Numbered from the stretch's first letter, positions 1 to 50,359 are shown. The stretch: 50,359 bases of DNA from Candidatus Bathyarchaeia archaeon (GCA_049512075.1 JBEKXL010000016.1:1-50359); one strand, 5' to 3'. Notes: a model not told the origin generated them from the sequence alone. Numbers and translations: made by a program.

Positions 1-125
1 AACCCGTTGATTTGCCATCTTAGCGCGCGGCCAAGATTTGCCCAGAAAACAAGCCCATATCCAACTCGAAAAGACAAAAGAAGAATAAAAACCATTTTTA
101 ACCATTTTAGGGACAAGCCAGCGCG

Positions 126-392
126 CTAAACGTACAGCTTAGACGAACCTGAAAAATACGTCTCGTCGGAGTACACGAGGACTGGAAGCCCGAAGCCTGT
201 TCCTTCTCCAACGGCTTCTGTTCCGTTGACGACCAGAATGAGGGCCTTCTGCAGGTCAGCTATCTTCAGGTTGCGCGGCTCCGTGCTTGCGTAGAGGCGG
301 AGGGACACAGGGTCTGACAGGGAAAAGGTGTGCGTATCGACATGCTGAAGGTTATGGTAAGACTTTCGAGTGGCAGATAGGTTCGCAGACAT
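126..392 (-). pseudogene. Probably truncated archaeal hypothetical protein
   Basis: 88-aa ORF with a protein-like core (ADLQKALILVVNGTEAVGEGTGFGLPVLVYSDETYF). It stops at a TAG that overlaps GCGCGC (121-126). Truncation is inferred, not proven. Confidence 0.45.
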
Positions 393-515
393 TCAGAAAT
401 CACTTGTTCATTCATGGAACGGTTACACGTTCTTTTGAGCCTTGCCTTTCTTAAACTTTTAATACTCAAGGCATATTGAGGCTAATTGTAATGAAGCAGC
501 AGGAAGAATCATGGT

Positions 516-983
516 ATGCAGGAGAGAGTGAAGGTAGGCGACAAGTTCAGGGACTTCAGTTTGGAGGACCAGAACGAAGAGGTGTTTACTCTTTCGAAGT
601 TTAAGGGAAAGAGGGTTTTGCTTTCGTTCCATCCTTTGGCGTGGACTTCCGTGTGTTCTGAACAGATGAAGTCTCTGGAAAAGAATAAGGAGGCTTTTGA
701 TTCTCTCAACACGATAGCCGTTGGCGTTAGCGTTGACACTGTGCCATCGAAAAAGGCCTGGGCAAAAAGCTTGAACATCGAGAACACGAGGCTGCTGTCG
801 GATTTCTGGCCGCACGGCAAAGTCGCGGAGACCTACGGCATTTTCAGGAGCAAGTACGGGACCTCAGAACGTGCCAACATCATCATTGACGAAAATCAGA
901 AAGTCGCATTCGTCAAAGTCTATCCAGTCGAGCAGCTTCCGGACATAAAAGAAGTCACAGAGGCTCTCAGGAAACTGGGTTAG
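516..983 (+). CDS. Peroxiredoxin (AhpC/TSA family, AhpE/BCP-like)
   Basis: FHPLAWTSVC matches the PxxxTxxC peroxidatic motif; also LLSDF and ERANIIID. Confidence 0.9.
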   Translation: MQERVKVGDKFRDFSLEDQNEEVFTLSKFKGKRVLLSFHPLAWTSVCSEQMKSLEKNKEAFDSLNTIAVGVSVDTVPSKKAWAKSLNIENTRLLSDFWPHGKVAETYGIFRSKYGTSERANIIIDENQKVAFVKVYPVEQLPDIKEVTEALRKLG

Positions 984-987
984 ACGT

Positions 988-1386
988 TCACTTCTTGAAG
1001 TACTTCTTCAGGGGGTCCCAGTAGAAGTCTGTCCATCCCTGTGCAACGTCTGCGGCTTGTTCAGCGGGAACGCCAGAATGGACCATGGAGAGTTCCGTGC
1101 CGCCCTCTGCCTTTTTGAAATTGAGCTCCAGCCTTGACGGAGGTTGACCTTCGGGCCACTCTGTGGTCATCCACTCTTGCACTATTCTTTTTCCCCGTTC
1201 CAGTTCCAGGTTTTTCCCGGAGATGTACCCATCCCACGCTGTGAACTGTCCTCCGACCTTTGGGTCGCAGGTGGCTTTGCTGCCGGTGAACTTTGAATGT
1301 TTTTTCGCGTCGACGAAAGCTTCATACACCTCGGTTGGCGTGGCGGGTATGAGCACTTTCTGCCTTATCGTCTCAGTTTTCACCAT
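988..1386 (-). CDS. SRPBCC/Aha1 C-terminal-like (AHSA1) domain protein
   Basis: VYEAF..FTG..GGQF..WDG.ISG..RIVQEW...GWTDFYW pattern. Confidence 0.85.
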   Translation of the reverse strand: MVKTETIRQKVLIPATPTEVYEAFVDAKKHSKFTGSKATCDPKVGGQFTAWDGYISGKNLELERGKRIVQEWMTTEWPEGQPPSRLELNFKKAEGGTELSMVHSGVPAEQAADVAQGWTDFYWDPLKKYFKK

Positions 1387-1599
1387 GAAGAACCTCCTTG
1401 CATCAGATCAGAAACCTCTGGCTAACATGAGGGAAGGGGTATGTAAGCGTTAGGATTCAAGGCCTTTGCTTTTGAGTGCCTAATTCGCGACTTCTTGTGT
1501 GCTCAGTTGGGGATTTGTGGGAAGGGTGTGGGGAAGGGTCGGAGCGGTCGGGGTGGTGGGAGCGGTTCTGGTTCTATGTCAAGGTTTGCTGGGAATCTC

Positions 1600-2529
1600 T
1601 CAATCATCTTCTTCACTCTCGGCTACGGTTGGGGTTATGGTGAGTTGCATCAGTTTTTCTTCGCGGAGTATTAATAGCGTTGTCTTTTTTCCGATGACGT
1701 CTTCGGTTAGGAGTCTTGGGAGGTCGTAGAAGGTTGTTACGGGTTTTTCGTTGAACTTCACTATGACGTCGCCCATTGTTAGACCGGCCTTTTTGGCGGG
1801 GGCGCCCTGTTCAACTTGGAACACCATTACGCCTGAGTCTTGATCTATGCGTGCCTGGCTTGCGATTTCTTGCGGGATCGAAACGGTGTTGGACACTATG
1901 CCCAAGTATGCCCTTCTGAGCTTCCCTCCGGACATGAGTCTGTCAGCGATGTTTTTCACCTTGTTCGCGGGGATGGCTATACCTCGAGACCAAACGTACG
2001 CCGTGTTTAGACCTATCACCTTGCCGGAAACGTCTATGAGCGGTCCGCCTGAGAAGCCTGGGTTGAGTCTAGCGTCGGTTGCTATCACGTTTTCCATGGC
2101 GGTTCCTCTCCAGCCTCTGAGCGTAGCGCCGACGCTGGTGATTATGCCCGTTGTTGCGGTCGGTTGCCTGTTGAAGGGATTGGCAAGGGCAAGAACGAAC
2201 TGGCCTGTGCTAAGCTTGTCCGAATCTCCGAATTCCACGGGTTTGAAGCGTCCCTCTTCAGCCTTCAGCAGTGCCACGTCAGAGTATGGGTCAAAGCCAA
2301 CGAGTTTGGCTTCAAGGCTTTTTTCGCCGAGGCCTATCCTGACCTCAGCGCTTCTACCAAGAACATGGTTGCACGTTACTATGTAGCCGTCTGCCGTCAA
2401 GACGACGCCTGTGCCTCTTGTCATCCTCGAGTTCACGTTGACCACGGAGGGTGCGAGTTTCTGAACGAGTTCGCTGGTAGCGTCCGAAAGCGATTTCAAA
2501 ATCTGTAATGAACTGATTTGATTACTCAT
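1600..2529 (-). CDS. HtrA/DegP-like trypsin serine protease with one PDZ domain
   Basis: Triad motifs VTCNHV, SDVALL and LNPGFSGGPL; C-terminal PDZ (YLGI..PAKKAGL..GDVI); no signal peptide visible. Confidence 0.9.
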   Translation of the reverse strand: MSNQISSLQILKSLSDATSELVQKLAPSVVNVNSRMTRGTGVVLTADGYIVTCNHVLGRSAEVRIGLGEKSLEAKLVGFDPYSDVALLKAEEGRFKPVEFGDSDKLSTGQFVLALANPFNRQPTATTGIITSVGATLRGWRGTAMENVIATDARLNPGFSGGPLIDVSGKVIGLNTAYVWSRGIAIPANKVKNIADRLMSGGKLRRAYLGIVSNTVSIPQEIASQARIDQDSGVMVFQVEQGAPAKKAGLTMGDVIVKFNEKPVTTFYDLPRLLTEDVIGKKTTLLILREEKLMQLTITPTVAESEEDD

Positions 2530-2602
2530 ACTTTTTCACCTCAAAAAAGGAAATAGCAGCGCTATATTTGTTGACTAAGGAAGAAAGAAAGTCAGTCACG
2601 AT

Positions 2603-3229
2603 CTATGCGGGCATCAAGTGCAGGTCGTAGCCGCCGAAGTAGGCCACGCGTCTGATCAGCTGGGAGCCGGAGCACAACTTGCCTATGTAAACCATCAGCT
2701 GGTAAGAGGCTTTCAGAGCCATGTTCAAATCCTTGTCTCGGAGAAACTTGGCCTCTATCGTCAAGGCGGGCTCTAGAATGTTCGCGTTCACCTGGATGCC
2801 GCCGTCTTCCGTAATCCACTTCAGCGTGATTCCCTCTTCGCCTTCCGTGCAACCCAACCAGCGCAGTAGCCCGAACCATTTGCCTTTGAGGTTCAGGATA
2901 AGCTGTTCCACTGATATGTTGGTGGGAACAAGCGTCTGTAGCAGAGGCATCCGAGACTCATCGCGGATGGTAGAATGCAGGGTCTGGAACTGGTTGATTT
3001 TGGATGTGACCTTGTAGCCTCCAGGCCCCTTCTCCACGATGCCTTCTTGTTCCAGCCTGCTGAGAATCCTAGAAAGGGTCTCAGGATGCAGGCCCAGTCT
3101 CCTCTTCAGCCCGTCGAAGGTGAACCTGGTCAAGGCTTCTTGGCTTATCAGGTTCAGAACGTCAGTGTCCCGCTCACTGAACGAAGACTCGGGAATGTGC
3201 CATTCATCATCCAAGGTTGTTCCAGTCAC
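2603..3229 (-). CDS. Winged-helix DNA-binding protein
   Basis: FTFDGLKRRLGLHPETLSRILSRLEQEGIVEK is HTH plus wing; the C-terminal domain is unassigned. Confidence 0.7.
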   Translation of the reverse strand: MTGTTLDDEWHIPESSFSERDTDVLNLISQEALTRFTFDGLKRRLGLHPETLSRILSRLEQEGIVEKGPGGYKVTSKINQFQTLHSTIRDESRMPLLQTLVPTNISVEQLILNLKGKWFGLLRWLGCTEGEEGITLKWITEDGGIQVNANILEPALTIEAKFLRDKDLNMALKASYQLMVYIGKLCSGSQLIRRVAYFGGYDLHLMPA

Positions 3230-3451
3230 CTACCATCTGCTCATTGCTGCCCTGCTCTTGAACCTTACTCTCTTCTCGGCTGAGAAACCAACGTGACTGC
3301 TGGCTTTTCAGAGGCGCACGCGGGATTCAGCGTTCGTCGTCCCCTTTGAACATGATTTCGATGATGTGACTCGTTTCGAGCCCCTGCTTCAGAGTGCCTC
3401 TTAAGTGATTTTTTGTGGCTCGATTTCGTGCTGGCTGATTTGCGGCGTTGC

Positions 3452-4354
3452 TCAGGGTTTGTAGAAGGAGGAGTGTAGTTCGGGCGGTTTTCTGGCACGT
3501 TTGGGGTTTTTCAGGAACGTGCCTTCTTCAAGTTCGTCGAAAGCGGTTTTCAGTTCTTCTTGGGTGTTCATGACGATTGGTCCAAGCCAAGTTACCGGTT
3601 CACCAATCGGTTTTCCGGATATCAGGAGGCACCGAAGACTTCTATCCTCAGTGCGAATCTTGACCTTCTCTCCTTCCTTGAAAATGACCACGTGCTCGAC
3701 GTCGATTGAGTCTGATTTCGAGGGGTCAAAGTAGCCACGGCCGCTAACCACGTATGCAAAGACTTTGTGTCCTTTCTTCGTCGAGTGTTCGAGCACTGTC
3801 TTTGGCTCCATCACGATGTCCAAGTATTCACAGTCCACGACAAGGTCTCTCACTGGGCCCTTGTTTCCTTCCACGTCGCCGCATATCACCTTAATTCTAA
3901 CACCTGGTTCCACCTCAACCTCCGGGATTTCCGCTCCTGTTATCCCTCTGTATCGGGGGTCGTCCATCTTGTGTGAGGAGGGCAGGTTCACCCACAGCTG
4001 GAAACCCCACATCAGACCGTTGGAACCTTTCGGCATTTCCTGATGGATGATGCCGTTGCCTGCGGTCATCCATTGAACATCTCCCGAACGGATGACGCCC
4101 TCGTTTCCCATGCTGTCTCCGTGTTTAACCATCCCTTCAAGCACATAGGTTACTGTCGCGATACCTCGATGAGGATGCCAGGGGAACCCCGCGATGTAGT
4201 CAAGGGGGTTGTCGGAATGAAAATCGTCAAGAAGCAAAAACGGGTCCAGCAGAGGAACTTCCTGAGGACCAAACGCGCGTTTGAGCTTGACGCCTGCACC
4301 TTCGAGAGTCGGCTTCCCTTTCAAGACTCTGTCTATTCTTCTAAAATCAGACAT
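3452..4354 (-). CDS. Pirin family protein
   Basis: DPFLLLDD, GFPWHPHRG, VQWMTAGNGIIHQE, FQLWVNLP, GPIVMNT. Start placed at ATG 4354, after a GGTGA SD-like site. Confidence 0.92.
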   Translation of the reverse strand: MSDFRRIDRVLKGKPTLEGAGVKLKRAFGPQEVPLLDPFLLLDDFHSDNPLDYIAGFPWHPHRGIATVTYVLEGMVKHGDSMGNEGVIRSGDVQWMTAGNGIIHQEMPKGSNGLMWGFQLWVNLPSSHKMDDPRYRGITGAEIPEVEVEPGVRIKVICGDVEGNKGPVRDLVVDCEYLDIVMEPKTVLEHSTKKGHKVFAYVVSGRGYFDPSKSDSIDVEHVVIFKEGEKVKIRTEDRSLRCLLISGKPIGEPVTWLGPIVMNTQEELKTAFDELEEGTFLKNPKRARKPPELHSSFYKP

Positions 4355-4606
4355 TTTCACCAACCAGATGATACAGCCCTGCAGGCTATTAAGCGCCACG
4401 ATCTGATGTTTCACAGACAGAAAATTTCAATCCATTTTTGCCGGTTGCAGATATTTGAGTCAAGGAACAGATATTGCGCGCGTTTCGAGTCTTTATGGTG
4501 AATTAAGCTGCGATTTTTCGAGACTCGGCTTCACGGCCGGTTGATTCAGGACACGCTAAGAATCCTAACCATGCGTGCTCAAAGCCTATCCTCGGAATCT
4601 AATGTA

Positions 4607-4984
4607 TTATGCAAATATTCGTAGCGCGGCGTTCATAGCGGAGACTGTATTGGAGGACAGCGACGGGAGGAGGTCTCCCAATTCAAAAATGGATGTGAAA
4701 TACAGGCCTACAAGCATGCATATGATTCCGATAATTACGATGTAGAGTCCGCGGTTTCCTTGCTCTTTTCTCCATGTGTATGCTCCGAGGATTATTGCTA
4801 TCGGACCGAATATCTCAGGTACGATGATTAGGCTGAGAACAGCGCTGACGATTCCCAGGGTAGCACGAATTCCCACATTGCCTCCCGCGGGCGGGAACGA
4901 TGGACCCGATTGAGGCGGGCTTGATTGACTGCCGAAATTGGTTCCCTCAGCGATTGATGTGACCCATCCTGAAGAGCGAGACAT
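4607..4984 (-). CDS. Small membrane protein (DUF4190-like)
   Basis: Pro-rich N-terminus followed by hydrophobic segments (LGIVSAVLSLII..FGPIAIILG; GLYIVIIGIICMLVG). Confidence 0.6.
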   Translation of the reverse strand: MSRSSGWVTSIAEGTNFGSQSSPPQSGPSFPPAGGNVGIRATLGIVSAVLSLIIVPEIFGPIAIILGAYTWRKEQGNRGLYIVIIGIICMLVGLYFTSIFELGDLLPSLSSNTVSAMNAALRIFA

Positions 4985-5123
4985 GAGTTCACCACATATC
5001 TGCCGTAGATACTTCGTTGCTATTTAACTTTAGCGCGCTTCAGTGCAAAAACCTGTTTGATAACAAGAATTATCTGCACACAGAGATACATATTGGAATC
5101 GGAGGCAGGTTTGGCTGGAAAAG

Positions 5124-5966
5124 TTGACCAAGGTCGAGTTCACAAACCTGGACAAGATACTATATCCTGAGGGAAGGGTCACTAAGGCGCAGGTAATTCA
5201 ACACTACATCAGAATGGCTCCCAGAATGCTGGGCATGTTAAAGAACAGGCCGATAGTTTTGACGAGATTTCCAAACGGCATTGACAAACAGGGCTTTTAC
5301 GAGAAGGATATGCCTCTGGGCACTCCCCATTGGGTGAAGACTTTCAGGAAATACTCTGAAACCGCCGAACGGGAAATAAACTATGTTGTGTGCAACGACT
5401 TGGACACGCTGGTCTGGCTTGCCAACCTCGCAGCTTTAGAGCTTCACATGACACTTTCCAAGATGGACGAATTTGAGAAGCCAGACCTCCTCGTTTTCGA
5501 CGTTGACCCTGAGCCGCCAGCAAGTATGGACGACGTAGTCGATGTGGCGTTAATGCTGAAGACGAAGCTTGACGGCTTAAGCCTTAAATCTTACGTGAAG
5601 ACTTCCGGAAAAAAAGGCTTGCATATTCTTGTTCCCATAGTTCGCGAGTACACGTTCAATCAGACGAGAGAACACGTGCACCAAATCGGAAGGTATTTGG
5701 CCAGAGAATCTCCCGTCGTCGTCTCAGAGTTTTCCAAGCCAAAAAAACCCGGTACCGTTTACATTGATTATCTGCAGAATTCTCATGGAAGAACCATGGT
5801 GTGCCCCTACAGTCTAAGGGCCACGCCACGAGCAACGGTTTCTATGCCGTTGGACTGGAGAGACGTCAAGAAAGGGTTAAAGCCAGAGGAATTCACTTTG
5901 TCAGCGGTTGCCAAGTCTGAGAGCAACCCATGGAAGGGAATGCTTGAAGACAAACAGAAACTCTGA
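5124..5966 (+). CDS. ligD: Stand-alone LigD polymerase/primase domain (NHEJ PolDom)
   Basis: TNLDKILYP, RFPNGI..FYEK, FDVDP (DxD), KTSGKKGLH, YIDYLQN, PYSLRA. Confidence 0.92.
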   Translation: MTKVEFTNLDKILYPEGRVTKAQVIQHYIRMAPRMLGMLKNRPIVLTRFPNGIDKQGFYEKDMPLGTPHWVKTFRKYSETAEREINYVVCNDLDTLVWLANLAALELHMTLSKMDEFEKPDLLVFDVDPEPPASMDDVVDVALMLKTKLDGLSLKSYVKTSGKKGLHILVPIVREYTFNQTREHVHQIGRYLARESPVVVSEFSKPKKPGTVYIDYLQNSHGRTMVCPYSLRATPRATVSMPLDWRDVKKGLKPEEFTLSAVAKSESNPWKGMLEDKQKL

Positions 5967-5978
5967 GAAGAGTGTGGA

Positions 5979-6791
5979 TTGATGGAAGAAGAACCAATGG
6001 AAGAAGCAAATGCACGAATTCCTAAGAGACCGTTTTGGAGTGGGGCTGTGACAATAGGGCTGGTCAACGTGCCGGTTAAGCTTTACACGATGACGTTTGA
6101 CAAGGCTTTTTCTTTCAGGTTTCTTCACAAACAGGATGGGCAGCCCCTGAAGTATCAGAAGGTGTGCGTTAAAGACAACGCAGTCGTTCCTTGGGAAGAC
6201 ACTGTGAGAGGTTATGAAGTGAGCAAGAACCGCTTCATAGTTTTCCAGAAGGAGGAGCTTGACGCCGCGAGACCGCAGTCGAGTCAGAAAATCCGCATCG
6301 ACAAGTTTGTGGACTACCTCTCTATCGATCCGATATACTTTGAAAGATCATATGTCCTCACGCCTGACAAGAGCAATGAAGCCTACAGCTTACTCTTGAC
6401 GTCCCTACAGAAAACGCACAAGGCCGGAGCGGGAAGAATCACTCTGAGAACGAAGGAGTATCCTGTCTTGTTGCACGCTTACAAGGGAGCCTTGGTGCTG
6501 ACCACGCTTCGATACGCCTACGAGATTTCAGATCCGAACAACTTCGAAGAACTGAAACGACTCATGGAACCGGAGAAGAAAGAGTTAGACCTCGCCGTGA
6601 AGATAATAAACGATCTTTCAGGCGAGTTTGACATAACGGAATACGAGGACACCTACGAGGAGAGGATCCGGAAACTGATTGCAAAGAAGCTCAAGGGTGA
6701 AACAATCGTCGCTGAAAAACCCGTGAAAGAGGAAGCCAAGGAGCTCATGGCAGCCCTGCAAGAGACGCTCAATCAGCTGAAGAAACAATGA
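5979..6791 (+). CDS. ku: Prokaryotic Ku DNA end-binding protein
   Basis: WSGAVTIGLVNVPVKLY, F.FLH, RGYE, IDPIYFERSY, YEDTY, LMAALQETL. Confidence 0.95.
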   Translation: MMEEEPMEEANARIPKRPFWSGAVTIGLVNVPVKLYTMTFDKAFSFRFLHKQDGQPLKYQKVCVKDNAVVPWEDTVRGYEVSKNRFIVFQKEELDAARPQSSQKIRIDKFVDYLSIDPIYFERSYVLTPDKSNEAYSLLLTSLQKTHKAGAGRITLRTKEYPVLLHAYKGALVLTTLRYAYEISDPNNFEELKRLMEPEKKELDLAVKIINDLSGEFDITEYEDTYEERIRKLIAKKLKGETIVAEKPVKEEAKELMAALQETLNQLKKQ

Positions 6792-8191
6792 GACAGCAAT
6801 ACAGGCCAATGCTTGCACAGCACGCTGAAAAGCCTTTCAATTCAGAAGATTGGATATTCGAGGTCAAATGGGATGGCATAAGGGCCATAAGTTACGTTGA
6901 CGGCGGACTTAGCATTAGAAGCAGAAACAACAAAGAACTGAGATATAATTTTCCCGAACTTGAAGAGTTGAAGAAACTGACAGAAAACGCGGTGATTGAC
7001 GGTGAAATAATCGTCATGAAAGGTGGCAAGGCCGACTTTCAGGCGCTCGCGGAAAGAAGCAAAACCACTTCGATTGAAAACGTTAAGTATCTGTCGCAAG
7101 CGTCACCCGCAAACTACATAGTGTTCGACATGCTAGAGAAGGACGGGGACCCTCTTGTTGAGCTTCCACTGATGGAGAGAAAGAGACTTTTGAAAGAGTA
7201 CGTGCGCGAGGGAAGCTTTGTTGTGCTGTCCGCATTTGTGGAAACAGAGGGGGAAGCGTACTACAAGGTTGCCTTGGCGAAGGGCATGGAGGGCATGATG
7301 GCCAAGAAAAGAGACAGCCAATATGAGCCCGGAGCCAGAAGCGCAAACTGGTTAAAGATTAAACCCATCCTCACGTGCGACTGCGTAGTCTTTGGCTACA
7401 CGGTCGGCGAGGGCGCGAGAAAGCCGACCTTTGGAGCGCTGATTCTGGGACTGTTTGGCGAAACGGGACCTGTCTACGTGGGTAAAGTGGGAACCGGCTT
7501 CAACCGAGAAGACTTGGAGTCAATGTTGAAAATGTTTGTGCCCCTGCAAGTCAAGGATAAGACTCTTGAAGGGGTTGTTTCCCTGGAAGAGATAGTTTGG
7601 TTAAAGCCTGAAGCCGTTTGCGAGGTGGCTTATCAAAACGTTACCAAGGATGGCAGACTGCGCATGCCCCGATTTCTTGGACTTAGAAAAGATAAGCTTC
7701 CTTCTGAGTGCACGTTGGATCAGATAACCCAAGGCAGGCTCGAACCGTACGTTTCGAGGAGAGATTTCGGCGTCACGCCTGAACCATCGGGGACTGTAAG
7801 TTCTGAGAAGGAAGGGCGGGCATTTGTCGTTCAGGAGCATCATGCGAGAAGACTTCATTACGACTTGCGGTTGGAGAAGGACGGCGTGCTGAAAAGCTGG
7901 GCCGTTCCAAAGGGGATACCGGAGCAGTCGGGCGAGAAAAGGCTCGCCGTGGAAACGGAGGATCATCCGCTGAAATACCGGAGTTTCGAGGGAACCATAC
8001 CGGAAGGACAGTATGGCGCGGGCACGGTGAAGATATTTGACAGCGGGACATACGAAACGAAGGTTTGGAGTGAAAACATGGTGGAGGTCACTCTCCACGG
8101 CCAGAGACTACGTGGCAGGTATGTGCTGGCACGCTTCAAGAAGGCAGGGGAGAAACAGTGGCTACTCCTGAAGGCAAAAGAGGCAGAATAG
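6788..8191 (+). CDS. ligD: ATP-dependent NHEJ DNA ligase with C-terminal 3'-phosphoesterase (PE) domain
   Basis: Ligase motifs EVKWDGIR, DGEI, FDML, EGMMAK, WLKIK and an OB fold, then PE signatures RDFGVTPEP, QEHHARRLHYDLRLE, KSWAVPKG, EDHP..Y, YGAG. ATGA overlap with ku. Confidence 0.93.
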   Translation: MRQQYRPMLAQHAEKPFNSEDWIFEVKWDGIRAISYVDGGLSIRSRNNKELRYNFPELEELKKLTENAVIDGEIIVMKGGKADFQALAERSKTTSIENVKYLSQASPANYIVFDMLEKDGDPLVELPLMERKRLLKEYVREGSFVVLSAFVETEGEAYYKVALAKGMEGMMAKKRDSQYEPGARSANWLKIKPILTCDCVVFGYTVGEGARKPTFGALILGLFGETGPVYVGKVGTGFNREDLESMLKMFVPLQVKDKTLEGVVSLEEIVWLKPEAVCEVAYQNVTKDGRLRMPRFLGLRKDKLPSECTLDQITQGRLEPYVSRRDFGVTPEPSGTVSSEKEGRAFVVQEHHARRLHYDLRLEKDGVLKSWAVPKGIPEQSGEKRLAVETEDHPLKYRSFEGTIPEGQYGAGTVKIFDSGTYETKVWSENMVEVTLHGQRLRGRYVLARFKKAGEKQWLLLKAKEAE

Positions 8192-8919
8192 AAAAACCGC
8201 ACATTGGCACGATGGGCTGGAGCTACGGGTTCTGGGTCAGCCACTTCTATCCAGAAAGGCTGAAGCCCACAGCGTTTCTGGCCGAGTATGCGAAGCATTT
8301 TGACACGGTACAATTGGACAACACGTTCTACAGGATTCCGTCGACAAGCACAACGAAGACTTGGAGAGAACAGACTCCTGAGGGGTTCTTGTTCTCCGCC
8401 AAATTTCCCAGAGTCATAACCCACATCAAAATGCTGCGAAACTGCGAAAGAGAGGTGGCCACCTTCATTTCAAGAATGTCCCAGTTGCAGAACAAACTCG
8501 GACCGCTTCTGCTCCAGTTTCCCAGCTCATTCGGAGCCAAGCATTTTCCAGATTTACGGGAGTTTTTGTCAACCTTGCCCAAGGGCTATCGTTACGCCGT
8601 TGAAGTGAGAAACAAAGACTGGGCAGGAGAAAAATTGAACCCTCTTCTCAGAGAAAACGGCGTGGCCAAGGTTTTCGTTGGTCAGCCTGTTTTCGAGGCG
8701 ACAGCTGGTTTTGTCTACATAAGATGGGAAGGAGATAGGAGCAAAGTGCATGGAACTTTGGGCAAGGTGGAAGTTGACAGAACAGAGGATATTGGAAAGA
8801 TGGCGGCCGGGGTGAAGAATTTCCTGGATCAACACCTGGAGGTTTTTGGGTATTTTAGTAAGTACTATTCAGGCTACCCTCCAAGCGATGCAGAGCAGCT
8901 TCTTAACTTATTGCAATGA
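8158..8919 (+). CDS. DUF72 (YecE-like) protein
   Basis: IGTMGWSY, FYP, LAEYA..FDTVQLDNTFYRIP, KFPRVITH, LGPLLLQFP, AVEVR. Overlaps the ligase 3' end; the exact start is uncertain. Confidence 0.88.
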   Translation: MATPEGKRGRIEKPHIGTMGWSYGFWVSHFYPERLKPTAFLAEYAKHFDTVQLDNTFYRIPSTSTTKTWREQTPEGFLFSAKFPRVITHIKMLRNCEREVATFISRMSQLQNKLGPLLLQFPSSFGAKHFPDLREFLSTLPKGYRYAVEVRNKDWAGEKLNPLLRENGVAKVFVGQPVFEATAGFVYIRWEGDRSKVHGTLGKVEVDRTEDIGKMAAGVKNFLDQHLEVFGYFSKYYSGYPPSDAEQLLNLLQ

Positions 8920-9016
8920 AACACCGCACTGCTTCCTGAAACAGCGTATCTATTGACATCAACAAATTTGAACAGGCGCTTTGGATTAACGTAGCCTGCA
9001 AAGACGCGGGCCGTGC

Positions 9017-9670
9017 TCACTTCTTGACTAATACGATCTTGACCAGCAGAGGTTCAAGTTGCCCAACCTTGGCATCGGCGAACCTGTTCTTGTGGTCTCT
9101 GAGTATTGCCGTGGCGTGCTCGGCTGTCATCGTGTGCTTATTTAGCATTCTCATGACTGAGCGTGCGATTTTTCTTGTAACGATGTTGTACCTGCCGTTC
9201 ATCCACGCTTCGCTTTGCGGTGTTAGGTCACTGTTCACTTCGTATATCCAAACCTCTCCTCCGCTTTTCAAGGCCCTGTACAGCTCTTCAAACGCCGTGG
9301 GTGGGTTTGACAAATGATGAAAGCTCAGCGTTGCCACCGCAAGATCTACGGATTCGTTTGGCATGCCGATTTCTGCAGCGTCACCTACGAGGCCGTGCAC
9401 GTTCTCCACGTGTGCTCTCTTTGCATTTGCGCGAGCTATCTTTATCATATCCCGTGAAACATCGAGTCCAACAACTTCCAATGACGGATTCTTAATAGCG
9501 ATACAAGTGGGGAGACATCCTGGGCCCGTTCCAACATCCAGGACTGTGCCGGATGCAACTCTGTCTAGAATTTCATTCGCAACTATGGCGTTGATGTCCC
9601 TGAACAAAGAGATACGTCTGGTAGCGAATGCGTATAGACTCGCTCCAAATCCCGTAAACAAGATGGGCAT
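9017..9670 (-). CDS. Class I SAM-dependent methyltransferase
   Basis: VLDVGTGPG, VGLDVS, GDA, SFHH, LKSGG. Confidence 0.88.
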   Translation of the reverse strand: MPILFTGFGASLYAFATRRISLFRDINAIVANEILDRVASGTVLDVGTGPGCLPTCIAIKNPSLEVVGLDVSRDMIKIARANAKRAHVENVHGLVGDAAEIGMPNESVDLAVATLSFHHLSNPPTAFEELYRALKSGGEVWIYEVNSDLTPQSEAWMNGRYNIVTRKIARSVMRMLNKHTMTAEHATAILRDHKNRFADAKVGQLEPLLVKIVLVKK

Positions 9671-9787
9671 GAACTGTCACGGTCAACCTTTCCTTTCGTT
9701 TCATAAATGTCTGCTTGTATACCCTTGCAGTTCAAAACGTGGACCTGGAGCAAGCTCGGGCCCATGTGATTACAGTTTAATGATAAC

Positions 9788-9803
9788 GTAACAAAACTGT
9801 TAC
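9788..9803. promoter_or_regulatory. Inverted repeat GTAACA-N4-TGTTAC, possible operator upstream of the methyltransferase
   Basis: Perfect 6-bp arms in an AT-rich intergenic segment. Confidence 0.35.
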
Positions 9804-9813
9804 ATTTCAGTTT

Positions 9814-11976
9814 CTAGCGCGTGACCTCTTGGAAATGTCCGGATAGCAATCGTCCTGTGGCGGCGTCCATGTTGATGGTGCGTTTGGTCTTTTTTGTTTT
9901 GTGCCGTACTTTTATGCTCCACACGGGAAGTAAAATCATTTCTGCTGACACTGGGCGGACGCCTATTTTCAATTCTAGCGTTTGGTATGCTCTGTCTGTG
10001 CCAAGTCTTATCTGTGGGAATTTTCCGATTTCGCTGGGCAGTTTGGGCACGAACGTGATGCGTTCGTCTTCGTCCAAGTTTCTGAGTTTCTCGGTGGTGC
10101 TTGTCATGAGTTTGTGGAAGACTATTTCTTTCTTCTCTAGGGATATTATTGCCCCAGTTTGTGCGCTCACGTAGTATGTGCGTGTTTCTTCTTTTTTGAG
10201 GAGGAGCATTTTGGTTGCCTCACGTGTGGCGGTGACTCTCCAGAGGGGGATGTACCAGAACTCTGCATCGTAGATTTCTTCATCTTTGCGTAGCAGGCCA
10301 CCTTCAAGCATGGATTTGGCTCTCTTGGAAGCTTCGACTTGGGTAATACGTGCGGGGATTGTCAGCACCTCTCCGTTGATGTCTTTGGAAGGATCGAGGT
10401 TGAATTCGGACAGCCAGTACAAGTATTCACTCCGGCTTCTGGATCGACCCTTTTTTGCGGCGCCAGCGTTGACGAGCTTGCGGAGGATTTTTTCAGTGTC
10501 CGTTGAGCTGATCTTCAAGCTCTTCGCCACAGAGTCCGCGGGCACGGCCTTTCTTTCTGAATGAAGGAATCGCCGGGTTTTCTCCTCCAGATTCGCGGAG
10601 GGAGTAATGTGGGCGGCTGCGGTCCACTTCTTTGCGATTCTCTTTTCCAAGTGTTTCTCGAAGAAGGCTCTTGATTCGGTGGGCACGTATTGGGAGAGAT
10701 CCTTTTCATCCAGTGTCAGGTGTTTGGTGGCCAGCCAGCGAACATTGAAGTCGACAACGTCATCGTAAAAGTCGGGGGACAGCAGGAGAAATTCGCCTGT
10801 TCGCAGGCTTGGCAGCTTCTGCAGAACGATGTCTGCGTGTGAGGGGTCTATTGATTGGATGATTTTTCGGACTCTGCCAATGTCTTGGGTTGTCATCATG
10901 CGACCGAGACACCACGTGTTGACCTGTGCCAGAGCTTTGTAGTCTATGTCTGTGATGTTCTGTGTGGCCGCCACGAGTCCAACACCGTATTTTCTTGCCT
11001 GTTTGAAGAGAAGGGCGTACGCGTTTTTTGGAGGAGGGTTCCTGGGGTAGGGTGGAATGTAGGGCGAGATTTCGTCAACGTAGAACAACATTCTCAAATC
11101 GTTTGAGGGGTTTTTCAGCATCCAACAATAGAGCTCTTTGAAGAGGGTGGCTAGGAAGAATTGCTTGTCGTTTTCAGAGCTTAAGGTGTTCAAATAGATT
11201 ATGTTCACGGGTACTTTTCCGTCGCTGGTGTCCACGAACAGGCTAATGTCTATCTGAACTCCCAACTGAAACATCAGTGAAGAAGTTCCAACTGTCAGAA
11301 AGCGTAGCTTCCGGGCAATCTCTTCAGGCTCTTTCTTGGCTACCAGACTGTTGAGAGTGGCGGCGATTTTGGCTGGGGGGTTCAGGACTATGTGAGCCAA
11401 GTGGCTCATGTCGCTGATTCTCTGCCCTTGTTGCCACAGGTGTTCGAGTATGGTGAACATGTAGGCCCTGGCACTTTTTCCAGCGTCTGCGTTTACATCG
11501 TAGCCGAGAAAGCTTGCAAGGGACGTGGCCGTGAGGTCGATAGTTTGGATGGCCTCTTCATGCGGAATGTCTTGGGAAGGAGATTTGAACGGGTTGACAC
11601 TTATGGGGATGGCTTTGTTGCTGGCAGGAGTGAAGATGGCTATCCTTGCCTTTGAGAAGAATTCCTCTTGAACCTCCAAGGACGTTCCGTGTTCTGTGAG
11701 TTCTTCAGGATTACCCTTTATGGCGAGGGAGGAAATGTCTCCTTGAGGGTCGATAATGATGACCGGGATGTTGTTTCGCACAGCCTCTTCGATGATGCAT
11801 TTGCACAACACGGTTTTGCCGGAACCGCTGCCTCCGAGGGCCATGAAGTGACGTTTGAATGCGTTAATTGGCAGCTCTACCGGAGACCCATCTGCCCTGG
11901 TCCTGCCCAAGAACAAGGAACCGTGAGTCTCCATTCTCGTGTTATTTGAACTTGTTTCACCGTTCATTCCTGGCAC
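9814..11976 (-). CDS. HerA/FtsK-superfamily (DUF87-type) ATPase with C-terminal wHTH-like and unknown domains
   Basis: RHFMALGGSGSGKT (Walker A), IIIDPQGD, FYVDE (Walker B), ARKYGVGLVAATQN, L.TGEF. Confidence 0.85.
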   Translation of the reverse strand: MPGMNGETSSNNTRMETHGSLFLGRTRADGSPVELPINAFKRHFMALGGSGSGKTVLCKCIIEEAVRNNIPVIIIDPQGDISSLAIKGNPEELTEHGTSLEVQEEFFSKARIAIFTPASNKAIPISVNPFKSPSQDIPHEEAIQTIDLTATSLASFLGYDVNADAGKSARAYMFTILEHLWQQGQRISDMSHLAHIVLNPPAKIAATLNSLVAKKEPEEIARKLRFLTVGTSSLMFQLGVQIDISLFVDTSDGKVPVNIIYLNTLSSENDKQFFLATLFKELYCWMLKNPSNDLRMLFYVDEISPYIPPYPRNPPPKNAYALLFKQARKYGVGLVAATQNITDIDYKALAQVNTWCLGRMMTTQDIGRVRKIIQSIDPSHADIVLQKLPSLRTGEFLLLSPDFYDDVVDFNVRWLATKHLTLDEKDLSQYVPTESRAFFEKHLEKRIAKKWTAAAHITPSANLEEKTRRFLHSERKAVPADSVAKSLKISSTDTEKILRKLVNAGAAKKGRSRSRSEYLYWLSEFNLDPSKDINGEVLTIPARITQVEASKRAKSMLEGGLLRKDEEIYDAEFWYIPLWRVTATREATKMLLLKKEETRTYYVSAQTGAIISLEKKEIVFHKLMTSTTEKLRNLDEDERITFVPKLPSEIGKFPQIRLGTDRAYQTLELKIGVRPVSAEMILLPVWSIKVRHKTKKTKRTINMDAATGRLLSGHFQEVTR

Positions 11977-12087
11977 ATCTCCAAAATAGCAGTACGAGAG
12001 CAGATCGGCATGTTGTAGTTGGTTTCTGTCTTATTAACAATTACCAGCACGCGCAAAGGAGGCGCACAGGAAAACGGTCACTGCGCG

Positions 12088-12384
12088 CTACTTCGCAAAT
12101 AGAAAACCCAGTGCGAGGCCGATAAGGAAAGCCACGGAAGAATAGGGCAGGACGTTGAGCCAGCCGTGCCCAAGGTCGTATAGCTTGGGCAGAAGGTTCA
12201 TTGCCGCGGCGAAAAGGCCGCTGAAGGTCAGGCTCAAGATGCCGGTGGCGACTAGGACTATGACAAGTGCGACGACGAGTATCATAAGCTTCAAAGCTTT
12301 CTTTATGACAGCACCCACCAGCAAGCCTATGATGAACGGTAGGACAACCGGGACTATCCAAGCGACCTCAGGAGGGATTGACAT
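12088..12384 (-). CDS. FUN14-like small membrane protein
   Basis: IGLLVGAVIKKALKLMILVV..L..TG and a C-terminal F..G.ALGF. Start placed at ATG 12384. The stop overlaps GCGCGC (12083-12088). Confidence 0.65.
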   Translation of the reverse strand: MSIPPEVAWIVPVVLPFIIGLLVGAVIKKALKLMILVVALVIVLVATGILSLTFSGLFAAAMNLLPKLYDLGHGWLNVLPYSSVAFLIGLALGFLFAK

Positions 12385-12520
12385 TGTTTTCCCAGAATGT
12401 TGTCTCTTTCTATCTAGAAACAACTTCCGAAGCTTGTATAAAAGTATTTGTGGCAACCAGCCTGGCGTACTCGAGCCATTCACCCTTACGAAGAATTAGG
12501 CATGAAGGCAACCTATTTCT

Positions 12521-12570
12521 TTGAATACTATAGGATAATATAGAATACAGTAGAATACCGTAGAAAAGCT
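12521..12570. repeat. Imperfect 10-bp tandem repeat x5 (consensus TAGAATACNN)
   Basis: TTGAATACTA TAGGATAATA TAGAATACAG TAGAATACCG TAGAAAAGCT, lying between divergent genes. Confidence 0.7.
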
Positions 12571-12612
12571 TAAGATAATGGCATCGATGCCGAAGGTTGG
12601 ATATCACTGGAA

Positions 12613-13557
12613 GTGACAAGTTTGAGCAATGATAGCGCTATTCAAGTGGAAGGGCTTACTAAGCGTTACGGCGATTTGGTTGCTGTTAACGGCATTTCTT
12701 TTTCTGTCAATCAGGGTGAGATCTTTGCGTTTCTGGGGCCCAACGGAGCTGGCAAAACGACGACGGTGGAGATGTTGGAGTGCCTGCGAAAGCCCACGAG
12801 CGGGAAAGCCTTTGTTCTCGGGCTTGACATCGCGAAGGACCAGATGGCGATAAAGAGGAAGGCAGGTGTTTTGCCGCAGGACTTTTACACTTATGAGAGG
12901 CTTACGGTCAGGGAGACGATTCAGTATTATGCTGGCATGTTTAACAGTCGTCCGGATGTCGAGGGTTTGATAAAACTCGTGGATCTGGAGGATAAGAAGA
13001 ATGTGCTCTTTAAGCACTTGTCAGGCGGTTTGAAGCAACGCTTAGGCATAGCTGTCGCTTTGGTTAACGATCCTGATGTGATTTTTCTGGACGAGCCGTC
13101 AGCGGGGTTGGATCCGAAGGCGCGTCACGGTGTGTGGCACCTTATCGAGGGGCTTCAAAAGCAGGGAAAAACCGTTTTCTTAACGACGCACTACATGGAA
13201 GAGGCTGAAATTCTTGCCAGTAGGGTGGGCATCATTCACAGCGGCAACATCGTTGCACTTGATACGCCTCAGAGGCTTATTTCCGAACACGGCAAGAGGA
13301 ACATGCTCATACTGAAAGAAACCAGTCCGAAGGCTGTTCCGAACATAGAGAAACTCGGGATAAAAGCCAACTATGACGAATCAACCGGAGACGTCACCGT
13401 CCACATGAACCATTCTGTGACCGTCTCAGAAGTCCTGCACAGTCTAAGCAACAGCGACATACCGTTCGGTGAACTGCAGCTCAGACGCTCAAGCCTTGAA
13501 GACGTGTTTCTAAACCTAACTGGGGAAACATTGGGAGAGGAGGAAGGCACAGCATGA
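12613..13557 (+). CDS. ABC-2 type exporter ATP-binding subunit
   Basis: GPNGAGKTT, LSGG, FLDEP, TTHYMEE. Confidence 0.95.
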   Translation: MTSLSNDSAIQVEGLTKRYGDLVAVNGISFSVNQGEIFAFLGPNGAGKTTTVEMLECLRKPTSGKAFVLGLDIAKDQMAIKRKAGVLPQDFYTYERLTVRETIQYYAGMFNSRPDVEGLIKLVDLEDKKNVLFKHLSGGLKQRLGIAVALVNDPDVIFLDEPSAGLDPKARHGVWHLIEGLQKQGKTVFLTTHYMEEAEILASRVGIIHSGNIVALDTPQRLISEHGKRNMLILKETSPKAVPNIEKLGIKANYDESTGDVTVHMNHSVTVSEVLHSLSNSDIPFGELQLRRSSLEDVFLNLTGETLGEEEGTA

Positions 13558-14669
13558 GCCACGTAGTGATAGACCTGAAAGCAAGTCTCAGGAGTTTCCT
13601 GCGCAACAAGAGCACCATTTTCTGGACGATTGCATTTCCATGCGTTCTCATACTCCTATTCGGGGCTATTTTCAGTTATTCCTCCGTGAAGTATGACCTT
13701 TACCTTCAGAACCAAGATATGGTGGATGGAAAAGCAACTTACTGGTCCAATACTCTGATAAACATACTGAACTCTTCAGGTGTCTTCAACATCCAGACGG
13801 TTAACGCCACTGTCAATGCCACAGACTATGCAATATCAAACAGGCTGAGCAGCTTGATTATCATCCCCTCCGGGTTTAACGACTCCGCCAACATGGCCCT
13901 TTTCACTCACACTGCTAACCTTGCAAACGTCACCTACGTCTTCGACCAGTCCACATCTTCGGCACCGGTAGTGGGCAGCATCGTGACGAGCATTGTCGAA
14001 AACATCAACTTCCAACTCTCAAATGGAGTCAAGTACTTGAACGTTCAAGACTTTACCATTGCGCCGAAGCGTTATGGCTACATTGACTTCTTTCTGCCCG
14101 GCATGATAGGGGTGACGGCCATGACGACCAGCATTTTCACTTCGGTTTCGATAAGCGCCCAGTTCAAGCAGAACGGTGTTTTTCACAAGTTGGCAACTAC
14201 GCCGCTGAGACGTTACGAATGGATACTTTCCAGAACCGTATACAACGTCCTGATAACTTTTCTGGGCATGGCAGTTATGCTTATTTTGGGAGTGGCCGTG
14301 TTTGGCATGAAGATGACTGTGGACGCCGTTTCGTTGTTCATGGTGGCGATGGCCTCTCTGATGTTCACGGGTTTAGGGATGATCATCGCAAGGTTCGTGA
14401 AAGACCCGGATGGCGCAGACGCGGCGGCGAACGTGATAACCTTCCCAATGATGTTTCTTTCGGGCACGTTCTTCCCGCTGAGCCAGATGCCACTGTTCTT
14501 GCAAGCGATCGCACAAGTGCTTCCGCTCACTTACGTGAGTGACGGACTCAGAGCCTCCATGATTTTCGGCCAAACGCAGACGGCAATCTTGAACACTGCC
14601 ATAATCACCGTGTTGGGAATTGCATGCATCGTCATAGGTTCTTGGATAACCAAATGGGAAGAAGACTAG
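13554..14669 (+). CDS. ABC-2 type exporter permease
   Basis: N-terminal TM, extracellular loop, YIDFFLPG, MFLSGTFFP, LPLTY; overlaps the ATPase stop. Confidence 0.92.
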   Translation: MSHVVIDLKASLRSFLRNKSTIFWTIAFPCVLILLFGAIFSYSSVKYDLYLQNQDMVDGKATYWSNTLINILNSSGVFNIQTVNATVNATDYAISNRLSSLIIIPSGFNDSANMALFTHTANLANVTYVFDQSTSSAPVVGSIVTSIVENINFQLSNGVKYLNVQDFTIAPKRYGYIDFFLPGMIGVTAMTTSIFTSVSISAQFKQNGVFHKLATTPLRRYEWILSRTVYNVLITFLGMAVMLILGVAVFGMKMTVDAVSLFMVAMASLMFTGLGMIIARFVKDPDGADAAANVITFPMMFLSGTFFPLSQMPLFLQAIAQVLPLTYVSDGLRASMIFGQTQTAILNTAIITVLGIACIVIGSWITKWEED

Positions 14670-14768
14670 GAATCAATACGCGAACAAGTCCCAAACACGA
14701 TGGATGCACAATTCTTAATTTGCAACGGGTAGAATGTAGAAGACGGTGGCTGGAGCACGACGACCCGA

Positions 14769-15374
14769 GTGACTGAATTTGAAGTGTTAACCTGGAACCG
14801 AATGTACAACGTTCTCTTGAGTCTAGCGAGGAAGATTCTCAGAAGTGGGTTTGTGCCGGATGTGATAGTCGGCGTTTCGAGGGGAGGCTGGATTCCTGCT
14901 CGCGTGCTCTGCGACTTGTTGAGTGCCCCTGTGCTGGCGAACATCGGAGTCGAATTCTATACTGGTATCGGCAAGGCTGGGCGCCAACCGAGACTAACGC
15001 AACCGCTATCAGCCTCGGTGTCGGGCAAGAAAGTGCTTCTCGTCGACGAGGTTGCAGACACTGGAGGGAGCCTGAAGTTGGCTAAGGAGCAGGTCATCAA
15101 AGAAGGAGCAAAGAAAGTGAGAACGGTGACTATGTACACGAAACCGTGGAGCATCATCGAACCAGACTACCAAGGAAAAAAGACGTCATGTTGGATAGTT
15201 TTCCCATGGGAAACAAAAGAGACCATCCAATCAGTAACACGAGACTCAAAATGGAAACAGAGAAAAGAACTGGATGATCTCCAACACGGACGATTATCGG
15301 CAAGGCAAGCCCAGAGATTCCTGAACAAGGTTTTAGCAGAAAAGCACAAAATCAGAAGATCTGAGCCAGATTGA
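14769..15374 (+). CDS. Type I (purine) phosphoribosyltransferase
   Basis: VGVSRGGWIPAR, PRPP loop VLLVDEVADTGGS, WIVFPWE. Confidence 0.9.
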   Translation: MTEFEVLTWNRMYNVLLSLARKILRSGFVPDVIVGVSRGGWIPARVLCDLLSAPVLANIGVEFYTGIGKAGRQPRLTQPLSASVSGKKVLLVDEVADTGGSLKLAKEQVIKEGAKKVRTVTMYTKPWSIIEPDYQGKKTSCWIVFPWETKETIQSVTRDSKWKQRKELDDLQHGRLSARQAQRFLNKVLAEKHKIRRSEPD

Positions 15375-15479
15375 GTAACTCCACGTCCAGCCAAGTTGGC
15401 ATGGAAGTTGCATGGGCCACGTCACAAGTCTTTAAATACGAAGAAGGGGAAAGTGTGCCTTAAGGAGGAAAAAAACAGC

Positions 15480-16835
15480 TTGTTAAAGCGTTGGTTACTA
15501 GCAGATGTCCTAATGTTTGCAATAGTCTTGAGCTTCGCAGCTCAAATATGCGTCTTCAATGCCACAACGAAACAGAATGCCATAGGAATCGTCTACGGCG
15601 CCAACGGTCCACTCGCAGGCGTCTTCGTGTCAGCAGAAGGAGACAACGGCTCAGGATACGCCATAACCGACAGTTCTGGACAATACACTATGACTACGGG
15701 CCTAAAGACTGGAACCTACAACGTGACAACAGAATTTGCCACTGGGTACATTGACGACGAAGTAGACTCCGTAAGCGTAACAGCTGGCCAAACCACACCA
15801 AACGTAAACTTTGATTTACAGCTTTCCGGCGGAATCTCAGGCACAGTCACCGACGCCGTGAGCCAAAACCCAATCAACGCCACTGATATCTACGCGGAGC
15901 TTTCAAATGGAACAGGAACCTTCGGATTTTATGGCATAACAGGGTCTGATGGGAAATATCAAATAGCGACAAACCTGCCGACCGGCATGTACAACGTCTC
16001 GATTTTACTGGCACCAGATGGATATATCAGTAATATGACGACCGCAAACGTCGTTGCGGGAGTTGAAACCAAGAATGTGAACATTGCTCTGGCAAGGTCG
16101 GGAATCATCTCGGGAAATGTAGCGGCACCAAACGGCACAGGTCTCTTCGGCATTGACGTCACTGCTTTCTCAAGCAGCGGCAGCACATCGTACTATGGTT
16201 ATACCACAACAGACTCGGCAGGCAACTACCAGATAGCCACAGGTCTGGGAACAGACAACTACACCCTAGAAGCTAGCGGCGACGGAAACTACACAATGTA
16301 CGAAAGCATCATGAACCCCATTGATGTTCCTGTTACTGCTGGCCAAGAGACGAGCGGCATAAACATGGAATTAACCCCTGTCACCATAACCACAAAAGCT
16401 TCGGGAACGATAACTGGACGCATAACAGACCAAAGCGGACACCCGATTAGATTCGCATCGGTCAGCGCCACTGGGAGCAACGGCTCCGGTTCAGGCGAAA
16501 CCGACAGCAACGGCGACTACAGCATCTCAAGTGGATTGGGAACCGGCTACGACTACAACGTCAGCGCAACAACCTCAGGCTATTATGATGCATATTACCC
16601 AACTCTCGTTACCGTCACAGTCGACCAGACAACACCCAACATCAACATCCAAATGACCGCGCAGCCAGCACAAAACTTCGGAACAATCACAGGCACCGTT
16701 ACAGGAGCTCCAAACCCGATTCCAGAGTTTCAGTACCCATTGATGGCAATGCTCTCACTAACACTCGTAGCTGCGGTAGCAGGCAAATTGATGCTGAAAA
16801 CGAAACGCTACAACAACGCGGACAACGCCCCATAA
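15480..16835 (+). CDS. Cell-surface protein with about four carboxypeptidase-regulatory-like beta-sandwich repeats and a PEF-CTERM sorting signal
   Basis: Signal peptide; repeats G.ISG.V...TD..G.Y.I..GL..G.Y.V; C-terminal IPEF + TM + KTKR. Start placed at TTG 15480, after AAGGAGG and a TTTAAATA box near 15431. Confidence 0.85.
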   Translation: MLKRWLLADVLMFAIVLSFAAQICVFNATTKQNAIGIVYGANGPLAGVFVSAEGDNGSGYAITDSSGQYTMTTGLKTGTYNVTTEFATGYIDDEVDSVSVTAGQTTPNVNFDLQLSGGISGTVTDAVSQNPINATDIYAELSNGTGTFGFYGITGSDGKYQIATNLPTGMYNVSILLAPDGYISNMTTANVVAGVETKNVNIALARSGIISGNVAAPNGTGLFGIDVTAFSSSGSTSYYGYTTTDSAGNYQIATGLGTDNYTLEASGDGNYTMYESIMNPIDVPVTAGQETSGINMELTPVTITTKASGTITGRITDQSGHPIRFASVSATGSNGSGSGETDSNGDYSISSGLGTGYDYNVSATTSGYYDAYYPTLVTVTVDQTTPNINIQMTAQPAQNFGTITGTVTGAPNPIPEFQYPLMAMLSLTLVAAVAGKLMLKTKRYNNADNAP

Positions 16836-16837
16836 AA

Positions 16838-16852
16838 TCTTCCCTTTTTTTG
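16838..16852 (+). terminator. Oligo-T archaeal terminator-like tract
   Basis: TCTTCCCTTTTTTTG directly after the stop codon. Confidence 0.45.
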
Positions 16853-17358
16853 TCAAAAACCCTTTCGCATCAAATATGCGACCCTCGTGCCCCTTGTTAC
16901 AGCCCAAAACAGATCTCTTTCTCAAATTCTGGAAGAACACTTACACCAACGCGCCAAGTTTCTTTCCGAACAGAAACTAAACAGGCTCTCTTTCCACCCA
17001 AAAAATTCAGCGCAGACCCCATTCAAGTTCTCGCAACGGCCCAGAGCAGTGAAAGGGAGAAAGGAGAGACGAAAAAGTTCTTCAGCTCCTCTGGGCCTGT
17101 GCGAGTCCTTTTCTGAGAGGATAGAGTATTGCCGACTTGTTCTCAACCTCCGGATACGCCTTGGTTTGCGAATTATTAAGGCGTTTTTCAGAATTATATC
17201 AGAATTGGATCCTATTCTATTCCTAATGTGATCCTACATTCGCGCAATATCTGAGTACACGCTTCAAGGAGAAAGTGCGGGCGATTGGTTTGCGGAATCC
17301 GATGACAGACGATCCTATCAGAAAACATAACTTGCGGTGCCGCGTAGAGAGTTCGGAG

Positions 17359-18129
17359 ATGTTGATGAGGAAGCGCTTGCAGCCTCACATAATGTGTGGG
17401 GTTGGGGACGTTGCTAGGTATGTCCTGCTTTCGGGAGATCCTAAGAGAGTTGAGAGGATTGCTGCTTTCTTTGACGACAGCGTGAAGGTTGGGGACTACA
17501 GGGGGTTCGTGACGCACACGGGCAGCGTCGAAGGCATTGGAGTTTCTGCCTGCTCAACGGGAATCGGGTGTCCGTCGGCGGCGATTGTCGTTGAGGAGTT
17601 GGCGAAGATTGGGGCTGAGACCCTTATACGAGTTGGAACGACGGGCAGTCTGCAACCCGACGTAGAGGTTGGCGACATCGTCATCGCACCTGCCGCTGTA
17701 CGCGGCGATGGAACATCAAGAAACTACGTGCCGATTGAGTACCCTGCCGTCGCCGATTTCAACGTGACCGCAGCACTGTTTCAAGCCGCACAAGAGTCGA
17801 AACGGAAGGTTCATTTCGGCCCTGTTTTGACTACAGATGCGTTCTACGGCGACGTGGACGACCTGAAACGCTGGAGAAGGCTTGACGTCTTGTCCGTTGA
17901 GATGGAGTGTTCCGCGATATTTGCACTTGCAAAACTGAGGAAGTTGAGGGCTGGAGCCATCCTGGCTGTTGATAGCAAACCATTAATGGGCCTGGAGAAG
18001 GGTGAATTTGAACCCGGGCAAAGAACTGGAGAGCTGGATGAAGGCGTTCAAGAAGCAATCAAAGAAGAGATACGCATCGCCATTAAGGCAATAAAAGTCT
18101 TAGAGAACAAGTCGAAGAAAAGAAGCTGA
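17359..18129 (+). CDS. Nucleoside phosphorylase (uridine/purine NP-I family)
   Basis: QPHI, GDPKRV, STGIGCPS.AI.VEEL, IRVGT.G, RGDGTS, DAFY, VEME. Start estimated. Confidence 0.9.
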   Translation: MLMRKRLQPHIMCGVGDVARYVLLSGDPKRVERIAAFFDDSVKVGDYRGFVTHTGSVEGIGVSACSTGIGCPSAAIVVEELAKIGAETLIRVGTTGSLQPDVEVGDIVIAPAAVRGDGTSRNYVPIEYPAVADFNVTAALFQAAQESKRKVHFGPVLTTDAFYGDVDDLKRWRRLDVLSVEMECSAIFALAKLRKLRAGAILAVDSKPLMGLEKGEFEPGQRTGELDEGVQEAIKEEIRIAIKAIKVLENKSKKRS

Positions 18130-18201
18130 ACAAAGACAAGTGCGAAACCGAGGCAGCAGCAACGCAGGAGCAGGCGTTTCCACGGGTTCTTTGTTCGAGG
18201 T

Positions 18202-18280
18202 TCAAAGGTCTCCGGATTCTTTTATCTTTGTCCTCGTATGGTGCTGCGACTCTTCTATAGAATTCGAGCTTGATGCGCGC
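18202..18280 (-). pseudogene. C-terminal remnant of a small conserved protein (DUF6899-like)
   Basis: The minus strand read from GCGCGC gives IKLEFYRRVAAPYEDK, then after a frameshift KIKESGDL*. This resembles the LEfYRR..apYEd.k...nGD family motif (assignment from memory). Confidence 0.55.
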
Positions 18281-18314
18281 AGTGTATCAAGAGGGTTCAG
18301 AGTGCGCTGGAAAA

Positions 18315-18635
18315 CTACCGTTTTTTGACTTTTTTGTTGTCGAGTTTCTTGTTTCGCTTTTTGAAAAACCATGGGTATCGTTCCATGTCCTCGCATATTG
18401 GTCGTGGCATACGCCCTGTATATGCATCTGGATGTCCATCAGGCGACACTATCGGATACTTCAGTTTGACATTTCTGATTGTAACCCTGTAGACCATGTA
18501 AACGGAAAAGACAAAAGCTCCAGTAGCTACAAGCAGATAAAAGTAGAGTCCAGCAGCCGTAAAACCCATCATTGGCAAACTGTATATGAACATAACTAAA
18601 AGTAGGCCCCACAGGAACCTTGACTTTCTGTTCAC
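18315..18635 (-). CDS. Small two-TM hypothetical protein
   Basis: Two hydrophobic helices and a basic tail. Confidence 0.55.
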   Translation of the reverse strand: MNRKSRFLWGLLLVMFIYSLPMMGFTAAGLYFYLLVATGAFVFSVYMVYRVTIRNVKLKYPIVSPDGHPDAYTGRMPRPICEDMERYPWFFKKRNKKLDNKKVKKR

Positions 18636-18802
18636 ATGTTCCCCCGCAAGGATAATTGGGGCAAACCTTGCTTATACGCTTTGTCCGTAGACCGGGAACG
18701 GCAATCTGACCAGCAAATCTCTGACGCCGAACAAAACTTTCGCCGTCCTGAAGCCAAGCTTTATTTTCTAAGGACCTATTAATGACCCTCTAGACGACAG
18801 AT

Positions 18803-19192
18803 ATGTCCACAAACCCTCTAGACTTCTACAAAGAATTTGACCCCAAAGTTATTGAATCCTTCAACCGGTTACAGGACCTTGTCCTTTGTGAGGGAGCTCT
18901 GCCTCAGAAATCCAAAGTGCTGATAGCTATGGCCATAGACGTGGAGCAAAGCGCGCTTCAAGGCGCCACAGCGCTAGGCAGGAGAGCCCTTAAACTGGGA
19001 GCAACAAAGGAAGAAATCATCGAACCCCTCAGAGTAGCATATTACGTCGGAGGCAACCGTGCCCTCTTCACTTCCGCACAAGTCCTGCAAAACCTCTTCA
19101 AACAAGACAAGAACCCTAACCCGCCCACAACCTCCTCTGAGACTATCCTCTCCGATACGAAAAGCAAGAACGATGGGAAAAAAGAACCTTGA
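18803..19192 (+). CDS. Carboxymuconolactone decarboxylase (CMD/AhpD-like) family protein, no CxxC
   Basis: GALPQKSKVLIAMAID...ALKLGATKEEI.E.L.VA...GG. Confidence 0.8.
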   Translation: MSTNPLDFYKEFDPKVIESFNRLQDLVLCEGALPQKSKVLIAMAIDVEQSALQGATALGRRALKLGATKEEIIEPLRVAYYVGGNRALFTSAQVLQNLFKQDKNPNPPTTSSETILSDTKSKNDGKKEP

Positions 19193-20097
19193 ACGGAACA
19201 AACGATATTCCAGAATTCCCCGAGTTCCGAAAACTAACATTTGAAGACAAAGCTCTTCTTGAGGCACTCTTCAAGGAGATGCAACCGCAGATTTCTGAGC
19301 TCACCTTCACAAACCTCTACGTGTGGAACGAGGCAGAACCAGTACAACTCTCACGACATAACAAAACAGCCTTGATACAACGCAGGAGAATACGCGACGG
19401 AAAGAACGTGCTCTTGCCCCCACTGACAAATGAACCAATCCCCACAGTGCAGGAAGACTTGAGGAAGGCAGCAGTTGCGAATCACTCCGAGATATTGCTT
19501 TATGGTATAGATTCGAAGCAGGCAGGGCAGCTCAGCGCGCGATATCGAGTTGAGCCGGACAGGGATAACTGGGACTACGTGTACCTCTCATCCGACCTAG
19601 CCGATCTTCCGGGCGATAAGTACCATTCCAAACGCAACTTCATAACCCGCTGCCTCGCTGACCACAAGTGCGAATACGCCAAGCTTGACGCCTCAGTCGT
19701 AAACGACTGCCTCCAACTTCAAACAGAATGGTGCAACCTCCGCCAATGCGGCTCCGTGCCAAGCTTGGAAGCGGAAAACAAAGCAATCAAAACAATCTTT
19801 GACAAATACCCACAGCTAGCCGTGTTCGGCGGCGCAGTCTACGTAGACGGCAAACTCGAAGCCTTCACCCTCGCAGAATCGCTCAACAACGACACAGCAG
19901 TCATACATTTCGAAAAAGCCAACCCCCAAATCACAGGCCTGTACCAACTCATCAACCAATGGCTCTGCCAAAACACACTTAGAACCTTCACATATGTCAA
20001 CCGCGAACAAGACCTCGGAATACCGGGCCTGAGAAAAGCAAAACTTAGCTATCATCCCCACCACATGATAGAAAAATACAGTGTAACCGTAACCTAA
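19189..20097 (+). CDS. DUF2156 protein (MprF C-terminal-like aminoacyltransferase fold)
   Basis: SELTFTNLYVW, DRDNWDYVY..DL..L.G.KYHSKRN, HFEKA, GLYQ.IN, YVNREQDLGIPGLRKAKLSYHP. Confidence 0.88.
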   Translation: MNGTNDIPEFPEFRKLTFEDKALLEALFKEMQPQISELTFTNLYVWNEAEPVQLSRHNKTALIQRRRIRDGKNVLLPPLTNEPIPTVQEDLRKAAVANHSEILLYGIDSKQAGQLSARYRVEPDRDNWDYVYLSSDLADLPGDKYHSKRNFITRCLADHKCEYAKLDASVVNDCLQLQTEWCNLRQCGSVPSLEAENKAIKTIFDKYPQLAVFGGAVYVDGKLEAFTLAESLNNDTAVIHFEKANPQITGLYQLINQWLCQNTLRTFTYVNREQDLGIPGLRKAKLSYHPHHMIEKYSVTVT

Positions 20098-20290
20098 CGC
20101 CGCGCTATATAAAAAAACGGAGAAGGCTGCCCTCAGCCTCATGCGCGCAAGTACGTCAGGAAGCAAGCGGCCGCTCATAGACAGCGCGTGTCAAGCTCAC
20201 AAACCATTCCTTCGCGGCATTTAGGCATTTTCGACCCAATGCTACACCAAAGTAGACTGCTCCAAGTGTGCGAAAACAGTCTTCCACGGC

Positions 20291-23200
20291 TCATGGAAGA
20301 CTTAACATTGATCCTTCGGTGGAGCGGCCGTGTTGCATCTGTATTTTCGAGTTCACGTTGTTGCTGCTGTTCGTTCGGGCAATTCTCTTCTTGCCGTTGC
20401 TCGGCCTGGACTTCTTCCCAGAGCTCATGAGTATAAACAGCGTGAGGATTAACCCTATCACGACTATCACGACGATGACGACCGCCCACGCAGCGTAAGC
20501 CCCAGCGGTCTGTGCCTGAGCTGACTGGACAGGCTGAGCGGGACCACTTGCCACAGTGACATTCTGACTCGTCGTCGCTGGCAGCCATGCTTGCCACCAT
20601 GGTATATCCCCCCACATGATATTCATCGGACCTACGCCATCTTTGATCTTAGTCAGGTGGTGCACGTTATCCTCTAGGCGCGAAATCTGAAAAGTTCTCA
20701 CTCTTGAAGTCTGGTCGCGGAAATCTCCTCGCCACATCTCCTTGCCGTCAGACGACCAAGCCAGGGCATAATCCTGCGTTCCATCACTCACGTAAAGGCT
20801 GCCGTTTTCTCCTCTGAACAGCGTGTTTTCGAACTCGTAGACAGCTATGTACCAGACGTATTCCGTTTGATTTACGGGCGCTTGTGAACTGGAAACTCCT
20901 CCCGCGATTATTTTTATCTCGTCCCAGACGACGCCGATGCTGTTGCTCTCAGAGGCATTCAGCCCGTACCGGAGATCAATTATTGAAGAAGCGCTTATCC
21001 ACGCCTTGTCTACGTGATCGCGTGTGACACTGTCGTTCAATATGACACTGCCCAGGAACGGTGTCCCGTCAAGCTCATAATAGCTACTGTTCCACGATAT
21101 GTTGGCCGCCGAGCCAACATCCACATAGTTGTCGTTACCCATGGAAAGAACAACTTTAACGCGATCCCAAGCAATCGTCACATTTGGCACAGTCTGAGCA
21201 AAGGATGTTACAAAGTTAAACTTCACGCCAACGACCGTGAACGTCGTTATTGCAGGTTTTGAACTGTTGACAACGAATCTCGCCCAACCGTTCGTGTCCA
21301 CTGGCTGATAAGTGCTGCTGGCGTTGATTCTTATCGAGCCGCCAACGGCGCTTGAGCCATTGATAGCCCACTCTGCGTGGAAAGCGACAACCTGCGGTGC
21401 GCTCACGTCAACGCGATTCGGCCATTGGGCGGTAGCCGAAGAGTTGTCGATTATTATGGTCACCACCGCGAAGGTTATTATAACAGCCCACTGAGGCACT
21501 GTTCCACTGGAATTTACTGCCATCTCTGCAATGTAAAGACCGGGATCTGTGCATTTGTGCGTGTCAATGTTCACGATTACATGTATCGTTTGGCCTCCAG
21601 GCAGGACTCCGCCAACAGGGTTTATGGAGGTTAACCAAGGTCCATCTTTGATCCGGGTCAGGTTCCAAACGAGGGGCTCTTCGGTAGCAGCGCTGAGGTT
21701 CGTTACGTTGAAGCTAACGCTGAAAGTCTGGTCTCCCGAAACAGCACCCTGGTCGATGCTACAAGGGTCGAAAGGAATCGGATTGGCAGCATTTACGAGC
21801 ATTTGAGGAAGTTCCTTCACGTAAGTAGAATTGGAGCTTGGCCCAGCCTGGATTCCCGCGTAGTCAATCGCAGTTACGTTAAACACCAACGTCGTGTTTC
21901 CCGGCTGCCTAGGAATAGTCGCCGTGTAGTTGCCGTTGACGCTGTTAACATAGGTCATTTGAGCTGTCCACCAGGTGCTGTTGTTCACTGGATAGGACGC
22001 GAAAACCTCATAGACCCCGCTAGCATTCACATCTTCGGCAACGGTTGCGTACACAATGACCAGTTGGCTCTCGTTCACGTCAACTGGAAAATACAACGTG
22101 TTGATGATTTTTGGCGGAGTCATGTCATCGACTAAGTACGGGAATGGGATGGGGTAGCTAGTTGTGTTAAGCCAGCTAGCTCCATTAGCAAGGACAGAAA
22201 CAGTATATCTGACCGTCGTGTTGTAAGCCGCGCGCGGTATAGTAAACGTTACAGTGCTACCAGATGCTTTGCCCGTGATCTGTCCATGAATAGTTCCGCT
22301 TGCATTCGTATAGTCCACGTAGAGGCTTGCATTGACAATCGTGACGAACTTCAAGGTTGTTGCCGTCACGGTGACATCATTTTTGTATTCCACGCTTTTG
22401 TCGAACACCTGCGAGATGACGTTACCGTGGATGAGTGACGGGCTCTGACTCACATTCTGTATGAGAAACAAAGGATAATGGTCAACGCCGCTTTGGCTTA
22501 TCATGTACGGTTGGTCGCAGATGCCGTCTGGGAAAGGCCATGTAGCTTGGGAAAGACCAGAGTTGGAACCTTGGTCCTGGTGAGGACCCGAGCGGACATC
22601 TGTGCAGTTTGCAAAATTACTCCAATAGTTTCCTCCTCCCGTTTTGTTCGCAGGCGCGTAGGGGTAACCATCATCCCACATGTTCGTCAGTCCATCGTCT
22701 AACGCCTGCTGACTGTTACTCACGAACCGATTCCCGTATATCAGGCTGTTAGCAGCATTCTGTCCGCACTGCAGGCCCACAGTGTTACGTATTATGGTGT
22801 TGTTGTTCACGAAGTTTCCTTGGCCTGAAATGACATTGACGCCAATCTGGTTTGCCTGAATAACGTTATCTGTTATGGTTGAGTTGGAACCTGCAACTCG
22901 GATTCCGTCGCCAAGCCCGGAAACTATCAGGTTATCTGTAACGGTATTGCCCAAGCCGGTCACGCTGACCTGTGCCCCGTTTATCGCTGAGTTCCTAATC
23001 GTGAAGCCGTACACTGTTACGTTAGAGCAGCCCATCAAAGAGATTCTAAAGGGCATTGTGGTCTGAAACTTCCCGTCGACGATCGTGGTGCTTACGTCTT
23101 GTCCGACAAGCCAAATGCCGCTCTTCTCCGGCCCTATCGTAACACTGTCAAAGTAGATTCTCGGCGTCACGTACACGACATCCCCGGGGCTTGCCGCGTC

Positions 23201-23983
23201 AATAGCTGCCTGTATCGTTGGGAAATCAGTTGGAACAATTATGACCCCTCTTCCTTCTATGTCGTCTATGTACCCTATGGGTAACAGGGAACCAGGCGGA
23301 CTGGGCGGAGAATACTCGGTGATCGTCATTCTCTGAACCTGGCTGCAGGATCCGTTGAACGCTGCTCCCGCAACGTCAAGATGATCATCGATGTGAATGT
23401 CATAGGTGTTGAACGGTACGTTCATGACAAACTTGATTCGATACCACACATTAGAAACGTAGGAAGACAGTGTGACAAGCCCGCTGTGCCCGTCAAAGTA
23501 CTGGATTGCACCGTCTTTGAAGATTATGTTGGAACCGTCGAAGCTTCCATCGTCAACGCTGACTTCGAGGCCCGTGTGGTTACCGGTGTTGTAGGGCATG
23601 GTTACCGAGAAACTGAAGACGATCGTGCCATTTTGTTGGGTGAAATAACGGAAGGCGGTCACCGCGTCTGTGGTTGAGTTGTCAACGAACTTCGCAGAAT
23701 TGCCGCCCGGAACAGCAAAGTCCGTGGTGCTGTCGACAGTGAAACTTCCGACGGACGCTGGATTCACAACCCAAGCATTGGGAACACCACCCGCCGTTTC
23801 ATTATCAAAATTCTGCAGGAAAAATGTCCTACTTATTGGCGGTACCGCTGCCAACCCCGCCGGTCCACCCAGAAGACCGAAGCCGAGTACACGTGCCAAA
23901 ACCGCGTTAGAAGCCACCATGATAATGGCTACTAAAACTAGACTAATGAATACACGAGATGCAGATTTCCTTCTCATTTCCAT
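20291..23983 (-). CDS. Large membrane-anchored surface protein with a NosD/pectin-lyase-like right-handed beta-helix
   Basis: Signal peptide; VPTDFPTIQAAIDAASPGD, N-rich coil repeats, GGGNYWS, DHYPL; several beta-rich domains; C-terminal TM and basic tail. Confidence 0.85.
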   Translation of the reverse strand: MEMRRKSASRVFISLVLVAIIMVASNAVLARVLGFGLLGGPAGLAAVPPISRTFFLQNFDNETAGGVPNAWVVNPASVGSFTVDSTTDFAVPGGNSAKFVDNSTTDAVTAFRYFTQQNGTIVFSFSVTMPYNTGNHTGLEVSVDDGSFDGSNIIFKDGAIQYFDGHSGLVTLSSYVSNVWYRIKFVMNVPFNTYDIHIDDHLDVAGAAFNGSCSQVQRMTITEYSPPSPPGSLLPIGYIDDIEGRGVIIVPTDFPTIQAAIDAASPGDVVYVTPRIYFDSVTIGPEKSGIWLVGQDVSTTIVDGKFQTTMPFRISLMGCSNVTVYGFTIRNSAINGAQVSVTGLGNTVTDNLIVSGLGDGIRVAGSNSTITDNVIQANQIGVNVISGQGNFVNNNTIIRNTVGLQCGQNAANSLIYGNRFVSNSQQALDDGLTNMWDDGYPYAPANKTGGGNYWSNFANCTDVRSGPHQDQGSNSGLSQATWPFPDGICDQPYMISQSGVDHYPLFLIQNVSQSPSLIHGNVISQVFDKSVEYKNDVTVTATTLKFVTIVNASLYVDYTNASGTIHGQITGKASGSTVTFTIPRAAYNTTVRYTVSVLANGASWLNTTSYPIPFPYLVDDMTPPKIINTLYFPVDVNESQLVIVYATVAEDVNASGVYEVFASYPVNNSTWWTAQMTYVNSVNGNYTATIPRQPGNTTLVFNVTAIDYAGIQAGPSSNSTYVKELPQMLVNAANPIPFDPCSIDQGAVSGDQTFSVSFNVTNLSAATEEPLVWNLTRIKDGPWLTSINPVGGVLPGGQTIHVIVNIDTHKCTDPGLYIAEMAVNSSGTVPQWAVIITFAVVTIIIDNSSATAQWPNRVDVSAPQVVAFHAEWAINGSSAVGGSIRINASSTYQPVDTNGWARFVVNSSKPAITTFTVVGVKFNFVTSFAQTVPNVTIAWDRVKVVLSMGNDNYVDVGSAANISWNSSYYELDGTPFLGSVILNDSVTRDHVDKAWISASSIIDLRYGLNASESNSIGVVWDEIKIIAGGVSSSQAPVNQTEYVWYIAVYEFENTLFRGENGSLYVSDGTQDYALAWSSDGKEMWRGDFRDQTSRVRTFQISRLEDNVHHLTKIKDGVGPMNIMWGDIPWWQAWLPATTSQNVTVASGPAQPVQSAQAQTAGAYAAWAVVIVVIVVIGLILTLFILMSSGKKSRPSNGKKRIARTNSSNNVNSKIQMQHGRSTEGSMLSLP

Positions 23984-24031
23984 CTTTCTGTACTCTTAAG
24001 GTGGTACTATTTGGATAGATAACACTTGTGA

Positions 24032-24053
24032 AACTTTTTTCTAGATAAAAGTT
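24032..24053. promoter_or_regulatory. 22-bp near-perfect palindrome upstream of the surface-protein gene
   Basis: AACTTTTTTCTAGATAAAAGTT has one mismatch and lies about 50 bp upstream of the start at 23983. Confidence 0.45.
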
Positions 24054-24147
24054 CTCGTCCCCCGACGTTCACAGACGGGACTCTTAGACTCCAGTTGCAT
24101 ATGTCTGTGCTCGGCTATGCCTAGTGCGAACAGAGCGTGTCTCTGTT

Positions 24148-25122
24148 TTAGTATCCGACGGTCTTGTCCACGACGTTGATTAGAGGTTGCTTGTTGATGA
24201 ATCGGCTCAGGTTTTCTTGGAATATGCTCGTTAATCGTTCCATGTAATATGGTGTTAAACCGGCAACGTGGGGGGTGATTATCACGTTTCTGAAGCCCCA
24301 GAGCTCGCTTCTCTCAGGCAGAGGTTCGTTCTCAAACGTGTCCAAGCCTGCCCCCGCAATCCACCCCTGTTTCAGCGCTTCGATGAGCTTGTCTTCCTGA
24401 ACGATTTTTCCTCTGCTCACGTTGATGAGGTAGCCGGTTCGTTTCATGCTCTTGAACTGTGCTTCCCCGATCATTCCCTCCGTCTCTTTGGTGAGCGGCA
24501 ACGAGAGAACAACGAAGTCTGATTTGGCGAGTAGCTGGTTCAAATCATCCGGATGCAAGAGCTGATCAACACTGGTTGACGCCGTGTGAGAAGGATCTCG
24601 TTTTGTCGCGATAACCCTCATTCCGAGGCATTTCGCTTTCTGCGCTATTTCTGTTCCGATTCTACCCAGCCCCACTATTCCCACGGTTTTACCCGACAAC
24701 TCTTCAACCTGCTCTGCGGATGCCCATGATTCGAACCTTTCCCATTTTCTCTCCACTTGATTCTTGATGAAGAGGTGCAGTTTTCGGCACAGGCACAGCA
24801 TCAATCCTATGACGTGCTCCGAAATCGGCGTAGGATGAACTCCTCCGGCGTTCGTCACTACGACCCGACTCTTCACCACTTCCGGAAGAAGGAGTCCGTC
24901 AACCCCGGCACCCCACGCCTGGATCCATTTCAGTTTCCTCGCTCCAAGGAACAGCTCTTTCGAGAAGAAACCTGCAAACAGGATGTTCGCATCCTCGATT
25001 AGACGCAGAGCCTCTTCCTTGCCTTCACTCTGCACAACCTCAAGGTTCGGCGAAACGCTCCTAATCTTCTCTACAAAGACGTTTGGCAAATCGAAAGAAA
25101 CCAAAACCTTCATCTTTTTCAT
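24148..25122 (-). CDS. D-2-hydroxyacid dehydrogenase
   Basis: AGVD, VGIVGLGRIG, LPLT.ET, INVSRG, AGLD.FE.EP, ITPHVAG. Start placed at ATG 25122. Confidence 0.92.
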   Translation of the reverse strand: MKKMKVLVSFDLPNVFVEKIRSVSPNLEVVQSEGKEEALRLIEDANILFAGFFSKELFLGARKLKWIQAWGAGVDGLLLPEVVKSRVVVTNAGGVHPTPISEHVIGLMLCLCRKLHLFIKNQVERKWERFESWASAEQVEELSGKTVGIVGLGRIGTEIAQKAKCLGMRVIATKRDPSHTASTSVDQLLHPDDLNQLLAKSDFVVLSLPLTKETEGMIGEAQFKSMKRTGYLINVSRGKIVQEDKLIEALKQGWIAGAGLDTFENEPLPERSELWGFRNVIITPHVAGLTPYYMERLTSIFQENLSRFINKQPLINVVDKTVGY

Positions 25123-25316
25123 CCCTGCCCTCTCCCCAGAGCCTATCCGCACACACGTTCTGTCAAACATGGACTGCGCGACGCTATTTAAACGTTGCAA
25201 ACCCCAAAAAGCTTCCCGCATCTTCGCCACCGTTCTTTTGCGTCATGAATGCGCATCGTTAGTTGATCCAAAAAGGAGGATTATTGTCGCGCTCGGGAGA
25301 TTTTAAGAGTTATCTG

Positions 25317-26111
25317 CTAGCCTACGTAGTTCACTGTGAAGGAGGATCCATTAGAAGCAAGCGGCGAAACACTCGCCAGCTCTGTGTTTTGATTATACAT
25401 CGTGACTTGGATAGAGGGAAGACTGCTGATAGTTACGACCTTGCCGCCCACTGTTGCTGCGCAACCTGTGAATGTTAATTCGGAAAAGTCAGCTAGATTT
25501 CTCAAAACATTGTTCACTCTCGGTCGCTCCACAATCCACTCAGCAGAGAGCATCGACGAAACGTAAACGAAACTGTTTTGGAACGACTGTTCACCCGTGG
25601 CACCAGTGAAGTCATGGATTTCTATCAGCCATGTGTTCGCGGTCGGGTCTGAAAGTGATATTGAAGCCGTGATTCGGTCTCCTGCCGATACGCTCAGTGA
25701 AGCTATCGTCACTTCATCGTTGGGCAACAGCTCATACCACGCTGAGTAGGTTCCGACTCCGTTTATTGAGTCCTGTTCTGTTCCCGTCTGGATCAGCGTA
25801 CCGTCGAATTGGCCACCGACACCAATCCACGTCGCACTGAAAGAAGCTCTTATTGTAACGCCGACCTGGGGAACTGTCCAAGAGGCTTCGATCCTTGTGA
25901 CTAACGGTTGAGGGTTGTTCAAGTCTGTGGCGACAACATAACCCGACCAGTCGGAACTGGTCAAGCGTCGATTCGCCGAGCCTGTTAGAAGCGGAAAGAA
26001 AAGAATCAGGGCGAGGATGAGCAAAGAGTCCAGCAAGATAATCAGGAGAATTGTGAAGATTCTCCCCTTCCTCATAGGAGGCTTTTCAGGGGGTTCATAC
26101 AGCATGTTCAT
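25317..26111 (-). CDS. G1 family glutamic peptidase (eqolisin-like), N-terminally anchored
   Basis: SSDWSGY, WIGVGG, LIQTGTEQD (catalytic Gln), AWYE, SAEWIVERP (catalytic Glu). Confidence 0.88.
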   Translation of the reverse strand: MNMLYEPPEKPPMRKGRIFTILLIILLDSLLILALILFFPLLTGSANRRLTSSDWSGYVVATDLNNPQPLVTRIEASWTVPQVGVTIRASFSATWIGVGGQFDGTLIQTGTEQDSINGVGTYSAWYELLPNDEVTIASLSVSAGDRITASISLSDPTANTWLIEIHDFTGATGEQSFQNSFVYVSSMLSAEWIVERPRVNNVLRNLADFSELTFTGCAATVGGKVVTISSLPSIQVTMYNQNTELASVSPLASNGSSFTVNYVG

Positions 26112-26229
26112 TCGCTTCTCTCGACCTGCTATTTTGACATCTTGCTATACCAAAACACTTGTGGCTATTGTGCAACAATAATAATATACTTAATCCTAAG
26201 GAAGTATACGGGCTTGCTAATCGTCTGCA

Positions 26230-26571
26230 TCAGGAGCGTATCATCGTCAAGATCATCTTAAACTTTTTCACCGCTCTGAGCGTGTGTGGTTTTTTGGCGG
26301 GAATTACAATCATTTCCCCTTCTTCCACGCGTGTGGCTTTGCCTGAGATAACGATCTCTGCTTCTCCATCAAGGAGATATATCAAGGCATCATAGGGCGC
26401 CGTGTGTTCGCTCAGACCCTGTCCTTCGTCAAAAGCGAAAAAGGTCACGGTTCCAGCTTTTCTGTCGATTATCGTTCGGCTCACCACGGAGTCTTCTTGA
26501 TAGTCTGCCAAATCAACTAACTTTGCAACTTGCGCTCCTGCAACACTCTTCTGTTCTTTGTTCCCGTTCAT
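26230..26571 (-). CDS. Cupin domain protein
   Basis: FAFDEGQGLSEHTAP...IPAKKPH.L.A. Confidence 0.88.
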   Translation of the reverse strand: MNGNKEQKSVAGAQVAKLVDLADYQEDSVVSRTIIDRKAGTVTFFAFDEGQGLSEHTAPYDALIYLLDGEAEIVISGKATRVEEGEMIVIPAKKPHTLRAVKKFKMILTMIRS

Positions 26572-26721
26572 TCCTATCCCTGCACTGGATGATTCAGCTC
26601 AACTTGTTTTCGTTTATATGTTTTCTGCTTCCTGGCAATCGTGGCACTGGTCTTGCCTGTCCAGAGACTGTGCTGGTCTCGTTGTCAAGCTTAAAATATT
26701 TACAGTGACAATGGTGCGTGC

Positions 26722-27732
26722 ATGAAAATCCAACTTGTGGGCTTGGGCCATGTGGGACAAAGCCTTATCGAGCTTATCGACGAGAAGAAGGAACTGTTGA
26801 AGGCGCTAGGGCTGGATCTGCGCATAGTTTCTGTTTCCGATTCAAGAGGAACGGCCTCGGATGAGAGAGGACTCAGTCCGACGGAAATTCTCATGTACAA
26901 AACGCGAGGATGGAAGGGCTTCCGCGAGTACGTGGAGGGTTTCGGCGCGTTAGAGGCTGTGAGAAAGATCGAATGCGACGTGACGGTAGAGTTGACGCCG
27001 TCGACGCTGAATGGTGAACCTGGGCTCTCGAACATCAAGGCTGCGTTGGCTGCGAAGAAGAGTGTTGTCACGGCGAACAAGGGTCCGCTGGTCGTTGCCT
27101 ACCGCGAACTCGTAAGGACAGCCAAGAAAAACAGCGTCAGACTGTTCTATGAAGCTACGGTTGGCGCGCATGTTCCGGTGTTCTGTATGGTTGAATCGTG
27201 CTTCAAAGCGGACGAGCTTCAGAGTGTCAGGGGCATACTCAACGCTACGACAAACTTTGTGATCGGAGAGATGCAAAAGGGCAAGAATTTTCAAGATGCC
27301 ATAGACGAAGCGGTGAAGGCAGGATGGGCTGAAACAAACTATTCTGACGATGTTGACGGAATAGACTCGGCTAGAAAGCTGGTGATTATTGCTAACGCGC
27401 TCTTCGGGGAGAACGCGTCGCTCAAGGACGTGAAGATTGAGGGAATCAGACATGTCGAAACGCTGGTGAAGGCGGCTCGCAGAGAGAACAGAAAAGTCAA
27501 ACTCATCTGCGAGATCGCCAGGAACAAAGGCAAACTGGAGATGACCGTTTCGCCGAAAATGATCCGCCCAGACGACGCTTTGGCAACTGTTAACGAGGGA
27601 AACATGGCCATAAAATACACCTTCAAAACCTCGAAAGAAATCTTCGTCTCAGCCCAGTTCCTGGGCCCTAAACAAACAGCCTACGCGGTGCTGAACGATA
27701 TAGTGAGAGCAAACGCAAAATCCAGTTGTTGA
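26722..27732 (+). CDS. hom: Homoserine dehydrogenase
   Basis: GLGHVG, VVTANKGP, YEATVGAHVP, GILNATTNF, DVDGIDSARKL. Confidence 0.88.
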   Translation: MKIQLVGLGHVGQSLIELIDEKKELLKALGLDLRIVSVSDSRGTASDERGLSPTEILMYKTRGWKGFREYVEGFGALEAVRKIECDVTVELTPSTLNGEPGLSNIKAALAAKKSVVTANKGPLVVAYRELVRTAKKNSVRLFYEATVGAHVPVFCMVESCFKADELQSVRGILNATTNFVIGEMQKGKNFQDAIDEAVKAGWAETNYSDDVDGIDSARKLVIIANALFGENASLKDVKIEGIRHVETLVKAARRENRKVKLICEIARNKGKLEMTVSPKMIRPDDALATVNEGNMAIKYTFKTSKEIFVSAQFLGPKQTAYAVLNDIVRANAKSSC

Positions 27733-27812
27733 AATCTTACGCTATTGCGCGCACTGCCCATCTTCTGACCCTAAGAGGTCGATGTCTGAGTGCGCGGATG
27801 AGCGGAAACCCA

Positions 27813-27825
27813 TAGCGCGCGCTTT
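27813..27825. repeat. Dispersed (GC)n motif copy TAGCGCGCGCTTT, identical to 47155-47167
   Basis: Identical 13-mer with palindromic core AGCGCGCGCT; this copy abuts the kinase stop codon. Confidence 0.7.
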
Positions 27826-30230
27826 CACGTTTTCGTGATGGACTGTAGACGTTCGGGCATGTTCACCCAGACTTCTTGGTCTTTGTCTCGAGTTTTCGGT
27901 TCCATGGGAAGAGTTATCGTAAACGTGGATCCTTTGTTCGCGGCGCTTGATATCGTGATTTTGCCTCCGTGGGCTTCGACTATGCGTTTACAGATTGGCA
28001 GTCCGAATCCCATGCCTCTTGCCTTGGTTGTGAAGAGCGGTGACCACATCTTGTCCAATACCTCTTTTGACATGCCCGTGCCCGTGTCGGAGAAGCTAAA
28101 TGCAACGTTGTCTCCTTCTTTCTCGCTTTTCACTGTCAGGTTTCCCCCGTTTGGCATGGCGTCGAACGCGTTCTTGATAATGTTCACAAATACCCTGCGC
28201 ATCTTTTCCTTGTCAACCTTGAGTCGTGGCATCTTTCCCATTCGGTCAATCACGAGGACGTTTTCTGGAACTTTCATCAGCGACAATGCCTCTGCCAAGA
28301 GCGTTTTCGGCACAGCTTCCGACAGCTCTAGCCTAATCTCCCGGGAGTATTCCAAAAGGTCGTTGATGATTTTGTTCGAGTAAGCTATGGCCTTTTCCAT
28401 GGTCTCGAACATTTCTCTTTCTTTATCGTTCAACTTCTCGTTCAGTTTCATCTTCAAATAATATGTGGCGCCGGCGATGCCTGTTAACGGGTTTCGCAGG
28501 TCGTGTCCCACCATTCCGGCAAGTTCGCCTATGGCAGCAAGCCTCTGCGCCCTCAGGAGCTGGTTCTGAGCATCAACGAGTTCTCGCGTCCTCTCTTTTA
28601 CTTTCACCTCAAGCTGCCCCGCATACCCCTGAATCTCGTTTTTCGCCTCGTTCAACTGTTGAATCAGTCTGGCGTTCTCAATGGCCACCGCAGCCTGATA
28701 GAGAAAAAGCTCGAACGCCGCTAACGAATCTCTGGTGGGCCTTCTTCCATCCGCGGGGTCGTCGATGCTCATTAAGCCCACGATTCGCCCGTCGGCCAAC
28801 CTGAGAGGAGCGTAAAGCAGATCGTTCGGATCCCAATCCAACATCTGCTCCTGAGACAGATGGCTAAGCACAACACCTTGGCTGAACTTTTCCCTGACAA
28901 AGCTGTCGCTCCATGGCAAATAGTAGAACTCGCCCATTTTGAAACGCTCAAACTGCGGTCCGAGACGCTCTTTCCAGACTTGCCCGGGTTTCCTGTGGTT
29001 CCAGAGGTACAGCCTCTCTTCCTCCGTCAATCCTGAGGCCACGACATCCTCAGCCCTGCCTATCTCAAAGCTTTCATCCAGGAGAGAAATCACAACTCTG
29101 CCCCAACCCAAGCCTCTGACAGCGTCCAGAATGGCCTGAAGACGTTGCCGCAGATCAACCGAGTGAATCATCTCGGCAGAACTCTTCATCAATGAAGCCT
29201 GCTGGGCATTACGCTTCTCAAGCTCATTTCGATGTTCAATGTTGACGATAGCGGTTGCAGCGTGCGAAGCTAAAACCTCAAGCATCATCGCGTCTCTCTC
29301 GCCGAACGCGTTCAGCTCCTCACTTTCCACGTTCAGAACACCCAGCACTCCGTCTTCCGCAACGACCGGAACCGCAAGCTCAGACCGAGCGGTAGGCGCA
29401 TCTGTGCTAAATCGAACGTATAATTTGTCCTTCGAAACGTCTGGCAAGAGCACGGTTTTACGCGTGACTGCGGCCCTAACCGTCACGCCACCCTTAGAAC
29501 CGTCCAAAGGCAACTCAAAACCCATGGGGGCTTGATATCCGCGCTGATGACCAGAATGGAGCACGCCATTCCCCACTATCAAGAACGAGGCGTGACTGAA
29601 CCCTAGAACCTTCTCCATAGCATCCAAAGTCCATTCATAGACTTGATAGAGAGTCTTTGCAGCATTCACCTTCCCACCGTGCAAGTTTAGCGCTCTCGAA
29701 CGCTCCTCGTCCTCCATAAGTTCGCGGGTTCTTTCTTTGATCAGCTCCTCCAAACGTTCAGAATGAGACTTGAGTTCCGCTTCTAACCGACTGCGCCCAG
29801 TGACGTCCTCCACCATTTCAATGGCTTCGATGACCCTGCCTTCCTCATCTTTAACAGGAGACGAGATCACCCTGAAACGCCGAGTCTTCTCGCCCGTAGG
29901 AGTGCTCGTGATGGATTCATGCACTTGCCCGTCTGTCAGCGTCTTGCGCGTCGGGCAGTAAGAGCATACCGCATCTCGAGGTGGGTTGTTGAAAGCCTTA
30001 AAGCAAAGGGGTTTCTTCGAAACCTCAACGTCACGGAACCACTTTTTCATCTGGGCGTTTAATGCCAGAATCTCCATGTTCGTGCTTATCACGGCAACGC
30101 CGACGGCGATGTTGTCAACAACACTCTTGTACCTTTTCTCAGACTCGCTCAAAGCTTCTTCCGTCTTCTTGCATTCTGCGATGCCGGCGGCTTTACCGCT
30201 AGCACTCAGCTCATCACTACTTCTCTTCAT
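27825..30230 (-). CDS. Cytoplasmic sensor histidine kinase (PAS-GAF-GAF-HisKA-HATPase)
   Basis: GHDLRNPL (H box), NIIKNA, DTGTGM, FTTK..GMGFGL; GAF motif SELAVP..GVLNVES; N-terminal PAS. Confidence 0.92.
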   Translation of the reverse strand: MKRSSDELSASGKAAGIAECKKTEEALSESEKRYKSVVDNIAVGVAVISTNMEILALNAQMKKWFRDVEVSKKPLCFKAFNNPPRDAVCSYCPTRKTLTDGQVHESITSTPTGEKTRRFRVISSPVKDEEGRVIEAIEMVEDVTGRSRLEAELKSHSERLEELIKERTRELMEDEERSRALNLHGGKVNAAKTLYQVYEWTLDAMEKVLGFSHASFLIVGNGVLHSGHQRGYQAPMGFELPLDGSKGGVTVRAAVTRKTVLLPDVSKDKLYVRFSTDAPTARSELAVPVVAEDGVLGVLNVESEELNAFGERDAMMLEVLASHAATAIVNIEHRNELEKRNAQQASLMKSSAEMIHSVDLRQRLQAILDAVRGLGWGRVVISLLDESFEIGRAEDVVASGLTEEERLYLWNHRKPGQVWKERLGPQFERFKMGEFYYLPWSDSFVREKFSQGVVLSHLSQEQMLDWDPNDLLYAPLRLADGRIVGLMSIDDPADGRRPTRDSLAAFELFLYQAAVAIENARLIQQLNEAKNEIQGYAGQLEVKVKERTRELVDAQNQLLRAQRLAAIGELAGMVGHDLRNPLTGIAGATYYLKMKLNEKLNDKEREMFETMEKAIAYSNKIINDLLEYSREIRLELSEAVPKTLLAEALSLMKVPENVLVIDRMGKMPRLKVDKEKMRRVFVNIIKNAFDAMPNGGNLTVKSEKEGDNVAFSFSDTGTGMSKEVLDKMWSPLFTTKARGMGFGLPICKRIVEAHGGKITISSAANKGSTFTITLPMEPKTRDKDQEVWVNMPERLQSITKT

Positions 30231-30450
30231 TCAGCCAGCTCCATTGTCATATCAACATTGTTTCTCTTAGCCGTCCCAGCTTCACAAAACTCGGAAGACC
30301 CCAATTCTTATCGTTACGCAATTAATCGACCCCTAATCAAGCCCTTTACACCACGATGACCGTAATAATTCCCCGCCTCACGATATTAATCGCTTATGAA
30401 TCCCCTATCTGAATTCTCAAAAAACGTCCCAGAGACGCGCACAGTCAATG

Positions 30451-30468
30451 AAGCCTGCACGCAGGCTT
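30451..30468. other. Perfect inverted repeat AAGCCTGC-AC-GCAGGCTT
   Basis: 8-bp arms between the tuf 3' end and the kinase promoter; function unknown. Confidence 0.4.
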
Positions 30469-30544
30469 GTGGGAACAGCAGAACTAGAGGTTAACCTTCG
30501 ACAATTGGTGCGGTTGATGCCACGAAAAAAGGGAGAGAATGAAA

Positions 30545-31849
30545 CTATGGCCCTTTCTTGGTGATCTCCTTTATAATGCCTGCAGCCACTGTTGTGCCCA
30601 TGTCTCTGACGGCGAAGCGGCCGAGTTCCTCGAATTCGGCGAAGGTTTCAACGGCAATCGGGTGCAAAGGTTCCATTCTAACGATGGCTGCGTCTCCAGT
30701 CTTCAAGAAAGTCGGCTTTTCCTCAGTCACCTGTCCCGAGCGTGGGTCAAGCTTTCTTATCAGCTCGGTAAATCGACATGCTACTTGTCCGGTGTGGAAG
30801 TGCAATACGGGTGTGTATCCTGCTGCCACGGCTGTGGGGTGGTAGATGACGATTATTTGTCCGATGAATTCTTTGGCTACGGTCGGCGGGTTGGTGGTGT
30901 GACCTGCTACGTCTCCGCGGTGAATGTCGGTTTTGGCCACGCCTCGGATGTTGAAGCCTATGTTGTCTCCTGGTTCAGCTTTGGGTATGCGTTCGTGGTG
31001 CATCTCGAGTGATTTGACTTCGCCCTGTTTGTTGGAGGGCATGAAGACGACGACATCGTTTTCTTTGATGATGCCGGTTTCGACCCTGCCGACGGGGACT
31101 GTGCCGACGCCTGTTATGCTATACACGTCCTGGATAGGAACGCGAAGGGGCTTGCCCGTGGGTTTGGAGGGCATTTCGAACGTGTCCAAGGCTTCAATCA
31201 GTGTTGGACCCTTGTACCAGGGCATATGTTCGCTGGGTTTGACGAGGTTGTCGCCGGTCCAGCCGCTTGTGGGTACGAAGGGGATTTTTTCAAGTTTGAA
31301 GCCCACCATTTTTAGCATTCGGCTGACTTCGTTCTTGATTTCGTTGTAGCGTTCTTCGCTCCAGTTGACGGATATGTCGTCCATCTTGTTGACCGCTACG
31401 ACGAGCTGGCGGACGCCCAGTGTGAAAGCCAGAAACGCGTGTTCTCTTGTCTGGCCGCCGGGGCCGATGCCCGCTTCGAACTCTCCTCTCCTGGCCGAAC
31501 AGAAGAGTATGGCGCCGTCGGCTTGGCTTGCGCCTGTGATCATGTTCTTTACGAAGTCTCTGTGTCCGGGTGCGTCTATTACGGTGAAGTAGAATTTCTT
31601 GGTTTCGAACTTTAGGAATCTGAGGTCTATGGTTACGCCTCTTTCGCGTTCTTCTTTGAGGTTGTCGAGGACCCATGCGAACTTGAAGCTTTCTTTTCCG
31701 GCTTTCTTGGCCTCTTCCTCGAAAGTCTTCATTGTTCTTTCGTCGACGGCTCCTGCTAGGTACAGCAGGTGTCCTGTGGTGGTTGATTTTCCGTGGTCGA
31801 CGTGTCCCATGATGACTAGGTTCAAGTGCGGCTTGCCTGTTTTGCTCAC
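30545..31849 (-). CDS. tuf: Archaeal translation elongation factor EF-1alpha
   Basis: [48 protein letters not shown]; GTG start. Confidence 0.98.
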
Positions 31850-32210
31850 TTTTTCTTTTTCCTCCTGTTCTTCAAATCTTCCTCTAAATTTTAATGAATT
31901 CGTTTATTCAACTGTTCAATCGATTATTAAAAGTTTATGATGTTGATTTCGCGCTTATGACACGCGCTCCCGAAAGCCCGTGGATAACGGGCAAACGTTT
32001 GGAGTTCATGCTGCGTGTGACCTCTTAGTTTTCAGTGCCTGATTCGCGTTTTTTCTGAGTGCTCAAAAGAGATGTGTAGTGGAAGAGTGGCTTGCTGTTT
32101 TCCTGGTGGTGTCGTTGGCGAAACGAGTTTGCCAAGCTTGTCGAACCGTGTTAGGTGTGGTTATTGTTGGAAAGGTCTTTTGAACGGCGCCGCCGGGACT
32201 CCGCAGAAGA

Positions 32211-32659
32211 CTACTCGGTTTTTCTGACGTACTCGACTTTTTGTTTCATATTGTTTTCTACTTTTAGGGCTGAAATGAAAGGCTCGCCCAGCTCATTCAG
32301 TACTTGTTCTTTTCTTGGTTCGCAGCAGGCCTTTTGCCTCAACGAACACTGCGTAAGCGTTGAACGTGTCTGTGACGATTACGTTGTCGTCTGCGCAAAC
32401 ATCTGATCGGTCGATCGATATAGTCTGTGGCGGCGACCATGTCGGCGGATAGTATGTTGATGCTAAAGGTCTTGTTCTCATGAATACCCTTGTTTGTGTG
32501 GTGACCTTTGTCCGAGGATATTCCTACCATGTCTGGCTGGAAATCCACCATGTTGAACCATGCGATCGTGTTGAAGTTGGGTTTTCCCGCAACGTTTGCG
32601 CCGAGCAGACATATTGGCATAGGAAACAGCGGATGTTCACTGGCTATTCTGCTCATCAT
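32211..32659 (-). pseudogene. Truncated flavin reductase (flavoredoxin-like) N-terminus joined to an unrelated, frameshifted fragment
   Basis: LFPMPICLLGA...KPNF.TIAW...HTNKGI.ENKTFSINI...TDY matches the family, and the match ends near 32419 at TCGATCGA. Confidence 0.7.
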
Positions 32660-32801
32660 GTGGAATAATCCTCTTCTGATTTGTGTGGTGTACGAGAAGT
32701 GTGCGGGTTGCTACTTAAGACTTAACTCTTCCTCAAACATGCGTATTCGTTCCGACTTGCGGGCTCTAGCGTGTTGGAGATTCAGATAACTCTGGGGCAA
32801 G

Positions 32802-35531
32802 CTAATGCTGTGGCGGTGGTAGTGGAGCAACTCTTCTCTTTTTCACCACTGTAATCAATGCTGCTGATACTACGACGAGCATGGCAATCGCGATGAGGAT
32901 TGGCAGGATGTTAAGGATGAGTGTTGTTTGTGAACCGCCGGTTGTGGTCTGTGATATGAGTTTGGCGGAAACGCTCGTGGTATTCCCGTTGGTTGTGACT
33001 GTGAGCGGGGGTAATGAGTTGATGGTTTCTGGCGGGTTGAGTGATAGTTGAGCGACCGTCCCGTTCACGACGGGGACGCTTGGATATGAGAATACTGTTG
33101 TTGTTCCGGCCCTCGTGATATTGATGGTCATCGTGAAAGTCCCGGCGTTGGTTCCGTTGAGGAAAAGTGTGTATGGGACTGAGCTGTTCTGGATAGACGC
33201 GTATTGGATGCCATCTTGGTCGAGGAAAGTTCCTTGGGGTAGCATCTCAAGGATGGTTCCGTTGTAAGTGTCACATCCCATCATTCCGCCGTTCTGGTCC
33301 AGGATTTCGAGGTTAGCGTTTGAGTGGATAGTCAAATCAACGCTTTCAATCGAGTGCAAGCCTAGGCTGCTGGGAGCGTACAAGAAATCTTCTGGGCTCA
33401 ATGTGGTGCCGTTGAGAAGGTTCCACACGATTGCCTGAGCCTTTCGGTTCTTTGGCAGATCGCCGTGTGCGGCTGAGTCGCCGAATAGTGGAGTTGGGTT
33501 TGTTCTCACGTAGTATGTGGCTGTTGCTGCGCTGTTTTCGGCGCCCCAGAGCGGAACGGTGCCGTCGCCATCGCCGAACTGGGGTATGAGAACGACATTT
33601 GCTCCGTTGATGTTTACGGTCATGTTCTCTGCTAGTTCTTCAGGGGTTGGACCTCTCACGGTGTAGCCGTTGAGTGTCTGTGTGCCATAGCCTATTATCG
33701 TGTAGAGTTTGACCTCTGATGGAAGGACGGGGCTGCTGGGTGAACCCAGGAGGGCGTTAAACGCGTACGACTCGTGCAGCACTGCCGAGTTGAATTGCCA
33801 CGGAGTGTCTGAATAAGCGGCCCTGTACGTGATGTCAAAAGTCTGGTCGAGTGGGAAGTAGCCTCCGGAACCTGATCTTAGGATGAACGGTGTTTTCGGG
33901 AGCAACTCGTAGACGGCTGGCCACTCCTGCATCATGGATTTCATTTGTTGCAGATCGGCAAAGCTGTTTCCGAGAGCGTAGCCTTCTGTGAGGGCGTAGT
34001 AGACTTTGGGCGAACCCCAGAAGGGTGTTCCCATCGTTATTATGCTGTCCACTTTTGCGGCTCTCGCGGGGTCAGAATTAACGTAGGCTGTTGCAATCAG
34101 CCCTCCCATGCTGTGAGCGATAAGTATGACTTTCTGTGAGTCATTTGTCACTCTGGCCTGGTTTACAAGTTTGTCCAGCTCGTCCAAGTGCAGCGTGTTG
34201 TCGAGTCTCCAGTCGTATGGGAAGACGAACAGGCTGTTTCCTTCGACGTATCCTTTGGATTCCAGGAAGCTCACGAGGTCACCGTAGAAGTCGGACAGCC
34301 CGGATCGCAGAATGTCGCTGGCGTATATGCAGACGTTGGGATCTGCAGGCGCTGTGCCGTCAGAGTTCAGTCGGAGGGCGCTCATATCCACTTTCGTTGC
34401 CAATTGCCACAGATGCGTTACAACTTGGGGTATGTGCGTTCCGCTGGGTGCGGGCCAAACCTCGTCTGCGCGGGTCCCGCTCCAAGTGTCCAGCTCTGAG
34501 CCTCCCACTCCAGGTATGATTATGACAGGAAGATGCGCGGTGGAGTTGGTTGTAGGCGGTGGAGTGACTCCGGACGGCGAGACTACGATTGTCATGTCAA
34601 TTGATGCTGAAGTTGAAGCAAGCATTTGGGGAGTGGCATAGTTGGAGAGCGTGTTCGTTCCTGTGTAATTTACGATGAAAGTGTAGAGCGCTGGAGTGTT
34701 TCCGTAACTGACGTATTGGTCCACTGCGTCAAACGCCCAGGTGAAGTTGAAGTCTCCGCTTGAGTCTGTGGGAAGGCTGAAGGCGTCCTCCCATAGGCTT
34801 CCGTCCATTAGAATCTTGGATTCGACGGTGGCTTTAGGAGGGAAAACCTGTCCTGTTAGCGCCACGTCGGCTTCTCCATTGTGATTGTCGATGGGCTGTG
34901 GGAGTGTGATAGTGCCTGTTACGTTGCTGTTCAGAGTGATAATCGGTATTTCGTGGATTAATACTTCAAAAGTGTGCCCGTAATAATAGTCTGGATATCC
35001 ACCGGGGCATCCGTCTGGACAGGCAGGTTGGCCGTAGACCACAGTGATCGTGTGTTCGGGATTCCCATCAGCGGGGTGCGCAAGATCAAGAGTCTCTGTT
35101 ACAAAGAGCTGGGTGTCAGTGCCGTTGACCGTCTGCCAATCATCGTCGACAGCTACGGACATGTGGTTGTACACGCCAGCCGTGCTGCCTCCAAACGGGT
35201 TGGATAGTGCGGTTGCTTGGAAGGTTAGTGAATGGTCTGCGGATGCGATAAACTCGTAGTATCTGCTACCGTAGGGATCAAGGGGGATAGCTGGGTTTCC
35301 TCCCACGAACTCCACTCCGTCCAGAGTGATTGTTACTATCCCTGTGTTGGTCTGGTACGTCCCCGTAACGGCGGTCGCTGCAACGCCTGAGGCAGATGTA
35401 GCGGTCCTTAGTGCCGTGCGGTCAGAAGACGGCGCATGGTCAGCTGCAGGAAAAGAAATGAGGGGACTCATGAGAATGATGAGCAATATCGGAATCGTCA
35501 ATCTCGCATAGGTTGGCTTGGAGCGGTTCAT
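32802..35531 (-). CDS. Secreted, C-terminally anchored alpha/beta-hydrolase (LCAT/PGAP1-like lipase or acyltransferase)
   Basis: IIIPGVGGSEL, FPYDWR, IAHSMGG (nucleophile elbow), GTPFWGS, GDGTVP, H.DL; signal peptide; C-terminal TM + KKRR. Confidence 0.85.
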   Translation of the reverse strand: MNRSKPTYARLTIPILLIILMSPLISFPAADHAPSSDRTALRTATSASGVAATAVTGTYQTNTGIVTITLDGVEFVGGNPAIPLDPYGSRYYEFIASADHSLTFQATALSNPFGGSTAGVYNHMSVAVDDDWQTVNGTDTQLFVTETLDLAHPADGNPEHTITVVYGQPACPDGCPGGYPDYYYGHTFEVLIHEIPIITLNSNVTGTITLPQPIDNHNGEADVALTGQVFPPKATVESKILMDGSLWEDAFSLPTDSSGDFNFTWAFDAVDQYVSYGNTPALYTFIVNYTGTNTLSNYATPQMLASTSASIDMTIVVSPSGVTPPPTTNSTAHLPVIIIPGVGGSELDTWSGTRADEVWPAPSGTHIPQVVTHLWQLATKVDMSALRLNSDGTAPADPNVCIYASDILRSGLSDFYGDLVSFLESKGYVEGNSLFVFPYDWRLDNTLHLDELDKLVNQARVTNDSQKVILIAHSMGGLIATAYVNSDPARAAKVDSIITMGTPFWGSPKVYYALTEGYALGNSFADLQQMKSMMQEWPAVYELLPKTPFILRSGSGGYFPLDQTFDITYRAAYSDTPWQFNSAVLHESYAFNALLGSPSSPVLPSEVKLYTIIGYGTQTLNGYTVRGPTPEELAENMTVNINGANVVLIPQFGDGDGTVPLWGAENSAATATYYVRTNPTPLFGDSAAHGDLPKNRKAQAIVWNLLNGTTLSPEDFLYAPSSLGLHSIESVDLTIHSNANLEILDQNGGMMGCDTYNGTILEMLPQGTFLDQDGIQYASIQNSSVPYTLFLNGTNAGTFTMTINITRAGTTTVFSYPSVPVVNGTVAQLSLNPPETINSLPPLTVTTNGNTTSVSAKLISQTTTGGSQTTLILNILPILIAIAMLVVVSAALITVVKKRRVAPLPPPQH

Positions 35532-35980
35532 ACCACTTTCAATACTCCGGGCAAGTGCTTCTGGAAGAGCTCTTCTGCGGTAGCAAAGGACTCTGTAGCA
35601 TGTTCTTCCACGGAGTTTAACAGTAGAAGCTTGTATGATTTGCCCGATTTCAGGTCTATAGTGATGTGTCCCTTGGAGAGGAAGCGGGGAGGCTTGAGTT
35701 CAACTAAGAGAATCTGGTCTACACTGACATCCAGCTTCTTGTTGCTATTGTCGAGTTGCTCGACTGTTCTAGGAGTCGTGTCGAGAAACGGGGTGACTTT
35801 GGCAGTGAATGAGCCAAAAAGTGAGCCCGCATTCATGTTCCAGCCTAGTCCCATATGGCTCTTTTCTTTTGTTACGATCAGCCTCTTATCGGTTAGGTGG
35901 ACTCCGTATGATTGATCCAAGGCAAGCCCTCGCCGAGTTGCTAAGGCGCTGCTTGAAAACCCCCCTTGATATGATTCCAT
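35528..35980 (-). CDS. Hypothetical protein, PH-like fold possible
   Basis: YGVHLTDKRLIV...I..VELK.P.....G.ITI; ATGA overlap with the hydrolase start. Confidence 0.6.
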   Translation of the reverse strand: MESYQGGFSSSALATRRGLALDQSYGVHLTDKRLIVTKEKSHMGLGWNMNAGSLFGSFTAKVTPFLDTTPRTVEQLDNSNKKLDVSVDQILLVELKPPRFLSKGHITIDLKSGKSYKLLLLNSVEEHATESFATAEELFQKHLPGVLKVV

Positions 35981-36180
35981 ATGATATGACAGCCTTTCCG
36001 AGTGATTCCTCAACTCGTGGAACTGCCTATCGCTAGAGAGCCAATATAAAAAGTATGATTCCAGAATACAGATTGTCGAACTAGGTTGTTCAAGAACGCT
36101 CGTGACCCTGCAGAGCGCGCGGTTTTGGAAACAGATATTAGCTCTGGGCTTTTTTGTTTATTGTCTGGGTTGCGTGGGCT

Positions 36181-37362
36181 ATGCCGACGAATTTGCCTCC
36201 GGATGCGAAGAACAAGTGGGAAGAGGTTGAGGCGACTAAGGAACCACGTCAGAAGCTCAAGCTGCTGGAAGAGTTTTTGAGTTTGGTTCCGAGGCATCAT
36301 GGTACGGCTAGGATGGTAGTTCAGACTAAGAAGCAGATTACGAACCTGCGAAAAGAGATTGAGGAGACGAAGAGAAAGAGGGCCTCGGCAGCGAGGACGG
36401 GTCCGAAGTTTTTTATCGAGAAGGAGGGCGCTGCACAAGTGGCTATCATAGGGTTGACGAAGGCGGGGAAGAGCAGTTTGCTCGCTGCCGTTACGAACGC
36501 TAAGGTAGAGGTGTCGGCGAACCCGTACACGACGCGTGTGCCCGTGCCTGGAGTGATGAATTATCAGGACATTCAGTTTCAGTTGATTGAGGCGCCAGCG
36601 TTGATGGAGGGCTCTGGGGATGGCAGAGCGTGGGGACTGCAGACGTTGGGCATCGCGCGGAACGCGGACGGACTGATCATAATGGTCGACTTGTCACAGA
36701 AGCCCGTTGATGAATTGGGGTTGGTTTTGGGGGAGATGGAAAAGGCGCGGATCCTGGTGAGTCAGCCCAAGGCGCGCGTGGAGATTGAGAGGAAGTTCAT
36801 GGGTGCTGGCCTGCGGATAATCGTGTTCGGAAGACTGGTCGACTGCACCTTCAAAGACGTTGAGGAACTGCTAAAGACGTATCATCTGACGGACGCGTTT
36901 GTTCGGATTTCGGGAGACGCGACGCTCGAAGAGGTGGAGGAGGCGGTTTTTGAGAACACCATCTACAAGCCAGCAGTAGTAGTTGCGAACAAGGCGGACT
37001 TGAAAGGCGCGGAGAGAAACCTGAAACTGCTGAAAACCTATGTTCACGGCAAGCTCCCAATCCTGGCAGTCTCGTGCTACAGGAGAATGGGCCTGGAGAA
37101 GCTGGGTGAAACGCTGTTCAGGACGTTGAACCTTATGCGCATCTACACGAAGGAGCCGAATGAGAGGGGGTTTTCGAAGAAGCCGTTCATCCTGAAGAAG
37201 AATTCGTCGGTGTACGATTTGGCGAAGAGCATTCACAGCGATTTCAAGGAGAACTTCAACTATGCGAGAGTCTGGTCCAAGCGCCTGGCGTACAGCCCGC
37301 AGAAAGTCGGCGCAACATTCACGCTGCAGGACGGAGACTCGATTGAAATCCACCTAAAATAA
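36181..37362 (+). CDS. DRG/OBG-family GTPase with TGS domain
   Basis: MPTNLP, IEKEGAAQV.IIG...AGKSSL, YTT, ANKAD, C-terminal TGS (RIYTK..IH.DF..L.DGD). Confidence 0.92.
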   Translation: MPTNLPPDAKNKWEEVEATKEPRQKLKLLEEFLSLVPRHHGTARMVVQTKKQITNLRKEIEETKRKRASAARTGPKFFIEKEGAAQVAIIGLTKAGKSSLLAAVTNAKVEVSANPYTTRVPVPGVMNYQDIQFQLIEAPALMEGSGDGRAWGLQTLGIARNADGLIIMVDLSQKPVDELGLVLGEMEKARILVSQPKARVEIERKFMGAGLRIIVFGRLVDCTFKDVEELLKTYHLTDAFVRISGDATLEEVEEAVFENTIYKPAVVVANKADLKGAERNLKLLKTYVHGKLPILAVSCYRRMGLEKLGETLFRTLNLMRIYTKEPNERGFSKKPFILKKNSSVYDLAKSIHSDFKENFNYARVWSKRLAYSPQKVGATFTLQDGDSIEIHLK

Positions 37363-37510
37363 GGAGCCCAAAGCATCAGCTGAAGGAAACGGCTCGAAAC
37401 GTGACAATTCTCTCCAGGAGTCATGTAACATTCAGGTCTTTGGCGAACGCTTAATATGTGCGACAGTTCAACAGCGTGACTGGTTAGATCAACAGTCTGG
37501 AGAGCTGGCC

Positions 37511-38215
37511 TTGGTAGCCAAAAATGAGACAACGACTCATAAACAATGGATTAAAGTAAGCAAGAATGGTCCCTATATTGTTTCAGGCGGAATTCCCTTG
37601 ATAGAACAGTTAATCGGGGCTGACGCCGAAGGAACCCCCAATGAATGGCGTCCGGGCAAAAAATACGCAGTGCAGGAAAAATGTGGCCTCTGCCGTTGCG
37701 GAGAGTCTAAGAACAAACCGTTCTGTGACGGAACGCATGCAAAAATCAACTTTGATGGCACCGAGACAGCCGGTCAAGAGTCCTACCTCCATCAGGCCAA
37801 AGAAATCGACGGCCCGGCTCTGAAATTGACCGATGTTGAGATCCTGTGCGCATCTGCCCGATTCTGCCACCGAGCTGGCGGAATCTGGAACCTTGTCCCG
37901 CAATCACACAGTTCAGAAGCCAGACGAATCGCTATCGAGGAGGCTGCAGACTGCCCCTCTGGCCGTCTGATTGCCTGTGACAAGGAAACTGGAAAACCAA
38001 TTGAGCCCAAGTTTGAGCGATCTATTGGATTGGTTGAAGATCCCCAGATGGGCGTGAGCGGTCCAATCTGGGTGAGAGGCAGCATTCCAATACAGTCGGC
38101 TGAGGGCAGGACTTATGAAATTCGCAATCGAGTTACTCTTTGCCGCTGCGGCAAGTCCTCAATTAAGCCTTTCTGCGACAGCAGCCACTACCCTGAAGAG
38201 CATGAGCACGTTTGA
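37511..38215 (+). CDS. CDGSH iron-sulfur domain protein (two CDGSH domains around a ferredoxin-like domain)
   Basis: CRCGESKNKPFCDGTH, CASARFC..CPSG, CRCGKSSIKPFCDSSH. Confidence 0.9.
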   Translation: MVAKNETTTHKQWIKVSKNGPYIVSGGIPLIEQLIGADAEGTPNEWRPGKKYAVQEKCGLCRCGESKNKPFCDGTHAKINFDGTETAGQESYLHQAKEIDGPALKLTDVEILCASARFCHRAGGIWNLVPQSHSSEARRIAIEEAADCPSGRLIACDKETGKPIEPKFERSIGLVEDPQMGVSGPIWVRGSIPIQSAEGRTYEIRNRVTLCRCGKSSIKPFCDSSHYPEEHEHV

Positions 38216-38300
38216 TGGAACCTGACAAGCAAGATTGAGATCGCGCGTATGCTATTTCTGTTTTCTAGAGCACACTAAGAAAAGGCGCGCGCTTCTGTTT

Positions 38301-38834
38301 TCAACCGTCCGCTTCCTTTGCCAAAGTGTGTACGTGTGAACTGTTTTGGCCCTTCAAGTCATCTGCAAGCTGTTTCAGGGAGAATGGTCGCAGTACGTTT
38401 TCAGTGGTTAGGTCTATGAGAAATGATTCGAGGCTCATGATATCCTTCACTTCGGCTCGCATCTCCTGCATGAAAATAGAATAGTCTGAGTAGCTTTTGT
38501 GGATTGAAATGGTTATTCTATCGTGGTCTAGTCCGTTGCCATCAGAGGCAAATATCATGTTTGAGTGTTTTTCCACGAAGCTCTTGGCTTTTTGAAAAAC
38601 ATCTTCTGGGTGTTTCTCATAGTCCCGTTTGCCAAAAACTACTGCCATTATCTTGTAACCCAGCTTAGCCAGATTAGGAGACGCGCCGTACTCTACGAGT
38701 CCTTGTTTCTCGAGCCTCGCCCTTGTCCTAGTGACGGTGGGCTGAGAGACGTGAAGTACCCTGGCAAGCTCCCTGTCACTCCTTCTGCAGTTTCTAACAA
38801 GCTCTGATACCAGTTGAAGCTCAAAGTCTTTCAA
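38301..38834 (-). CDS. Lrp/AsnC-family transcription regulator
   Basis: RRSDRELARVLHVSQPTVTRTRARLEKQG; P..AKLGY. Confidence 0.85.
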   Translation of the reverse strand: MKDFELQLVSELVRNCRRSDRELARVLHVSQPTVTRTRARLEKQGLVEYGASPNLAKLGYKIMAVVFGKRDYEKHPEDVFQKAKSFVEKHSNMIFASDGNGLDHDRITISIHKSYSDYSIFMQEMRAEVKDIMSLESFLIDLTTENVLRPFSLKQLADDLKGQNSSHVHTLAKEADG

Positions 38835-38987
38835 ACAGGTTCACCTCTCCTCCCAACGTGCAAACCCAGACCTATTTGGGAAGTGAAGGGTAAGAAGCTT
38901 CCCATATCAACAAGAGACGGACAAGCTGCTTTCCGCGCTCTCCCCTTCAGAAAAACTGTGGCGCGCGCGTCTTGGTTGGCGAAAGAT

Positions 38988-40574
38988 TTACCCCATTCGT
39001 ATACTGCTAGAGTCATCGCGGGAATAGACTATTTTTCCGTCAACGACTGTTGTCTCCACCTTAACCTTCTTAATCATGTCTGGTTCGACGCTGAACAAGT
39101 CGTCCGAAAGGATGGTGAAGTCGGCCAGCTTGCCAACTTCAATCGTTCCCTTCTCAGCCGCGTCTAGACTGGCGTGGGCCGCGTTCAACGTGTAGGTTTC
39201 CAAGGCTTGCTTCATGTTGAGACTCTCGTCTGAGCTTCTTTTCGCCACGGCAGCCCAGATGCCGAGCAGGGGACTGATTTCCTCCACGGGACAGTCAGAG
39301 CCTGAAATGACAATCACGCCCTCCTTCATAAGAGTCTTGAACGGAAAGGCCCAACGTGCTCTTTCTTTGCCCACACGGTCGACGAGCCAGAAGTCAGATA
39401 CGACGAAGTGAGGCTGAACAGAGGCTATCAGGCCCAGGCTTTTCATGCGTTGGATGAGTTCCGGGTTGAGGAGGGAGCAGTGTTCGATTCTGTGTCTGTG
39501 GTCTTTGCGCGGGAACTGTTTCAGAGCTTCGTCGTAAGCGTCCAGGACGTTTTCGACGGCGCGGTCGCCTATGGCGTGAACGGCTAGCTGCAGCCCGGCC
39601 TTGTGGGCCTTAAGGACGAGTTGGCAGAGTTCCTTCTTGGGGTGCAGGAGCAGGCCGTTCGAGCTAGGCTCGTCAGAGTAAGGTTCTTTGAGAGCCGCGG
39701 TACGGGAGCCGAGTGAACCGTCGGCGAAGAGCTTGACGAAACCCATCTTGACCTTGCTGTTCGAGGCGCGGGTTGAGAGATGTAGGTTGGCACGGCTGTC
39801 CAAGAGCTTGGGTGGGACGCCCAGGTAGACTCTTAGGGGCAGTTTTCCTTCAGAATCAAGGTTCATTATGGCTTGAATTTCGTCGGTTGACTCGGTTATC
39901 CAGTGAACGCCCGTGAGTCCGGCTTCCACGGCCTTGATGCTGGCGAGGAGGCTGGCTTCTTCGAGAGCTTCCAAGCTTGGTTTGGGAACCGTTTTCCAGA
40001 TGAGGCGCATGGCGTTTTCTTTCAAGATTCCATTGGGTTGGCCGCTGGTTTCATCCAATTCTATCTTTCCGCCTTCGACAACTGTCTTCTCGGTTATGCG
40101 CGCCAATCGGAGGGCTTCACTGTTGGCGAGGCCGGTGTGGCCGCAGACGCGGACCAAGAAAACAGGCATGTCTGGCGCTGCAATGTCCAAGTCCCACCGG
40201 GTTGGGTACCGTTTTTCAGTGAATTTCTCTTGGTCCCATCTTCCTCCCAGAATCCAGCCTGTTCCGCGGGTTTTGGAGGCGTGTTCTCGGAGCCTGTTTT
40301 GCATTTCTTTTATGGAGTGTGCGTTTTTGAGGTCGGGGCTTTGCAGAAAGAAGCCGAACTCTGTCATGTGCACGTGACAGTCAACGAGGCCTGGAACGAC
40401 GGTTTTGCTCTTGGCGTCTACGATTTTTGTGCCAGTGCCGACGTGTTTGCGGATTTCAGTGTTCGAGCCTACGGCGATTATTCGACCATTTTGAACGGCT
40501 ACTGCCGCGGCTTTTGGCTGTTCAAGGGTGAGGGTGATTATGTTGGCGTTCAGTATTGCAAGCGAGGCGGACAT
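38988..40574 (-). CDS. Amidohydrolase 3 (YtcJ-like)
   Basis: PGLVDCHVH, KLFADGSLGSRTA, HAIGD, RIEH, GSDCP, GKLADF. Confidence 0.92.
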   Translation of the reverse strand: MSASLAILNANIITLTLEQPKAAAVAVQNGRIIAVGSNTEIRKHVGTGTKIVDAKSKTVVPGLVDCHVHMTEFGFFLQSPDLKNAHSIKEMQNRLREHASKTRGTGWILGGRWDQEKFTEKRYPTRWDLDIAAPDMPVFLVRVCGHTGLANSEALRLARITEKTVVEGGKIELDETSGQPNGILKENAMRLIWKTVPKPSLEALEEASLLASIKAVEAGLTGVHWITESTDEIQAIMNLDSEGKLPLRVYLGVPPKLLDSRANLHLSTRASNSKVKMGFVKLFADGSLGSRTAALKEPYSDEPSSNGLLLHPKKELCQLVLKAHKAGLQLAVHAIGDRAVENVLDAYDEALKQFPRKDHRHRIEHCSLLNPELIQRMKSLGLIASVQPHFVVSDFWLVDRVGKERARWAFPFKTLMKEGVIVISGSDCPVEEISPLLGIWAAVAKRSSDESLNMKQALETYTLNAAHASLDAAEKGTIEVGKLADFTILSDDLFSVEPDMIKKVKVETTVVDGKIVYSRDDSSSIRMG

Positions 40575-40857
40575 AACCAGTGATTATTGCTGGATGAGAA
40601 AATAAGCTTTGAAGAACGGGCTAGACCCAGTTTTGTCCGGGTTTTCTCTGGAGGATTACGCGTTTTTCGTAGTTGCGTCTGTTGCGATATCTTGGGCTGG
40701 GACTTCTCTTGGGAGTAGCCTGGATTTTGGGAGTTTGAGACCTGACTTTTCCAGCTTTTGAGAGCGAACCGTGAGTGGGCAAATGAAATGCACCTGTGTG
40801 CTATGCAAAGCTTATAGTAACTCTTAAACCTTTTCACATGCACCAATAGCATGCCAT

Positions 40858-40973
40858 GCGGGGGTCGCCAAGCATGGTTAAAGGCGTAGAGCCAAAAAAC
40901 AATCAAGAGGCGCGAAAGCTTCAGGAGCCTATCCTGTAGAGGTTCGTGGGTTCAAATCCCACCCCCCGCACCA
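40858..40973 (+). tRNA. tRNA-Leu(CAG) with a 28-nt intron (40890-40917) at position 29/30 and encoded CCA
   Basis: Acceptor GCGGGGG/CCCCCGC-A-CCA; T arm GTGGG-TTCAAAT-CCCAC; long variable arm. Removing 40890-40917 restores the anticodon stem TAGGC/GCCTA with loop TT-CAG-GA. Confidence 0.93.
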
Positions 40974-40991
40974 CCTTCAAACCATTAGTTC

Positions 40992-41017
40992 CGCTCAAAT
41001 TTCGCTCGTTTTGAGCG
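40992..41017. other. Hairpin CGCTCAAA-N10-TTTGAGCG just 3' of the tRNA
   Basis: Perfect 8-bp arms. Confidence 0.4.
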
Positions 41018-41271
41018 TAGGACGGTGGAAAAACGACTTCAAATTCAGGGTAGGTTTTGATTTCACTTGAGCGTTTAAAACTGTCAACCTTCAAAGAAGC
41101 AGAGGTTGCTATTCCTTAGCTCACACTGGCACGCGCCGAAGCATACTAGCTCTCACTAGTAGGGAGTGCTAGCATAGAATTGAATAGTTATGAGCAGCCC
41201 AGGTGTTCACAAATCTGTTGTTTCGATTGAACTCGCGAATCTGCAAGAAAAACAGTGGGGAAACGTGGAAA

Positions 41272-41391
41272 ATGTCCAAGTTTGAAGCGGAAGTCAAGAA
41301 GATAGTCGAGGTCTTGGGTTTGAAATGGGCACCTATTGCGGCACGGTTTTCCATGGAGAACGATGAAATTCTCGCGCGCGCGATTTCGTGA
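41272..41391 (+). pseudogene. N-terminal remnant of a DUF169-like protein
   Basis: MSKFEAEVKKIVEVLGLKWAPIAARFS resembles DUF169 N-termini (L.L...PVA..F). The match ends at the palindrome TCGCGCGCGCGA (41372-41383). Confidence 0.55.
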
Positions 41392-41418
41392 TATGGCACC
41401 TCTCCCCTCGCAAGATTA

Positions 41419-41441
41419 AATAGTTAGCATATCTAATTATT
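41419..41441. promoter_or_regulatory. Probable MarR operator overlapping a TATA-like box
   Basis: AATAGTTAG-CATAT-CTAATTATT (one mismatch) overlaps TTAAATA and ends 16 bp before the marR start. Confidence 0.6.
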
Positions 41442-41457
41442 AGAAGGTGCAATTGAT

Positions 41458-41919
41458 ATGGTCGTGACTCCGCAAGAATCGGCACGTGAGCTCCTCGAAG
41501 TGGTTCCTACAGTCATGAGAGACATACGATCTGAGATGCGGAGTCGAAGGTCGCCTGAGTTGACCGTTCCTCAGTTCCGCACGTTAGCTTTTGTGAACCG
41601 CAAAGAGGGTCCCTCGCTTTCGGAGGTGGCGGATCACATGGGGCTCACTCCGCCTTCCACGTGCAGACTTGTAGACGGTCTTATCGCACGGGGCATGATG
41701 ACACGGCAAGGCCATCCCACGGACAGAAGACGCGTAAGATTGACCGTTACACCTCGCGGCCACAGGGTTTTAGAGGCCTCAAGACGCGGGGCACTTGCGT
41801 ATCTGGCAGACAAACTAGATGGTGTGACCGCTGACGACAGGGCAGTCATCGTCAAAGCCATGGAAGTTCTGCGTTCCGTCTTCACCACCGATACACGGGC
41901 AAGAGCTGTAGTGAAGTGA
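41458..41919 (+). CDS. MarR-family transcription regulator
   Basis: LTVPQFRTL..V...SLSEVA.....PST.RLVDGL...G...R...DRRRV.L..T..G. Confidence 0.92.
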   Translation: MVVTPQESARELLEVVPTVMRDIRSEMRSRRSPELTVPQFRTLAFVNRKEGPSLSEVADHMGLTPPSTCRLVDGLIARGMMTRQGHPTDRRRVRLTVTPRGHRVLEASRRGALAYLADKLDGVTADDRAVIVKAMEVLRSVFTTDTRARAVVK

Positions 41920-42066
41920 GATCGTGCCTATCCCTGCAACAGAACACCTCTCTCGCCGTTTCGGAGAGCTGAAGCGTGCGCGTTCTTGTGACGATCGGAC
42001 GGATACTCTGCCCCAGTACGGTCGTCTGAAGGCATCACATGTTGCTTTGGTGGAGAGAACTATCAG

Positions 42067-43008
42067 TTGATAACGTGTGATCACCTGACGAAAGTCTACG
42101 GCAAGAGCAAGACCAAGGCGCTTGACTCTGTAAGCTTCTCTGTCCCTTCGCGTGGCGTGTTCGTGCTGATAGGCAGGAACGGTTCTGGAAAAACCACGCT
42201 TGTGCGTATCCTTGCAACCGAGCTCGAACCGACGTCCGGAGTGGCCACTATAAACGGCATAGACGTCGTGAACGAACCGCGTAGGCTCAGAGAGAAAATT
42301 GCCATTGTGCCCCAAGAGGCAAGACCGATACCTTGGATGACCCCGATGCAAACGGTGCTGTCGTATCTTTTGTGGCGAGGGTTCAACTATGTTGAGGCGA
42401 GGGAGAAGGCATCCGAGTCGCTTAAGAGGCTCGGGCTCAGCGGGTACTCCAACACGTTGAATCGTATGCTCTCTGGAGGAATGAAGAGGAAGGTTTTGGT
42501 GGCCACGGTCCTCTCCTCAGAAGCCGAAATAATTTTTTTGGACGAACCGACGACGGGGCTTGATCCGATATCGAGAAGAGAGTTCTGGGAGATTCTCAGA
42601 GAGATTGGAAAAGAGCGTTTCACATTTCTCACTACGCATTACCTCGAAGAGGCGGAGCAGCTGGCTGATCAGATTGGCGTACTGGACAGCGGCAGGCTAA
42701 TCCGCCTCGGAACGCTTGAGGATTTGAGGCAGGGAGTCAATTACAACTACAGCATGAAGCTGCTGTCAAAGCCGGCGCCTGATTTTCTTGCGTCTTTGAA
42801 AGGTGAGATAGTGACTGGAAGGGATGGCGTAGTCAGAATTCTCACGGCAGAAGAGGAGGCTTTCAGAATTTCGAGAGAACTGTCCAAGGGCGGGTTCAAG
42901 TTTACCATCAATCCGATATCGCTTGACGACATATTCTTCTATCTTGTGAATCGAGAAGGGGGAAAAGGAGTCGGAGTCCAAGAAGGGCCCGATGCAGAAG
43001 AGGAGTAG
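42067..43008 (+). CDS. ABC-2 type exporter ATP-binding subunit
   Basis: GRNGSGKTT, LSGGMKR, FLDEPTTGLD, TTHYLEEAE. Confidence 0.93.
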   Translation: MITCDHLTKVYGKSKTKALDSVSFSVPSRGVFVLIGRNGSGKTTLVRILATELEPTSGVATINGIDVVNEPRRLREKIAIVPQEARPIPWMTPMQTVLSYLLWRGFNYVEAREKASESLKRLGLSGYSNTLNRMLSGGMKRKVLVATVLSSEAEIIFLDEPTTGLDPISRREFWEILREIGKERFTFLTTHYLEEAEQLADQIGVLDSGRLIRLGTLEDLRQGVNYNYSMKLLSKPAPDFLASLKGEIVTGRDGVVRILTAEEEAFRISRELSKGGFKFTINPISLDDIFFYLVNREGGKGVGVQEGPDAEEE

Positions 43009-43738
43009 GTTCAGCCAGGTTCTGGCTGCTATACTCGTCAATGCCGTGTATGAAATGAGAAACTACCCGATTGTCCTCATCAACACTGTTCTCTCGCCTC
43101 TGTCCTTCCTGCTTCTGATAGTGTTTGTGAGTCGCGGCAGCCTGATAGGAGAGGCGGTGGAAGGGGCGTTCATAATGAGCATGTTCTCGAGCGGCATGGG
43201 CCTCCAGGCGGACCTTTCGCACCTCAAGAACGATTTCAAGCTTCAAGACATGGTGGTCAGTTCTCCAACCGGTTGGCTGACGTACATGGTTGGAATCGCG
43301 ATTTCGGAGATTGTTTACTCCCTTCCCGCGTTGACAGTGCTCGCCGTGCTCGCACACTACTACCTGGTCCTGAGTCCTGTCGGAGTCCTAGAGTTTGTGG
43401 CAGTGCTTCTTCTGATGTTTCTTGCGTCTATGGCTGTGGGCTACACGCTTTCAACGTTTTCCAGTGACATTGTTCAGAGCTTTGCGTTTTCCAGACTTCT
43501 TTCGACACTTTTCTCGACGATTCCGCCTGTTTACTACCCGATTACTTACATTCCACTTCCGTTCAGATATTTGGCCTATTTTTCTCCGACTACGTACGCG
43601 GCAGAGTTAGCTCAGAGTGCTACGGGGTACCTGCCGTTACCAGTTGCGATCATGGTTCTCGATTGGAGTGTCCTGATAGCTGTAACAGTCATACTCTTTA
43701 TGATAGCGAAGACCAAGGCACGGTGGAGAGAAGTTTAG
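42992..43738 (+). CDS. ABC-2 type exporter permease
   Basis: About six TM segments, PVYYP..P.....P.TY; overlaps the ATPase. Confidence 0.85.
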   Translation: MQKRSRFSQVLAAILVNAVYEMRNYPIVLINTVLSPLSFLLLIVFVSRGSLIGEAVEGAFIMSMFSSGMGLQADLSHLKNDFKLQDMVVSSPTGWLTYMVGIAISEIVYSLPALTVLAVLAHYYLVLSPVGVLEFVAVLLLMFLASMAVGYTLSTFSSDIVQSFAFSRLLSTLFSTIPPVYYPITYIPLPFRYLAYFSPTTYAAELAQSATGYLPLPVAIMVLDWSVLIAVTVILFMIAKTKARWREV

Positions 43739-43962
43739 CAGTAGCGCGTTCATTTTGAGACCGCGGTTCTAACGCGCGCTAGAGCGTTGCAAAGTCGAAT
43801 TGTTTGTGCTAATTTCTGCTTACCTTCCAAGCACGGTTGCATTCTCATCAAACTCTACATACCATGTCATGGATGTCGGTCCAACCCAATGTGATCAACA
43901 GGTTCATGTCAATTCCCCGAACTCAGCAACACGCTAGCGCGAATACGTGTTCGGCGCGCGCG

Positions 43963-44195
43963 GTGAATGATTGCACGATGGCCGCGCAGAACATGATACT
44001 GCAGCCTACTCGATGGGTATTGGGAGTTGCTGGATCGGTTTGCTGATAAGCATAGCGAACGATCCGAAGGTGAAGAAGGAACTGAGCATCCCAGACGATC
44101 ACGAGGTGTATTCCGAGCTAATCTTTGGAATCCCTAAGGGAAAAACGAGTTCGTCGCTGAGACGGCCACCCCAAATCCTTAAACGGATTGACTAG
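43963..44195 (+). pseudogene. C-terminal remnant of a nitroreductase, frameshifted near 44000
   Basis: VNDCTMAAQNMI, frameshift, then AAYSMGIGSCWIG...LIFG.P. The N-terminal half is absent and the match starts right after GCGCGCGCG (43954-43962). Confidence 0.8.
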
Positions 44196-44240
44196 CCATT
44201 ATCTAACTGTAGTAAGAGGCAGAACTGAGGAATAGTTTTC

Positions 44241-44978
44241 ATGGATCTTCAGGATAGGGTCGTAATTGTCACTGGCGCTTCTTCAGGGATAGGTCTGGCG
44301 ACAGCGAGACTTCTTGCTAAACAGGGCACGAAACTGGCTCTCGTCTCCCGTTCAAAAGGGAAGTTGGAGCAACTCTCAGTTGAGCTTCCCGGCTCGTTGG
44401 CGGTTCCCGCCGACGTGACGAGAATCTGTGATATCGAGAGCATGATTAGACGGACGATGGAGCACTTCGGGAGAATCGACGTTCTAATCAACTGTGCCGG
44501 CCAGGGATATGACGCTCCAGTTGAGAAGACTAACGTTGACACTTTCCATCACATCTTCGACTTGGACGTGGTCGGCCCGCTCGTTGCCATGAAGCAGGTC
44601 ATCCCTATCATGCGGAAGCAGGGCGGAGGAACGATCGTTAACATCAGCTCCGGCACCGCGCTGATGTATCTGCCGAACAACGGGGCATATTCGGCCTTGA
44701 AACGAGCGCTTGCCAACATCAGCTTGACCGCACGGGAAGAATTGAAGAAGGATGACATTGTTGTCAGTGTCGTGTACCCGTACATTACGCTCACCGATTT
44801 CGAGAAGAACACCATTAAGGATGCAATTCCTGAAGGCGGAGAGCAGGGAGGCTCCGTTCCGTTTCCAGCCGACACCGCGGAGTATGTGGCGCAGAAGATA
44901 CTGAAAGGCATAGAAAGCGGAGAAGCAGAAATCTTCGCCCACGATTGGATGAAGAAAAGAGCCGACGCAAACCCCTAA
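44241..44978 (+). CDS. Short-chain dehydrogenase/reductase
   Basis: TGASSGIG, NCAG, NISS, YSALK. Confidence 0.92.
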   Translation: MDLQDRVVIVTGASSGIGLATARLLAKQGTKLALVSRSKGKLEQLSVELPGSLAVPADVTRICDIESMIRRTMEHFGRIDVLINCAGQGYDAPVEKTNVDTFHHIFDLDVVGPLVAMKQVIPIMRKQGGGTIVNISSGTALMYLPNNGAYSALKRALANISLTAREELKKDDIVVSVVYPYITLTDFEKNTIKDAIPEGGEQGGSVPFPADTAEYVAQKILKGIESGEAEIFAHDWMKKRADANP

Positions 44979-45351
44979 TCTCGCTGCTTCGATGCTTTTA
45001 GGTGTTCTGGGAAACCCCAGCGGGTGGCTCAATTTGAACAAGCGTTCACCAGTAAAATGTTGCAGCTTCTTTCTGTTCTGGCTGATGTGCACATAAACAA
45101 GACATATGACACATCGGAACTGCCAATTCTACTCGGGAGCCTCGGGCGCCATTTTGGCTAGTAAGCACGCGCCCCAATAGACAACACCGAGTTAAACTGT
45201 TACTGAAGGCACGCCAAGTCATTGAAACGACGTATAAGAAAAAAGTATGACCGGAGCTAAAGGTTTACACACTTCCATACAGATTTGCCCTAGAGGTGGA
45301 AGGTAAGTATATCAGAGTCTTGGCAGTGTAGGAGACAGGGGAGGATTTCTA

Positions 45352-46146
45352 ATGACAGCGTGGCACATGATGGGCGTGGTGATTGTCACACTCGCGCTTT
45401 TGGTCGCTGGCGTGTTTCTGGTTTTGGTAGACGACAAGCCTGCCAATTCCACGGCATTGTGCTACACCTTCAGCGTTGTCAACGTGTACCCGCACGACAC
45501 GAATGCTTTCACCGAAGGATTGGTGTTCGACAACGGCTTTCTGTACGAAAGCACGGGACTCTACGGCAATTCCTCGTTGCGCCGCGTGGATTTGGAGACC
45601 GGTGAGATTTTGCAGGTTCGCACGTTGCAGTCTCAGTATTTCGGCGAGGGCATTGCAATCGTCGGGGATGAAATCGTCCAGTTGACGTGGCAGTCGCATG
45701 TGGGTTTCGTGTATGACAAGGCCACTTTTGGTCTGTTGCGGGAGTTTGAGTATCCTACTGAGGGATGGGGGTTAACGTACGACGGCAAGCGACTTATAAT
45801 GAGCGATGGGACATCGGACCTGTACTTTCTGGACCCAGTGACTTTCAAGAGAATCGGGCAGGTGGTGGTGCATGACACTGGACCTGTCACTGAACTCAAC
45901 GAGCTTGAGTACGTAAAAGGGGCGGTTTACGCGAACATTTGGGAACAAAAGAAGATCGCGGTCATCAATCCCCAGACCGGACAGGTGACGGTGTGGATCG
46001 ACTTGACGGGCATTCGAGACTCGAAAAATCAAGATCCAAACAACGTACTGAACGGAATCGCGTACGACACGAACGGAGACAGGCTCTTTGTCACTGGAAA
46101 GATGTGGCCGCACATTTTCGAAATCAAGCTGATCCCCTCTGCGTAG
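45352..46146 (+). CDS. Glutaminyl-peptide cyclotransferase (plant/bacterial beta-propeller type), N-terminally anchored
   Basis: PHD..AFTEGL, YESTG, FGEG, QLTW, EGWG, MSDG, LNELE, ANIW, VLNGIA, VTGK.W. Confidence 0.92.
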   Translation: MTAWHMMGVVIVTLALLVAGVFLVLVDDKPANSTALCYTFSVVNVYPHDTNAFTEGLVFDNGFLYESTGLYGNSSLRRVDLETGEILQVRTLQSQYFGEGIAIVGDEIVQLTWQSHVGFVYDKATFGLLREFEYPTEGWGLTYDGKRLIMSDGTSDLYFLDPVTFKRIGQVVVHDTGPVTELNELEYVKGAVYANIWEQKKIAVINPQTGQVTVWIDLTGIRDSKNQDPNNVLNGIAYDTNGDRLFVTGKMWPHIFEIKLIPSA

Positions 46147-46290
46147 TCTTTGCACATTTTCCGGCGCTTTCTTCGCGAACCGACTGATATGGGGAGTACC
46201 GCTAAGTCGGGTCATGAAACCGCGTCAGTAGACTTATATGCGAAGATTCATCTAGAGGAAAATCACAGGCGCGAGTGGTTAAGTTGGGAG

Positions 46291-47019
46291 ATGAGGGTTA
46301 TGGCTGATGTCTTGAAAATTATTCAGCAGAGACGGTCAATGAGGGTCCCTTTTGATCCGAATCGTCCGGTGTCCAAGGAGAGCCTGAGGCAGATCCTGGA
46401 GGCGGCGCGCTGGGCGCCGACGGCTCATAACATGCAGAACTTCGAAATTCTAGTCGTTGATGACAAGGAGGTTCTGGAGAAGATTGGAAAAATCAAGTCC
46501 CGTGTGTCGGAAGCGTTCATCCGTGAGAACTACCAGCAGCTGTCATCCTCGGAAGAGGAGTTGCTTCAGAAGAAGGTCGGAATCCTCGGCACCAATTTTC
46601 CGCCGGATTGGAGGGATCCTGCCAAGCTGGACAAAGCTGTTCGTGAAAGCGCACCTTCGCCCCTGAACCAACGCATCACGGGCAGTCCGCTACTGCTGAT
46701 AGTGATTTATGATTCTAGAAAGAGAGCGCCTGCTTCCGACGGAGATGTTTTGGGTTTCATTAGCTTGGGTTGTGTCATGGAGAACATGTGGCTTATGGCC
46801 CAGTCGCTTGGGATAAGCGTTCACATATTGAGCGTGTTCAGTGGAGATGCCGTGGAAAAAGAGGTGAAGCGGATTCTCAACGTCCCCGAATACATGAAGA
46901 TTGCTTTTGTCATCCGTCTGGGATACCCCGTCTCCAGGCCGGCTAAACACCTGAGAGTGCGTCGTGACATGGAAATGCTCACGCATCATAATAGGTTTGG
47001 GAACAAGGGCTTTAGCTGA
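46291..47019 (+). CDS. Nitroreductase family protein
   Basis: RRSMR, ARWAPTAHNMQ, MENMWLMA.SLG, RLGYP. Start is 46291 or 46300. Confidence 0.9.
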   Translation: MRVMADVLKIIQQRRSMRVPFDPNRPVSKESLRQILEAARWAPTAHNMQNFEILVVDDKEVLEKIGKIKSRVSEAFIRENYQQLSSSEEELLQKKVGILGTNFPPDWRDPAKLDKAVRESAPSPLNQRITGSPLLLIVIYDSRKRAPASDGDVLGFISLGCVMENMWLMAQSLGISVHILSVFSGDAVEKEVKRILNVPEYMKIAFVIRLGYPVSRPAKHLRVRRDMEMLTHHNRFGNKGFS

Positions 47020-47154
47020 GGAAACCCTGTCTTGTTTTCACGATTCCCAACCAGGGTATTTAGGAAAGAAGCGTTAGAGGATAGATTAGCTGGTTTGCGA
47101 AGAGGAAGTTTGAGCCGTTGTTGGAATGAGGGCGAACTTGCAAGTTTTAGGTAT

Positions 47155-47167
47155 TAGCGCGCGCTTT
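47155..47167. repeat. Dispersed (GC)n motif copy TAGCGCGCGCTTT, identical to 27813-27825
   Basis: Identical 13-mer, intergenic between the nitroreductase and RAM-domain genes. Confidence 0.7.
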
Positions 47168-47287
47168 GCTCAGTGCCTCGGCCTTGAAGCCAAATTTCTC
47201 GTAAAGATTTTTTGATCTCGCCTGACTAACTCTTTGAGTAACAGATTTATGCACTGGAACAGACTACAGTTTCTTGAGGAAGGCAAT

Positions 47288-47590
47288 TTGGAGGCTTTCA
47301 TTCTAGTTAACACGGATGCTGGTGTCTTGTGGCAAGTTCTGGAAGCTGTGCTCAAGATTGATGGTGTGAAGACCGCATATGGGGTGACAGGACAGTTCGA
47401 CGCGGTGGTCTTGGCACAGTTTTCGGATTTGGACTATCTGGGGAAGATGATTGAGAGAATCCACCACGTGAAGGGAGTGCTTCGAACTCAAACTTTGATG
47501 ACCATTCCGGGCCCTGCGGGAACAGGCAGCGTGATGCCGAGCTTGCCTGAAGAAGAAAGGATGGGGCCCAACGGCTATCCTGACAGGTGA
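47288..47590 (+). CDS. Lrp/AsnC ligand-binding (RAM) domain-only protein
   Basis: AFILVN....V...V..I.GV..AYGVTGQFD.......I..I..V.GV..T.TL; TTG start after GAGGAAGG. Confidence 0.8.
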   Translation: MEAFILVNTDAGVLWQVLEAVLKIDGVKTAYGVTGQFDAVVLAQFSDLDYLGKMIERIHHVKGVLRTQTLMTIPGPAGTGSVMPSLPEEERMGPNGYPDR

Positions 47591-47703
47591 ACATTTAATG
47601 CGCACATAACGCGGGCAAACCAAGACTAGTGCGCGCGTAATAACCAAGTGCGGGCTCCATGTTTAACCTGATTGAACTGATGATTGGTGCTTGTTTCTGG
47701 AGG

Positions 47704-48792
47704 TTAGTCTTCTCTCCACTTGAATAGTCTCGCTGCGGCTACGAAGGCAACGATCGTGATTACTGCGACTACGACGAGGTCTATTGTTGCCTGTGCGTAG
47801 TTGCTGTATATCATGACTCCGTTGAGCCCGTCGATTATGTAGAACAAGGGAAGGACGTGTGCGAAAGTCTGCAGGTACGTGGGCATGAGCGAGATGGGGA
47901 AGAAGGTGCCGGAGAGGAACATCATGGGGAAGGTTATGACGTTTCCGACGACGCTGGCTGTTTCGGTGCTCTTTGAGATGGTTCCCACGAGCATGCCGAG
48001 CGAAGCGAAGAACATGGGGCCCAGTACTAGGAATGGGATTAGCCACGGTGAGAGCGCGACGTGTGCGTGAAAGGCGACGACTCCAACGGCAGTCATCAAC
48101 AAGAATGACACAGAGGAGAGAAGGATGTAGAAGAGTACTTTGGAGGCCAGCCACTCCATCTTGGTGAGAGGGGTCAACGATAGCTGTTTGAACAATTTTA
48201 TTCTCTTGTACTCAGAGGATATGTTTACGAGGGAGAACATGGGGCTTATAAGTATGGCGAAACCGATGAGGCCTGGAACCAGGAAGTCGATGTACTTGGT
48301 CACCTGGGAATTGGCCGTGGTCTGCGTTACGCCGATAATAGCGCGCGAGCCGTAAAGGTTAAACCCGTTTATCACTCCGGCTACGGTTCCGCTCACGATT
48401 TGGCTGGAGCTTTGGCTGGGGTTGCCGTAGAGTGTCACGTTGACAGGTTGGTGAGCTGCATAGTCGGCCGAGAAATCTGCTGGGATGATTATTCCGTCGG
48501 AGGCGGAGTGAGCTGAGAGGTATTGAGAAAAGTTTTCAGAATTGCTCACCAGTATCAAATTGACTGTGCCTGTGCTGTTCAAGGCGCCTGTGAAGGAACT
48601 GGAGACTGGGCCGGTGTCGTGGTTTTGAACGTAGAGCGTTATCGTGCCGGAAAAGCCGCTTTGAAAGATTGCGCCGAAGATGAGTATGAGGATGACTGGG
48701 AATATTAGGCCGAAGAACAGTCCCGCCGCGTTTCTTAGGTATCCTCGGCCGAAAACGCGGAGGTCAGACATGACTCTTTTTGTACTGGGCAT
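47704..48792 (-). CDS. ABC-2 type exporter permease
   Basis: YIDFLVPG, NVITFPMMFLSGTFFP; paralog of 13554-14669. Confidence 0.92.
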   Translation of the reverse strand: MPSTKRVMSDLRVFGRGYLRNAAGLFFGLIFPVILILIFGAIFQSGFSGTITLYVQNHDTGPVSSSFTGALNSTGTVNLILVSNSENFSQYLSAHSASDGIIIPADFSADYAAHQPVNVTLYGNPSQSSSQIVSGTVAGVINGFNLYGSRAIIGVTQTTANSQVTKYIDFLVPGLIGFAILISPMFSLVNISSEYKRIKLFKQLSLTPLTKMEWLASKVLFYILLSSVSFLLMTAVGVVAFHAHVALSPWLIPFLVLGPMFFASLGMLVGTISKSTETASVVGNVITFPMMFLSGTFFPISLMPTYLQTFAHVLPLFYIIDGLNGVMIYSNYAQATIDLVVVAVITIVAFVAAARLFKWRED

Positions 48793-48797
48793 TCGTT

Positions 48798-49763
48798 TTA
48801 GCGCCTCCTCTGATCACGTGAATTGTTATTTGTGTTTTCGGCTCTGATTTCGCCGTGCTCGTCTATTGTTCCGCTCACGAGTTTGACGAACACGTCGTCC
48901 AGGCTGTCGCGGCGTGTGTGGAGATCGTGCCAGTCGAGTCCTGACTGTTCAGCAGCGGTAAGGGCTGTGAGCGCGTCTTCTTTTTGTTTGATTGCTATGC
49001 TGATGATACCCTTGCTATTGTACTCGGTGTTCAGTTTTGTGTGAGTTTTGATGTAGGTGGCCAGCTGTTCTGTTCCGTGAATTTCGAGCCTTTCGCCTGA
49101 GCCGTGAGTTTCGATGATTTCCTCGGTGGTTCCCATGGCCACTACATGTCCGTGGTTCATGATGGCGACCCTGTCGGAAAGCTGTTCCGCCTCGTCAAGG
49201 TAATGCGTGGTCAATATCACCGTCTTGCCCTTGCTCTTCAATCCTCTTATCACGTCCCAAACGGCTCTTCTGGCGTTTGGATCAAGCCCAGTGGTGGGTT
49301 CGTCTAGGAAGAGAAGCTCTGCATTGTTCACAAGTGCGAGTGCGAGACCCATCTTCTGCTTCTGCCCTCCGGAAAGGTTCTCGAAGAGGACACGGGCTGA
49401 ATCATCCAGCAAAACTTCTTTCAAGGTCGCGTCCGGGTCGACGGTGACATCGAAGAGATCCGCGTAATACTTCACTGCCTCCCGTGGGTTTGCTTTGTCG
49501 AAGAACGTGAAGTCCTGAGGTATAACGCCGATTCTCTTGTGAAGCACGCCGCTGTTTCCCCACGGATCAAGACCCAGCACCTTCACGGCGCCCGCGTCTC
49601 GTTTCCGCAAACCCTCCAAAATCTCTATCAGCGTCGTCTTACCCGCCCCATTCGGGCCAAGAAGAGCGAAAACCTCGCCCTCATTAACCGAAAAGGAAAC
49701 CCCGTCAACCGCATGCAAATCGCCATACGATTTCTTAACATCAGAGATCTCAACCGGAATCAT
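48798..49763 (-). CDS. ABC-2 type exporter ATP-binding subunit
   Basis: GPNGAGKTT, LSGGQ, FLDEPTTGLD, TTHYLDEAE. Start is 49763 (ATG) or 49772 (GTG). Confidence 0.94.
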   Translation of the reverse strand: MIPVEISDVKKSYGDLHAVDGVSFSVNEGEVFALLGPNGAGKTTLIEILEGLRKRDAGAVKVLGLDPWGNSGVLHKRIGVIPQDFTFFDKANPREAVKYYADLFDVTVDPDATLKEVLLDDSARVLFENLSGGQKQKMGLALALVNNAELLFLDEPTTGLDPNARRAVWDVIRGLKSKGKTVILTTHYLDEAEQLSDRVAIMNHGHVVAMGTTEEIIETHGSGERLEIHGTEQLATYIKTHTKLNTEYNSKGIISIAIKQKEDALTALTAAEQSGLDWHDLHTRRDSLDDVFVKLVSGTIDEHGEIRAENTNNNSRDQRRR

Positions 49764-50242
49764 TCCAACCACAACCTCAACCGAACCATCCCCTTCACAA
49801 TACCTCTTGATACCGGAACAGCCACCTCATGAACCGTTCTCCAGGAGGGTGCGCAATGCTGGAAATATAGTTTGTGGATTGGCACTTGCAAACTGGTCGA
49901 GTGCGCAGCATGACTGCACGTTTCTTTGGTGTTACTCGAAGCTCAGTTCAAGGCTGATGAGCACTTTTCTCCACATGATTGCGCGTGCGCCCGTCAAATA
50001 GTACTTAATCAAACTCCAAGCTGAACCCTAACAACATCAGTCCTGGCAATACTCGCCAACATAGCAAGGCAGAAGAGTAAGAGAAGCACAACTGCTCCAG
50101 AACCTCGGGTTCTGTCCGCCGCAGTCAACCCTGCAGGCTCGTATGTTTTGAAGCGATTTTTATATCTTGTGAAAGCATCTTCACATCAACCATCAGGGTC
50201 TCGCCCGCCCCCCGCTTTTCTGAATGAAGAAAAAGTAGTTTC

Positions 50243-50262
50243 CCCCGGAGCAAGCTCCGGGG
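50243..50262. mobile_element. Right-end hairpin of the IS200-like element
   Basis: CCCCGGAGC-AA-GCTCCGGGG perfect inverted repeat directly after the tnpA stop. Confidence 0.75.
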
Positions 50263-50264
50263 CT

Positions 50265-50359
50265 CTATGGTGTTGCTTCTTGTTGTTCTTCTCGTATGTA
50301 TTTTCTGACGGCGTCGAGGTTTAGTCCGCCTACCGTGTTAACGCAGTATCCGCCTGCCC
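50265..50359 (-). mobile_element. tnpA: 3' end of an IS200/IS605-family Y1 transposase (TnpA), cut by the window edge
   Basis: The minus strand reads (W)AGGYCVNTVGGLNLDAVRKYIREEQQEATP*, matching the TnpA W..gY...TvG......YI..Q motif with its catalytic Tyr. Not in the ORF track. Confidence 0.85.

Follow-up and report, generated by a model that had tools for sequence, protein, structure and literature searches.

Short alternating GC runs at deletion and insertion junctions in a Bathyarchaeia genome: probable scars of DNA end joining

Non-coding DNA in the genome of a Candidatus Bathyarchaeia archaeon is crowded with short alternating runs of G and C, (GC)3-5, which are probably scars of DNA end joining. 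According to this reading, when DNA is lost, or when foreign or displaced DNA is inserted, the ends would be sealed with 6 to 10 nt of newly made alternating GC, often flanked by TA. The runs were noted in one stretch of 50,359 nt (GCA_049512075.1 JBEKXL010000016.1:1-50359, hereafter "the window") and followed through the genome to which it belongs (G000; 2.73 Mb in 86 contigs, ~80% coding by our own crude gene calls). To our knowledge, double-strand break repair is poorly known in most archaea, and a literature search found no description of an end-joining route that leaves a fixed sequence; the GC runs would point to a way of rejoining broken DNA that has apparently not been described before. 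Should the runs indeed be repair scars, each genome would hold a record of hundreds of deletions and insertions in a group of abundant uncultured archaea of soil, peat, and sediment, and genome decay and gene flux would become readable straight from the sequence.

Abundance and shape of the runs

The first-pass annotation of the window had proposed GCGCGC as a dispersed palindrome marking the junctions between exchangeable gene modules, and all 17 non-coding or junction positions that it listed do bear the motif. The window holds 31 overlapping matches, corresponding to 25 separate (GC)≥3 loci, whereas none of 100 shuffles that preserved the dinucleotides reached 31 (mean 12.8, maximum 22). 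With five doubtful ORFs dropped from our own crude gene calls, density was 2.03 per kb in non-coding DNA (17 loci in 8,378 nt) vs 0.19 per kb in genes (8 loci in 41,981 nt), so that the claimed non-coding bias stands but the tally of six genic copies becomes eight, those at 18951 and 27164 having been overlooked. All six GCGCGCGC octamers (27815, 38285, 38961, 41374, 43954, 47157) lie outside credible genes as reported, the only ORF overlapping the 41374 copy being 62 aa long with a very low coding score. The extended form is likewise present, in eight copies rather than seven (TAGCGCGC five times, its complement GCGCGCTA three times) and with one of them genic (48339), and TAGCGCGCGCTTT does occur twice in the window (27813 and 47155).

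The same bias extends genome-wide, with GCGCGC at 2.47 per kb in non-coding vs 0.22 per kb in coding DNA, an 11-fold ratio. Counted on both strands, non-coding DNA contains 2,744 copies vs Markov expectations of 215 (order 1) and 508 (order 2), while GCGCGCGC occurs 1,042 times vs expectations of 12, 45, and 196 (orders 1, 2, and 3). The excess over the order-1 background is thus ~13-fold for the 6-mer and ~85-fold for the 8-mer, and the genic vs intergenic comparison that had been suggested leaves a strong non-coding excess at every order applied (1-3 for GCGCGCGC, 1-2 for GCGCGC). As a short palindrome far commoner than composition predicts, GCGCGCGC resembles HIP1-type repeats in this respect. 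Presumably, the runs crowd in non-coding DNA because selection purges scars within genes.

Run lengths are sharply limited at 10 nt: genome-wide, there are 669, 195, 284, 186, and 105 runs of 6, 7, 8, 9, and 10 nt, respectively, and only 6 of at least 11 nt. G-first cores prevail in non-coding DNA (212 GCGCGCGC vs 25 CGCGCGCG), and the base preceding the run is A in 61% of cases. Flank profiles built from 1,886 half-sites displayed a preference only for A at -1 and T at -2 (a TA flank), and no further conserved flank or terminal structure. A REP/BIME or MITE-like repeat was rejected, there being no conserved element, hairpin, or terminal repeats beyond the core. Samples of 200 kb from G021 and G018, which represent two other genera, showed the same length limit and TA flank. 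The limit at 10 nt suggests a counted product, similar to a primer, that a primase or polymerase might make.

Runs at indel and replacement junctions

We compared the genome to 1.52 Mb of a sister species (G002; ~93% identity), a single genome pair covering 65% of the partner genome, which yielded 331 kept alignment blocks (1.05 Mb) and 181 collinear junctions. A (GC)≥3 run was located at the short-allele junction in 26 of 84 clean indels vs 3.6-4.0% of random non-coding positions (binomial p = 1.6e-16). Similarly, among 96 replacement junctions, a run lay within 12 nt of 74 of 384 boundaries vs ~4% at random (p = 3.9e-29). The synteny comparison proposed with the first-pass annotation hence reveals that the motif marks indel edges and homology breaks between close relatives. 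Within the window, the motif was at or within ~25 nt of 9 of the 13 internal junctions with the sister genome, in addition to the left end of the alignment. The features of the window are as follows.

21..29: TAGCGCGCG, 20 nt from the contig start, with no G002 alignment there
121..126: GCGCGC at the left limit of G002 homology (first alignment block begins at 128), overlapping the stop of a minus-strand ORF (126-392)
4476..4482: GCGCGCG, an older run aligned column for column with GCGCGCG in G002
5033..5038: older run in a TAGCGCGC context, identical in G002 and 25-30 nt from an indel edge; at 5063/5067, G002 holds 3,067 extra bp, the left end of which is GCGCACGC
5124..8191, plus strand: archaeal NHEJ gene set, namely LigD-type Prim-Pol (Pfam E-value 3.8e-83), Ku (1.3e-40), and ligase with phosphoesterase (1.5e-41/2.7e-37)
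12083..12088: older run kept in G002, adjoining a stop codon
18316..18740: 425-bp segment, where G002 instead has the filler CGCTCGCG(CGC)
20097..24122: replaced segment, 4,026 bp here vs 1,461 bp in G002, encoding a 1,230-aa NosD/beta-helix protein, with GCGCGC at 20143
27812..27822: filler ATA-GCGCGCGC in place of a 229-bp G002 segment, of unreadable polarity
32221..36111: 3.9-kb segment (LCAT-like hydrolase and two ORFs), absent from G002 and common to strains X5 and X8
36115..36121: GCGCGCG bordering the 3.9-kb segment on its right; G002 reads A-GCGCGC-AC at the empty site, and strain X8 is without 5 nt at 36106
38285..38292: GCGCGCGC, where G002 has 575 bp with GCGC on each side
38961..38969: GCGCGCGCG, decayed in G002 to GCGAGTGCG; in strain X8, 127 other letters replace 38909-38981, including this run
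40858-40970: tRNA gene, near the (CG)5 run that follows
41373..41382: (CG)5 at the right edge of 302 bp (41097-41398) to which 41.4 kb correspond in G002 (38288-41096 aligns to G002 D3 up to 75681, and 41399-43739 to D3 from 117125)
43740..44013: 274-bp segment with runs at 43773-43779 and 43954-43962, where G002 has the filler GCACGCG
47149..47164: filler AGGTATTA-GCGCGCGC in place of 1,018 bp in G002
47631..47637: GCGCGCG within a 67-bp stretch (47621-47687), where G002 has 953 bp

An Rfam search of the window matched one tRNA and no other family. At 38285, the site also varies among strains: the contigs of X6 and X7 have the short form of the window, while those of X5 and X8 carry 723 and 739 letters, respectively, the X5 contig being ~99.7% identical over the neighboring stretch. 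With a segment there in G002, X5, and X8 alike, 38285 reads as a recent deletion scar, polymorphic among near-identical strains.

The run as product of the event

The nature of the inserted letters further links the runs to joining. Among the 30 indels with fillers of at least 5 nt, searching the filler plus 6 nt on each side identified an exact alternating run of at least 6 nt in 15, at least 5 nt in 22, and at least 4 nt in 24, vs 3 of 49 indels without filler; 6 of the 30 fillers were unrelated to GC. Where direct repeats of 5 to 46 nt flank an insertion, the run was found at the joint between repeat and insert, and 10 of the 58 events with a run-free short allele show a run at an end of the long one. 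In 18 of the 26 GC-type events, both ends of the long allele are free of runs, which indicates that the run is a product of the event rather than an earlier signal, and argues against a pre-existing signal directing genome shuffling, as had first been envisioned. The remaining 8 events have a long allele that already bears a run on one side or both, and in 5 deletions the run itself served as the microhomology; some events thus start from old runs, some of which may be re-used as breakpoints. GC-type events occurred in both lineages, with G000 carrying the short allele in 15 and G002 in 11.

Polarity was readable for a minority of events, the window's 27811 and 32220 not among them, because the outgroup (G004) is too distant. 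Wherever it could be read, the longer allele is ancestral, consistent with the run being written in upon deletion of DNA. Of 35 GC-type events, 11 have a long-allele boundary that falls within a called gene. In four of these, it is spanned by a Pfam domain (GNAT, a methyltransferase, the AcnX swivel domain, and VIT1), while a fifth boundary cuts a DEAD_2 helicase already split earlier. The reported coincidence of motif copies with the breakpoints of gene remnants fits this picture, since gene-truncating deletions carry the run as filler. Once in place, runs decay faster than neutral non-coding DNA: only 17 of 52 non-coding runs of at least 8 nt were identical in the sister species vs 8,113 of 15,910 control 9-mers (51%; Fisher p = 0.012), with decay mostly through C>T and G>A changes.

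The pattern of the runs suggests how such scars could form. Each broken end would receive a short tail consisting of an optional A or TA, then a G, and then alternating G and C; being self-complementary, these tails would allow any two ends to pair, and filling and ligation would leave (GC)3, (GC)4, or (GC)5 behind. More tentatively, and with the odds somewhat against it, this Bathyarchaeia clade may possess a dedicated DNA-writing repair step, in which self-complementary d(GC)3-5 tails or oligomers, begun with G and of counted length, serve as a universal sticky end and allow joining without homology or Ku, the enzyme being perhaps a primase-like polymerase with a changed habit. If so, this would represent a new end-joining pathway with a natural, sequence-defined scar time-stamping every deletion or insertion, and an enzyme that adds a defined self-complementary tail to DNA ends would be of practical interest for DNA joining. 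Annotators can use the runs as flags for gene remnants and for joints that vary among strains; in metagenome assemblies, the runs also fall at contig breaks.

Enzyme candidates

Seven protein families were searched across 41 genomes, namely Ku (PF02735), C5-methylase (PF00145), PolX (PF14792), reverse transcriptase (PF00078), Prim-Pol (PF09250), PriS (PF01896), and TnpB (PF01385); none followed the trait, and no responsible enzyme was found among them. Ku was detected in G000, G002, and G004 but also in three motif-poor genomes (G010, G020, and G040), and was not found in three motif-rich ones (G003, G018, and G021; 93-98% complete), which speaks against a dependence of the runs on Ku and LigD. 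The NHEJ gene set in the window is context for the motif, as Ku does not track it across relatives. PriS was found in 37 of the 41 genomes, including all 30 of high quality and motif-poor ones; since nearly all relatives have it, its presence alone cannot explain runs confined to this lineage. Reverse transcriptase was found in 0 of 41 genomes, while named control genomes did match, and a telomerase-like healing process, which requires this enzyme, was accordingly rejected. PolX was not found in this search, and TnpB is present in a single copy. Of the search for a motif-specific methyltransferase that the first-pass annotation had advised, the C5 class was covered, without a match in G000, G001, G003, G004, G018, or G021.

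Alternative explanations

The runs might instead be pre-existing fragile sites, either prone to Z-DNA or targeted by a GC-palindrome nuclease, that provoke breaks so that rearrangements end there; in one variant, a 5'-overhang cut in the palindrome followed by filling and religation would lengthen the run, e.g., from GCGCGC to (GC)5. Runs at long-allele ends are indeed more frequent than the ~4% baseline, both in GC-type events (8 of 26) and in events without a run in the short allele (10 of 58). Conserved old runs also lie beside newer events at 5033 and 36115, in the G002 long allele at 38285, GCGC flanks the lost segment left and right, and the stretch replaced in X8 held the 38961 run. However, fragility leaves the origin of the run unexplained where the ancestral allele is free of it at both ends (18 of 26), and the runs never extend beyond ~10 nt, which is short for stable Z-DNA. 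With no C5-methylase partner found either, we consider this explanation unlikely. More doubtful still is a tiny mobile palindrome inserted on its own, with later deletions arising by recombination between nearby copies. It would account for the 4 pure presence/absence differences of a run (2 per genome) and for 5 deletions that either used the run as microhomology or had a run at each long-allele end. Yet each deletion would need two prior insertions, so that lone insertions should be the commoner class, whereas they are far rarer (4) than segment-replacing runs (26). The lack of a conserved flank or terminal structure and a TnpB that is single-copy and unlinked to the trait also speak against it. 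A transposon excision footprint (TA-flanked, of Tc1/mariner or IS630 type) was rejected as well: the long-allele segments are mutually unrelated, lack common ends, and include pieces of ordinary genes, and there is no fixed target duplication, the direct repeats varying from 5 to 46 nt.

A selected functional signal, i.e., a terminator, protein-binding site, or methylation mark maintained in the manner of HIP1, would fit the strong restriction to non-coding DNA and some closeness to stop codons (143 distances of at most 20 nt vs 46 for starts). It is nonetheless very improbable: the runs are less conserved than controls (17 of 52 vs 51%), divergent, tandem, and convergent spacers all carry them (1.45, 1.86, and 2.11 per kb), and the window has no Rfam match except one tRNA. 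The low conservation and the lack of a C5-methyltransferase match in G000 also tell against the methylation or protein-binding mark first put forward. Finally, contig ends are rich in runs (29 of 172 vs 7.3% of random 150-nt windows), as would be the case for an assembly or sequencing artefact arising where strains differ. This we regard as scarcely credible, because Logan contigs from four other public sequencing runs bridge 27815, 36115, and 38285 with the GC run in place, the 27812..27822 junction being bridged unchanged in three of them (X5, X6, and X8). Furthermore, 23 GC runs of at least 8 nt are identical at orthologous sites of G002, a different assembly record, and genomes from several projects display the same trait. 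The possibility raised earlier that the window junctions are chimeras is dispelled by these independent assemblies.

Comparison with known systems

Viewed as end-joining scars, the runs share features with several known systems. As in de novo telomere addition during chromosome healing, broken ends receive a fixed repeat independent of the flanking sequence; telomere addition, however, requires a reverse transcriptase with an RNA template, and here the ends are rejoined rather than capped and RVT_1 is found in 0 of 41 genomes. HIP1 (GCGATCGC) and other cyanobacterial iterated palindromes are also short, GC-rich, palindromic octamers, hugely over-represented and lineage-specific. HIP1 is, however, mostly within genes and maintained, whereas the runs belong to non-coding DNA and indel junctions and erode more quickly than neutral sequence, so that the analogy first drawn breaks down on both location (0.22 per kb in coding vs 2.47 in non-coding DNA) and conservation. 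Z-DNA-forming (CG)n fragile sequences similarly tie an alternating CG tract to deletions, but such a tract precedes the break and is often lost with it, unlike a run that arises with the event (18 of 26). The mobile GC clusters of yeast mitochondria and REP/BIME elements are likewise GC-rich palindromes in AT-richer spacers, found at deletion or recombination endpoints. These are structured elements of 20-50 nt whose sequence is conserved and which, in the case of REP, have a transposase of their own, whereas only 6-10 nt are common among the runs.

The archaeal replicative primase PriSL performs microhomology-mediated end joining and can extend and bridge ends without Ku, and primases initiate with a purine and yield products that are short and counted in length, a habit that G-first runs limited to 10 nt would fit. 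We know of no GC-alternating product of PriSL, and its PriS subunit is near-universal in relatives, including motif-poor ones, while the runs are lineage-restricted. End-joining fillers, or N-nucleotides, are left by TdT, Pol mu, and Pol lambda in eukaryotes, by LigD/Ku NHEJ in bacteria and Methanocella, and, as templated insertions, by polymerase theta. Like NHEJ fillers, the runs consist of nucleotides belonging to neither flank, lie exactly at deletion or insertion junctions, are usually absent from the ancestral allele, and accumulate where harmless. They differ in that they do not track Ku/LigD, with PolX not found, and in their content: known fillers vary in sequence or are copies of neighboring DNA, whereas here a single stereotyped self-complementary word, (GC)3-5, appears whatever the flanks, in 22 of the 30 fillers of at least 5 nt.

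Gene content and motif enrichment

The genome that holds the window (G000) is assembled as 86 contigs totalling 2.73 Mb, with 47.5% G+C; the window corresponds to contig C16 in full. The EF-1-alpha of the window matches Bathyarchaeia records only, its closest matches by amino-acid identity being at loci L001 (99%), L003 (96%) and L002 (93%). Pfam searches of 43 window ORFs returned ordinary metabolism, transport and regulation genes together with an archaeal NHEJ set. Features referred to below are:

5124-8191: complete archaeal NHEJ set in an operon-like row (LigD-type Prim-Pol, Ku, and an ATP-dependent ligase fused to a 3'-phosphoesterase; Pfam), with a DUF72 gene next after it
20291-23983, minus strand: NosD/beta-helix protein, 1,230 aa, within a 4-kb segment in place of which the sister species has 1.46 kb of unrelated DNA
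40858-40970: tRNA gene, 113 nt, matched by Rfam and missed by ARAGORN, and for these reasons probably intron-containing

Overlapping GCGCGC occurs 31 times at 25 loci in the window, compared to 12.8 +/- 3.4 times in 100 dinucleotide-preserving shuffles, none of which reached 31. These loci divide into 17 non-coding and 8 genic ones (2.03 vs 0.19 per kb). The first-pass annotation, which had proposed GCGCGC as a motif steering genome shuffling, listed all 17 non-coding positions correctly; its genic copies also stand, except that two (18951 and 27164) had been overlooked. Across the whole genome, with coding and non-coding DNA separated by our own crude gene calls, density was 2.47 per kb in non-coding vs 0.22 per kb in coding DNA, and the non-coding excess over an order-1 Markov model was ~13-fold for GCGCGC and ~85-fold for GCGCGCGC. 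Correction for composition, set beforehand as a test by which the motif might be refuted, does not refute it, because the enrichment persists above both the shuffles and the Markov expectation.

Genome-wide, maximal alternating runs of 6, 7, 8, 9 and 10 nt number 669, 195, 284, 186 and 105, respectively, and only 6 are longer. G-first cores prevail in non-coding DNA, both for GCGCGCGC (212 vs 25 for CGCGCGCG) and for (GC)5 (76 vs 13 for (CG)5), and odd-length runs would fit even G-first cores joined by a chance neighbouring C or G. An A directly precedes the core in 61% of cases, with a T one position further out in 38%; no conservation was found beyond this A/T flank, and the runs are therefore not part of a longer repeat element. 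Runs are densest in convergent spacers (2.11 per kb), followed by tandem (1.86) and divergent (1.45) ones, and lie rather nearer to stop codons than to starts.

Runs mark indel and replacement junctions

We aligned 1.52 Mb of the sister species G002, whose locus L001 is collinear with the window at ~94% identity, to the whole of G000. This yielded 181 collinear junctions and 331 kept blocks that together cover 1.05 Mb; mean identity prior to filtering was ~92.7%. Among the 84 clean indels, i.e. those with a short side of <=15 nt and a long side of >=20 nt, 26 carried a (GC)>=3 run at the short-allele junction (binomial p = 1.6e-16), compared to a baseline for an equally near run of 3.6-4.0% at random non-coding positions, 3.4% just outside genes and 1.1% at any position. 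Likewise, at the 96 junctions flanking DNA that is unrelated between the two genomes, a run lay <=12 nt away from 74 of 384 boundaries (p = 3.9e-29). The alignment to a close relative that the first-pass annotation had called for thus bears out its expectation that indel edges and synteny breaks coincide with runs.

Between the window and G002, runs are found at, or <=~25 nt from, 9 of 13 internal junctions:

18315; 27811; 32220/36112; 38288; 41096/41399; 43739; 47148; 47620/47688; 5063 (counted through a conserved run at 5033)

In addition, the run at 121-126 marks the left end of the window-G002 alignment. No run was found near junctions 8976, 16851 and 45014, and the run at 20143 sits 63 nt inside a replaced segment.

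To characterize the junctions themselves, we measured filler, the nucleotides belonging to neither flank, by extending exact matches inward from both flanks. At least 5 nt of filler was present in 30 of the 84 clean indels. With 6 nt on each side included, 15 of these 30 fillers contain a perfectly alternating stretch of >=6 nt, 22 one of >=5 nt and 24 one of >=4 nt, with GCGCGCGC, TAGCGCGCG, TCGCGCGCGCGTT and AGCGCGCGCACA as examples alongside variants such as GCGCACGCG; six of the 30 showed no relation to GC. The run at such junctions is filler. The smallest replaced segment measures 43 bp and the largest 27.7 kb. Other indels form a second class, with direct repeats or microhomology spanning 1 to 46 nt; several of the long alleles in this class have a run exactly at the repeat-insert joint, which looks like insertion with filler.

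Three individual differences from G002 were also recorded. Directly past the tRNA gene, G002 contig 3 holds an extra 41.4 kb (75682-117124) relative to window 40858-41398, where the window side terminates in (CG)5; either an integrated element or a large deletion may account for the difference. At G000 contig C1 93838-97017 (L191 838-4017), within a 1,059-aa ORF without Pfam match, G002 has a 7-nt GC-type filler in place of 313 nt, and since the net change is -306 nt the reading frame is preserved; this filler may be a tolerated intragenic scar. Finally, G002 has lost 509 bp of the window (8977-9485), and with them the greater part of a class I methyltransferase gene (9017-9670); the filler there, TACTTTAG, is among the few non-GC ones.

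Short alleles include deletions, one still polymorphic

The long-allele boundary falls inside a called gene in 11 of 35 GC-type events, and in four of these a Pfam domain (GNAT, methyltransferase, AcnX swivel or VIT1) spans it. Only remnants of the cut genes persist in G000 (21 residues for GNAT and, for the methyltransferase, the final 73) and in G002 (the tails of the AcnX swivel gene, with 27.7 kb lost, and of the VIT1 gene). Because the domains span the boundary in the long alleles, these four short alleles are deletions, and they occurred in both lineages. In a fifth event the cut falls in a DEAD_2 helicase already split beforehand. For the window events at 27811 and 32220 the sole syntenic outgroup, G004, is too distant for polarity: comparison of its spacer with the 229-bp G002 segment showed no homology, and tblastn detected no LCAT-like gene in L003.

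We then compared window positions 26001-46000 with Logan contigs of near-identical strains from four other public sequencing datasets (X5 to X8). Junction 27815 was bridged by X5, X6 and X8, 36115 by X5 and X8, and 38285 by X6 and X7 without differences. As contigs from other datasets bridge them, these three junctions are not chimeras of the window's assembly, an outcome the first-pass annotation had listed as one that would refute its reading. At 38283-38285, one X5 contig holds 723 letters (by subtraction) and one X8 contig 739, compared to 575 bp in G002; the X5 contig with this long form has 18 differences in the adjacent 7.7 kb. Since X5, X8 and G002 carry a segment here and X6 and X7 match the window, GCGCGCGC at 38285 is the scar of a recent deletion and remains polymorphic. 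One scan of metagenome contigs for the long allele at 38285 returned a single match, which shares all of 9,843 nt with the window (100% identity) and is therefore not independent. X8 also has 127 other letters in place of 38909-38981, including the run at 38961. At the level of assemblies, 29 of 172 contig ends in G000 have a (GC)>=3 run inside 150 nt vs 7.3% of random 150-nt windows, and assemblies seem to break at run-bearing, strain-variable joints.

Distribution of the trait and candidate enzymes

GCGCGCGC occurs 646 times in G000, 168-460 times in four congeneric genomes, and 128-464 times in eight other distinct genomes found via EF-1-alpha loci of >=90% identity. In two other genera, counts are 439 (G021) and 227 (G018), and in 200-kb samples of these two the runs are capped in length and flanked by TA as in G000. 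Most remaining relatives searched have 0-7. Run counts at 80 EF-1-alpha loci had appeared patchy, which whole-genome counts revealed to be misleading: all checked genomes with >=90% EF-1-alpha identity (G041-G050) are rich in runs.

None of seven Pfam families profiled over 41 genomes (Ku, C5-methylase, PolX palm, reverse transcriptase, Prim-Pol, PriS and TnpB) follows the trait, and reverse transcriptase had no match in any of them. Ku/LigD NHEJ was rejected as the cause: the operon is present in the window, but Ku, detected in only 6 of 41 relatives searched, does not match the trait's distribution. PriS is nearly universal, and single-copy in motif-rich genomes. A second, short (~250-300 aa) PriS-like gene was observed in G006, G009, G010, G013 (30 copies), G014, G027, G031, G034 and G038, mostly motif-poor genomes, and is absent from the motif-rich G000-G004, G018 and G021; it was rejected as an explanation because many motif-poor genomes also lack it. 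A subtraction screen for G002 proteins of >=200 aa with a partner in G000 and no match in 800 kb of the motif-poor G012 gave 311 candidates, many of them housekeeping genes because G012 was compared over 800 kb only, and was too noisy. Pfam entries related to DNA among 140 of these 311 included topoisomerases, XPB with DUF790, a Clp1-like kinase, RtcB, DHH and TatD.

Possible origin of the runs

Several origins for the runs can be weighed. Only 17 of 52 aligned non-coding runs of >=8 nt are identical in G002, compared to 8,113 of 15,910 control non-coding 9-mers (Fisher p = 0.012), with C>T or G>A making up 13 of 25 substitutions in runs; this low conservation argues against a conserved signal. 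Runs present or absent without any other change amount to two cases per genome (G000 and G002), a rarity that argues against a self-inserting palindrome. A single mobile family was rejected for the long-allele segments, which do not resemble one another. Long alleles have a run at an end in 8 of 26 events and at neither end in 18. Re-breakage at old runs may contribute.

From this pattern, of runs that begin with G, have even length, are self-complementary and stop at 10 nt, we infer the mechanism we prefer: short GC tails or primer-like oligomers would anneal mutually, followed by filling and ligation. A full-text literature search located nothing relevant in the portions of text available. 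The claim that runs are scars was tested here across the whole genome, against controls and with evidence on polarity and from the population, and the systems with which it can be compared are NHEJ filler, PriSL end joining, telomere healing, HIP1, Z-DNA sites and the GC clusters of yeast.
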